Shown here: positions 1-49,722 of the stretch, piece by piece | Layout: every line of letters begins with the position of its first letter | How positions within the stretch are numbered: the first letter of the stretch is position 1 | Assembly: GCA_000442015.1 (NCBI GenBank) | Contig: KE560729.1 | Location: 1-49,722 of the forward strand | Direction of reading: 5' to 3' | Length of the DNA: 49,722 nucleotides | Source of the DNA: Rozella allomycis CSF55 | Taxonomy: Eukaryota | Made by a program: the position numbers and the translations under genes | Notes under the pieces: generated by a model | What the model was told of the DNA's origin: nothing | The model's input: the letters and a program-made list of their open reading frames with translations, nothing else | The model's database searches: none

Positions 1-2246
1 CATTCTGATTTGGAGGAAAATTGGCATTTATTTTCAAAGAAATTTACACTTTTAAACGAAGAGTATAAAGTGATGTCAAAGAATGTTGAAATGATGATTC
101 ATGTTGTGCTAAGAAGAAATAAAGTAGAGAAAATGATTCAAGTATAAAAATTAACAAAGAAATAAAAGGCTTATCCTGAACAAAGGAAGGAATTGTTCTT
201 CAACTATATTGAAGAAGAAATGAAACATAAAGACACCAACTTTGTAAGAAATCTCTTTGAGATTTTGGTTGCTGAATTTTGTCTGGTTGTTGAAGTGTGG
301 ATGAAATATTTAAAATTTTTGGTATATTTTCAATAAGAATTAAATAAATTAGCGGCTAAACTTGTGTGTTGAATCTGTTGTGAGTGTGATAAGTTGGAGG
401 GCTTGTAGGAATTGTACGTGGTCTTCTATGGTTTGGATTGAGCATTTACATTTTATGGTACAGCATTTACATAAAATTTATAGGAATTGTTTAAAAAGGA
501 TTTTAATTTGATTGTTGAAGAGTATGAAAGGAGTGTCCAGATTGGTTATTCCAATCCTCTGGAGTATTTGGAAATTTCGTTGTGTATTCTTGACATATTC
601 CATCGATATTCTAAACAAGGTTTGACAAGTGATTTTGAATTGTTTGATAAATTGGCTTTAAAGGGATTAGATATTCAAAGACAAATTGATCCAAATGATT
701 TAAGAATTTATTTTATTTATGCTTTTACTTTTGCTTCACATGATTTTAATAAAACAAGATCCATTCTAGAGCAAGCATCAAGGGAACATTCAAAGAATTA
801 TTTATTTTGGCTGAAATACGCAGAGATGGAAAAGTAAAAGTTTAATTCTTAAATAATAAAGAAATTTTGGTGAAATTAAAAAAGTTTCGTCGCTGTGTAA
901 GAGGGCCATTGTTGCCATTCATGACAGCAGCGTTAATTACATTTATGAAGCTTACCTTGAATTTGAAAGATTTTATGGCGATATTTCATCATTTTATGTC
1001 GCGTTTGATAAAATTAATAATGATAAACTTTACAAACAANTTCGCTGTTTAAGAGGGCCATTGTTGCCATTCATGACGGCACCGTTAATTACATTTATGA
1101 CGCTTATCTTGAATTTGAAAGATTTTATGGCGATATTTCAACATTTTATGTCGCGTTTGATAAAATTAATAATGATAAACTTTACAAACAACAATTTCAA
1201 GTTGAGCCAAAGGAATCTCCTGTTGAGCAGCCAATGATGAACACGCTGGTTGAATCTAAAACTGAAAAAAGAAAACATTCAGATCTTGATGAATCTAGAT
1301 CAATTAAAAGAAAAAGTAACAAATTCTTTGTTTGTTAAAAAGAACAAGAAAAACCAAATCAACGCACCGTTTTCCTGTCAAATTTGGATTACAATGTTAA
1401 TGAAGAAGAAATAATTAATGCTTTAAAGCAAGTAAACAAATTCATTAAAATTCAAAGTGTGGTGAAATTCAAAGTGTTAGAATTGTTNGTCTTTGTTTGT
1501 TAAAAAGAACAAGAAAAACCAAATCAACGTACCGTTTTCCTATCAAATTTGGATTACAATGTTAATGAAGAAGAAATAATTGATGCTTTAAAACAAGTAA
1601 ATAAATTCATTAATATTCAAAGTGTGGTGAAATTCAAAGTGTTAGAATTGTTACAAATGAGAATGGTAAATCAAAAGGATACGCTTACGTTGAATTTGAT
1701 TCTTCAGAGTCTGTTGAATTAGCTTTGAAATTAGATAAAACGGACTTAAACGGAAGGCCAATGTTTGTTAGTCCTTATCAAAGAAAGTCAACTAGTCAAG
1801 AAACTTCTACAAAGAAAGAAGACAGAAAAATTCTATACGTTAATAAACTTTTAAAAAGCACGACTAAGAAAGATTTGGAAGAGTTCTTTTCTTCCTATGG
1901 GCCCAATAAGGTTCGCTTAGTGTGTGAAAAGGATGGATCTTGCAAAGGTTTTGCTTACGTTGAATTTAACGATCATGTAATCCTTTTTAACTTTAATTTA
2001 TTAAAGGAAACTGCTGCTAAAGCTTTGGATGCTCATAACAAGGAATTTCTAGGCGCGAGAATTCATGTTGCTTTTTCAAATCCTCCCAAGCAGAAGAAAG
2101 TATCCGGTAATCAAGAAGTAGAAAGCAAGCAACTTACAATGATGGTTCCTCACTCTGCAAGAAAAAAGACTTCAAAAGATAACGCAACATTAAACTCTCC
2201 AAAATCTAATGATGATTTCCGTAGCATGTTATTTAATTCTAAATAA
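1..2246 (+). CDS. SART3: SART3/Prp24-like U4/U6 recycling factor (HAT repeats + RRMs), 5'-truncated, multi-exon, with N-flanked assembly duplications
   Basis: Spliced translation gives HAT-like helices (WRACRNCTWS), RRMs with RNP1 motifs (KSKGYAYVEF, CKGFAYVEF) and the C-terminal Lsm-binding motif PKSNDDFRSML. Introns are 26-31 nt. Confidence 0.85.
889..1191 (+). repeat. ~151-nt direct duplication flanking N1040 (assembly/haplotype overlap)
   Basis: 889-1039 and 1041-1191 are nearly identical, with several substitutions. Confidence 0.85.
1324..1652 (+). repeat. ~164-nt direct duplication flanking N1488 (assembly/haplotype overlap)
   Basis: Near-identical copies on either side of the N. Confidence 0.85.
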
Positions 2247-2760
2247 ATTAACTTAAATTTTGTAATCTACTTTGCTACATTGAATTTCTGTTTTTGTCAA
2301 TTCTATTCATAGAAATGAAGGGGCTAATTATAGATTGCGACCAATGAAATTTGAAACAATCTATATTTAAGAAAACACGAGGTAGCCCCTTATCCTCATG
2401 AAACTAGAGACCATGCGTCTGTTAATTTCTTTCGTGCTTGGTACAGTTTTTGTCAACGCGACCACTAGTACCGCCAGCAACAACAACTCAACCAGTGCAT
2501 CTGTTTCTCTAACAGCACCAACATCTACCATCACAGGTACATCTCCAACTTCATCGACATCAACCAATTCAACAACAACGGCGACAAATCTACCAGCATC
2601 ATGCAAGGTCAAATCAATCAGAAAGGAAATTCGGGATCTCACTCCCAGCGAACTCAAGCAGTTCACCGACGCCATCCTCAAGATCAACACACAAGGCATA
2701 GTGGACACCTTTGCCTACCTCCACGACACGCAATCGCACAAGATCCACAACACAGCAATN

Positions 2761-3523
2761 TTTCTTTACTTCAATTGATGAAAGGAAACTGCTGCTAAAG
2801 CTTTGGATGCTCATAACAAGGAATTTCTAGGCGCACGAATTCATGTTGCATTTTCAAATCCTCCCAAACAGAAGAAAGTATCCGTTAATCAAGAAGTAGA
2901 AAGCAAGCAACTTACAATGATGGTTCCTCACTCGGCAAGAAAAAAGACCTCAGCAACATTAAACTCTCCAAAATCTAATGATGATTTCCGTAGCATGTTA
3001 TATAATTCTAAATAAATTAACTTAAATTTTGTAATCTACTTTGCTACATTGAATTTCTGTTTTTGTCAATTCTATTCATAGAAATGAAGGGGCTAATTAT
3101 AGATTGCGACCAATGAAATTTGAAACAATCTATATTTAAGAAAACACGAGGTAGCCCCTTATCCTCATGAAACTAGAGACCATGCGTCTGTTAATTTCTT
3201 TCGTGCTTGGTACAGTTTTTGTCAACGCGACCACTAGTACCGCCAGCAACAACAACTCAACCAGTGCATCTGTTTCTCTAACAGCACCAACATCTACCAT
3301 CACAGGTACATCCCCCACTTCATCGACATCTCCCACTTCATCAACGGCCACAACTCTACCAGCATCATGCAAGGTCAAATCAATCAGAAAGGAAATTCGT
3401 GATCTCACTCCCAGCGAACTCAAGCAGTTCACCGATGCCATCCTCAAAATCAACACACAAGGCATAGTGGATACATTTGCCTACCTCCACGACACGCAAT
3501 CGCACAAGATCCACAACACAGCA
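2761..3523 (+). repeat. Near-identical copy of ~1984-2759 (SART3 3' end + tyrosinase 5' end) joined at N2760; probable haplotype overlap
   Basis: Direct duplication abutting a single N, with scattered SNPs and small in-frame indels. The first tyrosinase copy (2398-2759) stops exactly at the N. Confidence 0.85.
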
Positions 3524-4408
3524 ATGTTCCTTCCATGGCACCGACACTTTATCAACAAATTCGAGCAGGAGCTGCGCAAAGTGAATGCCAACGTCACACT
3601 TCCATACTGGGACTGGTCCCTCGATGCAGCGCATCCCGAAAAGAGCCCCATCCTCTCCTCCAAGTACATGGGCAGCTCGTCGCAGGGCGGGTGTATTCCC
3701 GACGGACCATTCAAAAACTTTACCGTCAAGGGAAACTGTGTCAAGCGAACGTTTAATCCGAATCCGCCAAAAACAATAACGACGTTCCATTCAACGTCCC
3801 TGCTCGGTGAGCTGATCAGAAAGAACTATACGAGCTACGATGAATTCAGAAGCGCGATTGAAGGATCTCCACATGGTGTGCCGCATACGTTTATTGGCGG
3901 GGACATGTCTACGATGCGATCTCCAGCGGATCCCTTGTTCTACTTGCATCATGCTTTTATTGACAAACTGTGGAATGATTTCCAGCAGGAAAATAACAAA
4001 CAGTTTCTGAACAAGTATGTGTCCGATCCAAAGTCTGCTCAATTGATCGGATATACGGGTGTTAATGTTGCCGATGTTTTGAACCTGGAGAGCATGTGTG
4101 TCCAGTATGTTATGGCTGGCGCGATTGTTGATTCACCGGATTCTATTACATGGAATGTTCCTGCACCAGCACCGTTGGATGATGACTGGCTCAAGATTAA
4201 CCACATGAACTCTACGGAAGTGAGGAAACAGGAAACTGAGATTAAGCAAATGCAAAATAAGGTTATTGAAGATGGAAAGAAGGGAAATATTCCACCTGCA
4301 CCTGGTTATAACGACACGTACAAAAAAGATGAAACTAACAGCGGAGTGTCTTTTGAAACATCATTAGGGTTAGCTCTATTGATTGGATTTGTGCTAAACT
4401 TATTCTAA
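3167..4408 (+). CDS. Secreted tyrosinase (type-3 copper protein) with Ser/Thr-rich linker and hydrophobic, GPI-signal-like C-terminus; intronless
   Basis: Signal peptide; CuA H..H..FLPWHR; LPYWDW; CuB PHGVPH..DPLFYLHH; C-terminal SLGLALLIGFVLNLF. Confidence 0.92.
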   Translation: MKLETMRLLISFVLGTVFVNATTSTASNNNSTSASVSLTAPTSTITGTSPTSSTSPTSSTATTLPASCKVKSIRKEIRDLTPSELKQFTDAILKINTQGIVDTFAYLHDTQSHKIHNTAMFLPWHRHFINKFEQELRKVNANVTLPYWDWSLDAAHPEKSPILSSKYMGSSSQGGCIPDGPFKNFTVKGNCVKRTFNPNPPKTITTFHSTSLLGELIRKNYTSYDEFRSAIEGSPHGVPHTFIGGDMSTMRSPADPLFYLHHAFIDKLWNDFQQENNKQFLNKYVSDPKSAQLIGYTGVNVADVLNLESMCVQYVMAGAIVDSPDSITWNVPAPAPLDDDWLKINHMNSTEVRKQETEIKQMQNKVIEDGKKGNIPPAPGYNDTYKKDETNSGVSFETSLGLALLIGFVLNLF

Positions 4409-4470
4409 AAGTGTGTGCTGGAATAATTCAACGATCAATAATCAATAAATTTTAATAATCAATTTATATT

Positions 4471-7428
4471 TCAACTTAAATGAAAGCCAGCTTCACTGTT
4501 AATTGCATACAAGAGTTTTCCTTTTAACACAGATTTAGAAGTGTATCTAGGCAATTTGAGGAGATTGAAACAAGTGCTGCTGGATGGCAGCCTATCGTCT
4601 GTCCCGGTAGATTGAATACCAAATTTTGGTTCCAACTGAGAAAATCCCAATAGAGGAGGTCTTGGACAGCTAGTGACAAATTTTAAGACTTTTCTTTTTT
4701 CAACTTCGCTCATTTCACTGATGATTTCCCAGAATAGTTTTATTGTTGGATCCTCATGGCCCAGCTGTGAATAATCGCCTTGATAGACGCAATGTTTTTT
4801 CCAATCATTTAAATCTATTGGTGTTGTTGTTCCAGATAATAAAAGTTGCAATTCAGATTGAGTGAAGATCTTTAACCATTCAAGACTGACTAGATTTGAT
4901 AGACCATCAAGGAAAGCCAAAGTTTGATGTCTAATTTGATTATTTAATTTTTCATTTGCTAAAAGATAAATGTAATTTAAGCGATTGTCATTTGTGACTG
5001 AAATTTCTGAGCCGTTGGGGATTAAATTTTTTGAACTATTGAAATTCAAATCTTTTATTAACCTTAAATAGAGTTTACCATCATCAGCAATAGAAAAAGT
5101 TAAATTTAAATCTTCAACGTTACCCTTGTAATCACGAAGAAACAATAAATTTTTGTACAAATCTTGATCTAAAAGAGCTAAATCATCAACTAGACATTTA
5201 ATATAAAACTTTTAATTACATGAAATGTGTTTTCCAATCCATTTAGCGATGAAGAATCTAACAAAGGGAACATCAATGAGAATTCTATCACATAAAGCTT
5301 TTCCAATGACGCGACCAAGAAAAGAAAAAAGAGTTAAATAATCATCTATTGTAATAAACTTTAATTATTTAATACCATGAGAAGAAAATGAATTATTGTT
5401 TGGATAAACTTGTCCTAGATGATTTACCTTGAATAATCCATAGTTTGGACTTAGAGCAATTTTTAAAAGATTGTTTAGAAATTCCTTGTAAAGACCCCCA
5501 CCATCAACGCCTTCTTCAACTTGTTGGAATTCATCAAGAAAAGAAATTCGAATTTTTTGTTTCCATTTGTGGCCAAGAGAATTCATTTGCTGGAATCCAC
5601 TTTCAAATTCATTCCCACGTTGAATATTAATACGTGGACCCATGAATACTCCATACTCGTTCACATCAGCAGCAGAGTAGGCACTGTTTATTATTAAATG
5701 AAATTGTTACTCTTCTTCTACTAGAGAATAGAATAGTTTAATTCTTTCATGGAAATCAAAGCAATAAGGGATTGATTGAAGCATTTTAGTTAACCATTTC
5801 TTTTGACACTCAATGTCATCAGAAGGATAATAATTAGGATTAAAATCAATAGTTTTTAACAAAGGGAAAGATGAAAGTCTAATTTTATCTGATCTCCAAT
5901 GAAATTCTGGACAAAAGTTTAATCTTTGACTAGAATTTCAAATTTAATCAAATTGTTACTCTTTATCATTAATTTGATCTAATAGTTTAAACAGGGGTGT
6001 GAATTGAGAACTTTTATTAAACTCTTCAAATTCATAAATCTTCTGTAAGAAATAATTAACAGCGATATTCTTTAAAAGATTTAAATATTTTTTACTTTGA
6101 GATTATCAGAAATAAAGATTAAATCTTTAATCTTCTCTTCATCTTTAAGTAATTCATTGTCTGACATTACGTAAAGTTGTGAACTTTGAATTTCACAAAG
6201 AAGAATCAAAGCAGAACTTGTATTTGAATTTTTAGTTAAATATTCTTTCAATGAACTTGAAATACTTTTAAACAATGACAATTTTCTCGTCAAAGTGGAA
6301 AACAAGAGTTGATTTAAAGATTTCAATTCCATCAACAATTCACATGCGCATTCAGTAAATTCTTTTTCATAAAAACAATCAAAAATTGTTTCAGCAAATA
6401 TTAAAGAAGATGCACAATCCAATAAAATTTTTGATTCAGTTTCATTCAAATCAATCGCATCATCAAAATCAACATTTTCTTCTTCAATTTGATTTTGGCT
6501 TTTTATTGATTTTATGCAACACAAAATAGAAACCAAATAATTTCCCTTTTCCTTCAAGGTAGCAAATACTTTATCTTTCAGCTTTAAAAGATTCAAAAGT
6601 AAAATTTTATTATCCTTCTCTGAAATCATTGATATTTTAGGTATAAAAATATAATCTTGGATTTGCTTTAAAGTTTCTGCTTCAAATATATCCTTTTCAC
6701 ATAAAATCTCGTTCGTATAAATTTCATGAAATTTCTCATTTTGATTAGATCTAACAAAATCATTCAACAATTGCCCAAAGAATTCTTTTGTTTCCAAATG
6801 TTCAGTTAATTTAAATATTTTACAAAGATTTTTAAAACAATCAACATCATTTGACATTCTTGCTTTGACATTAGGGAATCTCTTTGACATTTGAACAATG
6901 AATGACACTCCCACATCAGATAATTCTTTATTATTCGTGTTCGATTTGCTATCAGTGCATGTTAAATTCAACACAAATTTGACGAAATTAAATAATCCTT
7001 TTGTTGTTAAATTGAGAGACTCAATCCCTTGTATAATTCAAACTTGAAAAATTACCATTCAAAGCAGCTTGACATAGCCCAAACACTATTCCAATAGCTT
7101 CTTTATCATCCTTCAAAACACCACGACAATAATTAAATCTCAAAATGCTCAAATTCACATCACAACATTGAATTTCCCTAAACAGCGTTTCAGCCATTCC
7201 CCTCTTTTCCTTTTGTTTTTTATTAAAAGATCTATAAAGATTCTCATAAATATATCAGCTATTTGTTACTTGAATGATTACAGCTGATCTTTGTCGGTTT
7301 CGCTCTTGTTCACGTTGAAAGCGACCCTCTAGGGCATTATTTAGTGTTTCACATCTATTGTATTTGGGTTTTACGCCACCCAAGGAAATCTCTCGTTTGG
7401 ACTTAAAATTTCCAGTGAAATGGAACAT
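4471..7428 (-). CDS. HECT E3 ubiquitin ligase, UBE3B/UBE3C/Hul5 family
   Basis: N-terminal MFHFTGNFKSKREISLGG and IQ motif; HECT motifs EEGVDGGGLYKEF and RLPSSSTCFNLLKLP (catalytic Cys); 8 introns. Confidence 0.9.
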
Positions 7429-7590
7429 TCAAAATCACAAATTTCCCAATTCTATTTCCAGGTGACAATGGGATTGAAAGAGAAGATACTTACAAACTGA
7501 ATTGAGACAGTATAATGAAATTAAATATTTGCAAATACATAAAGTTTCACACCATATTATAAAATCGAATAGAATCGGAAAAGGTATTTA

Positions 7591-10177
7591 TTAAAGAGGT
7601 TCTACACTGGCTGATTGAAAAAAGAATGTGCTGGCAGACATGCTCATATTACCTTGGCTTATAATATCATCATCTTGAGATTCCAAATTAAACACTCTAA
7701 GGTGGTCATTGTCAATTGTCCAATTGTTGTTTGATGCATGCAATAAATGAATATATGTGCATATCCCTATTAATTAAACCGAAAATTCATTTACTGGCCA
7801 ACTCTTCAATTGACAATTTGTCACAATCACTTTCAATTTGCGCTTGCTTATAAAACCTTCTCTTCATTCTTGTAGTGGAAAAGGGAATAATGTTATTCAG
7901 ATATTCATCAAACATTTTAATAGATAAACAACCCTGGTTTGCAAAATCATATTTTTTCAATCTAAATGTAAACTTTGAAAATTGATTAATGAAATTACAA
8001 ATGCATAGTTGGAATCTTTGTTGGTTATCGTCAATTCTCTAAAGAAATCAATGATATGATTTTTGCTTATTTTTCCGGCGCCAACGCCTTTAGATGAACT
8101 TAGAAGCATTAATTCCATTTGATCATAATCTTCCTTCAAACGCCCTGGATAAACTATTGAAAGAAAATCTTTTAGTTTTCGGGAATCATCAACATTGTAT
8201 TTTGATAGATAGTTTGAAATCAATCGAACGTATTTCCATGAAACTTCATCAGTGCCTGCAAAGAAACGAAGAAAAGAATAGATTTCCTATTTTTTAATTG
8301 AATTGAATCTCGTTTACTGAGTTTTGAAATTCTTCCTTTTGGAAAACTAACAAAAGATCATGAATAACTGACAATGCGATTTCTTCTTGTATGTATCGCT
8401 TGAAATAAAAATCATACACAAATTTCTATTTCTTCTATTATTATTAATTACTCTGAATGGGATCATTCCAAAATCATTGTCACTTTTATCATGAAGTAAA
8501 TCTTCTTTCCATCTTGCACTCAAAAGTTCTTCAATCTTATCCAAAGCAGATGATAAGGCAATTTCTCTAACAGCCAATGGTTTGAATCCCCCTCTTTCCA
8601 AAAATTCATTCCAAACTATTCTCATTTCCTCTGAAATCTATCCCATGTCTCCTATATTATTACTGAATCATCTTCAGGGATATCAGGATGTCTTTTCAAT
8701 TCATAAATTTCACTTTCTTTGATCACCCTAACATCCTTAATCTTTAGTGGTGGCTGAATAAACTTTAAATGGGTCGCTTTATCAGGCAGTGCAACAATCT
8801 TGTCATGATACACAATATGCGGGCACATTGAGATGCGATCATTGCATTTCTTACAAAAATCAGATTTCAATGATCTAAACGATGTTGCATTATCTGTTGA
8901 AACATAAATCTTTTGAAAACTAAATGCATTCCAGATACCTTGATTGAATATTTCTTCAACGCTTCATCAGTCTTTCTCATTACAGTTGTATGGTCAGCAT
9001 CTTGAATAATTCTCTCTTTCATTTTCAGCAAATATTTTTGATGAGAAACTAACAATTCTTGTTCGTCTCGCAATTCTCTAATCTTCTTTTTAAAATTCTC
9101 TACTAAATCTTCTTCCTGATTAATTCATTCAAAATATGCTTACTTCTCTTTGAAAAGAATTGGCATTCATTTCTATTGATGTCATTTCATCTAAAATGCT
9201 CTTCTTTTGAGAAATAACGTTCAGTTCCTGTTCATATTCATCCAACTGTGTATTCAACAATTCGCCAATCTGGTGATTCATTTTAAACGTTTCCTTCAAA
9301 TCAAATTCAGTTAAATCTAACGCATTGATACTAAGTGTCTTGTCCTCATAAATAAACTTGTCTATTGCTTTAATTATTCGTTTATTACCGTTATCTTTGG
9401 TATCAACAAAATCTCCGTTTGGTTTAAAAACTGATAATTTTTCAACAGCGCTTCTAGCCTCCTGTAATGATCCCTTAAATAGTTTGACAATCCAACTTAC
9501 CTTCAATTGGTTAATTTCAAATTGGTATTGATTCTCCTTTGATGATTTCTCCTTGTTAAAGTGTTCATTCTCGTAAATCTTTTTATCCAATTTTTCTTCC
9601 AAATCCAAAATCAAGTTTTTCATTTTTATATTTTCTTGCTCATGACGCAGCGCTTCTTGCCTCAATTATTTAACACAGATTGTTTTACTTTAGTGACATG
9701 CTTCTCTTATTTAGCATCATGATATCTTTCTCTCTAAATTTTAATTTCCTTGTTAATTCATTAATTTGTTCTTGCATCTCTTTGCTCTCATCAGATCTGT
9801 GACAGTATTTCAATTTTCATACTCTTGTTGATTCGCCCGCGCGGATACTACGTAATGGGGTATTCTCTGAAACTTTGATTGATTATAATTGGTAGTAGTA
9901 AATAAGTTGGAATACACAGATCTATACAATTCATCTCTTATAATTGTCAAAACACTCTTCAATGCTCCAGAATATCCAATTATATCATCTAATTTTTTAT
10001 ATTCTATTCTAATACCGAGAGCTGAAAATGTTTCTTCTGTTCTTTGAATGCAAGGCGAGTCAGGAAACTTTACAAATGTTTCACGCAGTCTCATTTCCTG
10101 CTGCAAAACTGAAACATAAATGTATTTAAATTACTGTTAGATTTTGAATTCTTCTTCTTGTTGTCTTCAAAAATCAT
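7591..10177 (-). CDS. Coiled-coil protein, TSNAXIP1-like (putative flagellar)
   Basis: A continuous spliced ORF over ~12 short introns. The N-terminal segment (EETFSAL..IIGYSGALKSVLTIIRDELY) followed by coiled coil resembles TSNAXIP1_N. Family call is from memory only. Confidence 0.55.
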
Positions 10178-10228
10178 ATGGCAACCAAAATGTAAACATT
10201 CCTGTTCAATGTGACAGCGCCACTGTTG

Positions 10229-10905
10229 ATGGCTCTAAAGTTATATTTTCATGCAGACTTGGTGTATACAAAAGATGCAGAATATGTTAAAGTTTTGGAA
10301 AGAGATGGATTTGGTAAAGGTGTAAAATCACGTTCAAAAACCACGCAAGAACAAGGTAAACTACTTTTAGAGGAGAAATAGAAACACTTCAGCTAAGTCG
10401 CGAGGAAACTATATACCTTTTAAAGAATGGCAAAGCTGAATTACTTACTACAGATAACAAAAACATACAAATGGAAGAGATCTGGTCGAAATTTGTGAAT
10501 AATGATCCAGATTTTATTTACAAGTACAGAGTTTTTGAATATCTGAGAGATGAAGGCTTGATTGTAAAGTCTGGATTGAAATATGGAGCTAATTTTGGTA
10601 ATGCGCATTGAAAATCATAATCGTGGCGTATACTGATTCTATTGAGAAGGTGCATTCGAAATATGTAATATTGATATGCAAACAAGGAGATGATATTGAT
10701 TTTGTACAGCTGTTATGTTGTCAAAGAGTTGTTTCACAGGTACGAAAGGTAAAGATTAGCGAAATTCGTTTTGTAGACACTCTTGTTGGCGTTGCCTCGA
10801 ATTAAGGGAGACTGCAGTGTTAAGACACTCCAAGATCTAAATACTAATATTAATGTGGAACTCGTTGAGGCTAAACGATGGCTACCCCAGAGGACTCGTC
10901 AATAA
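10229..10905 (+). CDS. SEN2: tRNA-splicing endonuclease catalytic subunit, Sen2-like
   Basis: GFGKGVKSRS, YRVFEYLRDEGLIVKSGLKYGANF-VAY..HSKY, RVVSQVRKTLLL and C-terminal RWLPQRTR. Requires the non-AG intron 10598-10623. Confidence 0.85.
10598..10623 (+). other. Non-canonical GT-CG intron (26 nt) in SEN2
   Basis: TTT G|gtaatgcgcattgaaaatcataatcg|TG GCG TAT restores GLKYGANFVAY. There is no in-phase AG before the catalytic Tyr/His. Confidence 0.75.
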
Positions 10906-10982
10906 TACAGATTTTGAATTATAGAATAGATACTACGATTAAAGTCCTTATGTAATAAATGTTTTGAATTAAATACAATTTA

Positions 10983-12541
10983 TTAATCATCAANAACTAT
11001 GCAGTTCTGCTGAGTATTAGATTTCCTCTTAAAGTGTTTCAGGATACCGCTATCCAGTTTAGGTTTCTTGGAATTTTTCTCATTCAAATCAGTTTTAACA
11101 TTTGACTTTGAGGGTGTGACTTGAGTGATGATCTCAATATCAGAATCATCGCTTTCGACTGCGCTATTGTTTTTCTGTAAGACTTTATCCCAAACAGAAT
11201 GCTTCCCTTGCCCCTTTTCAAAGTTTGTAAATGAGATTGCAATTCTTCTACAAGGCAACAAACTCTTTAGATCAACTGAAGATTTTATAAAATGACAAAC
11301 TTTATCTGCAATCAATGACGCTTCATTGTTCACAAGTAAATTCTTGACTGGAATTGATTTTGATCTTGGCGAAGTAAAATCTTTCGTATATTGAATCTAT
11401 TAAAATAATTGAAGTTTATTACGGTCAAAGTTTTAGGGAAAATCCCATGAAATTCTAAAAATAGTTCTTTCCATCTTTCAGATATTTCAAGCGCCAAAAT
11501 TCTAATCCAGCCCATCAAAACATCTTCTTTCTTTACAAATTCAGTCAATGCTTTTGCTGACATTATTGACTTTGGAAAAGATTTCTTTTCAATCTCACTG
11601 TGAATGTCACCACGAATGTATTTGTAGATCCATTCAACTGTCTCATCATCAACAGACAATGAATTTTTAAGTTCCTCAAATGATTTATCCAAAATAGATG
11701 ATACATTTTCTCCAAGCAGCGAAATCTTTTTACCAAGTTTTCCACCCAAGCCAGGCAAGGCATGAACAGGAATATGTCTAAGAAAATCAACTCGTTTCTC
11801 ATAGCGTATGATGGTTTGTTGATCAGGCTTGTTCGCAGCAGACCCAATCTTTGCTAACATTCTGGAATGACTAACCCCAGTACTACAAGTATAGCCAAGT
11901 TTATCAAAAAGAAGCTTTCTTATGTATTGTCCAAATTTAGCGCCTTCATGCAATCTCAAATCATTCCATGAGCTACACATTAACACTTTTTCATACTCTT
12001 CGTCGCCCTTGAAGAATTTTGAACAGTGTTCACCAAAATGTCCAAGATCATTCCAATCCATGCTACCAACAGCTTCGAGTAAGTCATTTGAATACTGTTC
12101 GCAATTTTCTGATAATTTTTGATGCACAAGTTCTGTAACATCCAAGTAAACTTCATCAATGGAAGCTTTTTCAACTATAATCCTATTATCAATATTTGAC
12201 AGTAATGATATAATATCTTTGCTCGCTTTTCTATAAGGATCCAAACTAATTTTATGCTTATTTCTATCTGGTGATCCTTCCACATAAAATGGTTGCCAAC
12301 TATCCACGTTTTCAGGTGAAACAACAGCACAGTGGACAAGTTTCAAGTCTGGACATGCTTCAAGAGCTTCAGTGACCGACATGTGTCTTTGAACACCATT
12401 CTTTCTCGCTGCGTAGTTGACAGCGATTAAAGATTGCCACTGTTGAACTGCCAGCGGTGTACTTGAAGGTATTTGTAATCTTAGTTGCTCAACTTGGCAA
12501 TAGAAACAATCCAAATCAAGATGGATGATAATAGGAAGCAT
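10983..12541 (-). CDS. RAD30: Y-family DNA polymerase eta
   Basis: IIHLDLDCFYCQVE, AVQQWQSLIAVNY, EKASIDEVYLD, KPDQQT; one 26-nt intron near 11397-11422. Confidence 0.92.
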
Positions 12542-12627
12542 TGGTACTTTTTAGATTCAAAATTTCTACAGGCTGAAATTTACAACATCTTTGACGTCAT
12601 GACGATTTAAATTGTGTTATTTATGAT

Positions 12628-12951
12628 TTAACGTTTTATTTCAAATTTTAATGATGCAGATTCTACTGTCAAAAGTGGCCCAAATTCAGCCTTTTCTATT
12701 TTCGAATTTGGACTGCCAATATTTTGCAACCATTCTTTCCTAATTAAATGTCATCTAATTGTCTACATTTGTTCTACTTTGTTTTTCGGACCAATTAATT
12801 CACCCACTACAGTTCCCCCTGGAGTGTTCATACAAAATCCTCCCAGTTTCAATTCTTTTGCTTTAATAGCAGTGAATTTTCTAAAGTAGACACCCTGCAC
12901 CTTGCCATATATGGTAAACGTTGATTTAACAAAATTTTGCTCCGCTGTCAT
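12628..12951 (-). CDS. Acylphosphatase
   Basis: GKVQGVYFR motif, N-T-x-x-G-T-V, second exon KEWLQNIGSPNSKI; one 27-nt intron. Confidence 0.92.
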
Positions 12952-12984
12952 ACGTGTAAATTTAAGAATTAATAACATTACGAA

Positions 12985-13926
12985 ATGGAAAGCGAAGCGA
13001 AAACACATCTCGGTCTATCAATATCGTATTTGAAGCCTAAATTAAACTTGGAGACTCAAAGGACAACGATAGCAGCAGGGATGGGTGGAATTTGCGGTGT
13101 CCTGGTTGGCTATCCTTTAGATAACTTGAAAACTAGAATGCAAACTTATGATTATTTATCCATTAATCATTGTCTAAGGAGAACTGTTAAAGAAGAGGGA
13201 GTGAAAGGGCTTTATCGCGGTATTATTCCGCCCCTATTTGTTGTGGCCATTATGAAAGCTATGACATTTACAATATATGAAACATTTAAGGATAAAACAT
13301 TATATCTATTTGATCACTATAAAGTTTTACGAAACCACGACGCCACTAGAAATTTGCTAATAGCATCGACTGCTGGAGGTATCACGGGATTCTGCACTAC
13401 GTTGGTAGCGAGTCCATTAGAAATGATCAAAATACATGTTCAGCTACAGAGATTAATGGATAGCAAACCAAGAGGAAGTCTAGGCACCGGTGTCTATATT
13501 TTTAGAACCCTTGGAATAAGGCGGGGTTTATACAAAGGGTTCATGTCACATGTTCTTAGAGATTTTATAGGGACGTCAGTATACTTTGGTCTGTATGAAT
13601 CGCTCAAACATTTATTTATTGAGATTTCTAGCTTCAAAAAGATGAGTTACATGGCAGCTGGCGGCATAGCAGGAACTTTGTCATGGCTTGTAATATTTCC
13701 AATTGATCTAGTGAAATCCAGAGTTCAGAAGGATGCTTTAATTAAAGATAGTGTATATAATAATTTCAGACATGCTTTAAAGTCATCGATGAAAATTGGC
13801 GGGTTTCCTGGTCTTTATAATGGCATGGCTGCAACTATAATAAGAGCATTTCCAATTCATTCAATAAATTTTCTTGTATACGAATACATGTTGCAATTGA
13901 TAGATGAAAGAGTTCAAAAACATTAA
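12985..13926 (+). CDS. Mitochondrial carrier (SLC25; carnitine/ornithine/YMC-like), intronless
   Basis: Three carrier signatures: PLDNLKTR, PLEMIKIH and PIDLVKSR. Confidence 0.92.
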   Translation: MESEAKTHLGLSISYLKPKLNLETQRTTIAAGMGGICGVLVGYPLDNLKTRMQTYDYLSINHCLRRTVKEEGVKGLYRGIIPPLFVVAIMKAMTFTIYETFKDKTLYLFDHYKVLRNHDATRNLLIASTAGGITGFCTTLVASPLEMIKIHVQLQRLMDSKPRGSLGTGVYIFRTLGIRRGLYKGFMSHVLRDFIGTSVYFGLYESLKHLFIEISSFKKMSYMAAGGIAGTLSWLVIFPIDLVKSRVQKDALIKDSVYNNFRHALKSSMKIGGFPGLYNGMAATIIRAFPIHSINFLVYEYMLQLIDERVQKH

Positions 13927-13983
13927 TGTAACATAAATTAAAATAAATGCAATTAAATTTAAATAAAGAATACAAAATTTAAT

Positions 13984-15793
13984 TTATTTGATAGTTTCAA
14001 TTGAATCTGAAACCTGAGCGACGGACTTTCTTAGCTTTTCCAAGACAATTTCAAACCTTTCGATTTCAGATTGTAGCGCGGAAACTCTTCTTTGATTTGA
14101 ACTGGGAAAATTATAAAAATAAAGATATGCAAAGGAAATGAAAGAAAATAGAAATAGACAGAAAGATATTTTGAATAAAATCGATGACGCCCAAAAGGCA
14201 ACACCAAGTCTATTCATTCGATGTAGCTTCCGCTTTAGTAGAGGAATGAATATCACGTGAATCAAAATCTGAATCTTTTCTTTCATTAATGGGCCAGATG
14301 AAGGAATGCTATACAGAATTCTATCCTTTTTCTTTCGAGCGAATCCATCCTTTGACGCGAGAGTAGCTGGAACTGACAAGGTTCGTCTAAGCACAGTGTG
14401 ATTGTTTTTAATGCTGCTGTCTAAAAGTTCATTAAGGGATGTAACAAATGCAACGCATCCATCCAGGGCCCCCTTCTCTATCCTGCTTTCCCAAACACAC
14501 TTTTTGGTGAAATTCACATCACCTGTTATTGTTAAATTTGTTCTATCGTCAGATCGTTTTTCGAAAACGTATTTCATTTGGACTTTGAAACAATCGCCAT
14601 ATGGAACTTTCATTGAATCTTCAATTATGTGAAGCACTATCAATTCTGATGAAAATACGAGCAATTTATGTGTTTCTAAAGACGTTGATGAACATTTGGG
14701 CACTTGAACAAACAATATTCAATTTATTACTAAAAGCAACTTTAAAAACTATAGAAATTTCAACAAATCGTTCGTTATTTTCCCATTTTGTGTGTTTTAT
14801 TACATTTCCTTCAACTTTTCTATGACTCCACGTAAAAAGAGGGTCTGGGGAATCTAAATCAAAAATTGCATTGTACAAATCATCAATATTTGCCTTGAAC
14901 TCTTTTTCTAATAAGGGATAACGCAAAGGTTTCTTGGCATCTAAATTTTCATTCACTCTTTCATTAATCATAACTTTAAATGTTTACGCCATGGCTGATT
15001 CATAAAGGACAGATGAATCGCTTCTGGCTTGCGACATTCCATTAAATCTTAATGAATTGTTGCTTTCGCTTCCTTTCAAACTAGAAGCCCTTTGTTCAGA
15101 TCTAACCGAAACCTCGCTCTCTCTTCGTTTACGAAGAAATTCTGTAGAAGAAGATTTAATCATTGAAAAGATCTTTCGACCTACAGAAGGTTTTTCATCT
15201 TCAGGGAGCTTCGCATCATATTCATTAATTGAAGAAGCCGGCGAAGTTAACGACCGCTTATCATCAAATATGTCAATATCTAAATTTTTATCTGTAGGAA
15301 AATCCGATGTTGTTGATAAACATTGATCATCTGTCCTTTCAAAGATTTCTCTGTTCCTATTCCTTTTCAAAGTCCATTCCCTCTTGATAAAGCGATACAG
15401 AATATCTCGCCGTTGCACTTTGGTTAATGTTACCTATCATGCTTTCTAAACTATTTTACAGTTTTAGTTATCATTTTTAAAACCAATATATTGGGAATTA
15501 TATTCATTGTAGATTTGCGTTCAATTTCAACAATCTCATCATAATAAAATTTTGTCTATTCCACAACCACCTTTCGCTTTACGTTATTTTTTCCATTCTT
15601 GCTCAGAAAGTATAGAGCATCTGATGTAACCACTAAAATGCCAATAGCTGGTAGATCGTTTGTTATAGTTAGCGAGCACGAAGTTGCTACATTAGCGTAT
15701 ACTCATTAAATTACTGCAATGGACTTGTATATCTGTAATAGTTTCATTAAAATCTGAATATATTCGTTCGATAATCTGACGTATATGCATCAT
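13984..15793 (-). CDS. GRAM + VASt/StARkin sterol-transfer protein with C-terminal TM and coiled coil (LAM/Aster-like)
   Basis: GRAM-like GILVVTSDALYF; VASt VPYGDCFKV..WESRIEK; hydrophobic helix near the C-terminus; 5 introns of 26-30 nt. Confidence 0.8.
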
Positions 15794-15855
15794 GAAATTT
15801 ACAAAATTTAAAGATGATCATTATTCTAATTTATAGTTTATGATGGTTTATTGAT

Positions 15856-16812
15856 CTAGTATAGAACCGAATCCATTTTCGAATAAATATAAATTACACC
15901 AGTTATGATATCTGTCTGAGTTTTGCCAATACGCATATTCGCTTTTGCACAACTTTGGAGAATTTCATCGACTCTATTGAAGCATGCTTCTCTTTGTGAA
16001 TGGGAAAGATGTACCAGTGCATTCTCTAAAACATTAGCAGCGTATGTAGCACAAAGGAGGGCCAATGTTCTTGGGGATGGGGAAGGTCCTATTTGATTTC
16101 GCGCATTATTGTTACCGATTCCTAGCAAGGAAGAAACTACTCTATGTACAATTTCTTCCTTGACAGTCGAATCTGCCAATGGATGAGTAGCCATATCGAA
16201 AATGACAAAATTTTTCTTTTCGGTTCTTAATACTCCCTTGTCCACCAAACCTTTAGCGATACGCTCCCGAACTTGCTTTAATTGGTAGCCGACCTTCATT
16301 ACATTCCATGTTTCCCCTATATTCCCTTATCTATTTAAATACCAGAAAGCAGATCTATCCAATCGCCAACACTCTGTTTATCCTGTTTCATCAACTTTAG
16401 CGCCTCATCCAAAATGACTTCCCCAGTCAATGAAGAATCAACCACCTATGCCACCAAAATATCCCCTCTACCTTTAAAATTCTGTCATGATACGGTCTCT
16501 TCATTGACTCCTTGTCTACAGTTATCCGATTCCGCAACGCCAGTTCAATCAGGATGCAGCCACGCAAAACATAGGAAATATTGTCATTCCAAAAAGACAA
16601 GTATCCCTAGCATGCCACTTTGAAAATTATTTTACGCCGCGATCTTTGAGGCCCAAGAGGAATACTTCTTCTAAAATTGTCAGTTTAAGTTTTTTTGATT
16701 TGCTGTCGTCGTCAATGCTGTATCCATCTTCATCTTGCCGTTTGGTTTCGCTAATACTCTCAAACCCCGTGTCAGTGGCATCGCCTGCGGAACGTCTCCT
16801 GTAGACTTCCAT
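15856..16812 (-). CDS. VPS74: Golgi phosphoprotein 3 / Vps74
   Basis: [74 protein letters not shown]. Confidence 0.95.
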
Positions 16813-17086
16813 TGCAATTATTATGAAATTTCGTGAATTGATTTGACCGTGAATTTGGAATCTATTGAATAGTTTGCAAATAAAAAAGTTTAAAAGTAAA
16901 AACTTCTGATTTTGTGTCAAATGAATCCTGTAGTTTTAGTTGTGAGACACAAATCATAATTTTTCCTTCATTCTCATTAGACACTTCGTTCATTAATTCC
17001 ATGCATATCATTTCAAAATCAATAATTGATATTTGAAACTTGACATAAATTAGACATGTTCGCCGAGTTAAAGGTAACCAAGCCAC

Positions 17087-19357
17087 ATGAAGAGATCGTA
17101 TAGAGAGTTTGGTAAATAATAACAAAAAGCAATAACAAGGAAAGCGAGCACCTCGAGAACGCGAGGAAGAAACAAAATCCCCCGAAGAACAGATAAAATC
17201 TCTCATATATGTGCTAGGAGACAAGGTAAAAAGACACAAAAATATATAAAGGTTCCATTATCAGAGCTATTTGAGCAAATCGATTCACTAGTGAATGTTG
17301 TAACTAGAGACTACGAAGAGCACCGAAAAGTAATATTGAGGACAATAGAAGCGTGTGGAAGCCAGTTGCCGCACAAGTTGAATATATATGCATTGTTTGT
17401 ATCAGCATTGAATGCCAAGAATCAGGAGATTGGAGCAGAGATAGCAAAGATGTTGACTGATGCGCTGGAATTTCATTTGTCGGATGGAAAATGGAGAGAG
17501 TTTCAAGTTTTGTTGAGATTTATTGGAGAGTTGGCGGATTTAGGGTTTTTGCCGCTGGTTGCGTATAGTAGTATTGTTGATGAGTTGGTGAGTATTTTGA
17601 AGAGTGACAAGAAGCAGAATTTGAAGGATATGTTTGCGATGACGATTATGAAGTGTTTGGTGTATACGGGGAGGTATTTGATGGAGGAGGATGTTGAAAA
17701 GTATATGGAAGCCATTAAAGAGTATATTGGTGGAAGGGTTATTAATGATTTTGCGTATAAAATGTTCCATTCGGGAGATTTGGAACAAAGGGACTCTTTG
17801 GAAGATCTTTATCAAAGGCTTTGCGTGTTTAAGGAAGATCGATGGTTTAGTAAAATTTTGACGATTATTGATGATTCTCCGTTTAGTGATTTGTTGATGA
17901 ATCAAACTCAAGTATGAAATTGAAAACAAAAAGAGTAGCATGAGTTGAGACCATTGAGGATTGAAGCTATAGAAGTGTCTGGGAATATACCTTTTCAAGA
18001 GAAAGTGTTTTATTTATTAGACTCTGAAGAGGCGATGGTAAATATTGTTTAGTTTGGTGATTTAAGTATCAAAAAGATTCATACCCAGAGAAAGAGTCAA
18101 TGGATCGATGGATTCTGATGGACATTGTTTGGAACATTTGTCATTTCTTTGAAATAAATCATAAAGAATGTGTTCAAGCGTTAATGTTGATTGATGTTCC
18201 AGCGAATGTTAACAGGGCGATTGTAGAAACCATTTTTATTAATCTTTTATCAAACCCTTCATTTAAAATTGCTTATTATGTGACATTGTTGTGTGATTTG
18301 TGTAAATCTTATCCACGAATAATCCCAAAAGACATTGGAAAGATTCTATTTACTGTTTTTGAACAGATGGATGCATGGGAGTTGGATTATTATGCATTGG
18401 ATAGATTTTCTTCATGGTTTGCACTTCATTTATCAAATTTTAATTTAAAATGGCCATGGGATGATTGGAAAGAAATTATTGAATCTGAAAATGGAAATTC
18501 TAGACAAAAGTTATTTATAGAACAAACAATTTCAAAATTACTTTCTTTATTGTATGTCAACAGAGTCAAAGCAGCTCTTCCTGATTTTCTTCACGTTTTC
18601 ATTCCTTCATCTTTAATGACCTTTGATGGAGATGAAACTTTAATTGGAATGTTAAAAGAAAAGAAATCAAAAGAAGAAATAAACGAATATCTTTCAAATT
18701 GCGAAAATTCTTTAGAAAAGTTAATTCACTCCATTTGGAAATTTGGTTCAAAATCTTTTACTTTTATTTTAATTGCAATCGAAAGGTATTTTTTATTTTT
18801 TTCTTTAATAGATCTTTGCCAATTTTAAAAGATTTAGTTTCAACAGATCAAGATCAAATTGAAATTCTTAAATTAACTTTGGAATTTTTCCAAAATAATC
18901 ATCAAGTAAAAAATATTTTCAATTTTAATTCTGATGGCTGAAATTTCAGTTTCTAAGCTTATTAGCTACAATCTAGTTCATCCTAAAGTTTTGATGGATT
19001 TTATCTTTTCCAATCAACAACCTTTAAATCAATATTGGATTTGGAGAATAATCGACGCTGCATTGTCAAAGTCTGTCGATAGAAACATTTATCTTGAAAG
19101 TAATATATTTATATTCTTTTCATTCAATAGAAGAAAAAGGAATGAAAGTAGATTATTTTGAAAATGTAATTTCTGCTTTCATTAAACATTCTTTTGCACA
19201 AGATATGACATTGGATTATCCTATTGGAATCCTACGCAAAGTAAATCTTTACTATTTTAATCATTTATAGTACATCAATCATGTTTCTCCTAGTATCCTT
19301 GTAGACAATTTACCAGAGGACATTTCCTCAAAGTTTATCAATCTAATAAATGTTTAA
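17087..19357 (+). CDS. NCBP1: Nuclear cap-binding protein subunit 1 (CBP80/Sto1)
   Basis: Basic N-terminus, QLPHKLNIYA, DRFSSWFALHLSNFNLKWPWDDW, GSKSFTF, NNHQMAEISVSKL; 8 introns including one GT-TG. Confidence 0.92.
18906..18933 (+). other. Non-canonical GT-TG intron (28 nt) in NCBP1
   Basis: CAT CAA|gtaaaaaatattttcaattttaattctg|ATG GCT gives NNHQ-MAEISVSKL, colinear with CBP80 NHPQMIAVLVDKM. The next AG is out of phase. Confidence 0.75.
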
Positions 19358-19444
19358 ATTTAAATTGAAACTATTTATCTCTTTTTCAAATCTCAATTCA
19401 AATTATTTCATGTCAAACTCTTCTGTTATGTGGCTAAGTTATTC

Positions 19445-20982
19445 ATGGACATTGATGAGGACGACTGGTTAGATCAACTCGATGAAGATGATTTAAAACG
19501 TATCGAACAATGTACATCTCAAGACACTCCAACTACAGCCCAAACACCAGTCGAGCAAGTAGTGAGCAGAAGAATAAACTTTGAAGACACAAATCAGCAA
19601 ATAATCAGCCAACTAAAAGCAGAAAATAAATCACTGCAAGCTAAAATAGATCAAGCTCTACTATCCAAATTCACCAAAGAAGGAGAAATTAAAATTGTTC
19701 GTGAAAATTTAGCACGACTTCAAATAAAAAATGACGAGCTGTCGTTGCAGCTGTCGACGCATACTGATTCTATAAATAAAGTTAGGAAACAGTTGGAAGC
19801 TGAAATGGAAGAAAAGTTGGAGAGATTGAAGACAGAGCTGCTGTTTAAAGAGCATGAATTGAGGCAACTTTCTTTTGGGAGAAAGAGAATGGCTAGTGAT
19901 TCTTTGGAGTATTTAAATTCTTCTCAGCAATCGACTATTGTAAAGGAAACTAGAGAGAATGATTCGATTCAATTGAATGTCGATCATTGTTTGTTAGAAA
20001 AATTGGACAATACAAGTAAAGATCTACAGTATTGTTAATAGATAAATACTACAAGCAAATTACAAGAAATATTATTAATGGATCAAATTTAAATGATTTA
20101 TTGCTGTTATTGATTAAAGAATTCTGCCAAAATGATAATTCTAAAGATGAATTAATTGTTCTCTATGAAATTCTAAGAAATCCAAAAACTTGCGCGTCTT
20201 TTGAAAGTGTCGGTAAAGATATAACAATTCTATGAATAGATTTTGAATTGGTGAAGCATTTTGCAGGAAAAATAATCCAACAATTCAAAAATGAAAAGAA
20301 CTTATTTTTGCTAGACTTTCTCTATGAGTTGACGGGATTCTGTATTCTGGAAAACGAAATTATCAATTTGTAACGTCTTTACTTTTTGTTTGAATCAGTA
20401 TAAAGAGGTCTTTTATTAATGACTCTCTAGTGCATCAGATTGTTGAATCAAATTTAGAGAATTATGATGCTCTATGGAACCTTTTATCTTTATTAAGCCA
20501 AGGTTGTTTAAATTCTCTCTTTTTGAAGTAGATGTTTCTTTTTGTACATATTTAACTGTTGCTGATCCGTGGTATGTCGCTTCTGATGACAATAGACTTC
20601 CATTGTTAGATTTTATCATAACTTTAAATTCTTCAAAATCATCACTACTTTCCTTATTCGCCTCTTTAACGGGTTTATCATCAGGAAGGCAATTTCTTGT
20701 CAATTTGAACAAGGTAAATTCTATTTCTTTATATAAAAGTGTATCCCATTCTTCATTGATTGCTTGGAAGACCACCAAGACGTTAGCACCTTGGATCAGA
20801 CATTGAACATTCTATCAGTCATATTCAGTTGCAAGCAATCTCGAAGACAATTGTTTCCAAAATGGTTTCAAAACTTGAAACTCTACAAGGAGAAACTAAT
20901 ATACCTTCTTTCTAGAATCCGCCACTCCAACAATGATCATCACATTAAAACAATAGCATCCGATTTACTAGAATACTTTTAA
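19445..20982 (+). CDS. ATR-interacting protein (ATRIP/Rad26/Lcd1-like)
   Basis: Acidic N-terminus, coiled coil with KEGEIKIVRENL and LKTELLFKEHE (ATRIP-type motifs), followed by helical repeats; 5 introns. Confidence 0.7.
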
Positions 20983-21097
20983 CATTTTTGTGCATTATAT
21001 TTCAATAAACCAATTTTTACATATTGAATTTTCTATAACCATTTATGGAAGACATTAGACTTTGACTTAAACTTTGATACCCTGGCTATCTTACATC

Positions 21098-22278
21098 ATG
21101 AACGAAATTGAAACTTTCTATGGGTAAACCTTGTTTAAATATAAGATTTAAGTGTAATCGAGACATCAGCTGACGCCCTGCGCGTTCTAGAACTTTGCCG
21201 GCAAGGTCGATTAGGCCGGGTGCGTCGTAGATTGCATGAAAATGAACGAAAGCTTATTCGTTCAGGATCTGTATTTGTGTTTGATGAAGTTGAATCTGGG
21301 ATTAAGAGATGGACTGATGGTAGGATTTGGTCGCCATCTCGTATTCTTGGAAACTTTTTGGTGTACAGGGAACTCGAAAAGAAAGTATCGAGTGGTGGAC
21401 CAATTGGCTCGGGGTAATATAATTATTTATGGAAATATAATAGAGGGAGAATATCCAGAAGGAGAGCAATCTCGGAATGTGGCTTGGAACAAGAATTGGT
21501 TAATGACTTTGATTTTGGAGACTCTACGCCTACTAGCAGTGGATCAAGTAGATCTAGACAGAGAAGCACCTCCATAACTGGTGGGAAGGGATACACTTTC
21601 TTCTTCAAACCTGGAGGGCTAATCAAAAAGACAATGTCAGTTATGCTGGATGGACACCCTCATCATCTTGTTTGTTATTATACAAAGTATGACGCCACGC
21701 ATGGAAAAGCCGAAAATATAATTTGGCAAACTCTAATGAAAGAATTGAGAAAAGTACAAGTGCCAAGAGATATTTTGGCTCAACAGCATCCCAAAAAGTC
21801 TTACGGTGCTCTTGGCAGTGAGCAGATGGATACAATTTCCAAGCAGGAAATGCTATTAGTTGAAGAAATTGAGAATAAATGGAGTCCATTGGATGATGAC
21901 AAGAAACCGACAAGCCTTTCTCAATCAAACGCCCATCAAAAATACCGCGCATCTAGAAATATTCCAAACTCTTCTCTTTTGTCTGAAGGATTGCAAATAG
22001 ATTATTCAATCCAATCACCTTCACAATTCCCAATTTATTGTGATTTTAGTCCAGGGTATTCATTCCCAATTTTGCAACCAGAATCACACAATGTTAATCC
22101 AACGTTACAGCCAAATCCAATTCCTTTTGTAAATTTAAACGAGATTTCTAATGTTCATTCAAAACAATTTGAAGGCACTTTTGATCAGTTCTTTTTGAAC
22201 AATCACCCGGCAAATACAGACAAGGAGTGGTTGGAGTCTATTAATTCATTTGTTAAAATTGGAAATGAATACGAATAA
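21098..22278 (+). CDS. Gti1/Pac2 (WOPR) family transcription factor
   Basis: TFYGVIETSADAL, RRLHENERKLIRSGSVFVF, SGIKRWTDGRIWSPSR..FLVYRE, GLIKKTMSV..HHLVCYY. Confidence 0.93.
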
Positions 22279-22306
22279 TAAAAAATTGCTATCTTTATTG
22301 AGGTTA

Positions 22307-24967
22307 TTAGCTGTTTATCTTTATTAGATTATTGATTCGGTCAATCTCACGCTGCAAATCATCATCATCCTTTGTTGTTGAAACAAATGTTTAGTTTACT
22401 TCTTGATCCATGTAATCAAAACTTTCACTGCCTGTGAAGACATTTTTAGTGTACTTTTTAAGGTCGTCAATTTGATTTGTTGCAGCATTTAATTCTTTGA
22501 GAATCCTATCCTTTTCAACGTTCAAAACATCCATTTGCTTTAATAAATTTCTCTTTTCATGATTTGCATTATTCTTTGTTTGTAATAGTTTATCAATCTC
22601 TTTATTCAAATCGGTGATTTGTTTTTCTTGTTGCCTAACTGCTGCTTGCAACTTTGTAATAATCTAGATTTAAATTGAATTGCAAATAACTTTACAATCT
22701 TTTGATCTGTTGAATTCTGAATGGCGTGGTCTTTTAACGTTATCGCTGCGACCATTTCTCCTTTAACCTTTTCCAACTCCAAACAGACGCTTCTTTCTCT
22801 TCTTACAGCTTCCTTTAACAGATTTTCATAATTAGATGACATAGTTTTGCTTTCTTCTTTCCTTAATAATATGCATTATAATAATTTACCATTTTTCACT
22901 CAGACTTTGCTGTCTCGACATTGTTGCTTGGTATTCCTTGTTCATCCTGTCAAACTCTATTTGCAAACGATCCAGCTTTCCTTGCAATGAATTATTCTTT
23001 TCCTTGTAAGATTTCATGATTGATTCTAATTCACTCTTTGCTTTTTGCTCAATTGTTGAAGCGAGATCATTCTGGTTTTGAAAGGCTACTTCAAGGCTAG
23101 AGAATTTATCTTGAAGTTGAACTTTCTCCAACTTTAAATCTTCATTTTCTTTCTGGGTATTCCTTAAACGTCTGTAAATGTCATCAAGTTGTGATTTCAT
23201 ATTGTCCATTTCCCGTTCAAGTGAATTCTCTCTTCTGTTCCAAGTTACTAGCGAACTATAATTGAATTATAACATGATTACCTTTGAAGTTGATTTACAG
23301 CTTCATCTCTTTCTCTTTGAGTGGAGTTTAATAGTCGATGTAAATTTTCCATCTTATCCTTAATTTGAGTGTTTTCAGTCATTGGAGCAGATCTTAACTT
23401 TTCATATTCCGTCTCTAAAGCTCTTTTCTCTCGCTTTGCTCTTTCCAGTTCTTGATTAAGTTCGGCGTTTCTTAACTCTGCATTCATAAGGTTGGTCTTT
23501 AATGTCTTTTTCTCCTGTGAGAGTTTAGCATCCATTTGGGTCAGTTCTTGATCGATCTTTTCTCTCCATTTCAGTTGATGCTTGGCAAATCGGTCATTTA
23601 GTCTCTTTATTTCTTGTTGGCTCTGCTGTTCCAATGCCAGAGCCTTGTCTCGCTCCAATAAAGTTTCTTCAACTTTTAAAATACTGTTTTGCACTGCCTG
23701 AAACGCCTCTATTTCTTTATTCCCTAGTTCAACCATTCTTTGTTCTATAGATTTTGTTGCCTTGATCAATTGATTATGATCATTAGAGAGTTTTTCTAGC
23801 TCCATTGATTTTCTCTCCAATATCCCCTTCAACTCTATTTTCATAAACCAGTATAATTACCATCACACTCCATACTAAGCTTTTCGTTATTTTTACATTC
23901 TGATTGATAGGATTGCTGTATTTCCCTTAATTTATTTTCAAGATCGTAAATATTTCGGCTTAACATGTCCAACTCATTCTTCCCCTCTTGTAATGCAATT
24001 TCCAGGCTTTTATTGTCTCTCAACACTCTATTATAATCGGATTTCTGTAGTTCAAAATCATGCTCCAAAGTTTTCCAAGTATTTTTCAAGTTATCATATT
24101 CTTGCTGAAGATTCGCATTATGGTTTTGAAGAAATTGATAAGACTCATTCAATTCTAGATGTTGACGCTTCAAGGATGAATATTCATTGTTTATTTGAAA
24201 TACTTTGATGTCTAAAAAATATATCAGATACCTTCTGAGGCCTTATTCTGTACCGCGGCTTTCAGTTTATCCACTTCTTTCAAAACTCTCTCTACCTGGG
24301 AATTAAGCTTTGAATTTTCTTCCGTCAAAAGAGCATTTGTCTCTATGAGATCGCTTTTTAAAACTAAAGAGAGAATTTTACTTGTCATCCTCCGTTGCAT
24401 GTTTGTAGGGCATGAAAATTTGCTCGGCGTTTCCCTTTACGGCAGATTGCAGCTCATTGAAAAGACCTTCATTCTCTTTTATTAACTTGTTTCTTTCTTC
24501 TTTTAGCCTCTGTATTTCGTTCTATATGTAGTTTAAAATATACCTTACATTAGCTTCTTGAGCTTTATCTTGACATTTTAGTAGCTTCATATCATAGGCT
24601 ATAAGCAATGACTGAATAGGATGTGCATGATTCATCCAGTCAGGTAACATAGAGTTTGATATCTACGGGCTCAAATGATTATTGCGGTACCTTTTTGACT
24701 CGTGCCTGCTCTTCATTTGTTAATGGAATTTTCTGTTGATAAACAGCTAATTCTGCTGAAAGTCTTTCCACTAAAAATATAAATGGTTCACTGTGTACCT
24801 GTTTTCTTTAAGAAATCACTGTTTTGTGCCTGAGGCTGTGTTGTTTGTGGTCTTGGTAAATCATTTAAATTCAATGACAATCTCCTTTTTGGTGTCTCTA
24901 AGTCATGGTTATCTAACGCAATATTTGCCCTATTGGGTGAGCCAGGCGCGGAAGGAAAATGATTCAT
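22307..24967 (-). CDS. SCLT1: Centriolar distal-appendage coiled-coil protein, SCLT1-like
   Basis: DFLKKTVERLSAELAVYQ, PDWM..QSLLIAYD and EAFQAVQNSILKVEETLLERDKAL resemble SCLT1 blocks; ~10 introns. Confidence 0.65.
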
Positions 24968-25271
24968 TAAATTTGTTTACATTTAAGATTTGAAACAATT
25001 TTATCCGAGGATTTGATATCAAACCCGAATTAAGAAAATCCAAAAGATTATATGCACGAACTGAACATATTTTTTTATTGTTAATGACTATCCGAATTAG
25101 AATAGGTGTTTATAAGAAACACTTAAAGTCGTCATTTTGAAGCCGTTTTCTCTTATTAATTGCCATTGATCATTATTAATTGAGTTGTTAAAAATAGGTT
25201 TATAGTTATCCCTGATAGCCCGCCACGATATAATTTTTTTTGCCTGCGCCACAAAGGATCACATTCCAAAG

Positions 25272-26892
25272 ATGGTTAAGCATGCCGATGAAAAGAAAGG
25301 TAACATTCTAACTATACGAAGATTTAGAAACAGATGGGTTCTTTACAACTATATTCAACCGCGAATTTTGGATGCATAATTTGTTGATAGTGCCAAAAGT
25401 TCTATTTTTTTCAATGATTTTTGCCATTAATACATGTTATGTAAGTCTTAAATTCTTATTTCATTAGACATACAGAACAAGATTCTTCAGGCATGAATTC
25501 GGAATACCGACAAATAATTATGGAATCCTTGCATCTATTCTTTCTTTGGTTGCTTTTGCATCCGCTCCATTCTGGACATATCTTGCTGACCGATTGCGCA
25601 AACCGAAGGTGATATTGATGATTGCTGCCTTTGGACAAGCCGCGTCATTTTTTCTCTTTCTCTTGATTAAAAGAGGAACAATAGACACTTTGTTGCAAAC
25701 AATGGTAGCGGTTGTTTGCGTAGGATCTTTAGTTAATTTTTTCAATGGCGCGCTTTATCCTTTATTGGATCGAATTGTTGTCGTTATTCTTTCTTCATCC
25801 ACGCATGGTACCATTTCAAAGGATCTTTATGGTCGCCAAAGATTATGGGGTTCTCTTGGCAATTTCATCGCTGTTTCCTTAATGGGTTTTCTTATGCATG
25901 GTGATAATTATCAAGTTACTTACCCTGCCGTTGGGATTTCTTTCACAATATTTTTGATCATCGGTTACTATTTGATACCATCTGATAAAATTCATAAAAA
26001 TAAAAATGTCGAAGATGATCATGACAAAGGTGAAAAAGAAGCAAACTCAGACGCAGAAAAATTCTCCACTTGGGAATCAATGAAGAAGCTTTTTGGAAAT
26101 CCCAGATTTTCATTCTTTCTTTTAATTGTTTTGTTTAACGGCCTGGCAAAAGCAATGGGATCTCATTTCATGTCAAATTACCTTGAAGAGGAGGCTGACG
26201 GTTTAAGTGCAACGAAAGGGCAAGTTGCTATTGCCTCAAATTGTGGCCAAACTATGGAAATATTAATTTTTCTCTTTTCTAAAGATTTAATTCAACGTTT
26301 TGGAATTAACACTTTAATGGTCGTCGCCCAATTGTCCTTAATTATTCGCTTTGCTATCCATTCATTCTTACCTGTTGGACAAAGTAAATTTTGTGTGAAA
26401 TTGATAAAATAAGATAATGAAATTTATATTTACATTGCCTATTTCGCGGAAGCCATGAAAGGAATCAGTTTTGGATGCATGACTGCCAGTGGTGTTATGG
26501 TTGCGGTAAAAGAAGCACCAAAGCACCTTCAAGCTACAGCTCAAGGGTTATTTTCAGGGATCTATATTGGTTTAGCTCCATCTCTCGCAGGCATTATCGG
26601 CTATATGTTGATCCCTGATGTTGCTCCACTCTCTGAAGATGAATCCGAAGCAAGCATTTTGAATAGAAAACTTGAATTACTGAAATCATCGAATGGTTTC
26701 TTCCAACGCAATAATGGCGCTTTCAGACTAGCATTTTTGATGGCTTTAATGGCCTTCATTATCCTTATCATTAAATTAATATTTTTTACGGAACGCGAGA
26801 CAGAAGAAATAAAGTTTAAGAAAATCGAACTGACAGAGGTAAAAAACGAGAAAGACGAAGTATTGAAATCTGCGGAAGCAGAGGTTAAATGA
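25272..26892 (+). CDS. MFS transporter, MFSD6/MFS_1_like family
   Basis: Multiple TM helices; APFWTYLADR, YGRQRLWGSLG, LQATAQGLF; 3 introns. Confidence 0.88.
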
Positions 26893-26939
26893 GTTTCATA
26901 AATAAAAATGCACTTCTAAATTACAACATTTATTAATTT

Positions 26940-27657
26940 TTAGATTGTTTCCTTCCTTCTAATCTTGCTCTGAACAATAGCCTCGGTCGCCTCTAGCATG
27001 CCTCTCTTTTTGGAATTCCAATCATTAAACTCCAAAATATTTGCCGCTCCCATTTGAAACACTATTATGTCTCATTAATTTTCATACTATCCTTTTCTGT
27101 ATTGTCTAAGCGCAAATAAAAGGAGCTTGATCGGTCATTAGGAGTACTAAAACACCGTTTTGCAATTTCATTTATTCTGGTGGAAAACGCTTTGGCGACA
27201 ATATTTGCAAGTTCTATATCATTCGAATACCATTATTTGTCATCCCAATATTTTACTTTTTGATGAATGTAAAACTAAAGAGAAAATAAAAGGGACAGTA
27301 ATTGTTTAAAGGCATTGATTCCGGAGATACCTTGAGATCTTCTTGTACTTTTGTCCCTAATATCTTTGGAAGACGAAAATCAACGAGTTCACTCTTTACA
27401 AAATCTATTGAATATTACTGTTCTTGTAGCGTTTCTATTAGCCACAAAGGTATGTCTACTTCCATTGTTTCCTTTTTATAAGTGTTTGAATATAATACTG
27501 CAGTATTGCGAACATTTTCTTCTTTAAATAATGACATGAAAGATAGTAGTTCTTCTTCGGGCACACATTGGCATTTCTATAAAAATTTGATTATTAAATC
27601 TACCATATCTTCAGCAAGAAATAGATCGATATCAAAGTAACGATCGTTAGCATCCAT
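26940..27657 (-). CDS. PSF3: GINS complex subunit Psf3
   Basis: YFDIDLFLAED, VDIPLWL, ELANIVAKAFSTR, FYLRLDNTEK. Requires the non-AG intron 27231-27256. Confidence 0.85.
27231..27256 (-). other. Non-canonical GT-TG intron (26 nt) in PSF3
   Basis: AAA AA|gtaaaatattgggatgacaaataatg|G TAT TCG AAT. Read-through hits TAA and the nearby AGs are out of phase. Confidence 0.7.
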
Positions 27658-27800
27658 TCAAGAAAAATTGTCAGCCACCTGCCTAGAAAACATTCACTGT
27701 ATTTTAAAATAAACCATTACAAACTATATTTATTAAAGATGCTTATGTAATATAAATTTAGCTATATGTTCGACGTGGATTAACCTAGCCACGTTTCCGT

Positions 27801-28586
27801 ATGAAATTTTTAGCATTACTGACATTCTTCACCGCTCTTTACAAGTGTTCCGATATCGAGGATGAATTTGAAGGAGAAGCCGAACAACCATTACAAAAGT
27901 TGCAAATAACTGCCAAGGGAATATTCCCTAGAAATCCATTTGGAAGTAAGTGATATTTTATATTTTAAAGAGACCTTGTTTCTGGTGAAAAAACTGATAT
28001 GTTAATTGGGTTTGACAATCAAAGTGCAGAACCTGTGTCAGTACTTGGAGTGAGGGGTAGTTTCCACAGCCCTGAAAATCAAAACCATGTTCTAAGCAAT
28101 GTACCAAATTTTCATAATTTTTTTGTAGTTGACTTTTTCTAGAGTGGAAGCATTGTTGCTGCCAAATTCACAAACGACTGTCAAGTACACTTTTATGCCC
28201 GAGATCGGTGAGCAAGACGTGCGATTTATTGCGACTGCATTCATTGCTGGAGGGAAGGTAGCTTTATTTTAATTCAACGAATTAGGCTGAAGAAATTCAA
28301 CAAATAACTGTTTATGATGATGTTATTAAAATTGTTGAATCAACATCTGGTTTTGACTTTCAAATGTAAACCTTCTGCGATTTATTTAGCTAGGGCATTT
28401 TTGTACTTGATGGGATGTGTTATTTTAGGATTTACTTTTGTCTCTTTGAAAAGCACTTACATGCCACAAATTGTAAAACAAGAAAAGGTTGAACGTAAAC
28501 CGCAAGCGCCAACTACATTGGACACTGACTGGCTTCCAACTGAACTTCAACGCAAGAAAGAAAAGGTTAGGGGAAGAAAAGCTTAA
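27801..28586 (+). CDS. Translocon-associated protein alpha (TRAP-alpha/Irc22-like)
   Basis: Signal peptide, acidic stretch, FPRNPFG..LVSGEKTDMLIGFDN, single TM, DTDWLP and a basic tail; 4 introns. Confidence 0.8.
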
Positions 28587-28601
28587 ATAAAAGAATTAAA
28601 T

Positions 28602-29876
28602 TTATTGTTCAATTTTTGTCTTTTTTGAATCGTTGGATTCGGTTGGTTCTTCATTTTCTTTACGTTTGATTGACTCATCATTCTTTGGTTTCTTTTTGAT
28701 CAAATTGCTTAAATCGTTTATTGGAATTTGATTGTTTGAAATTTTTGGAAAAGTTTCTTCCTTCAATTTGGAATTGGCTTGTTCAAGCGATGACTTTAAA
28801 TCTTCAATCTATTTTTATTATTCAAAATATTTATTTTACTTTTGCTTCAAGATCAGGAAAAAGAATTTCTAAATCTTGAATTTCTCTATTAATCGAATCT
28901 AAATCTAAGTTTTCTTCAGTAGCCTTTTCTTTTCCTTTTGAGTTTTCCAATTCATTTTTCTTTTTGGAAAATTCTTCTTTTCTCTTGGTTAATTTTTCAA
29001 GGGCAACTTTCATATTTTCAATCGCTTCATTAAAGTTATTGTCATATTCAAGAGCCAAAGCTTTCTTAAAATAAAGTTCGGCAATTTCTCTTTCAACATC
29101 CTTTTGAATTGATTCTTTCAATTTAATAGCATTAGAAAAATCTTCTTCTGCTTGCTTGAAGTTTTCTATTAAAAATGCGTAAAATTGGTTACCATTTTCA
29201 ATTGAAATTTCTCCCAAGGCAGCATGAACATCAGCCAACTTCAATTTATTTTCATCTCCTTCCATTTTCTCTAAAATAACTCTGGCGACATCAAGAACTT
29301 CCCAAGCCAAATGAAAATCATCAGCTGGCTCTTCAATGTTTTGTTCATCTTCACCTTCTTGAACTTCTTCACCCTCTTTGCTTCCTTCAATTTCTGGCTC
29401 TTGGTCTACTTTTTCATTATCTTCTGAAGTTCCTTTTTCCTCCTGTTTTTGATTTACATTCTCTTCAGTTCTTTCATCTTCAAAGTCAATAACTTTGGCT
29501 ACAGCTTCAATTAACTTGTCTTGTCCAGCGGCTTCTTTAAAATCTTCATTAAGTAATGCGGAATTCTCAATGGCATATTTTAACAATGCCATTCCATACT
29601 CATAATACACTTCTACGCATTCAGGAGCAAGTTGTCCATACTTTTCAGTTCTATAACCAATTAAATAATATCTTACATTTCTTCAAGTGCATCGGAAAAA
29701 CTCTCTATGGCTGACTCCAACTCTCCCGTCTTTAAAAAGTCCCTTGCCAATTCAAGAAACGACTTTTCTTCTACAGAAACTGTTTCTTCTTGATTTTTCA
29801 CCACAGTACTCACATCTTTAACATTTATCACAGTGTCAGCGCCTTCCTCGCTAGCTTTAACATTTTCTGAAGTCAT
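28602..29876 (-). CDS. Histone chaperone NASP/Sim3/Hif1 (SHNi-TPR)
   Basis: YGQLAPECVEVYYEYGMALL, acidic insert, DDFHLAWEVLDVAR, LGEISIENENF, C-terminal NDLSNLIKKKPK. Confidence 0.9.
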
Positions 29877-30049
29877 AGTTGTGCAGGGGTTCTTTCCCGC
29901 CAAAGTGCGCAACATGCTCCAGACTTTTGATAAAGCGTACATTTTTTAAAAAAAGAGCTATAAATAGAATGATAATCTATTCTTAATAGTCCATTTATTC
30001 ACGGTGGCTTGTATTCATCGCACTCTAACCAAACACCTTTGTATATATA

Positions 30050-30244
30050 ATGAGCACTACTCCTACACGGGACATGATTTTTGATGCCTTGATGACCGAA
30101 ATTGAACAAACCATTCATTCAGTTGAAGAGAGATTTTGTGAGAATAGACCAGACTATTGTCAAAAACAGAAAAGAGCTAGACAACAGAGTCTTTTACCGA
30201 GGATAGCTAAAGTTCCAATGCATCCAGCTCCATATCGATCCTAA
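30050..30244 (+). CDS. Small hypothetical protein (64 aa)
   Basis: ATG-initiated ORF filling an otherwise unusually long intergenic gap, with AATAAA immediately after the stop. Confidence 0.45.
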   Translation: MSTTPTRDMIFDALMTEIEQTIHSVEERFCENRPDYCQKQKRARQQSLLPRIAKVPMHPAPYRS

Positions 30245-30299
30245 TCAATAAATTAACTTGACATTTAGCATTGACGATTTTAGAAATTTCTAGATTCCA

Positions 30300-31344
30300 A
30301 TGGACGAATTTCTTTCCCTTTTAAACGATAAAAATATTTACGAAGCGCATCAACATTTCATATCTACATGTATGAAGTAAAATTATTGTTATACATACAT
30401 GCAGATTGGAAAGAAAGAAAAAATACCAAGAGTCATTCAACTTGATGATCGAAGGATTAAAGGCTTTAATTGAAAAGAAAGAACATCAAAGTGCCAAAGA
30501 TATTTTTATTCGTATATTTACAATGGCAAAGAAATATGATTACAATATCAGTGCGTTTNCTTGATGATCGAAGGATTAAAAGCTTTAATTGAAAAGAAAG
30601 AACATCAAAGTGCCAAAGATATTTTTATTCGTATATTTACAATGGCAAAGAAATATGATTACAATATCAGTGCGTTTGAAAACGATCTCGTAAATGCAGC
30701 ATCCGCTCTTCCTGCTTCTATAGATGTTACGAATTATCTCTTATCGTAAAACACGTTTTTTAATATTTTCTAGGATATTTAAGACAAACGAGGCATATAA
30801 AACTATTGCACAGTCTTGGATTAACGGTAATATTATCTAAATTTACCATACTTTAGCGGCGGATTTTAAGAAAGCGTCAGAAGCTATAGTTAATGTTAAG
30901 GATTCATATAATTTGCTTGCACCGCATATTGACTCTATAGAAATTGATTTAATTATCGAAATAATCCTCAAGTACTTACTTTTTGTTGACTTTAGAAGGT
31001 ATACATGCAATCAAAATTTGAATGATGCATACATGCTTACTAGGCTAGCACTAAGCAAGTTTCCTATTAACGATACGTTGTCGTCTGATGACATGGTACT
31101 ATCATCAAGTAGCCAGCCATTGCTGAACTTTGCTCAATTATTTTTGCTTTGCATTGAAAGAAATAATGTTGCTCAATTAAAATCAGTGATAAATCATTAC
31201 AGCCAAGAAATTGAAAATAAGAAATGGAAGGCTTTAGTTACTTCTATCGGTCACAAGTACTTTTCAATCAATTTATTTCCAAACGCAGCTAATCAAGTTA
31301 ATCCACTGGCTAATATAATGAGCCAGCTTTTGTCTGGTAAATAA
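30300..31344 (+). CDS. GET4: Golgi-to-ER traffic protein 4 (contains an N-flanked ~118-nt assembly duplication)
   Basis: IYEAHQ, PLLNFAQLFL, IGHKYF and C-terminal NPLANIMSQLL. Confidence 0.8.
30441..30678 (+). repeat. ~118-nt direct duplication flanking N30559 inside GET4
   Basis: Near-identical copies on either side of the N. Confidence 0.85.
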
Positions 31345-31412
31345 AATATAGAATATTTATTTTTTCCTAGTTCGCTTGCATACCGTTGACCGTTGTCAAG
31401 TTGAAAAATATC

Positions 31413-34400
31413 ATGAAATCAAATGAGAGAATTAATCAATTTAAAGTTTACTCGGGTATATCAGGCATTACTTCAATGTCATTAATGGCACTAAATGAGG
31501 TCCAAAATACTCATAGCGTAGAATCGAATATAAACTTGGATGAAAGGAATGAATTGCAGCAAGTACGAGCAGAAGTAGAAGAAGTTATGTTCCCTGAATT
31601 CCCATTTGTACCAAGAAAAAACGATGTTAGATCTTACACCAATTTTCAAAGTAAAAAAGTCAAAGAAGTTACTGACATTATCAAGGAAATTGAATCCAAG
31701 AAGAAATCTATTGAAGACGACATAATTGTTTCACAGTTGGGACAATCGCCTGGAAAAGATGTATTGGGATTCTTAGATATAAAAAGTCTCGAAGAAGAAC
31801 TGATACCAGAAGATTTCCGGCCAAAATACATAAAGCTGGATTCTGAAGATGAGACACCAGAACCGAATTTTGAAATTCTATCAGAATCCGATATAGACAA
31901 TGGATTTCTTCCTCTCATTGATCAGCATCGAATACCTATAGGATCTGATTTGTCTAACGGATTTAAGAATTTCAAACCACCTGTTCAAGTTCAAAAAATT
32001 AACTTATCACACAAAGTTACAGCAAGAAGAAGTACTATTGCTATTACTAAACGGCAGTTAACGAGATTAAATTCATCAATATCCATATCTGAGAGAATAG
32101 AGAGATTGAGATCAAGTGGAGACTTTGGGTCAGCCATTTTTGAGGCCATGAATGTTTCATATGTTCCTAAGCGATCAAAAATACTAGAAGTCATGCATGG
32201 ACACTATGAAGAGCGACAAGATAAAAATAAGAGAATCTTTATGGAAAAGCTATCGGAATATGAAAAAATAAAGACATCAATGCCTATGTTAAAGTTGGAT
32301 GATAAAACAATCAAGGAAATACAAGTACCAAAGCGTTATTCCAAATATTAGAATTATTTGAAGCCAAACACTGATGAGATTATTGAAACCAGCAAGATTG
32401 ATTATGAAAACTATGATGTTCCTGGGACGCCGCCCTCATCCCCTGTTGTGGACGAAGAGACGTTGGATGATAATGATGCCTCTACCGTTTCGGATAAAAA
32501 GATCACTAAAAATAACACAGTAAAAAGCAATATTAATATATAATGATCAAAATTGTTCCAGCACATAGAACTGACAAAAATGATGACTCAAACGGGAAGG
32601 ATTTCACGTAATTTTGAGATTAATTTGTTTACAGTGTTAAAGAGTTCTTAATCGCAAATGGCAAAGTAATTGAATCTTTGCCCCCTTTCATTGCATTCAA
32701 ACAAAAGAATATACAAAAATGGGGCCCATTACTTTGTATCATCCAAGACATGGAAAAGCTCTTAACAAAATACTCGGTTCCGCTTTGCCAAGTCGACTGT
32801 AAAAAGTTGGAGATGCTAGCAGCCAGATTCTGGATGGAGAAACCAACAGACAAACATTTGATTTCTACGTTTGTAAATGCAAATCAAGTAGAAACAATAT
32901 AATTGTTTTACAAGGTCGAAAAAATAATCCGTACACCTGGCAATCTTTACAAATCTAATGACCGAGATAATAACGCTCTGCTTAAAATCCAAGCGACTTG
33001 GAGAATGTACAAGTGTAGACAATGGTATTTGGATCAGCTCAATAGAAAATCTGCAGCTGCTATATTTTTAAGATATTTCAACGCAATTAAAAATAAGAGA
33101 TATTCGCGCGAGCGTTTGGAGGTACCCCAATTTACGCATCCTGACCCAGCAAAGGAAAGCGGAAATTAGGACAGTTTATAAATCTGTTCAAGCAGAGTAT
33201 TACGCGGGGAATAATTTTTACTTGAAATACGAGTAATTAGCTTGCATTGTTTTAGAAAGCCTCTTATTTCATTTTATTGTTCCGCCTAAAAGCGCCCGAC
33301 AGCAAACACACTTTGAAGAATTCTGCAGGGATTGTATTGTGCCGTATACATCTATGTAAATTAATCCTGTAATAGTTATAGATTGACTGATCTTATTGAC
33401 AAGGCGAAAAAGCTCGTCATTATTTGCAGTTTTGAGATTCCAGAGTCTATATTGAGTATCTACAGAAATATATTACGTAAGCTAATCCGGCGAGTTTTTT
33501 AGAATATCATGGTATAAAAATGGATGAAAATGTCATATGGATAATGCCAGAAACGCTAATGTATTACCCTAAATATTCTAGTGTTATTGCTGCGATGGAG
33601 ACAAGTGATAGAACTGTGAAAAAGATATGCGAATTAGCAAATTCTGTTTCTAATAAGTTAGCATTAACCGGGAAATTGTCTACAAAGGAAGCAAATCTCG
33701 TGAATGTAAATAATCCGTATTAAAATTGTTAGTCTATTGATGTACCGTTCTTTGCACCAGACGTCTATTTAAATCCTTTGTCAAATAGAGTACAAGTGAT
33801 GGAATTTTTGCAAAAACATGGACTTCCAACCTTACCTTATCAAATATGCACACCCAAAACAGAAGAGGATATCTTTGCATGCTTAAATGAAATAAGAGAG
33901 AAGCATCCAAATTATCCCAGGTAAATTGAAAATTTGACTAATAGTTGATGGTGTTTGAAGATTAATGACTTTGATAGTTGTGGCATCGCATACATCAGTA
34001 ATTGTTCCAATCACATTAAACTTAGATTCGTCATCTTTGGATGAAAAGATATACTTAGATATGGCGTTTTGTCATATAAAATTTAACAATTTAAGAGAAT
34101 ATTTGATTGCAAGTGGGAAGGACCCGCTCATAATTCAAGCCAGTCCTCACTTGTTTGGTGGTTTGGCTTGTGCATTGTTTCTGGTCATTTATCCGGACAA
34201 AAATTTTAAAATTGAAGGCATGGTTGATCTTATTTTCAAGGAACCATTCGATGCCATTGGTTTCAGAGCGCCATCGTCTGCTACGATACCTTTGGAATTT
34301 ATAGAGAAATTATGCTTGTCCTTATATGAAGAGGGTATAATTGGGTCTGTCACCGTGGAGTTTGTTCTTAAAGAAACATCTAGTGATCCATTCGACACAG

Positions 34401-35707
34401 AATTTGTTATAGTGGACATTAAACCATATTTGACAATGAATCATGCGGATTTTAACTTTTGTTTATCGATTTTATTTGCCAAGTTCTACGACAATAAAAT
34501 TGAATCATATTATGATCCCAACAAGAAAAAGTCGACAGTTTATCTTAATAGAGTTAACAAATTGGATAAGGTAACCTTTTTCTTGTATAATAGAAAGTCT
34601 TTATTAAAAAAGAAAGGAGATGATCAAGATGCAAACATTTATTTCATCTTCATAAAGAATTTAATGCATTCATATTTACAGCTTACCAACTCGTCTGTGA
34701 ATCACTCGATCATGTCAGCAAATGGATTAAGTTTGGAACAAAATGTAAAACTTTACACGCCAATATTTTAGAGCAGACATGGTGTGTTTTTAAGACCTAC
34801 AACAGATCCCAAAAAGTATGACTTGCTTTGCTCGACAGGCGGGATGCTAGATTGTTATACCAAAACTGTTCTGGCTCTTAAAACCTTGCATTATATATAC
34901 TCTTCGGAACTGCATCCCGGAGAATCAAACTTAATGGACCTTTACGTCGCCCTACAATTTTCCTATCAAATAAAGTCCTGTACAAACAGCCCACCAGTTG
35001 AATTAGAAAGAAGCAAAAGTTCAGCGACAAGCACACCAAAGGTTACTCTGTCAAGAAAATCATCGGCAATTGGAGAGTCAAGTTTAAAACGCTCAGGAAT
35101 TGGTAGCTCTTTAAAGAAGGTTCAATTAATGAATAACTATTTTCACGATATTGCAGAGATTCTTTTCGCGATAGACAAGAATGAAGATTCATCACAGATA
35201 ATGAAAAACGAGACGCAATATCAGAAAGTATCAGAATTTTGGAAGTCAGTAAATGTCCTCAAGAGCAAAGTCAAGGAATTAAAAAAGGAAAAGAAATCAG
35301 ATAAAAAGATGAGTCTGGAAGTAGAAGAAATTTCAATAGCGCCTCGATTATCAGTGAGTATGGCTAGAAGAAGAACATCAATGAACCCCGAGTCAGAAAA
35401 ACTTCATGGATCAATAGTAAAATGGCTTGTTGAAGAAGATCAAAACGATATCTACGACAGGTTGCCTAAAATAAATAAAAATACGTCGATAGTCGCGTCT
35501 GTAATACCAGAGACACATGATGACTCTGCAGAATCAGAAAAGCCTTTATCGTTTAGAGAAATACCTCAAAGAAGAGGATCTATAATAGATGAATCTCAGT
35601 TAACTTCTAGACGGACATCCTCTATTCGTGACGGAGCTAATGAGTTTACAAAGACTACAGTTGTAAGAAGAAAGAGCTTGTCCTCTGTGTCATCGCTTAA
35701 AGAATAG
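31413..35707 (+). CDS. IQCH: IQ motif-containing protein H-like (flagellar-associated)
   Basis: WGPLLCIIQDMEKLLTKYSVP, IQ motif KIQATWRMY, RWCLKIND..GIAY and IIGSVTVEF; ~13 introns, two of them non-AG. Confidence 0.75.
32520..32545 (+). other. Probable GT-TG intron (26 nt) in IQCH-like gene
   Basis: AAC ACA|gtaaaaagcaatattaatatataatg|ATC AAA. Read-through stops, and the first in-phase AG would need an 80-nt intron. Confidence 0.55.
33921..33947 (+). other. Non-canonical GT-TG intron (27 nt) in IQCH-like gene
   Basis: CCC AG|gtaaattgaaaatttgactaatagttg|A TGG gives PRWCLK. Using the TAG at nt 24 gives AGT TGA (stop). Confidence 0.75.
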
Positions 35708-35732
35708 ATTAGAATAAAGGCATATTATTGAT

Positions 35733-37193
35733 TTATTTATTGATTATATAGGCGTATACACCAACACTGATGGATAAAAGGGTCAATATTCCAAGGCCTT
35801 GATATGGGTTGATCTAATTGACGTGCTAACTAATTCATACTTGATATCCAGATTGGGTTTTCAACAATTTCACTTGATTTCTTAATTCAAATTCATTTTT
35901 CTCCAAAGAAGATATTTTGTTCTTGTATTCTTCTAAAAGTTTATCTTTTAGATCCTCATTGACTTTAAGCTTGGAAATGTCTTCTTGGGAACTCTTATAT
36001 TTCTCATCAAACTCATCTATGTTATAAAAGAATTTGGGTTATTACTGTTTATCTGTTTCATAGTATTTTTTAAGAGAATCAATTCTTTTTCGCTGGCTTC
36101 CAATTTCACAACTGCATCATGATATTGTTTTTGAAATTTCTCAATTGATTTAGACAATTCTTCAGAAGATTTTTTGATGGTTTCTTCATGCTTGGCTTTA
36201 AGTGATTCAATTTCTTTATTCAGAACTAAAACTTGAGCTTTGAATTTCTCTGAATTCTTCTTTTCTTCAGATGCATTGTTCGTTAATTTAGAGATATTTG
36301 CTTTTAGAGACTCAATTTCAGATTCCAAACTTTTTTTCGTGATCTGTTGCCATTGCAATTATTTGTTACTTGGGATTGGGAAAGTTTATCTTTAAGATCT
36401 TTGTTCTCCTTGACTAATTTTTGATTCTCTTTTTCAGTTCCGCTGTACTTTTTAATTTCTTCCTTCAATGTCTTCAATTCATCTATGAATGAATCTTTTT
36501 TAATCGTGGCTAATTTATCATCTTCAATCACAACAGATGCGTCATTAAGAATAGTCTTTAATGTCCCTTCCAATTCTCCAAGTTTCTGGTCATGTTCATT
36601 TAATTTTTTAATTTGTTCTGATGATATTACGTCGTCTTTCATTTCTACATTCTTTGCTGGGATTATGTGAACAACGCAATCTATTCTACTATAAAGAACT
36701 ATCTTTATTAACGCAATAAATTACGCGATGATTCTTCTTCTTGATAAATGTCTACACCCAGAGTAAGCTTATCTCCTTCTTTCAACTCTACAGGTTCACT
36801 TTCTTCACCTTCTTGACTCAATCGATTTCCATTAAGAAATGTCCCATTGCTAGATTTAGTATCCTTTATGAATATCTATCATGGATTAATAATATTTTCA
36901 TTTACTTTTCCATGTTCATCGGCAGATATCAAGGCATGGTTCCTTGAAAGCACCTTGTTGTCAAAATATCCATTCTCTGATGTCGGTGCTGTCTTTGAAG
37001 ATATTTGTCGTCCAAGAACAATCGGCTGCGATAGTACAAGAACCTTTTCTTCAAATGAATTGTTTGTTGATTCCAAAATTACTGCGGGATTGGTAGGTGC
37101 GCTAGAGTATGTAAACGTTTTATTTTGCTTTTTGGATCCTGATAAACTGCATTTATTCTTCATACCCTTTTTCTTGCCAACGTCAGTGTCCAT
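35733..37193 (-). CDS. FHA + coiled-coil tail-anchored STRIPAK protein (SLMAP/Far9/Far10-like)
   Basis: LGRQ..NGYFDNKVLSRNHA, DTKSSNGTFLN, long coiled coil, C-terminal TM GLGILTLLSISVGVYAYII. Confidence 0.88.
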
Positions 37194-37226
37194 CGTGCCA
37201 ATTTCAGAATTTCTTAAAATTCGGAA

Positions 37227-37780
37227 ATGGACTTTGTGATTCCAGAGGGATTTGCTACAGTAGAAGTCGGGATTTACCGCTCATCTCCTCTAAATAATAC
37301 ACATTCAAAGTATATTCAATCACTCAACCTTAAAACATGCGTTTCATTGTCCATGGATGCAATAGCCAAGAATTTTGTGTCATTTTTTGAAGAAAACAAA
37401 ATACAACTAGTATTTATTAACATGTGACATTAAAGATTAATATATCGCGAGAATCTTGGAAGGCTAACCATGATTGGAAGCCTGTAATGGAAGAACTAAT
37501 CAAGGATAGTCTGGAGATTATTTTAAAGGATTCAAGTCATCCTGTACTAATTGTGTCCTCATCATCTGATGTTTCTGTAGTGATTGCATGCCTTAGGAAG
37601 ATGCTGAATTGGAACTTTTCAAGCATAATAATAGAAGTAAAGTTTTAACAAGGAATTGAATAGTACAGATTTTTTACAAAAGTGAAAAACAGAAACAGGG
37701 AAGAGCAGTTCATTGAACAATTTGACACTGATCTAGTCACAGTGATTGAAAAATCAACACTAATGGAAAGATATTCTTAA
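37227..37780 (+). CDS. Siw14/Oca-family phosphatase-like protein, catalytically degenerate (Oca2/Oca4-like)
   Basis: PEGFATVEVGIYRS, HPVLIV, VVIACLRK..WNFSSIIIEYRFF, EQFIEQFD; no CX5R cysteine. Confidence 0.85.
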
Positions 37781-37790
37781 AACATAAAAA

Positions 37791-38767
37791 CTATTTAATT
37801 CTATTTCTTTCAGCAATCAAAATGCGCTGGAATACAATTTCTATCGTCTCGTTTGTAGTCAAGTTTTTCAAAGCCTATTATTTCAAACAATAAACCGTAC
37901 CAGCTCTACATCAGCTTCAAGTTGGCACGATTCAATGCCATCGAGATACTCGTCCATCGGAATAATCTGCTCCCATCTTGAATGTTTCTGCACGGATTTC
38001 GACACAATCGTCAGTTCATCCTCCAATTCTGCACCATCGTCTACATCATCCAGCGGCGTCCAAACCGTCAGTTTCCTATAATCTCACCAACTACCCACGT
38101 ACGTTTTAATAATCTTATAATCATGCCTCGAAGCATTGTTAATCTGCAAAAACAAATCCACATTGCTCTGCTGCGTCGTATTAGGTCTCGCCGCCCACAT
38201 AATTGGCAATACAGAACACTATTATATAACCGAACAATCATCATACACAAACATCTTTACATACACGTTTATACAGAAACGAATAGTCCAAACAAGTTCT
38301 CGCAAGGTACTCAAACATCAGCGAATTGCAATGCACATTCTCCGGCACATTATTACTAATCGGACTAAACGGATACACCATCCTTGCCGACACTATCTCT
38401 CCTCTACAAGCTTCTTACCAAACGACGGCCTCTGTGTCTTTAAATTCCACGTCAAATAGTACCTCATCCGATCGCACTGCTCATACTCTTCCGGCTCGAG
38501 TTCGCAGTTATTGACAACGTATGGGTAAAAGCTTTTCAGAATAATGTCGCGTCTGCCTGGGTAAACGGAATAATGCAATGTACCGTCTGTGGTGTGGATG
38601 AAATTGGTGCCGAATGCCAATGGATTTTTCTGTTTGGCGACCGTGTGGCCGACTATGCTGAGGGATGATTTTTTGGAGCGCTTCGGACGCAGTGTGGAGT
38701 ATTGGCGTAGGATGCTGATCATTTGGAGTGGGTTGTGGAATGCCGACAGGGGTTTAGATGGAATCAT
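37791..38767 (-). CDS. Mitochondrially targeted protein, divergent POLDIP2/PDIP38-like (YccV-like + ApaG-like)
   Basis: Four 26-28 nt introns give a continuous ORF with a presequence-like N-terminus and several blocks colinear with POLDIP2 (recalled alignment, not a search). Confidence 0.55.
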
Positions 38768-38906
38768 GGAGAGAGGGGTTCAAAGGAACAATTTTATGGA
38801 ATTATTTATAATAGAATTGTGAAAAGAATGTTGAATATTCATTAACATGACTCGCATTTTTATAGCACTTTATATAGGCACCAATTCTCTATTTATTTAC
38901 ATTTGA

Positions 38907-39486
38907 ATGTCAAGAAAGAAATCAACAAGCAATGTGAGTGAAGGTAATAGAATATAAAAAGAAAAAAGCAGAATCCGATGTATTTGTGTACAAGGAGAAT
39001 GAACAATGGAGATACGGTAAATCAAAGTAGATTATGTGAGATAGAGGGAAAGTATACAGTGAGTACGGGAGAAGTAATGAGAAATGGAATGGGGAAGATG
39101 TGTTATGATGGATATGTGTATGAAGGAGAATGGCTGAATGATATGATGAATGGAACAGGTACAATGTGCATTAAAATGATACAGGAACGCTGGTGTATCC
39201 GAATGGAGAGAGTTACAAGGTAGATTTCAGTAGTTAAATTAAGTAGGGCGAGTTTAAAGAAAATAAGTTTGAGGGAAAAGGAAAGTATGTGTGGCCTAAT
39301 GGTACTTTAGTTGAATTAGTTTAATGTAGGAATTGTGTATGAGGGGGAATGGAAGGATGGCAAGTAAAGTGATGGATGATGTGAAATAGAATGGATGGCA
39401 TTGGAGTGTTGACAATGGAAGGATGTAGATGGACGGGTCCATTTGAGCAAGGAGTTGCCAAGAATTTAAAAATACTGTATAAATAA
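38907..39486 (+). CDS. MORN2: MORN repeat protein, MORN2-like (7 exons)
   Basis: YEGEWLNDMMNGTGTLVYPNGESYKGEFKENKFEGKGKYVWPNGIVYEGEW..WTGPF..NLK; six 26-28 nt introns. Confidence 0.8.
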
Positions 39487-39504
39487 AAGAAAGAGTGAAA
39501 TTGT

Positions 39505-39609
39505 AAATAAAGACTATTAAAATAAAGACTATTAAAATAAAGACTATTAAAATAAAGACTATTAAAATAACGAGTATCAAAATGAAGAGCTTTAAAATAC
39601 AGACTAATA
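39505..39609 (+). repeat. 15-bp minisatellite (AAATAAAGACTATTA): 4 perfect + ~3 degenerate copies
   Basis: Read directly from the sequence; lies between the convergent MORN2 and UBA1 stop codons. Confidence 0.95.
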
Positions 39610-39640
39610 AAGACTTTTAACCGATGATATCATAAATTTA

Positions 39641-42600
39641 TTAAGGTCTGATTCTTATTTTAACATATGGCACTTCAACATCATCATCGTTAGCATCATT
39701 AACACAAACTTCCAGAATGATATCTTTAACATGTGCTGGAATAGGTGTTTTCGTGATAGATTCAACCAGTTGAGAGATGGGAATGTTCATTCTTTCTTCC
39801 AACTTCTTTTTGTTCATAAAGAACGAGTAGAGCATGCTAACGTTGCAAGAGACCATAGTGATTGATAGACTGTGTTGAGACTTGAAAATGTCAATTAGCT
39901 GAGAAAGAGTAATGTCACCGTTGATGTCGAATCTGTCCCATAGAGTCCATTCAATGTCGTTGTATTTCAACTTTGGAGCAGCGATTGGTTCAGAGAATGT
40001 GAATAGAGGCAAAGAAAGATTAATGAAGCCATTCTTGTAATCATCGATCTTTCTGTTCCCATCGATAATCTTTAAAAGTTCTAAACAAATTAAACCAGAG
40101 ACTAGTGCAGTTGTTGTAGCGATTGCAGGAATGATTTTGCCAGCGATGAATTTAGTTTTGTGCTTGTCAGCTGGTGGAATATCATAACAAGAAGCTCTTA
40201 GATTGGAAGTTGCTGTGATGAAATCAATGTGAAAGTTTGAATCATCGTCTTTTTCAAAATCAATTCTTTGCATTTTATAGCCAGGTAGTGAATTAGGTAA
40301 AGGTAAAGATTTAATTAAAGAATCAACGTCAATGTTTAGATTAACATTTTCATTTGAATTTTCATTATTTTCAACTTGAATTTTAACTCCACTTTTTGGA
40401 ATAAATTCTTCAACTTTAATTTTATTAACAATTTCTTTAAAATAGTTTAAATCTAGAGATCCTTTTAAACCAAAATTTTGAGCTCTTAAATTTGAAGCAA
40501 AAATGATAAAATCTAAATGATCCTTGTTATTTAAATCAAACTTTAATGGCTTTGGACATCTCTTGGGTCCAGACCAAAAAGGAGTCCCACTTGAATTTAA
40601 TGAATCTGGTGGGAAATTAAACAACAATTGTTTTATATTATTACTAAAATATTCTTCAAATTTATTTCTTGCCCAAATCACACATTGTTCAAAATTAATT
40701 GGCTTTTCACTAACAAGACAAGATTCCAATCCCACAACTGCTTCCTTTAACACATTATTACCTATCAAGTATTACTAGTGGAAGATTACCTAGTTAATCT
40801 CACATATCACTACTTTTACCTTGCTTGGTCAAGTTTTCTAGATAATCATTGAATGATAAATATTGATTAACATTCTCAGCTAGATTTGTAAATAACCCTT
40901 CAAAGATATCTCTTCCCCATTGAATGGTATGTTCAATTTGATTAGGAAAATTCTTCAGAGTACACATTGGAATTGATTTCTCTGGTGGATCTTGAGATGA
41001 TGAATATGATTCAGTTAGAAATGGTACCACAACCTGTGTATTCCCCTTTGTTCCCAATGTTCCACTTTCAAGCAATGGTTTTCTATAATAAACACATCTT
41101 CTATCAACATATTTTCTTGCATCAACATTATCCAATGCATTCGTTACAACATCCAATCCCTCAAAAAATTCATCATTAAAAATATTCTCAGTTTCAATGC
41201 CAACTCTATCTTGGAAACACTCAATCTTAATATCCTTATTCATCTCCTTCACTGCCTTGGCTGCAGTCATCGATTTAGACTTTGAAACATCCCACGGTCT
41301 AAACAAGAATTGTCTATTCAAATTGCTCTTCTCAATGGAATCCATATCTGTTAAATAAATCAATCCTTCCTTTCCACTGCCAATCCCCATCATTCCCCAA
41401 TTCTTCAACATCTCACATCCAATAGCCCCAGATCCAACCAGAAACGCTTTAACATTCTCAACCTTTTCATGAAACTTTCTTCCATACAAATTAATCATTG
41501 GTGAATATCTATCATTCTCACTAGAACACTCTTCTTCATTCAACTCATAATTCTTTGGCAATGATTCAATTGAATCAAAATAGAAATATTGATAAATTGG
41601 ATAAAATTTTCCACTGCAACATTTTAATACTTCTTGCGCTACAATCCCACCTAGAAATCCACTCATGGCTGAAATATATCCCCTCGATTCAAAACTCATC
41701 TCTTTTATTATCCCTTGCTCTATTTCAACACTCATCCCCTCTTCTTTAATCATACTCTCAACAATTCTTATCAATTCTTTAGCATCTTCTTCATTTCTTG
41801 GTCTAGGCAATCTCTTATTCTCTTCTTCATATTTCTTCAATCCAATAAACCCTAAATGAATCATCATCGGTCTATCAAATTTAGAAAAATCAGAAATCAC
41901 AAACTCTGGATCTTTAAAACTTTCTCTAAACGATTTCTACTCTAACACATAAATTCTCCTTACAAATGATATCGTCTTTGGCTGCTTCACTTGTTGGAAA
42001 ATACCCCCTGATACATACTCTGACAAATTCCTTGTATCCCCAATACTAAACGTAAACGGTCCATGAACCTTCACTCTCCTAGGCTCACACCCATTCAACT
42101 CTTGCATCCCCTTAACCTCAGAAAACGTCACATAATCGCCATCCTCCAATCCATGTCTACTCTCCTCCAAACACGTCACTATCCCATCAGCCTCCCTACT
42201 CACACCAGCAACCATCCCGCTCTCAGCATCCTTGCCATTCGTATCAATAACCTCAAACTCTCTTCCAAAATCACAAAACGTAAATCTTTCTCACAAAAAT
42301 TCACCCCCTTACCCAAACAGCCCCCGCACATCAGCAGCAATAAACCCTATCCCACGCGCATGCGTATACTCATTAATCTCAACAAGCTCCCGCAAACTGC
42401 CCTCTGTCAACACAACACACTGGAACCTCTCAACCATCTCCACAGAAAACTCACCATCCAACACATGCACTGGCACATAGCTGTTCAACTCGGCCAACTT
42501 GCCCACACTCGCTTCATCCCTCCTCTTGCCATAATCACTCTCGTGCAGGAAAAACTTTACTGCGTCTATTCATCCCTTACCTGCGCCGCCAAATCCTCTG

Positions 42601-42872
42601 GCTTCACTACTCCCTTGTCATATATCGTCACCGATTTCACTCCAGCCAACACCACGTTCTTTGCTACACTCCATTCACACACTCTATTTTACCTAGTTAA
42701 ACAAATATTCCTAGTCTTACCTATCTCTATTCCTAGTCCCTTCAACCCGATTATCAAAACATCAGATTGACTCATCTTGGACATTGCCTCATGGCCAAGC
42801 ACATATCTATTTCTATACTATTCTATATACGTACAGCTGGCGTGAATATAAACTCTCATCAATAGTCGTCAT
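39641..42872 (-). CDS. UBA1: Ubiquitin-activating enzyme E1
   Basis: [35 protein letters not shown], catalytic [34 protein letters not shown]. Confidence 0.97.
40776..40789 (-). other. 14-nt micro-exon of UBA1 between 30- and 31-nt introns
   Basis: Gives KQ-GNLPL-EAV, colinear with E1 GTQPLEV. Confidence 0.75.
42664..42720 (-). other. 57-nt UBA1 intron made of two abutting unit introns (28 + 29 nt) with a zero-length exon
   Basis: ATA G|gtaagac...ttaactag|gtaaaat...gagtgtag|CA AAG. The flanks give the conserved GIEIAKNV with no residue to spare. Confidence 0.75.
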
Positions 42873-43028
42873 TCTACTACTAGGGTTATTTCAAGGGTTT
42901 TCAGAAAAATGGGAAATTAAGGGTACCAAATGACATGAAAGAAGATTACAGTTTAAAATATATTATGTTTATTTTTAATTATTAATTGATAGTATAAGCA
43001 AAATAAAAAGTATTTATTCAAATTAAAA

Positions 43029-45884
43029 TTATGCAAAAAAGTCAGTCTCAATGTCAGTCAACTCACCCTTGTCAAACATCNCTCAATATCAGTCAACTCA
43101 CCCTTGTCAAACATCTCCCAAAACTTTTCATTAAAAACAAAATCATGCTGGTTAGTAACCTCATCAAAATTAACATTAAACCATCTAGGTTTCCACACAA
43201 TACCCAACTCTTCCATTTCTTTACGCTTACTTCTCTGCTTCTCTTCCAATCGCTGCTTCTCCTCCTCAGCTTCAACAATGTTGCCCTCTTCCATCTTTCT
43301 TTGATCTGGTCTCAACCTAGAATCAGTAGCAGGGAGTTTGTTTTGAATGTCGGGCGTTATTTCATTCAGCTGCATTGTAAACTGAGAGAATCCGTAATAT
43401 TCAGCATTCTCGGGTGGAAATGGATTCGTTTGCCATAATAACTCTAATTTGTCCGAGTCAATTTGTTTATAGAATGAATCATTCCATTTGCCCTTTAAAT
43501 TACAAACAATCTTTTTCTCTGACTCATAAATTGTTCCTTTAACTTCGCAAGCTAAAATCTTTGTAAAATATAAGTATTTACATGAGCCTTTAANAAACTA
43601 AAATATTTACATGAGCCTTTAAAATAACCACTTTCAATGAATTCTAATTCACAAGATTCATTTGTCTTGTGATTCAAAATTGTACAGTTTCCAACATGCT
43701 CTAAATATTTCGTTCCAGCTAATAAATTCTTAACCTTTGACTTAACTTTTGTCCATGTAAAGTAGTCAAGAGTATCAAAGAATTTACAATGGATTGTTCC
43801 CATATTTATCAATTCCAAACTTTTGCCCCAAAATGTTGTTTTTGGTTGAATCGATCCCCAAATCTTAAACTTTGGATGAGAAACGTTAAAGGCTACAATC
43901 ACAGGGCGATGGCTCACTTTCTCTGCAAAATACCTCAAATTTAAATCTGGTCGATCTAAAACAAACGTCTCTCCTAGCAAGGGATTAAACGGCTTTCGTG
44001 TTGTTCTATTAAATGATGAAGAATATGAACTCACAACAAAGGCTGCTATATAGGCTAACCTTTGAATAGAATCACTAGCTTCTATTGCCTTGAATATTAG
44101 GCTTAGATATTCAAAATCTTCGCTAATTCTTTGCAAGAGACTCAATGGTTCATTAGTTGATATCGGCATAGATATCTGTGACATGTCCCTATCCTACCAT
44201 TACTTAAAAGCTATTACTTGCCCATGTTCCTTCTCAGAATCCCAAGTATAGAAATCTCTCCTCCACATATTTTAGATGGTAATACTTTTCTTCTGGATAT
44301 CAATCCATTTTCAATAATCTGATTATTCTCTTTAAAACTTTCATTAGAGTCTGAATCATCATCATCATCTACATCTTGTATCTTAATTTCTGAAATATCA
44401 GAAATCTCATCAAAATAATCTTCTTGTTTGTCTTCAGCGTCATAAAACACTTCATCCATTGTAAATGAAGATGCCTTTGATTGAGATCTATTTCGTTTCT
44501 CCACAGAGAGCCTATGCTCATGATTCAGATCATCCATTAAATCCAAGTATTCATTTTCCAAACGCTCCTTTTTCATTTTACAAACACTCGCATAATTTTG
44601 AAAACTCAATTCTTGCTGAGTCATAATCGCTGAACATTTCGCAAAACAACCCTCAAAGGTTTCAGAAATTTCGTCAATGTCATTTTTACTTACCACCTTT
44701 TCTTTCATTGTCTTTTTTGTCTGCTTTATTTTATCTGCAATTTCAAAATGCATTTTATTTAGATTTTCATTTTCAGCCTTAAACTGTACCAAAAATTTCT
44801 CCTCTTCAGTCATTCCATTTTCTTTGTCGTTAATCATTGATTCTTGACTAGAACTTTTTCTATACGATTTTGAATATCTTGAAATATTGATAGCTCGACT
44901 CCATTTTGTATAATCTTCGGCAGAAACAGCCCTTAACTGAAGTAGTAATGTCCCAGAGTCAATTATTATCATGTTATTCTCGGGGATTCTACTAACTGCA
45001 CAAGTCTTTAAATCCACTGATCCCCTACAATAACTTTAGAAATATCACATAGTCCAATTACCTGTTGGGATCAGAAAAATAGGATAAAACTTCTCCTTCC
45101 AATTGGAACCATCGTTTAGCAAATCCTTGCAGTTTTTTATTCTTCTTTTTCAACAACCAACCACTACAATCAGGTTCATTTTTAATGACAAGATCATTTA
45201 ATGAGTAACCATAAACTTCTTACCATTATTCTTTGCCAAAGTCACAAAAAATGTTAATCTCTTGGAGGTATTAATAGAAAACGAATTGTCAAAATATAAA
45301 ACATACACACCCGGCATTGGAACTTTATAACTTCCCTTGATTGTAAACTTTGCAGAGTCATATCGCGCCAATGTAGACACACAAATCAAATCTTCATCAA
45401 CGTCAGAAATAATAGGTCCATCCATTGAGGAAACTATTAAGTTATTAAAATAACACTACCTGAATCTTTCCTACTGGAATTAGAACCTACTTTAACTATA
45501 ACACCTACACATACTTGCTCTCAATCGAACAACAGGATGTGATTTATCAGCATCACCCTCTTCATTTCCAATTTTTTGATTCTTTGAAAACTTTCTCGCT
45601 CGTCCTGCAACATTACTCGAGCTACTGCCTAGCTTTGCAGGCGGCTGGATCGTAAAGTCCTTCAAACTGGAAAGAAAAAATTGTTCCAATTCTTTATCAT
45701 TGTTCTCCTTAAAATATTGATCGTACTCTCCTTGGCCTAGCACATAACTGGACTTGCGATAATATAGACCGAACGCTATGCCATTCTTGCGGGTAGAAAA
45801 ATTCCAATATAATGTCAGATCTTTACTGTCCGCTGTTACGTAGTATTTAAAGCAGTCTCTTTTCGGAACATCTACCTCCTGCAT
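43029..45884 (-). CDS. OSH3: Oxysterol-binding protein, Osh3-like (GOLD, PH, FFAT, ORD)
   Basis: GOLD (YVLYFDNSFSINTSK), PH (GWLLKKKNKKLQGFAKRWF), FFAT EVFYDAED, ORD RKPFNPLLGETF, EKVSHRP, TDSRLRPDQR. Confidence 0.88.
45195..45223 (-). other. Non-canonical GT-TG intron (29 nt) in OSH3-like gene
   Basis: AAT G|gtaagaagtttatggttactcattaaatg|AT CTT GTC. There is no phase-1 AG before the PH motif GWLLKK. Confidence 0.7.
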
Positions 45885-46044
45885 CTGTTTACGAAATTTC
45901 TAGATCGAAATGACAATCATGATTTAGGTGGTGAATGGAAAAGGCGCTGGCATTTTAAAGACTTTAGTTCTAGTAATCTCGTGTTCGATTTCCAGTGGAT
46001 GCGGTTTAGGGCCTGCTAACCCCTGTAAGACAGGGGTAATTTAA

Positions 46045-46235
46045 TCTTTTTTAAATATATACAATTAATTCAACGTATTTATTAAGGATGAGGGATCCAC
46101 ATCGTCAAAATCACCAAGGAGTAGAACCCTGCCTCACCCTAAAAACCCCAGAAAATTCGGAAACATGGGTGGGGATCGAATCATGCACCTAGACGTCCGG
46201 AAGCATCATAGTTTGCCACTAAACCACCGATCATC
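46045..46235 (-). mobile_element. Putative tRNA-derived SINE-like element
   Basis: A-box TGGTTTAGTGG (46226-46216) and B-box-like GATTCGATCCC (46182-46172), 33 nt apart. No acceptor stem. A GC-richer body is followed by AATAAA and an AT tail. Confidence 0.5.
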
Positions 46236-46319
46236 AAAAAATGTATTTCCAAATTTTTTTAGGAAATTTGTTTCCGTTTACTGGCGGACCAAAATCATCT
46301 CCGCCGCAAAAGCCGAACA

Positions 46320-47130
46320 TGTACGCTATCTCTCCTTTGGTACCATTTGCAATTGTGTCTACAAGTTTCGTTATAATATTATATATTATTATTGCTAATG
46401 GTCGTTCCTTCGAGAAGAAAACTATTTTCAATATACTTGAGCATTTATACTCGCCTTGCACGATCCAGGAGGTGATGGAATTTTGCAAGACACTTACGAG
46501 GTTCCAACAATACTTTTGTAATGCTTTGAATATCATCAAACAAACAGATTAATACCATTTTGGGTTTGATGATAAAACTATCGGGCTACGTCTTGCTGTC
46601 CGTCTGACTTTTTGGACGTCCAATGGAGGTAAAAGAGATGTTGCTGCAATGTTTGGGTATTTTAAAATCTACCACAAATGGATACATACATCAAATATTA
46701 AAATTATACTATTTTTGGTACAAGACCATATTAAACATTCTTCTCAAGATAATAATCAGAAAGAATGAACTTTGGGATTTGAACAATGGAAAGGTTTTCC
46801 GAACGTGGTCGGCGCAGTCGATGAAATAGTGATACCTACTCCTCCACATGGATGGTTTTGTAGAAAAATCTTCCAGCTTTTAATGTCATGGCTATACGTG
46901 GTTCGCAAAAATATTGTTATTGTATATCTTTGCGATCTGTAAGCCACAATGATCAATTCTTTTGACGTCGAAGTCATTTGGATCACAAGCAATGTCTTTA
47001 ATGCCAACGGGATACCATATTTTAGGGGATTCTAGACACGCCCTTAAATCATTTTTTATTACTCCATATGATCATGAAAATGCCACCCCGGAACACAATA
47101 ATAATTACATTAACTCAGCCACATGAATTA
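46320..47130 (+). pseudogene. Decayed PIF/Harbinger (HARBI1-like) DDE transposase
   Basis: Frameshifted fragments RSRR*W, LRLAVRLTFW, GILKSTT, GFPNVVGAVD, FCRK and HILGDSRHALKSFFITPY, in the expected order. Confidence 0.8.
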
Positions 47131-47244
47131 GTGTTTTACATAATAGTATGTTTCCTTTTGGCAACGTACTTTTAATTTGTTACACTAATACCCGGTTCAT
47201 CAATTTTTTCGTCATCGAAACTTTGCTTTGATGATTTATGATGT

Positions 47245-47760
47245 TTAATCATTGCCGCAGATATTCAGTTTAATCCAGATTGAAATGAATATGCAAGCAT
47301 TTCGGGTCCCACTTTTTTCTTTCCTTGGGGTACTCATTAATTTAAGGTGAGCTTCAGTTTTACAATATTCTGTTTTTTTGGAGGCATTCATAACAGCAGC
47401 ACTATCTGCTAAAATATTTCCACTAATTCCGGATCTTGATTGATGATAACTATTGAACGCCTCCCCATATGCAGGATAACAGGGGTCGATCATGTTTCCT
47501 GTGTGATTCACATCACTTTTTGGCTTTCTATAATCTTTTCGTGCCTGGCGCAATTTACCTGGAAGTATTTGTGGGCCCGCATTTATTTATCGTGGACTTT
47601 ACAAACATGTCCTTACCTGGGTTTTATCCACAAAGCTAACGAAAAGATATTATAAGCTTGGTTGGCGTCAAAATTATTCTTGGCGAGACGAATATTTTTA
47701 ATTTTTTCGGTTTCGTAAAGTAGCTCTTACACAAGCTTCACAGCATCAGTAGTCCACGTA
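47245..47760 (-). pseudogene. Decayed Myb/SANT-like partner ORF of the Harbinger element
   Basis: RQARKDYRKPKSDVNHTGN..PAYGEAF resembles the end of Myb/SANT-like domains. It is convergent with the transposase relic and has stops upstream. Confidence 0.5.
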
Positions 47761-49722
47761 ATGCTTGATTGTTTTTCAGACATTGCCTTTTTAACCTTAT
47801 TTTATCGACAAAGTTACCGAAAAGATGTCGCATTGCAAAGCCTAAAAATTGAACAGACGAAATATAGCTCGTATCTTTAGTATTAGACAATGGTATAAAA
47901 ATTAGGTAATTAATCAGCAATTGATAATTTATTTTATATACAGATATAGATATATACATCTATATGCAATGTTGCTTTAACGTAAAGATAATGCTTGTTG
48001 GTGTTGACGACTGTACATAATGAATATTAATTTTGTTTTGTGGTTACGATGTAATTTGACGTCTTCGAAATGAAACATTGGGGGGCATTACTAGCAGCCG
48101 CCGGCATTCCTTCTCTAAGATATGTCTAGCAAAAGTGTACTCACACTGCCAGCCTATTATTATGTGCGTTAGTCAAGTGTGGGACAAAACAGCAGCGGTT
48201 GAGCAAAAGATATCACGACGCCATGGTCGGAGTGTATCGGGTGTACTGCGAACAAAGACATTTATTGTCAAAAAATGTTTTAACACGCGATAAAAGTGGC
48301 TTGAAGCCACAGGGAGGTTCTCTGTAACTTTTCAGAACGACAGGACTGTGCCTGTCATCGCCTGAATTCTGCGAAGATGCGTTTTACGGAAAGTGAGCCC
48401 CTTGGCATCATAAACGCAATCAATTATTATCTGCATTGTGTATCATTAAACAAGCAAGCAAGAAAGTTTCTCCGCACCACTAGTTGCGGCCTGTCAAAAG
48501 AACTATTTCTCTTTGGGCCTCAACAGTTGCAGATTTTTGGCATGTTGAGCAAATACCATTTTACCTCAAATTCACACTCACTTCAAGGGATTTACATCGT
48601 TGACCAGGGGGGTTGTCGAGTGGTGTGTGTTTCGCTGTGTATGTAACCAGTTTTTTGTTTCAGATTCTTCTCAATTGTGTTTATGAACTTTAAACACCCA
48701 ATATACCAAGTAATATGTATTTAGATTCCCTATAGTAAAGTTAGTTGTGGAGATAAGGGTGGCAGAAGGAATGTTGGATACTTGGATTGCTCATTAATAT
48801 CGCAACATTTGTGTTTATGACTCTACTTCCATTAGTAAATTGTTGTTTCATCTACTTTATTAGCGTTTTAGAGCCATTTGAATCGCTTGTGGTTTGAGTC
48901 CCATAGTGTAGCAAATGTAAAAAGTTTACAATCGAATTTATAATTATATTTATTAAAAGAAAAAGTTTTTTAGACATGTATTTATTAGAACAAAATAATG
49001 GAGATTTTTGGGATTCGTAGGAGGAATTCGAAATCGGTAAACGAAGGTCCCGAGCGAAGCTGATGAACTTCTAAAACAACTAGCACATAATTATAACCTC
49101 CCCGTGACCCCGTCTTTGCTAGATTTGTTACCAACCACCAATCATAATTAACTTCTGTAATCTGTTAAATGACCAATAAGAGACTGGCGCAAAAGCGACG
49201 GATTCCAAACAACCTTGACATAATGCTCGCGCTTGTGTTTTATGTATTATGAAAACATTTTTGGCGATAGTATGATGCACCAGCCAAATTGGAGAAAGAT
49301 GAATAAAATGTCTATTTTAAGTTGTTGCCCAATATTTTTATAATGGGCAATATATTACCAATATCCCCATTATTGATTGGCAGGTTTCTCCCAATGCTAA
49401 TTATTGATTGCAAGGTCCCCATGATATTGCAATTATTTTTTGTTTATCTCTGCATCAATTCATTGGTATTAAAAACATCAACTGCTGCCTTCTGCTTGCA
49501 CAAGTTGACGAATTCTTGAGCAATGAGATCACCATTCTTAGTCTTTGTGTACAGTGTTAATACATGTCCACGGAAAGTTTGTCTTTCTGTGTCTATTATA
49601 TCTGTTTTTTTTAGCGGTACATTAATACTAAGTCAATATTGGTCAACTCATGCACGTGCCGTCATATTGCCTATTTAGATATTAAATTTAAAATCATACA
49701 ATAGAACCAATATGTACGGTTC

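What the first reader, a model, noticed from the sequence alone, without database searches (positions are those of the whole stretch)
10598..45223. Length-ruled splicing with recurrent non-AG (GT-TG / GT-CG) 3' splice sites
Seen in sequence: about 125 manually parsed introns fit 26-32 nt. Six of them (10598-10623, 18906-18933, 27231-27256, 32520-32545, 33921-33947, 45195-45223; ~5%) have a normal GTAA donor but no AG in the 26-32 nt window. Each restores the frame when spliced at the first G at or after nt 26. Where an AG does lie in the window it wins over an earlier TG. Established: the 3' AG is near-invariant in U2 introns, and its recognition involves U2AF1 and the intron-terminal G pairing. 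Inference: this spliceosome measures distance from the 5' splice site and needs only the terminal G. Several of the genes belong to normally essential families (SEN2, PSF3, NCBP1), so they are unlikely to be pseudogenes. I am not aware of this being described, but I cannot check the literature.
Basis: partly seen in the sequence, partly recalled or inferred. Interest (0 to 1): 0.92.

Follow-up and report, generated by a model that had tools for sequence, protein, structure and literature searches.

The report
Tiny fungal introns ending without AG
In this Rozella allomycis contig almost all introns are 26-32 bases long, and about six in a hundred seem to end in TG or CG instead of the near-universal AG, which has led public gene models to cut essential genes wrongly; no RNA data were available to prove it.

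Summary
The window is a whole 49,722-bp contig of Rozella allomycis CSF55. All six sequences are as described: GTAA donors, no AG ending between nt 26 and 39, and the first G at or after nt 26 restores the frame.

- **Strongly supported (3):** the tRNA-splicing endonuclease, NCBP1 and PSF3 junctions, by homology or ORF logic.
- **Moderately supported (2):** 32520 and 45195.
- **Ambiguous (1):** 33921. An in-frame 40-nt GT-AG rival has the better codon usage.

"No AG" is too strong. Distal AG routes of 40-167 nt exist for every case, and public annotations use them. They delete conserved residues and fall outside the length range of my 92 curated GT-AG introns (26-32 nt).

In those 92 introns all 91 internal AGs end at or before nt 25, and a TG at nt 26 loses to an AG at nt 28-30 in 4 of 4 cases.

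GTA plus length plus AG does not suffice to define an intron: 53 look-alikes lie inside ORFs.

No transcript evidence could be obtained. The mechanism is inferred. I found no description in print.

The parts
10598..10623 (+). 26-nt intron GTAATG..TCG (GT-CG) in a tRNA-splicing endonuclease catalytic-subunit gene (Sen2-like)
   Evidence: The upstream exon matches Pfam PF01974 positions 1-28 up to its last residue. The downstream exon matches positions 31-70 from its residue 2. The split codon and one residue fill positions 29-30. The upstream exon aligns to solved endonucleases up to its last residue. Unspliced reading stops after 4 codons. AG-ended rivals are 44-134 nt.
10624..10748 (+). Exon after the CG site; it encodes the middle of the endonuclease catalytic domain
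   Evidence: PF01974 profile 31-70, E=1.4e-4. It is missing from the public model P0003, whose match stops at profile position 28.
18906..18933 (+). 28-nt intron GTAAAA..CTG (GT-TG) in the NCBP1/CBP80 gene
   Evidence: The annotated protein P0001 splices 18906-18957 (52 nt) instead. Aligned to human CBP80, P0001 shows an 8-residue gap in the query next to that junction. The TG model restores exactly 8 residues.
18934..18957 (+). 24 nt (8 codons) that are coding under the TG model and intronic in the public annotation
   Evidence: Adding them raises the PF09090 score of the exon from 19.0 to 24.5 bits and extends the match from profile 120 back to 113. Codon log-odds are +3.95 bits over 8 codons.
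27231..27256 (-). 26-nt intron GTAAAA..ATG (GT-TG) in a GINS Psf3-like gene
   Evidence: Only one frame is open on each side and the two frames differ, so the intron length must be 2 mod 3 and at least 24 nt. The first AG ends at nt 43, in the wrong frame. AG rivals are 62 nt or longer, three of four with GTTTTA or GTCCCT donors, and all delete 13 or more residues. The downstream exon hits Pfam Sld5 only weakly (E=0.035).
32520..32545 (+). 26-nt intron GTAAAA..ATG (GT-TG) in a large IQ-motif gene; it works together with the ordinary 27-nt intron at 32608-32634
   Evidence: Frames. AG rivals need 42+35, 42+59 or 42+23 nt introns. Codon log-odds are 0.28 per codon (TG frame) against 0.14 (AG frame). 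Three differences from the second assembly are all non-synonymous in the AG frame, but 2 synonymous and 1 non-synonymous in the TG frame.
32608..32634 (+). Ordinary 27-nt GT-AG intron needed by the TG model of 32520
33921..33947 (+). Candidate 27-nt GT-TG intron (ambiguous); it needs the 28-nt GT-AG intron at 33998-34025 as well
   Evidence: Frames. The rival is a single in-frame 40-nt GT-AG intron, 33921-33960, with better codon usage: +5.1 bits over 22 codons against -0.4 over 16. No family match decides between them.
33998..34025 (+). 28-nt GT-AG unit that is an intron only under the TG model of 33921
45195..45223 (-). 29-nt intron GTAAGA..ATG (GT-TG) between the GOLD and PH domains of an oxysterol-binding-protein-like gene
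   Evidence: Frames. The best AG rival is 53 nt with a GTTTAT donor, whereas 91 of 92 curated introns start GTA. Pfam PH and GOLD_2 coordinates do not discriminate.
42664..42720 (-). 57-nt spacer in the ubiquitin-activating enzyme E1 gene, made of two back-to-back mini-introns (28 + 29 nt)
   Evidence: Sequence. Removal gives ..[17 protein letters not shown], which matches the yeast Uba1 sequence printed. Pattern scan. In the second unit a TG at nt 26 is passed over for the AG at nt 29.
40762..40819 (-). 58-nt spacer in the same E1 gene, made of two back-to-back mini-introns (30 + 28 nt)
   Evidence: Sequence. The flanking ORFs align to S. pombe Uba1 up to residue 629 and from residue 634, contiguous to within one residue after removal. 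Pattern scan.

Best explanation
These are real spliceosomal (U2-type) mini-introns of Rozella allomycis whose 3' ends are TG (five) or CG (one).

In this genome an intron is a short A+T-rich stretch that starts GTA(A). The 3' cut is made inside a narrow window about 26-32 nt from the 5' splice site. AGs closer than 26 nt cannot be used. The first AG in the window is used if there is one. If there is none, the first G in the window serves, preceded by a pyrimidine.

The likely physical basis is as follows. The lariat cannot be shorter than about 26 nt. The branch point lies so near the 3' end that only a few nucleotides can reach the catalytic centre. The terminal G, which pairs with the first G of the intron in the second step (established from spliceosome structures; recalled), then matters more than the preceding A.

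Shown here: the DNA pattern, and exon junctions fixed by homology or ORF logic for three genes. Inferred: that RNA is actually cut there, how efficiently, and the ruler mechanism.
For: (1) Endonuclease gene: Pfam PF01974 runs 1-28 in the upstream exon and 31-70 in the downstream exon, with exactly two residues between. Only removal of 10598-10623 gives this.
(2) NCBP1: the annotated 52-nt AG splice leaves an 8-residue gap against human CBP80 next to the junction. The 8 codons after the TG fill it and add 5.5 bits to PF09090.
(3) PSF3: no GT/GC-AG intron shorter than 62 nt joins the two open frames.
(4) 32520: codon usage and the pattern of allelic differences favour the TG frame.
(5) The 92 curated GT-AG introns are all 26-32 nt. 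Of 91 internal AGs, 0 end at or after nt 26 (about 4.1 expected) and 22 end at nt 20-25. TG at nt 26 loses to AG at nt 28-30 in 4 of 4.
(6) The six have the same lengths (26-29 nt), GTAA donors and intron-like composition: scores -0.1 to 11.7, against a mean of 3.9 for real introns and -3.7 for look-alikes.
(7) The only longer spacers found, both in E1, resolve into two standard units each.
(8) A gene model from a second assembly of the same strain (P0003) also avoids the 26-nt site and takes an 89-nt AG intron. This is what a GT-AG-only predictor would do if the CG is present there too.
Against: There is no transcript evidence. One RNA run was listed with next to none of the words, and laying it gave only 18-24-nt chance pieces.

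Distal AG routes exist for all six, and two are in frame with modest deletions: NCBP1 at 52 nt and 33921 at 40 nt. For 33921, codon usage favours the AG rival.

The PSF3 homology across the junction rests on a weak Pfam hit (E=0.035) and on my recollection of human GINS3. The exons alone hit nothing in the PDB.

The zero count of AGs at or after nt 26 is partly built into how the introns were chosen (in-frame alternatives), and one 25/28-nt intron was assigned by the rule itself.

GTA plus window plus AG is common inside ORFs: 53 observed against 66 expected. The rule therefore does not explain recognition.

In human, TG acceptors were never the sole site of an intron (PMC2374985, abstract and section 12 read).
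Confidence: 0.62

Rival explanations
1. The introns are ordinary GT-AG introns that simply use the next usable AG, 40-167 nt from a donor, as the public annotations assume. The proteins then carry small or large deletions.
For: AG-ended, frame-keeping routes exist for every junction. The NCBI model P0001 uses 18906-18957. P0003 uses 10598-10686. P0002 uses 32520-32561 plus 32608-32642. For 33921 the 40-nt route has the better codon usage.
Against: None of the 92 curated introns exceeds 32 nt, and the two longer spacers are double units. The endonuclease route removes Pfam positions 29-85 of the catalytic domain. The NCBP1 route leaves an 8-residue gap against CBP80. The PSF3 routes delete 13 or more residues, three of four from GTTTTA or GTCCCT donors. 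These models come from predictors that allow only canonical ends, so they are not independent evidence.
Confidence: 0.15
2. TG/CG is used only because a downstream AG is present. As proposed for human TG-AG tandems, the AG is recognised early and the upstream TG is chosen in the second step. TG and AG isoforms coexist, and the AG isoforms are mostly out of frame.
For: In 5 of 6 cases an AG ends 13-23 nt downstream of the TG/CG; in the sixth it is 31 nt away. In human the TG-AG distance limit was 28 nt and TG was always an alternative site (PMC2374985, abstract and section 12).
Against: AG is frequent enough in exons that one within 28 nt is expected by chance in most cases (my estimate), so the distances carry little weight. 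Here the TG product is the only one that keeps the frame in the endonuclease, PSF3 and 32520 cases.
Confidence: 0.15
3. The six sites are assembly errors or the genes are decaying pseudogenes.
For: The assembly has flaws: single Ns, three of them flanked by 118-164-nt near-identical duplications. The two assemblies of the strain differ by about 3% in one protein.
Against: Six substitutions exactly at intron position -2 would be needed, five of them A to T. None of the six lies within 390 nt of an N. Apart from this the genes are open and conserved. The second assembly's endonuclease model also avoids the site.
Confidence: 0.05

Closest known systems
TG-AG tandem acceptors of human U2-type introns (Szafranski et al. 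2007, PMC2374985; abstract and section 12 read)
   Same: GT...TG introns with ordinary 5' sites. TG is the commonest non-AG acceptor. An AG usually lies within about 28 nt.
   Different: In human they occur in 36 genes, are always alternative and are never the sole site. Here about 6% of the introns in one contig, including those of essential genes, have TG/CG as the only site that keeps frame and conserved residues. One of them is CG.
Genomes with ultra-short introns: myxobolid myxozoans (medians 22-27 bp), Dicyema and Stentor (PMC13644364, Results read); Paramecium and the Bigelowiella nucleomorph (recalled)
   Same: A very narrow length distribution, signals reduced to GTA...AG, and no polypyrimidine tract.
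   Different: In that paper 'non-canonical', 'non-AG' and 'acceptor' do not occur in the main text (supplements closed). Rozella is a fungus-related parasite. Its roughly 30-nt introns were noted only in passing, for the S23 gene (PMC6349667, passage read).
Recursive or zero-length-exon splicing (Drosophila ratchet points; recalled)
   Same: The two E1 spacers carry AG|GTA at the joint of two units. Removing one unit would therefore rebuild a splice site.
   Different: Here the units are 28-30 nt, not tens of kilobases. Stepwise removal is inferred from sequence only.
U12-type and AT-AC introns
   Same: Both are non-canonical intron ends in nuclear genes.
   Different: The six donors (GTAATG, GTAAAA x3, GTAAAT, GTAAGA) do not fit the U12 donor consensus (recalled), and the lengths are far below those of known U12 introns.

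Membership tests
U2-type GT-AG spliceosomal intron | Intron begins with GT (here GTA) | tested here: met
   6 of 6 begin GTAA. 91 of 92 curated introns begin GTA.
U2-type GT-AG spliceosomal intron | Intron ends with AG | tested here: not met
   The ends are CG, TG, TG, TG, TG, TG, and no AG ends at nt 26-39.
U2-type GT-AG spliceosomal intron | Removal joins the coding frames and restores homology | tested here: met
   Endonuclease and NCBP1 by homology, PSF3 by ORF logic. 32520 and 45195 are plausible. 33921 is ambiguous.
U2-type GT-AG spliceosomal intron | Branch-point adenosine and lariat formation | not testable with these tools
   Only a weak preference for A at -4 and T at -3 in the first-pass set of 78 introns. 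No RNA data.
U2-type GT-AG spliceosomal intron | Spliced junction seen in transcripts | not testable with these tools
   No RNA holder was listed. Laid contigs gave only 18-24-nt pieces.
Human-type TG-AG tandem acceptor | An AG acceptor within about 28 nt of the TG | tested here: inconclusive
   The distances are 23, 16, 17, 16, 13 and 31 nt, but such distances are expected by chance.
Human-type TG-AG tandem acceptor | TG is only an alternative site, never the sole productive one | tested here: not met
   For the endonuclease, PSF3 and 32520 junctions the nearby AGs are out of frame. Actual isoform use is untested.
U12-type intron | Conserved extended donor and branch-site motifs (consensus recalled) | tested here: not met
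   The donors read GTAATG, GTAAAA x3, GTAAAT and GTAAGA.
Ultra-short-intron genome | Narrow intron length distribution below about 35 nt | tested here: met
   92 of 92 curated GT-AG introns are 26-32 nt, and the six are 26-29 nt.

The most novel reading that the evidence does not exclude
Rozella allomycis has constitutive U2-type introns without a 3' AG. Its spliceosome places the second-step cut by a molecular ruler of about 26-32 nt and needs only a terminal G. About one intron in sixteen is then GT-YG, essential genes depend on such introns, and longer spacers are removed as chains of mini-introns through zero-length exons.
Probability: 0.4. Interest if true: 0.85.

Novelty: new variant of a known kind. 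Interest (0 to 1): 0.72.

Why it matters
The 3' AG is among the most invariant signals in eukaryotic gene expression. A natural organism in which several per cent of introns lack it, including introns in essential genes, would offer three things:
- A system for asking what the AG is needed for: early recognition by U2AF against pairing in the second step.
- A way to study how distance constraints select the 3' site.
- A view of how splicing signals erode on the line that leads to microsporidia.

It also matters in practice. GT-AG-only gene predictors have produced public Rozella models that lack most of the endonuclease catalytic domain (P0003), lack 8 residues of NCBP1 (P0001), and apparently miss a PSF3 exon. 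These models feed comparative studies of gene loss in Rozellomycota and microsporidia.

Tried and rejected
- **RNA evidence.** No RNA holder was listed: one metatranscriptome appeared by species label only, with share 0.00. Laying it on 26000-45900 gave three contigs with 18-24-nt pieces and no joints.
- **Whole genome.** None was held, so U2AF1, Slu7, Prp18 and paralogues could not be surveyed.
- **Relatives' DNA.** A metagenome scan with P0001 found none.
- **Homologues of the IQ gene.** A full HMMER search of 1.84 billion representatives found only P0002. Pfam found only an IQ motif. My impression that the 16-residue exon of case 5 looks like an ATP-grasp motif is therefore unsupported.
- **PSF3 exons.** No PDB match. 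The downstream exon was found in no database protein of 84 aa or more. The last exon had no Pfam hit.
- **Protein atlas on E1.** No taxon information.
- **Control scan with 'first A/C/T at or after nt 26'.** It was as productive as G (13, 9 and 12 hits against 10). It was uninformative because loose flank criteria let in many false sites.
- **Depletion of intron look-alikes in ORFs.** Only mild, 53 against 66, so it cannot decide case 5.
- **First guesses at the organism.** A ciliate, Dicyema or a myxozoan were dropped once named Rozella.
- **Apparent non-AG junctions rejected.** 7412/7579, 19333 and 31337 are gene boundaries. 1047, 1485/1499 and 43492 are artefacts of duplications at Ns. The 40773 junction is the 58-nt double intron.
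- **Rfam and tRNA scans.** Nothing found.


Full report
**What the window is.** A search with the 255-residue ORF at 18061-18828 returned one protein, 100% identical and 669 aa long: 'MIF4-like, type 1/2/3 domain-containing protein [Rozella allomycis CSF55]'. It lies on a contig of 49,722 bases, which is the length of the window. The window is therefore a whole contig of this obligate parasite, which is related to the fungi and sister to the microsporidia. G+C is 29-42% in 2-kb steps.

**Gene models.** No gene predictor or transcript data were available. I trained codon log-odds on 21 ORFs of at least 200 codons. A dynamic programme then chains open frames through introns, first with AG ends only, then with any end at a penalty, and then with AG or other G ends of 26-32 nt.

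I dropped six of them:
- one whose coordinates I had mis-specified, re-entered as 10749-10776;
- one containing an N;
- the 40-nt rival at 33921;
- three shorter than 26 nt.

On inspection of those three:
- The 24-nt call is part of a double intron.
- The 23-nt call becomes 30 nt once a duplication at an N is collapsed.
- The 25-nt call has an in-frame 28-nt alternative. I assigned it to 28 nt by the rule itself, which is circular for that one intron.

I added 14 introns by coordinate. The curated set has 92 GT-AG introns.

**The general rule.** All figures in this list are.
- Lengths are 26 (25 introns), 27 (21), 28 (22), 29 (8), 30 (11), 31 (4) and 32 (1).
- 91 of 92 start GTA and 65 start GTAA. 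The ends are TAG (58), AAG (23), CAG (7) and GAG (4).
- The introns contain 91 internal AGs. All end at nt 25 or earlier, 22 of them at nt 20-25.
- None ends at nt 26 or later, although about 4.1 would be expected over the 92 available positions.
- A TG ending at nt 26 is passed over for an AG at nt 28-30 in 4 of 4 cases. Three are decided by frame and one by homology to Uba1.

The zero count is partly built in for in-frame positions, so it is a trend, not a proof. The sharp onset at 26 nt is not an effect of my penalties, because 24-34 nt carried none.

The rule is not sufficient for intron recognition. Inside 19.6 kb of ORF interior, 53 GTA sites have their first AG at nt 26-32, against 66 in codon shuffles. 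Real introns are more A+T-rich than these look-alikes (GC 0.25 against 0.37).

**The six claimed introns.** All read as stated. I also listed every GT/GC..AG route that joins the flanking frames without a stop. Such routes exist for each junction, so 'no AG' is true only for nt 26-39.

1. **10598-10623 (CG, 26 nt).**
   - The upstream exon matches Pfam tRNA_int_endo positions 1-28, ending at its last residue. The downstream exon matches positions 31-70 from its second residue. The split codon and one residue supply positions 29 and 30.
   - The upstream exon also aligns to solved endonucleases, human Sen2 included, right up to its last residue. The downstream exon alone finds nothing relevant in the PDB.
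   - All 12 AG routes (44-134 nt) delete part of this domain.
   - The public model from the single-cell assembly (P0003) takes the 89-nt route, and its catalytic-domain match stops at profile position 28.
   - From memory, the deleted stretch holds the catalytic Tyr and His.

2. **18906-18933 (TG, 28 nt).**
   - The NCBI model P0001 splices 18906-18957, which is 52 nt and in frame.
   - Against human CBP80, HMMER opens an 8-residue gap in P0001 three residues after that junction. The 24 nt after the TG encode exactly 8 residues.
   - These residues extend the PF09090 match from profile 120 back to 113 and raise it from 19.0 to 24.5 bits.

3. **27231-27256 (TG, 26 nt).**
   - Each flank has one open frame and the two differ. 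The in-frame stops force an intron length of 2 mod 3 and at least 24 nt.
   - The first AG ends at nt 43, in the wrong frame. The four AG routes are 62-107 nt and delete 13 or more residues.
   - Homology support is weak: Sld5 at E=0.035 for the downstream exon and nothing in the PDB.
   - No database protein of 84 aa or more contains this exon, which suggests that both annotations failed here.

4. **32520-32545 (TG, 26 nt).**
   - With the ordinary 27-nt intron at 32608-32634 this keeps the frame. The AG routes need 42+35, 42+59 or 42+23 nt.
   - P0002 is the model from the single-cell assembly, about 97% identical. It uses 42+35 nt and differs from the window at 3 of 15 residues in the short exon between them.
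   - The three inferred base changes are all non-synonymous in that frame. In the TG frame two are synonymous and one is non-synonymous.
   - Codon usage also favours the TG frame.

5. **33921-33947 (TG, 27 nt).** Ambiguous.
   - The AG at nt 24 gives a stop.
   - The TG model needs a further 28-nt intron at 33998-34025.
   - A single 40-nt GT-AG intron is in frame and has the better codon usage.
   - No homologue or family decides between them.

6. **45195-45223 (TG, 29 nt).**
   - It lies between a GOLD_2 and a PH domain.
   - The best AG route is 53 nt with a GTTTAT donor.
   - Domain coordinates do not discriminate, so support comes only from the typical length and donor.

**Chance and errors.** Given the frames, the first G at or after nt 26 should fall in the right frame one time in three. 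It does so in 6 of 6, or about 0.0014 (my arithmetic, positions). For cases 1 and 2, however, homology fixes the boundary independently, and it is a G.

The preference for T at -2 (5 T, 1 C) matches intron composition, so no special role of T is shown.

Assembly error is unlikely:
- Six substitutions at position -2 would be needed.
- None of the six sites lies within 390 nt of an N.
- The second assembly's endonuclease model also avoids the site.

**Double introns.** The E1 gene has two spacers of 57 and 58 nt. Each consists of two units that individually obey the rule (28+29 and 30+28 nt) and are joined as AG|GTA. Removing them gives a sequence collinear with yeast and S. pombe Uba1. The pattern scan found 7 such pairs on both strands against about 1.9 expected. 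Five of them are an exon followed by an intron, an intron followed by an exon, or antisense. No single-unit intron longer than 32 nt was found, which argues against the 40-167-nt rival routes.

**Mechanism.** The best-supported reading is a 3' site chosen inside a narrow distance window, with AG preferred and any G accepted if no AG is in reach. Whether the ruler starts at the 5' site or at a branch point cannot be told from sequence, because only A at -4 and T at -3 are weakly preferred. A variant is dependence on a downstream AG, as in human TG-AG tandems. The distances of 13-31 nt fit that idea, but they are also expected by chance.

**Literature.**
- Searches for Rozella with 'introns' and 'splice' returned 18 papers.
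- Rozella with 'spliceosomal introns' returned 7 papers.
- A search of Rozella together with four intron-length phrases, any two required, listed its top 15 papers, and none of them mentions Rozella.
- Rozella allomycis with 'gene models', 'RNA-Seq' and 'intron' returned 6 papers.
- 'Non-AG' with 'splice site' and 'short introns' returned 6 papers, 5 listed.

None of these turned up a description of non-AG introns in Rozella, as far as titles, abstracts and the passages I read show. PMC6349667 notes in passing two short (about 30 nt) putative introns in Rozella S23 that lack the usual motifs (passage read). PMC13644364 describes 22-27-bp introns in myxobolids and Dicyema with AG ends, and the words for non-canonical ends do not occur in its main text. 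The original genome paper (James et al. 2013) did not appear among the papers these searches listed, and I did not look it up directly. Supplements were closed. Either may hold relevant remarks.

**Verdict.** It is well supported for three essential genes, likely for two more and open for one. R. allomycis RNA-seq exists (acknowledgements of PMC13393502) and would settle it quickly.

Noticed in passing
42664-42720 (-) and 40762-40819 (-): The E1 gene has two 57-58-nt spacers, each built of two back-to-back mini-introns (28+29 and 30+28 nt) joined as AG|GTA. This amounts to zero-length exons and suggests stepwise (recursive) removal. No single-unit intron longer than 32 nt was found in the contig.
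   Followed up: partly
10229-10902 (+), 17142-19354 (+), 26943-27660 (-): Public gene models look wrong at the non-AG introns. P0003 (endonuclease) loses Pfam positions 29-85 of the catalytic domain. P0001 (NCBP1) lacks 8 conserved residues. The PSF3 exon after the TG was found in no database protein of 84 aa or more.
   Followed up: yes
N at 1040, 1488 and 30559: These single Ns are flanked by direct duplications of 151, 164 and 118 nt that are 95-99% identical. They look like unmerged overlaps of contig ends, probably two alleles. They create false repeats in the SART3-like gene and in the gene at 30403. The N at 43594 sits in a short duplicated intron start. The other three Ns show no such duplication.
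   Followed up: partly
31379-35704 (+) against P0002: The model from the single-cell assembly of the same strain is only about 97% identical in protein to the window. This suggests marked heterozygosity or a mixed culture. Such differences could be used genome-wide to tell coding frames from introns.
   Followed up: partly
ORF interiors throughout, for example around 9474-9500 (-): 53 GTA sites inside long ORFs have their first AG at nt 26-32. Some are A+T-rich, a multiple of three long and free of stops. They could be real introns that ORF-based parsing cannot see, so the intron count here is a lower bound.
   Followed up: no
42807-42834 (-): The first E1 intron (28 nt, GTAC donor) passes over AGs ending at nt 12, 17 and 22 and uses the one at nt 28. 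The donor overlaps a second GTA three bases downstream that would give a stop.
   Followed up: partly

Follow-up and report, generated by a model that had tools for sequence, protein, structure and literature searches.

A candidate 26-nt GT–CG intron in a Sen2/EndA-type tRNA-splicing endonuclease gene of Rozella allomycis

Positions 10229–10905 (+) of the window, the 49,722-nt stretch of Rozella allomycis CSF55 DNA analyzed here, are predicted to encode a 198-aa Sen2/EndA-type tRNA-splicing endonuclease once two 26-nt segments and a 28-nt intron are removed. An mRNA that preserves the active site would need the joint 10597|10624, and the sole solution with a GT donor ends in CG. The public model of the gene, ROZALSC1DRAFT_22212, is wrong at two introns and is left without the catalytic triad. 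That the C at 10622 is genuine, and that the segment is spliced as a GT–CG intron, is the reading we favor, tentatively and at somewhat less than an even chance.

Gene structure, enzyme family and the public model

The gene and its surroundings were laid out in window coordinates as follows:

10229–10355 (+): exon 1, with the start codon at 10229; reproduces the N-terminus of the public protein (P0003)
10356–10381 (+): intron 1, 26 nt, GT..AG, with a GTAAA start and an ATAG end; present in the public model and in the ORF-joining reference set
10382–10597 (+): exon 2, end of the putative N-terminal domain (PF02778 positions 34–67) and catalytic-domain positions 1–28 (PF01974); 100% identical to P0003
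10598–10623 (+): intron-like segment, 26 nt, with a GTAAT donor, a CG 3′ end and an in-frame TGA at 10609–10611; best deletion variant
10622 (+): critical base, C at position −2; A in 29 of 29 reference short introns, a set selected for AG ends
10624–10748 (+): exon 3, predicted catalytic core with Tyr116, His124, Arg148 and Lys155 on conserved columns; PF01974 positions 30–71
10749–10776 (+): intron 3, 28 nt, GT..AG; starts 9 nt earlier, at 10740, in the public model
10777–10905 (+): exon 4, with the stop codon TAA at 10903–10905, by reading of the sequence
10598–10686 (+): public-model intron, 89 nt, GT..AG; removes 21 codons, including those for Tyr116 and His124
10994 (no strand): single N, a scaffold contig joint 372 nt downstream of 10622, with no flanking overlap duplication

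Elsewhere the gene is intact: its frame is unbroken and the triad is present. The 26-nt segment splits codon 114 in phase 1, in the strand preceding the catalytic Tyr.

The window reads in the standard genetic code, and the endonuclease gene does so cleanly. A ciliate code, with TAA and TAG as Gln, was considered on account of the tiny introns and was ruled out by the 100% identity of exon 2 (10382–10596, 73 aa as queried) to a Rozella protein. That protein, ROZALSC1DRAFT_22212 of R. allomycis CSF55, has 174 aa and the UniRef name tRNA-intron lyase, and is encoded on a contig of 9907 nt; the window is a different, longer assembly than its source. The G+C content along the window is approximately 0.30–0.42, and no tRNA genes were found in it.

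When each exon was scored alone, PF01974 matched exon 2 with 29 bits (cut-off 27) over profile positions 1–28 and exon 3 with 23.2 bits over positions 30–71. The putative N-terminal domain, PF02778, reached 20.5–20.6 bits against a cut-off of 21, over positions 34–67 of 67, and is included in the precomputed Pfam list for P0003. In the model with the 26-nt and 28-nt introns removed, conserved columns were occupied by Tyr116 (124/146 homologues), His124 (115/122), Arg148 (109/113) and Lys155 (105/114). The catalytic role of the Tyr, His and Lys is known from work on the archaeal enzyme. The likeness to EndA and Sen2 consists of the PF01974 domain, a putative N-terminal domain, and the Tyr, His and Lys on their conserved columns. 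At 198 aa, the predicted protein has the size of an archaeal subunit and differs in this from human Sen2, with chains of 465–485 aa.

Solved structures were searched with the public model, which lacks the catalytic core. Its best matches were archaeal EndA: 5x89 and 2cv8, both named tRNA-splicing endonucleases, and also 1a79, which we take to be Methanocaldococcus jannaschii EndA. Among eukaryotic chains, only Sen2 (7zrz, 8iss, 7uxa and 8hmy/8hmz) appeared at E ≤ 0.01, with E values of 4e-6 to 5e-5, and no Sen34 chain reached this threshold in the same search. The initial annotation had named the gene SEN2. The eukaryotic matches agree with that name, but it must be considered tentative, because archaeal EndA scores better and because the query lacked the core. 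Exon 3 alone, queried together with six residues from intron 3, gave no matches among solved structures at E ≤ 1.

Removal of 10598–10686 (89 nt) and 10740–10776 (37 nt), together with intron 1, reproduced the public protein letter for letter, and its exons were identical to the window at 174 of 174 residues. With these two GT–AG introns, the public model loses the conserved Tyr, His and Lys: missing from it are 21 residues that come after the exon 2 sequence Gly-Ala-Asn-Phe, together with the Val-Arg-Lys that precedes intron 3 and contains the conserved Lys155. Of the 149 homologues, 128 scored higher with the corrected model than with the public one; the median gain was 12.3 bits, and the top homologue gave 93.8 versus 53.3 bits. 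For intron 3, the 28-nt model outscored the 37-nt version against 92 of the 149, with a median gain of 0.5 bits and a maximum of about 20 bits in the top matches. When the public model is aligned to solved structures, or to nearly all of the listed representatives from 1.8 billion searched, the match stops at residues 113–116, which is the false joint. A search of a large collection of annotated or assembled proteins for one of at least 73 aa with the catalytic stretch of exon 3 found none and returned only the public model. The practical value of the 198-aa model is an annotation fix that restores three catalytic residues. Since the only public model for the gene lacks all three, surveys would score the Rozella tRNA-splicing endonuclease as inactive.

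The 26-nt segment and the short-intron class of the window

By reading of the sequence, 10598–10623 is a 26-nt segment that starts with GT and ends with CG, just as the initial annotation had described it. The exon 2 frame, if read through the segment, meets the TGA at 10609–10611, and the frame with the catalytic residues is open only downstream of a TAA, at 10599–10601. PF01974 positions 1–28 are matched up to the Phe codon at 10594–10596, and the match resumes 26 nt later, at position 29/30, with Val-Ala. As no profile position is lost or added between 28 and 29/30, the profile would be continuous only if exactly 26 nt were removed. Because 10597 and 10623 are both G, removal of 10597–10622 (GG..TC) would yield the same mRNA as removal of 10598–10623; a GT donor is present only in the version that starts at 10598.

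We then scored 1745 in-frame deletion variants, with starts at 10560–10639 and lengths of 2, 5, ..., 119 nt, against an HMM of 149 homologues, from which this gene was left out. The homologues had been retrieved with the public model, and any retrieval bias would favor that model. The maximum score, 160.9 bits, belonged to the 26-nt deletions starting at 10595–10598. Within this top group, a GT donor is found solely for the start at 10598, and the segment deleted there has CG as its 3′ end. Other lengths peaked at 155.0 bits (23 nt), 153.6 bits (29 nt) and 147.6 bits (2 nt, corresponding to repair of an indel or frameshift), and the public 89-nt GT–AG intron, at 120.6 bits, lay near the median of all 1745 variants (120.2 bits). 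The earlier claim that removal of 26 nt restores the exact spacing of the motif, GLKYGANFVAY, is upheld both by the continuity of PF01974 and by the rank of this removal at the top of the scan.

The stretch from 10600 to 10644 contains no AG dinucleotide. With the next two, at 10645 and 10648, the intron would measure 49 or 52 nt and would be out of phase. Only at 10685–10686, past the catalytic Tyr and His as had been stated initially, does an AG lie in phase; it ends the 89-nt intron, which deletes Tyr116 and His124. Nine variants with GT/GC..AG ends were scored, and the best of these, a GC..AG segment at 10603–10646 (44 nt, in frame, 144.3 bits), loses the catalytic Tyr. The canonical alternatives to the CG end are all predicted to remove catalytic residues.

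A reference set of introns was assembled from GT..AG segments connecting two open frames, each at least 50 codons long and closing inside the segment, with the shortest solution taken for each joint. It comprised 29 short introns of 26–31 nt: eight each of 26 and 27 nt, five of 28, three each of 29 and 30, and two of 31. The same scan of the window gave no shortest solutions of 22–25 nt; there were five of 21 nt, mostly inside or overlapping longer candidates, and the longer solutions formed a flat scatter. The starts were GTAA in 24 of the 29 and GTAAT in eight, the endings TAG (18), AAG (8), CAG (2) and GAG (1), with ATAG in 13 of the 29, and the mean A+T content was 0.76. The short introns therefore appear as a tight class of 26–31 nt with an apparent hard floor at 26 nt, a GTAA start and an (A/T)AG end, as at 8638–8663 (−), 20016–20041 (+) and 23256–23281 (−); a branch-site motif was not obvious. 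A separate observation concerns the ubiquitin-activating enzyme E1 gene, where a 58-nt GT..AG intron at 40762–40819 (−) is made up of two back-to-back units of 30 and 28 nt, both starting with GTAA and ending with TAG, with no N there. This intron could be a duplicated intron, or it could be spliced in two steps.

At 26 nt, the segment at 10598–10623 has the modal and minimal length of the class. It starts with GTAAT and ends with ATAATCG, having T at −3 and A at −4 as in most reference introns, and its A+T content is 0.65. Its 3′ score, calculated without position −2, was 4.7 versus a reference median of 5.1, and its 5′ score over the 8-nt donor was low, at 2.8 versus a median of 7.2 (range 0.7–8.4). 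It departs from the class at its 3′ end, which is TCG and not AG. In sum, the segment looks like a standard Rozella mini-intron in which C replaces A at −2. The A at −2 in all 29 reference introns holds by construction, because the set was selected for AG ends, and for the same reason the set cannot tell how often other ends occur. U12-type introns have an extended 5′ consensus of the RTATCC type; the segment starts with GTAATG and does not fit it.

Six joints in the window had a GTAA donor and an ORF-joining segment of 26–31 nt but no short AG solution, and homology support was found for 10598–10623 only. Of the other five, one is the second frame of a real intron at 834–861 and one is antisense to a tyrosinase ORF; the remaining three lack homology support, and their translations are in part implausible. 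None of the five was accepted. Separately, a possible gene at 27180–27330 (−) has a joint that the scan could not solve with a GT..AG intron between frames of 50 codons or more; on inspection, an intron of approximately 43 nt (GTAAAA...ATAG) together with a small exon may solve it.

The following scheme could account for the segment. It would be an ordinary Rozella spliceosomal mini-intron in a Sen2/EndA-type endonuclease gene, the C at 10622 would be a genuine genomic base, and the intron would belong to the rare GT–CG class. Excision at 10597|10624 would give the 198-aa enzyme with its Tyr-His-Lys triad; use of the CG end by the spliceosome is what we infer. In introns of minimal length, the 3′ site might be fixed mainly by its distance from the 5′ site and the branch region, and a C at −2 would then be tolerated, perhaps at reduced efficiency. 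This ruler mechanism is suggested by the hard 26-nt floor. That a ruler sets the 3′ site of Rozella 26-nt introns, and that the CG intron of an essential gene, with no canonical site nearby, is spliced accurately, we regard as a rather unlikely conjunction. If the ruler were true, the lineage would be a natural system for the study of AG-independent exon ligation. Confirmation of the joint would mean that an essential gene, in a genome whose introns reach a 26-nt floor, carries a constitutive GT–CG intron for which there is no canonical alternative, and would provide a means of testing distance against AG dependence. If 10622 is instead A, or a mixture, the finding shrinks to a note on the assembly or on an allele.

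Scaffold joints, haplotypes and competing readings of base 10622

The window contains seven single Ns: the one at 10994 and six others, at 1040, 1488, 2760, 30559, 43081 and 43594. At five of the seven, the d − 1 bases to the left of the N recur right after it, with d = 152, 165, 119, 35 and 29 nt and with 86–99% identity, and the N at 2760 is the joint of a duplication of approximately 769 nt, parts of which are 93–100% identical. These patterns mark the window as a scaffold in which an N connects contigs whose overlaps were left unmerged, with copies that differ by 1–14%, mostly through substitutions. For the spacings of 152 and 165 nt, real repeats within the gene at 484–1700 are a possible alternative to overlaps. 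Substitutions between the overlap copies (7/151, 7/164, 1/118 and 1/34) are spread over the length of the copy, and reflect either error-prone contig ends or two interleaved haplotypes. Genes at the unmerged overlaps appear to carry tandem duplications. An intron-free ORF of 417 codons with a tyrosinase domain (E = 1.4e-38) lies at 3155–4405 (+), where the G+C content of the window is highest (0.418 over 2001–4000), and its 5′ part falls in the second copy of the ~769-nt duplication.

Another comparison between the assemblies comes from an oxysterol-binding protein encoded at 43032–44459 (−), which differs from its public CSF55 counterpart (P0153) at approximately 10 of 430 residues and by one 1-aa indel (~2%). 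These differences imply that variant alleles exist in the strain or culture and, with the endonuclease identical, suggest that haplotypes or copies have diverged within the strain. At the rate of the oxysterol-binding protein, about four differences would be expected in the endonuclease exons, and the chance of finding none is approximately 0.02 by our own arithmetic; given this low chance, the identity at 174 of 174 residues suggests that the endonuclease locus is common to both assemblies. The oxysterol-binding protein gene had initially seemed to need a 29-nt GC..AG or GT..AT removal. This was ruled out by a canonical GT..AG intron at 43610–43552 (−), which reproduces the joint of the public Rozella protein. 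That intron (59 nt) holds an N, along with a direct repeat of 17 nt at a spacing of 29 nt; its odd length stems from the 29-nt overlap duplication at the N, and it would otherwise be an ordinary 30-nt intron.

Uncollapsed, differing overlaps and an inter-assembly divergence of ~2% make a haplotype-specific or erroneous C a serious rival to a genuine one. In this respect the GT–CG intron of the initial annotation stands only in part: the sequence does call for the joint 10597|10624, but base 10622 is less secure than had been assumed. The public model bears on the same base, since it uses the 26-nt intron 240 nt upstream yet avoids the one at 10598. The gene caller's avoidance of the latter suggests, indirectly, that AG is absent at that site in the second assembly too, a reading taken from the caller's choice and not from the DNA of that assembly.

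The strongest competitor to a genuine, spliced CG end is allelic variation, in which the C is real on one haplotype or in a subpopulation of the culture, an AG allele supplies the enzyme, and the C allele is spliced poorly or wrongly. We consider this unlikely on balance, while giving it considerable weight. The differences in the oxysterol-binding protein and the spread substitutions in the overlap copies, which look like allelic divergence, both speak for it, and, by our estimate, divergence of this order could well hit one of the several hundred bases that make up splice sites within 50 kb. It sits poorly with the identity of the endonuclease exons in the two assemblies (chance ~0.02) and with the second assembly's gene model, which also avoids the 26-nt intron; moreover, a recessive null allele could not persist in a haploid. 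An error in base calling or consensus is improbable. The true base would then be A, in an ordinary GT–AG mini-intron ending in ATAATAG, a single A-to-C change away from a textbook local intron, given the ATAG ends of 13 of the 29 reference introns, and the base lies in a draft scaffold with seven Ns and unmerged overlaps, 372 nt from a contig joint. However, 300 nt in the large duplication, at a comparable distance from its joint, are 100% identical between the copies, differences near joints may be allelic instead, and the gene model of the independent assembly behaves as if there were no AG at the site.

A fixed C could also block correct splicing and leave a defective gene, either a recent pseudogene or a non-catalytic subunit; its transcripts would retain the segment (stop at 10609–10611), be spliced to the out-of-frame AGs (10645/10648), or be spliced to the in-frame AG at 10685, which gives the annotated protein. 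An A at −2 normally takes part in recognition of the 3′ splice site at the second catalytic step, and the public annotation is exactly the product that lacks the catalytic residues. Even so, we give this reading a slim chance: the 63 nt inside the 89-nt "intron" are open, match the family profile and encode the conserved Tyr and His, their codon usage (0.16 log-odds per codon) is within the range of the validated genes of the window (0.11–0.43), there is no other lesion in the gene, and Sen2 is essential in yeast. That there is no intron here at all, or a different one, is very improbable. The two frames would be connected by a 1–2-nt indel error, by ribosomal frameshifting or by the GC..AG intron at 10603–10646 (44 nt). 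Both frames are open over 10602–10608, so that a shift there would meet no stop, and the GC..AG solution is in frame; against these, read-through would add approximately eight residues to a motif of fixed spacing (147.6 versus 160.9 bits), no slippery sequence is visible by eye at 10602–10611, and the GC..AG variant loses the catalytic Tyr at 144.3 bits and has a donor, GCGCAT, unlike the local GTAA consensus. Explanations outside all of these readings have a small chance. The spliced GT–CG intron, which we still favor, has its own difficulties: the base at −2 is A in all 29 reference introns, albeit in a set selected for AG ends; the 5′ score of 2.8 is low; the scaffold has flaws at six of its seven Ns, and variant alleles occur in the strain; and all eight GT–CG introns of Drosophila have a similar alternative splice nearby, whereas the next AG at this locus lies 23 nt further on, out of frame.

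Comparison with known systems

If real, the GT–CG intron here would join an already known rare class. In an excerpt from a Drosophila melanogaster study (PMC4528330), FlyBase is described as holding eight GT–CG introns, six of them within coding sequence and all with RNA-seq junction support; all eight have a similar alternative splice nearby, which is canonical in most such cases. An excerpt on Ganoderma lingzhi (PMC11590231) lists 19 GT–CG among approximately 92,000 splice-site pairs (~0.02%), and an aphid paper, again in excerpt (PMC2662799), treats GT–CG as a usable signal. The Drosophila and G. lingzhi introns share the common GT donor and have CG in place of AG, a single-base departure from GT–AG, and in the endonuclease gene, GT and CG likewise flank a segment whose removal restores the reading frame. 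The Rozella case differs from those of Drosophila in that the first 22 nt beyond the CG end offer no AG and the two closest AGs would break the frame, with the joint predicted here from genomic sequence; it is also only 26 nt long, in the minimal length class of its genome.

We found no literature on non-canonical Rozella introns or on this gene in the sources covered, which did not extend to the original genome paper. Short introns are documented in the lineage: in passages from PMC6349667, two Rozella S23 introns of approximately 30 nt introduce premature stops and short Encephalitozoon cuniculi introns are spliced at less than 20%. Excerpts elsewhere put the lowest median intron length in a fungal set at 29 bp, the species of that minimum being left unstated; both isolate and single-cell assemblies of Rozella were part of the set (PMC8042348). 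In Rozella, about 2.5 introns per kb of coding sequence are given (excerpts of PMC8476143). The miniature introns of Microsporidia and Rozella thus come from the same lineage and are very short, but they are described with standard termini, unlike the CG end here.

Caenorhabditis elegans offers a precedent, as a short-intron organism that can use a non-AG acceptor. Aroian et al. in 1993 reportedly found that splicing in C. elegans does not need AG at the acceptor, and that a mutated non-AG acceptor was used at its original position. The nematode 3′ signal, as given in an excerpt from PMC4484395, is a pyrimidine run directly before the AG; the A/T-rich 3′ ends of the Rozella introns do not obviously have such a run.

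Follow-up and report, generated by a model that had tools for sequence, protein, structure and literature searches.

The window analysed here, a stretch of 49,722 nucleotides from Rozella allomycis CSF55 (contig KE560729.1), carries on its forward strand a 4.3-kb gene predicted to encode a protein with an IQ motif and an ATP-grasp fold (IQCH/BesA-like; Table 1). A Rozella allomycis protein matches the window at about 97% identity, and a public model of the gene, P0001, whose name includes the strain CSF55, covers positions 32148-35704. The segment 32903-33169 matches the IQ motif PF00612 with 24.3 bits (Pfam cut-off 20.3), and the ESM Atlas gives residues 290-640 of P0001 an ATP-grasp_IQCH likeness, with a TM score of 0.83 to PF24923 clusters. 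The Pfam profile PF24923 found no match at E values up to 10 in P0001 or in the unspliced exon pieces. A word-index search (including the 290-640 region of P0001) and an exhaustive phmmer search returned no homologue besides P0001, a metagenome scan with the large exon returned no relative, and querying the PDB sequences with P0001 yielded no match.

Table 1. Features of the gene and of the putative TG splice site.
Feature	Position	Strand	Remarks
Whole gene, IQ-motif and ATP-grasp (IQCH/BesA-like) protein	31413..35707	+	1313 aa and 12 introns in the present model
Upstream exon	33733..33920	+	Ends ...HPNYP plus AG, phase 2; aligns to columns 214-274 of the bacterial family alignment A1
Putative focal intron, GT-TG, GTAAAT...TTG	33921..33947	+	27 nt, GTAAATTGAAAATTTGACTAATAGTTG
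CTAAT, branch-site-like motif	33938..33942	+	nt 18-22 of the intron, A at nt 21; putative branch point
TAG, canonical-looking acceptor	33942..33944	+	Ends at nt 24, under the 26-nt minimum; in-frame TGA results
AAG, canonical alternative acceptor of a 40-nt intron	33958..33960	+	nt 38-40; first AG at nt 26 or beyond
Predicted exon of the TG model	33948..33997	+	50 nt, 16 codons, (R)WCLKINDFDSCGIAYI(N); ATP-grasp lysine strand plus a degenerate glycine loop
Predicted GT-AG intron restoring the downstream frame in the TG model	33998..34025	+	28 nt; motif score weak, 3rd percentile of confident introns
Large downstream exon	34026..34744	+	Central and C-terminal ATP-grasp part, family columns 355-451; agrees with P0001
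AG of the public gene model	34112..34113	+	193-nt intron 33921-34113, 46 residues skipped

Splice options and their reading frames

The putative intron examined here has a donor hexamer, GTAAAT, that is the second commonest among the 68 confident introns of the window (9 of 68) and agrees with the local GTA consensus, and its length of 27 nt lies inside the range of the genome (at least 26 nt, mode 26-28). Its TAG occupies nt 22-24 and its TTG nt 25-27 (33945-33947). The confident introns have T at -3 in 38 cases and A at exon position +1 in 29. The last two bases of the 27-nt version are TG, so it departs from the AG end of U2-type GT-AG introns; the versions that do end in AG measure 24 nt (with a stop), 40 nt and 193 nt. 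The extended 5' consensus of U12-type introns is (G/A)TATCCTT, and this class was ruled out because the donor reads GTAAATTG. Read-through of a retained intron was ruled out as well, because two in-frame stops lie on its path (TAA at 33922-33924 and TGA at 33946-33948).

The frame of the upstream exon ends ...CCC AG. Cutting after the TAG produces CCC AGT TGA, with a first stop at residue 747 of the gene model, while cutting after the TTG produces CCC AGA TGG TGT TTG AAG, or P-R-W-C-L-K; translation of the joined exons confirmed both of these readings, which an earlier note on this DNA had proposed. Combined with removal of the 28-nt intron 33998-34025, the TG junction opens a frame of 1313 aa. 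A GT-AG intron of 40 nt (33921-33960) leaves the frame open for 1318 aa only if 33998-34025 is kept, and meets a stop at residue 769 if that segment is removed; the 193-nt GT-AG intron is also in frame and gives 1267 aa. A continuous ORF from the ATG at 31413 to the stop at 35705-35707 is obtained only via the TG junction or these two canonical alternatives. The earlier note had held that a TG acceptor must win at this site, which is too strong on sequence alone, because an in-frame canonical alternative exists in the overlooked 40-nt intron ending in AAG at 33960. Neither the second intron required by the TG reading nor the two all-canonical, in-frame solutions (40 nt and 193 nt) had appeared in that note.

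If the 40-nt intron were the one used, 33998-34025 would be ordinary coding sequence, the protein would read ...PR-LMTLIVVASHTSVIVPITLNLD-SSS... and any resemblance of the other frame to a protein family would be due to chance. Besides the open frame of 1318 aa, two observations on coding sequence speak for this possibility. GTA..AG look-alikes of 26-31 nt do occur inside long ORFs, with 53 in 19.5 kb, 12 of which score at least as high as 33998-34025. Codon usage over the 12 codons shared by the two frames gives a likelihood ratio of 0.5-0.6, which is neutral to slightly favourable to the 40-nt reading and does not separate the frames.

The focal sequence is not an assembly error, since contigs from three DNA runs belonging to two studies are identical there, with zero differences at the focal intron. 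No other letters occur in X1 record 3 across 33592-34707 or in X2 record 10 across 33592-34427, and the three found in X6 record 18 across 33587-36617 all lie 3' of the focal site (34264, 34897 and 34921). None of the runs listed as covering 32600-35700 is labelled RNA; the X1, X2 and X6 contigs skip no intron and are DNA-like, and nothing from the RNA-labelled X10 was placed on the stretch. Inside the gene, 14 single-base differences are listed, nine synonymous and five non-synonymous, a synonymous bias (P = 5e-4), the non-synonymous share expected being 0.79. Purifying selection acts on the gene, which looks functional because its variants are mostly synonymous. The TTG is also present on X6 contigs with differences at 33533 and 34264, on either side of the focal site, and the TG therefore occurs on more than one haplotype.

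These data bear on the possibility that the acceptor is simply broken, for example that an ancestral ...TAG/A at nt 25-27 (the slash marks the cut) became TTG, leaving cuts at the AGs of nt 40 or nt 24 with a premature stop in a recent pseudogene or in a crippled allele of the isolate. Human AG>TG mutants activate neighbouring AGs and not the TG (Szafranski et al. 2007, PMC2374985). The DNA data probably all come from one cultured isolate (two organism labels for the same stretch, and P0001 named CSF55), and a lesion could be young, because the 1.1 kb around the site is free of variants in X1 and X2. Yet all other exons and introns of the gene are intact, its variants are biased as described above, and the TTG recurs on the X6 contigs with other alleles at 33533 and 34264. 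We consider a broken acceptor quite unlikely.

Intron length and acceptor choice across the window

The minimum length of introns in the window is 26 nt. Only seven ORF-joining GTA..AG candidates of 24 nt and two of 25 nt exist, but there are 34, 27 and 27 at 26, 27 and 28 nt; their excess starts abruptly at 26 nt and is clear only for lengths of 26-30 nt. At 40 nt there are eight such candidates, no excess over background, which is a point against a 40-nt intron at the focal site. Twelve of the 68 confident introns bypass an internal AG that ends at nt 20-25, and in all 68 the acceptor is the earliest AG from nt 26 onwards. Among the 51 confident introns that have a T[AG]A[CT] motif, its commonest placement (10 introns) puts the A at nt 23. 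The suggestion of the earlier note that a minimum of about 26 nt overrides the AG consensus thus stands in its first half, the minimum being sharp in this window. The override is not a general rule, because none of the 68 confident introns bypasses an AG at nt 26 or beyond and TG acceptors are not in excess.

Indeed, the window has 13, 4 and 7 TG acceptors at 26, 27 and 28 nt, the background being about 10 at each length. A single-intron scan of the window for non-AG acceptors gave 83 candidates, every one of which has a canonical alternative, and a two-intron scan gave three TG, four AT, three CT and three TC cases, without enrichment. Eight donors in the window have an AG at nt 22-25 and none at nt 26-31; for the seven other than the focal one, the per-length table shows, at the level of that table only, no frame-keeping TG at nt 26-28. 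Another intron of the host gene has a TG at nt 26 that the public model leaves unused.

In the scanning or steric model of acceptor choice, the spliceosome takes the first AG that follows the branch point, apart from those lying too close. The window fits this model, in that 12 introns pass over AGs at nt 20-25 and the acceptor is always the earliest AG from nt 26 onwards. For the focal intron the model predicts the AAG at nt 40, not the TTG at nt 27, and the 40-nt intron likewise agrees with both rules of the window, namely that the acceptor is an AG and that it is the earliest one from nt 26 onwards (68 of 68). The accessible parts of the literature on Rozella introns describe neither a 26-nt minimum nor non-AG acceptors, and the supplementary table of one paper places intron medians across fungi between 29 and 197 bp (PMC8042348).

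Protein homology of the 16-codon exon

The case for the TG junction rests on protein homology, not on frame. The family profile was built from 37 PF24923-positive proteins, all of them bacterial, and the exon test that we relied on is a frequency-based matrix score whose register is set by the upstream exon. That exon aligns to A1 with an hhalign probability of 52.6% (E 1.4e-4), and the alignment ends exactly at 'P..l.R', immediately before the lysine strand. In the family this strand reads hhK[LI]N[DE]xxS, with K240 and L241 as invariant columns of A1; the lysine is present in 37 of 43 rows, and the remaining six rows are wrong ORFs. In the fixed register the exon following the TTG gives an ungapped R-W-C-L-K-I-N-D-F-D-S. 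The score of its first 10 residues, 0.73, is matched or beaten by 364 of 55,802 null peptides, and the peptide of the 40-nt reading scores -17.9, matched or beaten by 45,622 of the same 55,802.

Local hhalign comparison of the family with the first 430 aa of each version gave 87.4% / 52.3 for the TG junction, 28.3% / 36.5 for the 40-nt intron and 15.9% / 33.6 for the 193-nt intron. The exon of the TG model is paired at high confidence with VVKLNEgfSGEGNA, K-I-N-D falling on K-L-N-E, and the motif of the lysine strand is lost with either canonical intron. Local HMMER scores with our own family HMMs differed little (models A -1.3, B -2.3 and C -4.0 bits), because these alignments stop at the exon. 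An ungapped score using the flattened emissions of HMMER gave -10.3 for A and -20.2 for B, A reaching only the 20th percentile of null peptides, and hhalign of the 30-aa frame-1 piece by itself gave no alignment because the piece is too short. Judged by homology, the exon made by the TG junction is real coding sequence.

The family profile also matches PDB 8YI6, an L-propargylglycine--L-glutamate ligase (ATP-grasp_IQCH / PGM1-like), with an E value of 1.5e-64, and this structure shares a V-K-L-D strand and the degenerate glycine loop. The Rozella protein differs from its ATP-grasp_IQCH relatives by its IQ motif, its long disordered flanks and a glycine loop reading SCGIA versus SGEGN.

Set against this homology, use of the 40-nt intron appears unlikely to us. 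It would forfeit two marks of the family strand, its invariant K and its [NDE], for a peptide that scores like a random one, it lowers the hhalign probability from 87% to 28%, and it calls for three chance events at once, i.e., another frame open for 16 codons, a motif match in that frame (p about 0.0065) and a phase-correct 28-nt GT-AG intron. Highly improbable, in our view, is that the public annotation is right and that a single 193-nt intron takes out the whole stretch. This intron is GT-AG and in frame and belongs to a deposited model, P0001, which reads HPNYP-SGKDP at a junction that we could rebuild from the coordinates. However, the skipped segment 34028-34111 runs on without interruption into the downstream ORF, the product, devoid of the lysine strand, scores lowest against the family, and the length lies far outside the 26-30 nt at which ORF-joining candidates are in clear excess. 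P0001 also drops 33122-33400, where three small exons with GT-AG introns of 28, 27 and 32 nt keep the frame.

A candidate TG acceptor and its known counterparts

On balance we lean towards the TTG at nt 27 as the acceptor of the focal intron. It would then be a tiny U2-type intron of 27 nt, whose only productive 3' splice site is UUG/A. The UAG located 3 nt upstream would go unused because it is too near the 5' splice site, the spliceosome of this genome presumably taking no AG less than 26 nt from the donor. This limit may reflect a steric minimum on the distance from donor to branch point, the adenosine of CUAAU lying at nt 21 versus nt 23 in the commonest 26-nt introns. The composite CUAAUAG would probably still provide early recognition of the 3' region, and at the second step the G at nt 27 would be taken, with a U at -3 and an A at +1 like normal acceptors here. 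Together with the following 28-nt GT-AG intron, this would yield a 16-codon exon that supplies an IQCH/BesA-like protein with the lysine strand of its ATP-grasp fold. A part of the transcripts may use the AAG at nt 40 instead and then be lost or encode a variant protein. Cutting at the TG, the branch point and the two-step logic are what we infer from the DNA. Against the TG stand the all-canonical 40-nt solution, the weak motif of the 28-nt intron, neutral codon usage and the lack of a TG excess. Further points against it are the unused TG at nt 26 in another intron of the gene, the behaviour of human TG sites and AG>TG mutants, the rarity of GT-TG introns in an annotated fungus, and a family profile that is purely bacterial while PF24923 itself found no match in the unspliced pieces.

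Should RNA confirm the TG, the focal intron would be a natural case in which a 26-nt limit on intron size forces UG to be the only productive 3' splice site. Two roles of the AG would be separated, the UAG serving recognition and the G at nt 27 the second catalytic step, in a setting where branch site, 3' site and 5' site all fit in 27 bases. AG-only gene callers would mis-model such a gene, as illustrated by a public model that lacks 46 residues including the ATP-binding lysine strand, and annotations of tiny-intron genomes may conceal further cases. Should RNA refute it, the locus would hold an ordinary 40-nt intron or a damaged gene.

Among fungi, GT-TG is also one of the terminal pairs observed in the transcript-based annotation of Ganoderma lingzhi, with 22 of roughly 92,000 introns or about 0.02% (PMC11590231, Table 1), but this is not a tiny-intron organism, and the table is silent on intron length, neighbouring AGs and constitutive use. 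In the window, two more candidates follow the focal pattern, one at 32520-32545 in the same gene and one in a GINS-like gene, with its donor at 27256 on the minus strand; both end in TAATG at nt 26. If both hold, TG acceptors would occur here at the per-cent level instead of 0.02%. A broader explanation, which we find rather unlikely, would be that in Rozella a ruler chiefly decides where tiny introns have their 3' splice site, this ruler being a narrow window that begins 26 nt from the donor. The terminal G and not the AG pair would then be indispensable, and a UG at the ruler position would act as sole productive acceptor where that window lacks an AG.

The human TG-AG tandem acceptor is the closest known case. 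Such paired 3' splice sites occur in human U2-type introns (Szafranski et al. 2007, PMC2374985), and Table 1 of that report lists the NAG/NTG arrangement with 3-nt spacing in PCGF2, FBXO17, PCID2 and others. Human TG sites prefer a pyrimidine at -3 and a purine at +1 and have an AG within 28 nt (PMC2374985). The Rozella site resembles them in its GT donor, its TG intron end, its nearby AGs and its T-T-G/A context, with one AG ending at 33944, 3 nt before the TG, and another ending at 33960, 13 nt after it, both within the 28-nt limit. A common logic may also be proposed from the published account of the human sites, in which an AG is needed early and the TG can be selected at a later step. Exclusion of the AG 3 nt upstream by a 26-nt minimum would be peculiar to the Rozella candidate, known from DNA, and has no counterpart in the human cases. 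According to PMC2374985, the human TG is an alternative to a productive AG, often the minor form, and never the sole acceptor. In contrast, the Rozella TG would have to be the productive site, because its neighbouring AGs would be unproductive or would lose the conserved motif; were the ruler explanation true, it would represent a constitutive TG 3' splice site of the very kind that the human data say does not exist.

Reading frames at the candidate TG acceptor

The window is ~33% G+C and uses the standard genetic code. In the IQCH/BesA-like gene a frame of 1313 aa can be built with 12 introns, from the ATG at 31413 to the stop at 35705-35707, and its protein contains an IQ motif (Pfam) and an ATP-grasp_IQCH/PGM1-like domain (ESM Atlas features and structure; TM 0.83 over P0001 residues 290-640). 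For the large downstream exon the database searches gave a single relative, P0001, a 920-aa hypothetical protein of Rozella allomycis CSF55 (97% identity), which starts 245 codons downstream of that ATG and spans two stretches, 33122-33400 and 33921-34113, by long introns. The first, a single 279-nt intron in the public model, can alternatively be read as three small exons with the frame staying open.

The second stretch begins at the focal donor, where the window reads ...TAT CCC AG, then GTAAATTGAAAATTTGACTAATAG TTG | ATGGTGTTTGAAG. The bases are as the earlier note described them: the junction after TAG reads AGT TGA, a stop, and the junction after TTG translates as P-R-W-C-L-K. In three DNA runs, drawn from two studies, the contigs show zero differences in the intron, so the TTG is not an assembly error. 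X1 record 3 and X2 record 10 have 0 other letters over 33592-34707 and 33592-34427, respectively, X6 record 18 has three, all downstream of the intron, and no indel lies near it among those listed. A U12-type assignment was rejected, the intron not being U12-like.

Five splice models were compared: (a) the TAG, with a stop at aa 747; (b) the TTG together with removal of the downstream 28-nt intron, open over 1313 aa; (c) the AAG with the same removal, with a stop at aa 769; (d) the AAG with 33998-34025 kept as coding, open over 1318 aa; and (e) the public 193-nt intron, open over 1267 aa. The earlier contention that TG must beat TAG thus holds insofar as the TAG gives a stop, but it overlooked models (d) and (e); since these are open too, TG is not forced by frame alone. 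Codon usage, compared between the TG and the 40-nt frames, was uninformative. The motif score of the 28-nt intron is weak, at the 3rd percentile, and 12 candidates within 19.5 kb of long ORFs equal or exceed it.

Introns and acceptors considered on contig KE560729.1
Feature	Position	Strand	Length or end	Source or reading
Focal intron, GT-TG	33921-33947	+	27 nt	candidate
TAG	33944	+	ends nt 24	window sequence
TTG	33947	+	ends nt 27	window sequence
AAG, next AG	33960	+	ends nt 40	window sequence
16-codon exon	33948-33997	+		model (b)
Downstream intron, GT-AG	33998-34025	+	28 nt	models (b), (c)
Intron	32520-32561	+	42 nt	public model
Intron	32608-32642	+	35 nt	public model
Intron, GTAAAAAG...TATAATG	32520-32545	+	26 nt	alternative
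Intron, GT-AG	32608-32634	+	27 nt	alternative
Intron, GT-AG	33122-33149	+	28 nt	alternative
Intron, GT-AG	33233-33259	+	27 nt	alternative
Intron, GT-AG	33344-33375	+	32 nt	alternative
GTAACC...TATAATAG-AAAG	34571-34597	+	27 nt	intron or coding
Donor GTAAAATATT, end ...AATAATG	27231-27256	-	26 nt	candidate TG

Family match of the small exon

The homologue searches yielded no eukaryotic orthologue beyond P0001, and the family profile was built from bacterial Pfam PF24923 members of whole genomes; 37 full-length proteins were aligned, and 6 rows were dropped as wrong ORFs of G+C-rich loci. The family pattern reads '...P..l.R-h-V-V-K-L-[NDE]-E-[GS]-x-S-G-x-G-N...', with K and L invariant in the 19-row alignment A1; the solved ATP-grasp ligase 8YI6, a member, has R-A-M-V-K-L-D and a degenerate glycine loop. 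The upstream Rozella exon aligns to the profile (E 1.4e-4) and stops precisely at the R preceding this strand, and the register of the following residues is therefore fixed in advance. In that register the model (b) peptide W-C-L-K-I-N-D-F-D-S matches its K, I, N, D and S to the family's K, L, N, E and S, respectively. By frequency-matrix scoring its first ten residues reach 0.73, a value attained by 364 of 55,802 null peptides (all open six-frame stretches of the window), while the model (d) peptide L-M-T-L-I-V-V-A-S-H scores -17.9, attained by 45,622.

Local hhalign of the profile to residues 1-430, counted from where the ATP-grasp part starts, gave a probability of 87.4% (score 52.3) for model (b), 28.3% (36.5) for (d) and 15.9% (33.6) for (e); HMMER local scores differed among models by only 1-3 bits. 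The hhalign alignment of (b) crosses the small exon, where R-W-C-L-K-I-N-D is aligned with high confidence. The public model, open as it is, seems very improbable. With the weaker results weighed in, the 16 codons read in the TG frame are genuine coding sequence, at least by ancestry, and the proposal that the conserved protein would need the TG acceptor is well supported. The case for cutting at the TG rests on this protein conservation, and on balance we consider productive use of the TG slightly more likely than not.

Intron length and acceptor choice

A census was made of GTA...AG segments joining two open frames, neither shorter than 25 codons, with read-through broken. Lengths of 15-25 nt gave 0-11 candidates each (7 at 24, 2 at 25), 26, 27 and 28 nt gave 34, 27 and 27, 29 and 30 nt gave 10 and 15, and lengths of 32 nt and more mostly 5-14 (average ~8-9). 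The 26-nt minimum is real and sharp. Stricter limits (length 26-31 nt, no flank shorter than 30 codons, G+C not above 31%) left a confident set of 68 introns, counting both strands. Twelve of the 68 skip an AG that ends at nt 20-25, and in none does an internal AG fall at nt 26 or further on. AGs less than 26 nt from the donor are unused in the window, whose working rule takes as acceptor the first AG that ends no earlier than nt 26. Among the introns that skip an AG are three of 27 nt with ...AGAG ends. The commonest 3' end in the set is of the TAATAG type, with its A three bases ahead of the cut, and YTRAY is present in only 25/68.

The claim that a ~26-nt minimum overrides the AG consensus is accordingly sustained for the minimum, but candidates that end in TG are not enriched at 26-28 nt (13, 4 and 7 vs ~10 per length). 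Splicing under the window's own rule would be expected to yield model (d), a canonical 40-nt intron; this seems unlikely, as introns of 40 nt are unusual in the census and the model needs coincidences with a joint probability of ~1e-4 (an off-frame that stays open, a match to the motif at p ~0.0065 and a 28-nt stretch that mimics an intron in the correct phase).

Elsewhere in the focal gene, a second possible TG acceptor lies within 32520-32642, where the public 35-nt intron skips a CAG at nt 27, contrary to the 68/68 rule, and the tabulated TG-ending pair is equally open. P0001 differs from the window at three residues of this exon (one non-synonymous and two synonymous in the alternative frame, three non-synonymous in the public frame); these differences are absent from X1 and X2 contigs and may be errors. 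At 34571-34597 a TAATAG again ends too soon, at nt 23, with an AG after it at nt 27; these 27 bases are in frame and stop-free, so that sequence alone cannot tell intron from coding, and the public model takes out 111 bases there. In a GINS/Sld5-like gene at ~26940-27480 (-; PF05916, E 0.02 on 27071-27232), only the cut after ...AATAATG stays in frame with the exon that matches Sld5; the first AG from nt 26 onwards, at nt 43, is one base out of frame. A canonical 43-nt intron would also fit if the A-run ahead of the donor were wrong by one base, and the site is a candidate TG only.

Variation in the gene and known tandem acceptors

Between 30700 and 40700 the window departs from the DNA-run contigs at ~96 single bases and by a few one-base indels. 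Some sites carry both alleles within one run, such as the insertion of an A after 36365 in X1 and in X2. These differences suggest about 1% heterozygosity, or else a mixed population. Around the focal intron, 1.1 kb is free of them in X1 and X2. Upstream, ~120 bases repeated head to tail around a single N at 30559 (~30440-30680, +) look like an assembly join artefact in the neighbouring gene, which ends at TAA 31342-31344. Identical stretches at 2441-2495 and 3210-3264 (+) lie 769 bases apart where the window is richest in G+C (42% over 2001-4000); they may reflect a tandem duplication or a gene that carries repeats.

Among the 40 of 96 single-base differences listed, 14 fall in exons of the focal gene; counted singly, 9 are synonymous and 5 non-synonymous (P = 5e-4 vs an expected non-synonymous share of 0.79), and two listed differences sharing one codon are jointly silent. 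By this pattern the gene is under purifying selection for the time over which the listed variants arose. X1 carries both alleles at 33533, and X6 contigs with the other allele at 33533 and 34264, sites that flank the intron, retain the TTG all the same, so the TG is not confined to one haplotype. A damaged acceptor giving no productive mRNA appears rather unlikely: the variants argue against a dead gene, though only weakly against a very recent lesion. What is left of the odds goes to some further explanation, none of those listed.

Productive TG use has a prior against it. GT-TG accounts for ~0.02% of introns in one transcript-based fungal annotation (PMC11590231), and human TG sites occur only as alternatives to an AG (PMC2374985). 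The 26-nt limit may reflect the smallest lariat or spliceosome geometry. The commonest 26-nt introns have a TAAT-like motif with its A at nt 23, 3 nt ahead of the intron end; the focal CTAAT has its A at nt 21, so the composite CTAATAG sits 2 nt too early. Branching at A23, or at a strained A21, would put G27 at the usual 4-6 nt. The TTG context is typical of the confident introns, with U at -3 (38/68) and A at +1 (29/68). If an early step depends on an AG, the adjacent UAG could serve it, the role suggested in human TG-AG tandems (PMC2374985). The site resembles an NAG|NTG tandem acceptor, sharing the 3-nt spacing with several human cases in that paper. Unlike the human tandems described there, the focal intron would be cut productively at the TG, with intron length barring use of the AG.

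Follow-up and report, generated by a model that had tools for sequence, protein, structure and literature searches.

Abutting mini-introns of Rozella allomycis UBA1 as candidates for recursive splicing through zero-length exons

The DNA analysed here, referred to below as the window, is a 49,722-nucleotide stretch from Rozella allomycis CSF55. The gene with which we are mainly concerned occupies 39641–42872 on its minus strand, running from an ATG at 42872–42870 to a TAA at 39643–39641, and has seven exons; it was modelled by tblastn with fungal UBA1 (ubiquitin-activating enzyme E1) proteins under the standard genetic code, together with a reading of the frames. One exon of 378 aa is 98% identical to a protein named 'ubiquitin-activating enzyme E1 [Rozella allomycis CSF55]', the top match among longer proteins, and among proteins of similar length the best matches are UBA1 from fungi and animals, at 54–64% identity. 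Similarity to fungal UBA1 is colinear in tblastn, with 59–60% identity over residues 2–851 and 14–772. The Pfam sets attached to the UBA1 matches, which are precomputed for those proteins and are not the window's own, contain PF00899, PF16190, PF16191, PF10585 and PF09358, which we take to be ThiF, E1_FCCH, E1_4HB, UBA_E1_SCCH and E1_UFD respectively. Judged by this full-length colinear similarity to E1 enzymes, the gene is a UBA1. Under the standard code there are zero in-frame stops in the approximately 1000 codons of its exons, and the frame closes with TAA TAA after ...VKIRIRP. The two halves of the gene are different in composition: the coding strand of the 5' half (41001–42500) is strongly G-rich and C-poor, with a plus-strand GC skew of −0.49 to −0.63 at a GC content of 0.47 or less, and its codon usage differs from that of the AT-rich 3' half. 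Similarly skewed patches are also present at 17501–18000 and 39001–39500.

Introns 3 (42555–42580; 26 nt, GTAAGG...TAAAG), 4 (42286–42312; 27 nt, GTAAGG...GAAAG) and 5 (41937–41963; 27 nt, GTAAGG...AGTAG) of UBA1, all on the minus strand, are short GT..AG introns, the last of them validated by homology. Intron 1 (42803–42830, minus strand; 28 nt) has GT..AT termini; its removal joins ...SRQLY to VLGHEAM, and no GT-AG placement of this intron restores the frame. Either the AT end is a true non-canonical 3' site or it stems from a difference between alleles or from the assembly. A second 3' end that seems to lack AG, unless a base is in error, occurs at about 45198–45223 (minus strand) in a gene resembling oxysterol-binding proteins, where an exon of the GOLD domain (...FFVTLAKNN) is in frame with the PH exon (DLVIKNEPDCSGWLLKKK...) only if 26 nt that begin with GTAAGA and end with AA are left out.

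Intron 2 of UBA1 (42720–42664, minus strand) is 57 nt long and consists of gtaagactaggaatatttgtttaactag followed by gtaaaatagagtgtgtgaatggagtgtag, that is, of 28 + 29 nt. Unit a (42693–42720; 28 nt, GTAAGA...TTAACTAG) and unit b (42664–42692; 29 nt, GTAAAA...GTGTAG) both begin with GTAA and end with TAG, and they are joined as CTAG|GTAAA at 42693|42692. The original prediction had described just such a 57-nt intron at 42664–42720, divided by a central TAG|GTAAA into GT..AG units of 28 nt and 29 nt, and this description is borne out on the minus strand; the units were also said to be of unrelated sequence, and by eye we see no evident similarity between them. Upstream of the intron the protein ends with ...GLKGLGIEI, and downstream it resumes with AKNV. 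Schizosaccharomyces pombe Uba1 (4ii2/5um6) reads GLGVEIAKNV and has no gap at this position, and the fungal UBA1 proteins aligned by tblastn and the R. allomycis CSF55 UBA1 (P0121) are likewise gap-free between GIEI and AKNV. Colinearity of GIEIAKNV in S. pombe Uba1 and in P0121 thus leaves zero residues for an exon between the units, as had been claimed, and the further claim that read-through would stop also holds, the 57 nt being 19 codons that remain in frame and meet a TAA, which is a stop in the standard code. Intron 2 therefore holds two complete GT..AG mini-intron units and a zero-length exon, with no coding space between them.

The same arrangement occurs a second time in the gene. 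Intron 6 (40762–40819, minus strand) is 58 nt long and reads GTAAAAGTAGTGATATGTGAGATTAACTAG|GTAATCTTCCACTAGTAATACTTGATAG, or 30 + 28 nt, with the join CTAG|GTAAT at 40790|40789; unit a (40790–40819; 30 nt) is GTAAAA...TTAACTAG and unit b (40762–40789; 28 nt) is GTAATC...TTGATAG. At both of these composite introns, then, an AG directly abuts a GT inside the intervening sequence. The exon upstream of intron 6 ends with ...ENLTKQG, and we aligned the products of five alternative splicings at this place with 44 UBA1 homologues (43 from other species together with P0121). The spacing from KQ to LV in the 43 is mostly 14 residues, with a conserved [KR][ED] after the fourth, and two of them are off by one or two residues. 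Removal of the 58 nt gives 15 residues between KQ and LV and keeps the KE, and removal of 52, 49, 70 or 82 nt gives 17, 18, 11 or 7 residues respectively. The public CSF55 protein reads ...KQGKSTVVGLES..., which matches the 70-nt splicing and is without the seven residues NNVLKEA. These residues, with their conserved KE, are supported by the 43 homologues, and the public Rozella UBA1 model is probably in error beside intron 6, a likely annotation error that it is of practical use to flag. For the 58-nt stretch as for the 57-nt stretch, protein colinearity predicts that the whole is absent from the mature mRNA.

Because of this second composite, 42664–42720 is not the sole long intron, and the statement that it is the only one in the window above about 32 nt does not stand; besides the 58-nt composite there are probable introns of 81, 52 and 40 nt, described below. 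That the arrangement recurs within UBA1 also speaks for two stacked introns and against an AG|GT that arose by chance.

The four units are all 28–30 nt long and begin with GTAA. Their quality as introns was scored with a position model derived from 50 short introns of the window (51 minus one assembly duplicate), for which the leave-one-out median is 2.54; a set of 1387 decoys has a mean of −5.41. Unit a of intron 2 scores 2.78, which exceeds the values of 58% of the 50 short introns and is equalled by 1.3% of the decoys, and the units of intron 6 score 2.74 (unit a) and 1.28 (unit b), equalled by 1.4% and 3.5% of the decoys. Unit b of intron 2 scores −1.06, a value that 96% of the short introns exceed and that 11% of the decoys also attain. 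The homology-validated intron at 41937–41963 (27 nt) comes close to this value at −0.40, its low score arising because introns in the G-rich part of UBA1 are less AT-rich. The branch point showed no definable consensus, with YTRAY in only 16 of the 50 short introns, and RNA folding of the two composites, with and without their flanks, gave no signal relative to shuffled sequences (z = +1.28 and −0.33).

How readily a central AG|GT might arise by chance was addressed in two ways. When the interior of each composite was shuffled, success being an AG|GTA that leaves two units of 26–32 nt, it was reached in 2.1% of shuffles for the 57-nt intron (0.021) and in 1.2% for the 58-nt intron (0.012), and with the pooled AT-rich composition of the short introns in 0.004 for each of them, these P values being conditional on the outer boundaries and the 57-nt case having been picked in the original prediction for its midpoint. 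Separately, both strands of the window were scanned for two abutting GTA..AG units of 24–32 nt, each scoring at least −1.1 on the intron model. The scan returned four rows, all of them at the two UBA1 composites and nowhere else; 100 sequences simulated with a first-order Markov model gave 0.35 rows on average and never more than 3, none of the 100 reaching 4. The central AG|GTA at the composites is thus unlikely by chance and is non-random.

The introns of the window as a whole were predicted with an ad hoc Viterbi (dynamic-programming) gene finder of our own, which was trained, scored codons by log-odds, allowed GT..AG introns and gave all intron lengths of 15–200 nt the same prior. With this flat prior, 51 of the 83 predicted introns are 26–32 nt long (13, 12, 13, 4, 5, 3 and 1 for 26 to 32 nt respectively) and the others are scattered singly over 15–198 nt, with no second length peak among the 83. 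A variant of the finder that was confined to units of 20–34 nt yielded, for genes with 200 aa or more, 51 short introns, and broke several genes; all 51 begin with GTA, towards which the model had been trained. The flat-prior finder skips weak exons, so that it reports false UBA1 introns of 155 nt and 84 nt, which are real short introns plus skipped exons, and the gene models outside UBA1 depend on an ad hoc finder with clear errors.

Predictions of 33–100 nt were inspected singly. For each of those of 37, 42, 44, 47, 59 and 77 nt there is an alternative of 26–32 nt that stays in frame, and they were not counted as long introns; those of 38 nt, of 59 nt (43552–43610) and several of more than 100 nt coincide with assembly joins at single Ns; two others, of 42 nt (40037–40078) and 65 nt, are false models, and some predictions fall within false antisense models. 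Credible introns of at least 48 nt in the window are four in number, with lengths of 52, 57, 58 and 81 nt, and three of these (57, 58 and 81 nt) can be decomposed fully into GT..AG units. The 52-nt intron (18906–18957) lies in a gene with MIF4G domains that resembles NCBP1, where it seems to be needed for an open frame, and an intron of 40 nt (33921–33960) seems necessary for an open frame as well. Neither the 52-nt nor the 40-nt intron contains an internal AG|GT, and length alone therefore probably does not force two steps; removal of about 50–60 nt in one step is probably possible in Rozella. The original prediction had argued that a spliceosome restricted to 26–32 nt would have to remove intron 2 in two steps, and in view of these two introns the premise of such a restriction is weakened and not established.

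The 81-nt predicted intron (45434–45514, minus strand) lies in the GOLD_2 domain of the GOLD/PH/oxysterol-binding-protein gene already mentioned (about 43058–45884), and has boundaries set by open-frame logic only. It splits exactly into GT..AG units of 28 + 27 + 26 nt, which shuffled sequences attain at P = 0.0019. Its middle unit begins with GTT and scores −6.16, a value like those of the decoys. We regard the case for a third composite here as suggestive.

On the basis of these observations we lean, with some reserve, towards a model for intron 2 in which each unit would be removed as an intron in its own right, by two consecutive reactions. Each unit of about 28 nt would be recognised across its own length, by intron definition. 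The outer GTAAGA would pair with the nearest good 3' site, namely the central TAG 28 nt away, and the central GTAAAA would pair with the 3' site 29 nt further on. Two spliceosomes would hardly fit together on 57 nt, and for this reason the reactions are likely to be consecutive. Whichever unit went first, the GIEI|AKNV junction would come out the same, since the splice sites of the other unit would retain their context: exon 2 ends with ...ATAG and unit a with ...CTAG. The join would act as a zero-length exon. Composite intron 6, with its units of 30 + 28 nt, would work likewise, unit b and exon 7 both beginning with GTAAT. As to origin, a new mini-intron may have been gained at an existing AG|GT junction, which is a perfect proto-splice site. 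A more sweeping version of this proposal, which we offer tentatively and consider unlikely as a whole, is that the spliceosome of Rozella would be tuned to introns of about 27 nt, and that longer introns would mostly be concatenated mini-introns, so that intron lengths would cluster near 28, 57 and 82 nt. On this view each unit would be spliced out on its own by way of zero-length exons, and new units would be gained preferentially at AG|GT junctions.

The alternative that fares best is that intron 2 is an ordinary single intron of 57 nt, removed in one reaction from the outer GT to the outer AG, in which the central AG|GTAA goes unused and is either a relic of the intron's origin, for instance by gain of a second mini-intron where the old splice junction lay, or a product of chance. 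Length would permit this, given the probable single introns of 52 nt and 40 nt that lack an AG|GT, and unit b makes a poor intron by its score of −1.06; the public CSF55 protein model, moreover, treats the stretch simply as removed. Nothing would select for the two-step route, as the mRNA is the same either way: the one-step and two-step products are identical, and so selection does not distinguish between the routes. However, under intron definition over about 27 nt the outer GTAAGA has its nearest good 3' site in the central TAG, 28 nt away and thus at the modal distance, and we find no RNA fold that would bring the outer sites together (z = +1.28 and −0.33). The arrangement is also present twice in UBA1 and perhaps a third time in the gene next door, with chance values of 0.021, 0.012 and 0.0019. 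Removal in one step is in our view possible, and we are doubtful of it.

It is very improbable that the 57 nt, or half of them, are an assembly artefact that is not in the real genome. The window does have flaws elsewhere, in the form of single-N joins with duplicated flanks (1040, 1488, 30559 and 43081) and of a 35-nt skip at 43046–43082, and misassembly had been named as a concern with the original prediction. At 42664–42720, however, there is no N and no repeat, and DNA contigs from other runs cross the stretch without gaps. In run X1 a contig (record 5, 39985–42890) crosses both composites with 0 gaps; in run X5 two contigs (record 21, 39541–42234, and record 22, 42205–42916) cross one composite each, again with 0 gaps; and in run X2 a contig (record 14, 40535–41601) crosses the 58-nt composite. 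No joint or indel at either composite is seen among the rows listed for the DNA contigs of the four runs, of which the best-covering may be the window's own source sample. Run X7 has zero cover across 40375–42249.

We give next to no credence to a translated insertion of 19 residues, or to a ciliate-like germline element (with TAA and TAG read as glutamine, and an eliminated sequence bounded by TA), for although the frame in code table 6 is open through the insert and 29 nt could on paper be placed so as to have TA..TA ends, UBA1 fits the standard code (zero in-frame TAA or TAG in its exons under table 1, and an end at TAA TAA, by which we also reject table 6 and an eliminated element), its closest proteins are fungal with the nearest named one from Rozella, the DNA contigs show no excised form, and an insert at this point would break up the helix that comes after the nucleotide-binding GxGxxG motif of the E1 fold.

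Whether relatives share an intron at this place was explored by a scan of metagenomes, which returned 80 UBA1 loci, none of more than 67% identity. The N-terminus is reached by 61 of the loci, and 43 of these have one unbroken tblastn segment across residues 30–55, although such a segment could hide a short in-frame intron. All five of the loci with a break that were inspected have an intron of 15–44 nt between G36 and L37, which is 4–5 codons upstream of the place where Rozella has its own. At GIEI|AKNV itself no intron is apparent in the metagenome UBA1 loci (61 reaching the N-terminus, five of them inspected closely).

The stepwise removal that we favour for the composites has its closest parallel in recursive splicing through zero-length exons, or ratchet points, which was defined in long Drosophila (Ubx) and human introns. 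The Rozella composites are alike in that the 3' site of one unit abuts the 5' site of the next, and in that protein colinearity predicts an mRNA without the whole stretch. The Drosophila process is treated in bioRxiv 10.1101/006163. The original prediction placed recursive splicing mostly in very long animal introns; spliceosome profiling has also revealed it in S. pombe (SPNCRNA.445, with a 336-nt intron; two instances) and in Cryptococcus neoformans (BOT1, 375 nt = 210 + 165) (bioRxiv 10.1101/226894, 10.1101/224170). By these fungal cases, recursive splicing is not limited to giant introns. The Rozella composites differ from them in size, being 57–58 nt and thus about six times shorter than the smallest of the fungal cases documented. 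They also differ from the known cases in that their units are of minimum size (28–30 nt), that introns of the genome they sit in hardly vary in size, and that stepwise removal is here something we infer.

A second point of comparison is provided by the stwintrons of fungi (Flipphi, Fekete, Scazzocchio), in which an internal intron interrupts the donor, the branch point or the acceptor of an external one; for complex fungal intervening sequences the same source describes consecutive reactions that proceed by intron definition with the smallest possible unit first (PMC7138796). The likeness is that of a fungal intervening sequence with more than one intron unit. However, the order of removal of a stwintron is fixed, whereas the Rozella units merely abut and either order would work. 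We reject a stwintron here: neither the outer GTAAGA nor the outer TAG is broken up, none of the splice elements has an intron inside it, and the units lie end to end.

Genomes with tiny introns make a third comparison, examples being Paramecium at about 25 nt, Stentor at 15–16 nt and the chlorarachniophyte nucleomorphs at 18–21 nt. The Rozella window resembles these in its sharp length peak, which lies at 26–32 nt. Rozella introns are called 'short (~30 nt)' in PMC6349667, and PMC8042348 puts the lowest fungal median intron length at 29 bp, the species behind the figure being given in its supplement. In the literature searched, outside which lie the original Rozella genome paper and its supplementary intron tables, we found no account of mini-introns that are stacked or abut one another, whether in Rozella or in other tiny-intron genomes.

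Taking these comparisons together, the UBA1 composites may be read as a miniature form of the already documented recursive splicing through zero-length exons. From the sequence evidence, a recursive-splicing reading of the composites is plausible, and the arrangement itself is wider than first reported. Should the units be spliced singly, recursive splicing would extend down to the smallest size of spliceosomal introns, and would do so in a fungal lineage that diverged early and is related to microsporidia; a spliceosome adapted to one length would then be treating longer inserts as several introns. The broader reading, of longer introns as concatenated mini-introns, would if true supply the smallest recursive splicing units known and in addition a visible footprint of intron gain. 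The arrangement has a bearing on intron gain in any case: two unrelated mini-introns placed exactly end to end, twice in UBA1, are what would be expected from insertion at an existing AG|GT junction.

Several further features of the window and of its assembly were observed. Single Ns at 1040, 1488, 30559, 43081 and 43594 each lie in the middle of an exact two-copy duplication of 35–165 nt (890–1191, 1325–1652, 30441–30677, 43047–43115 and 43552–43610 respectively). These duplications look like unmerged contig overlaps. The contigs of all four DNA runs skip 35 nt at 43046–43082, one of the duplicated joins, and one run omits 29 nt at 43564. Such joins give rise to false 'long introns' in gene prediction. 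Directly upstream of the UBA1 start codon, at 42916–42991, the contigs of X1, X2 and X5 skip 74 nt, which would be either a haplotype indel or another assembly difference.

In the region from 31000 to 36500 alternative bases are seen at many places, making up about one third of the summed DNA contig depth; this suggests that the sequenced material contains more than one haplotype, which fits the 2% difference in protein sequence from the named CSF55 UBA1. In all four runs the summed depth of two regions, 46000–46624 and 48500–49124, is 10–50 times that of the sequence around them, and alternative joints are numerous there; nothing was found in them at Rfam gathering scores, and no tRNA. They are repeated elements. 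Finally, a 145-nt sequence is present twice, at 2267–2411 and 3036–3180 (minus strand), about 770 nt apart and beside a gene with a tyrosinase domain (3155–4408, plus strand), and the two copies suggest a local duplication.
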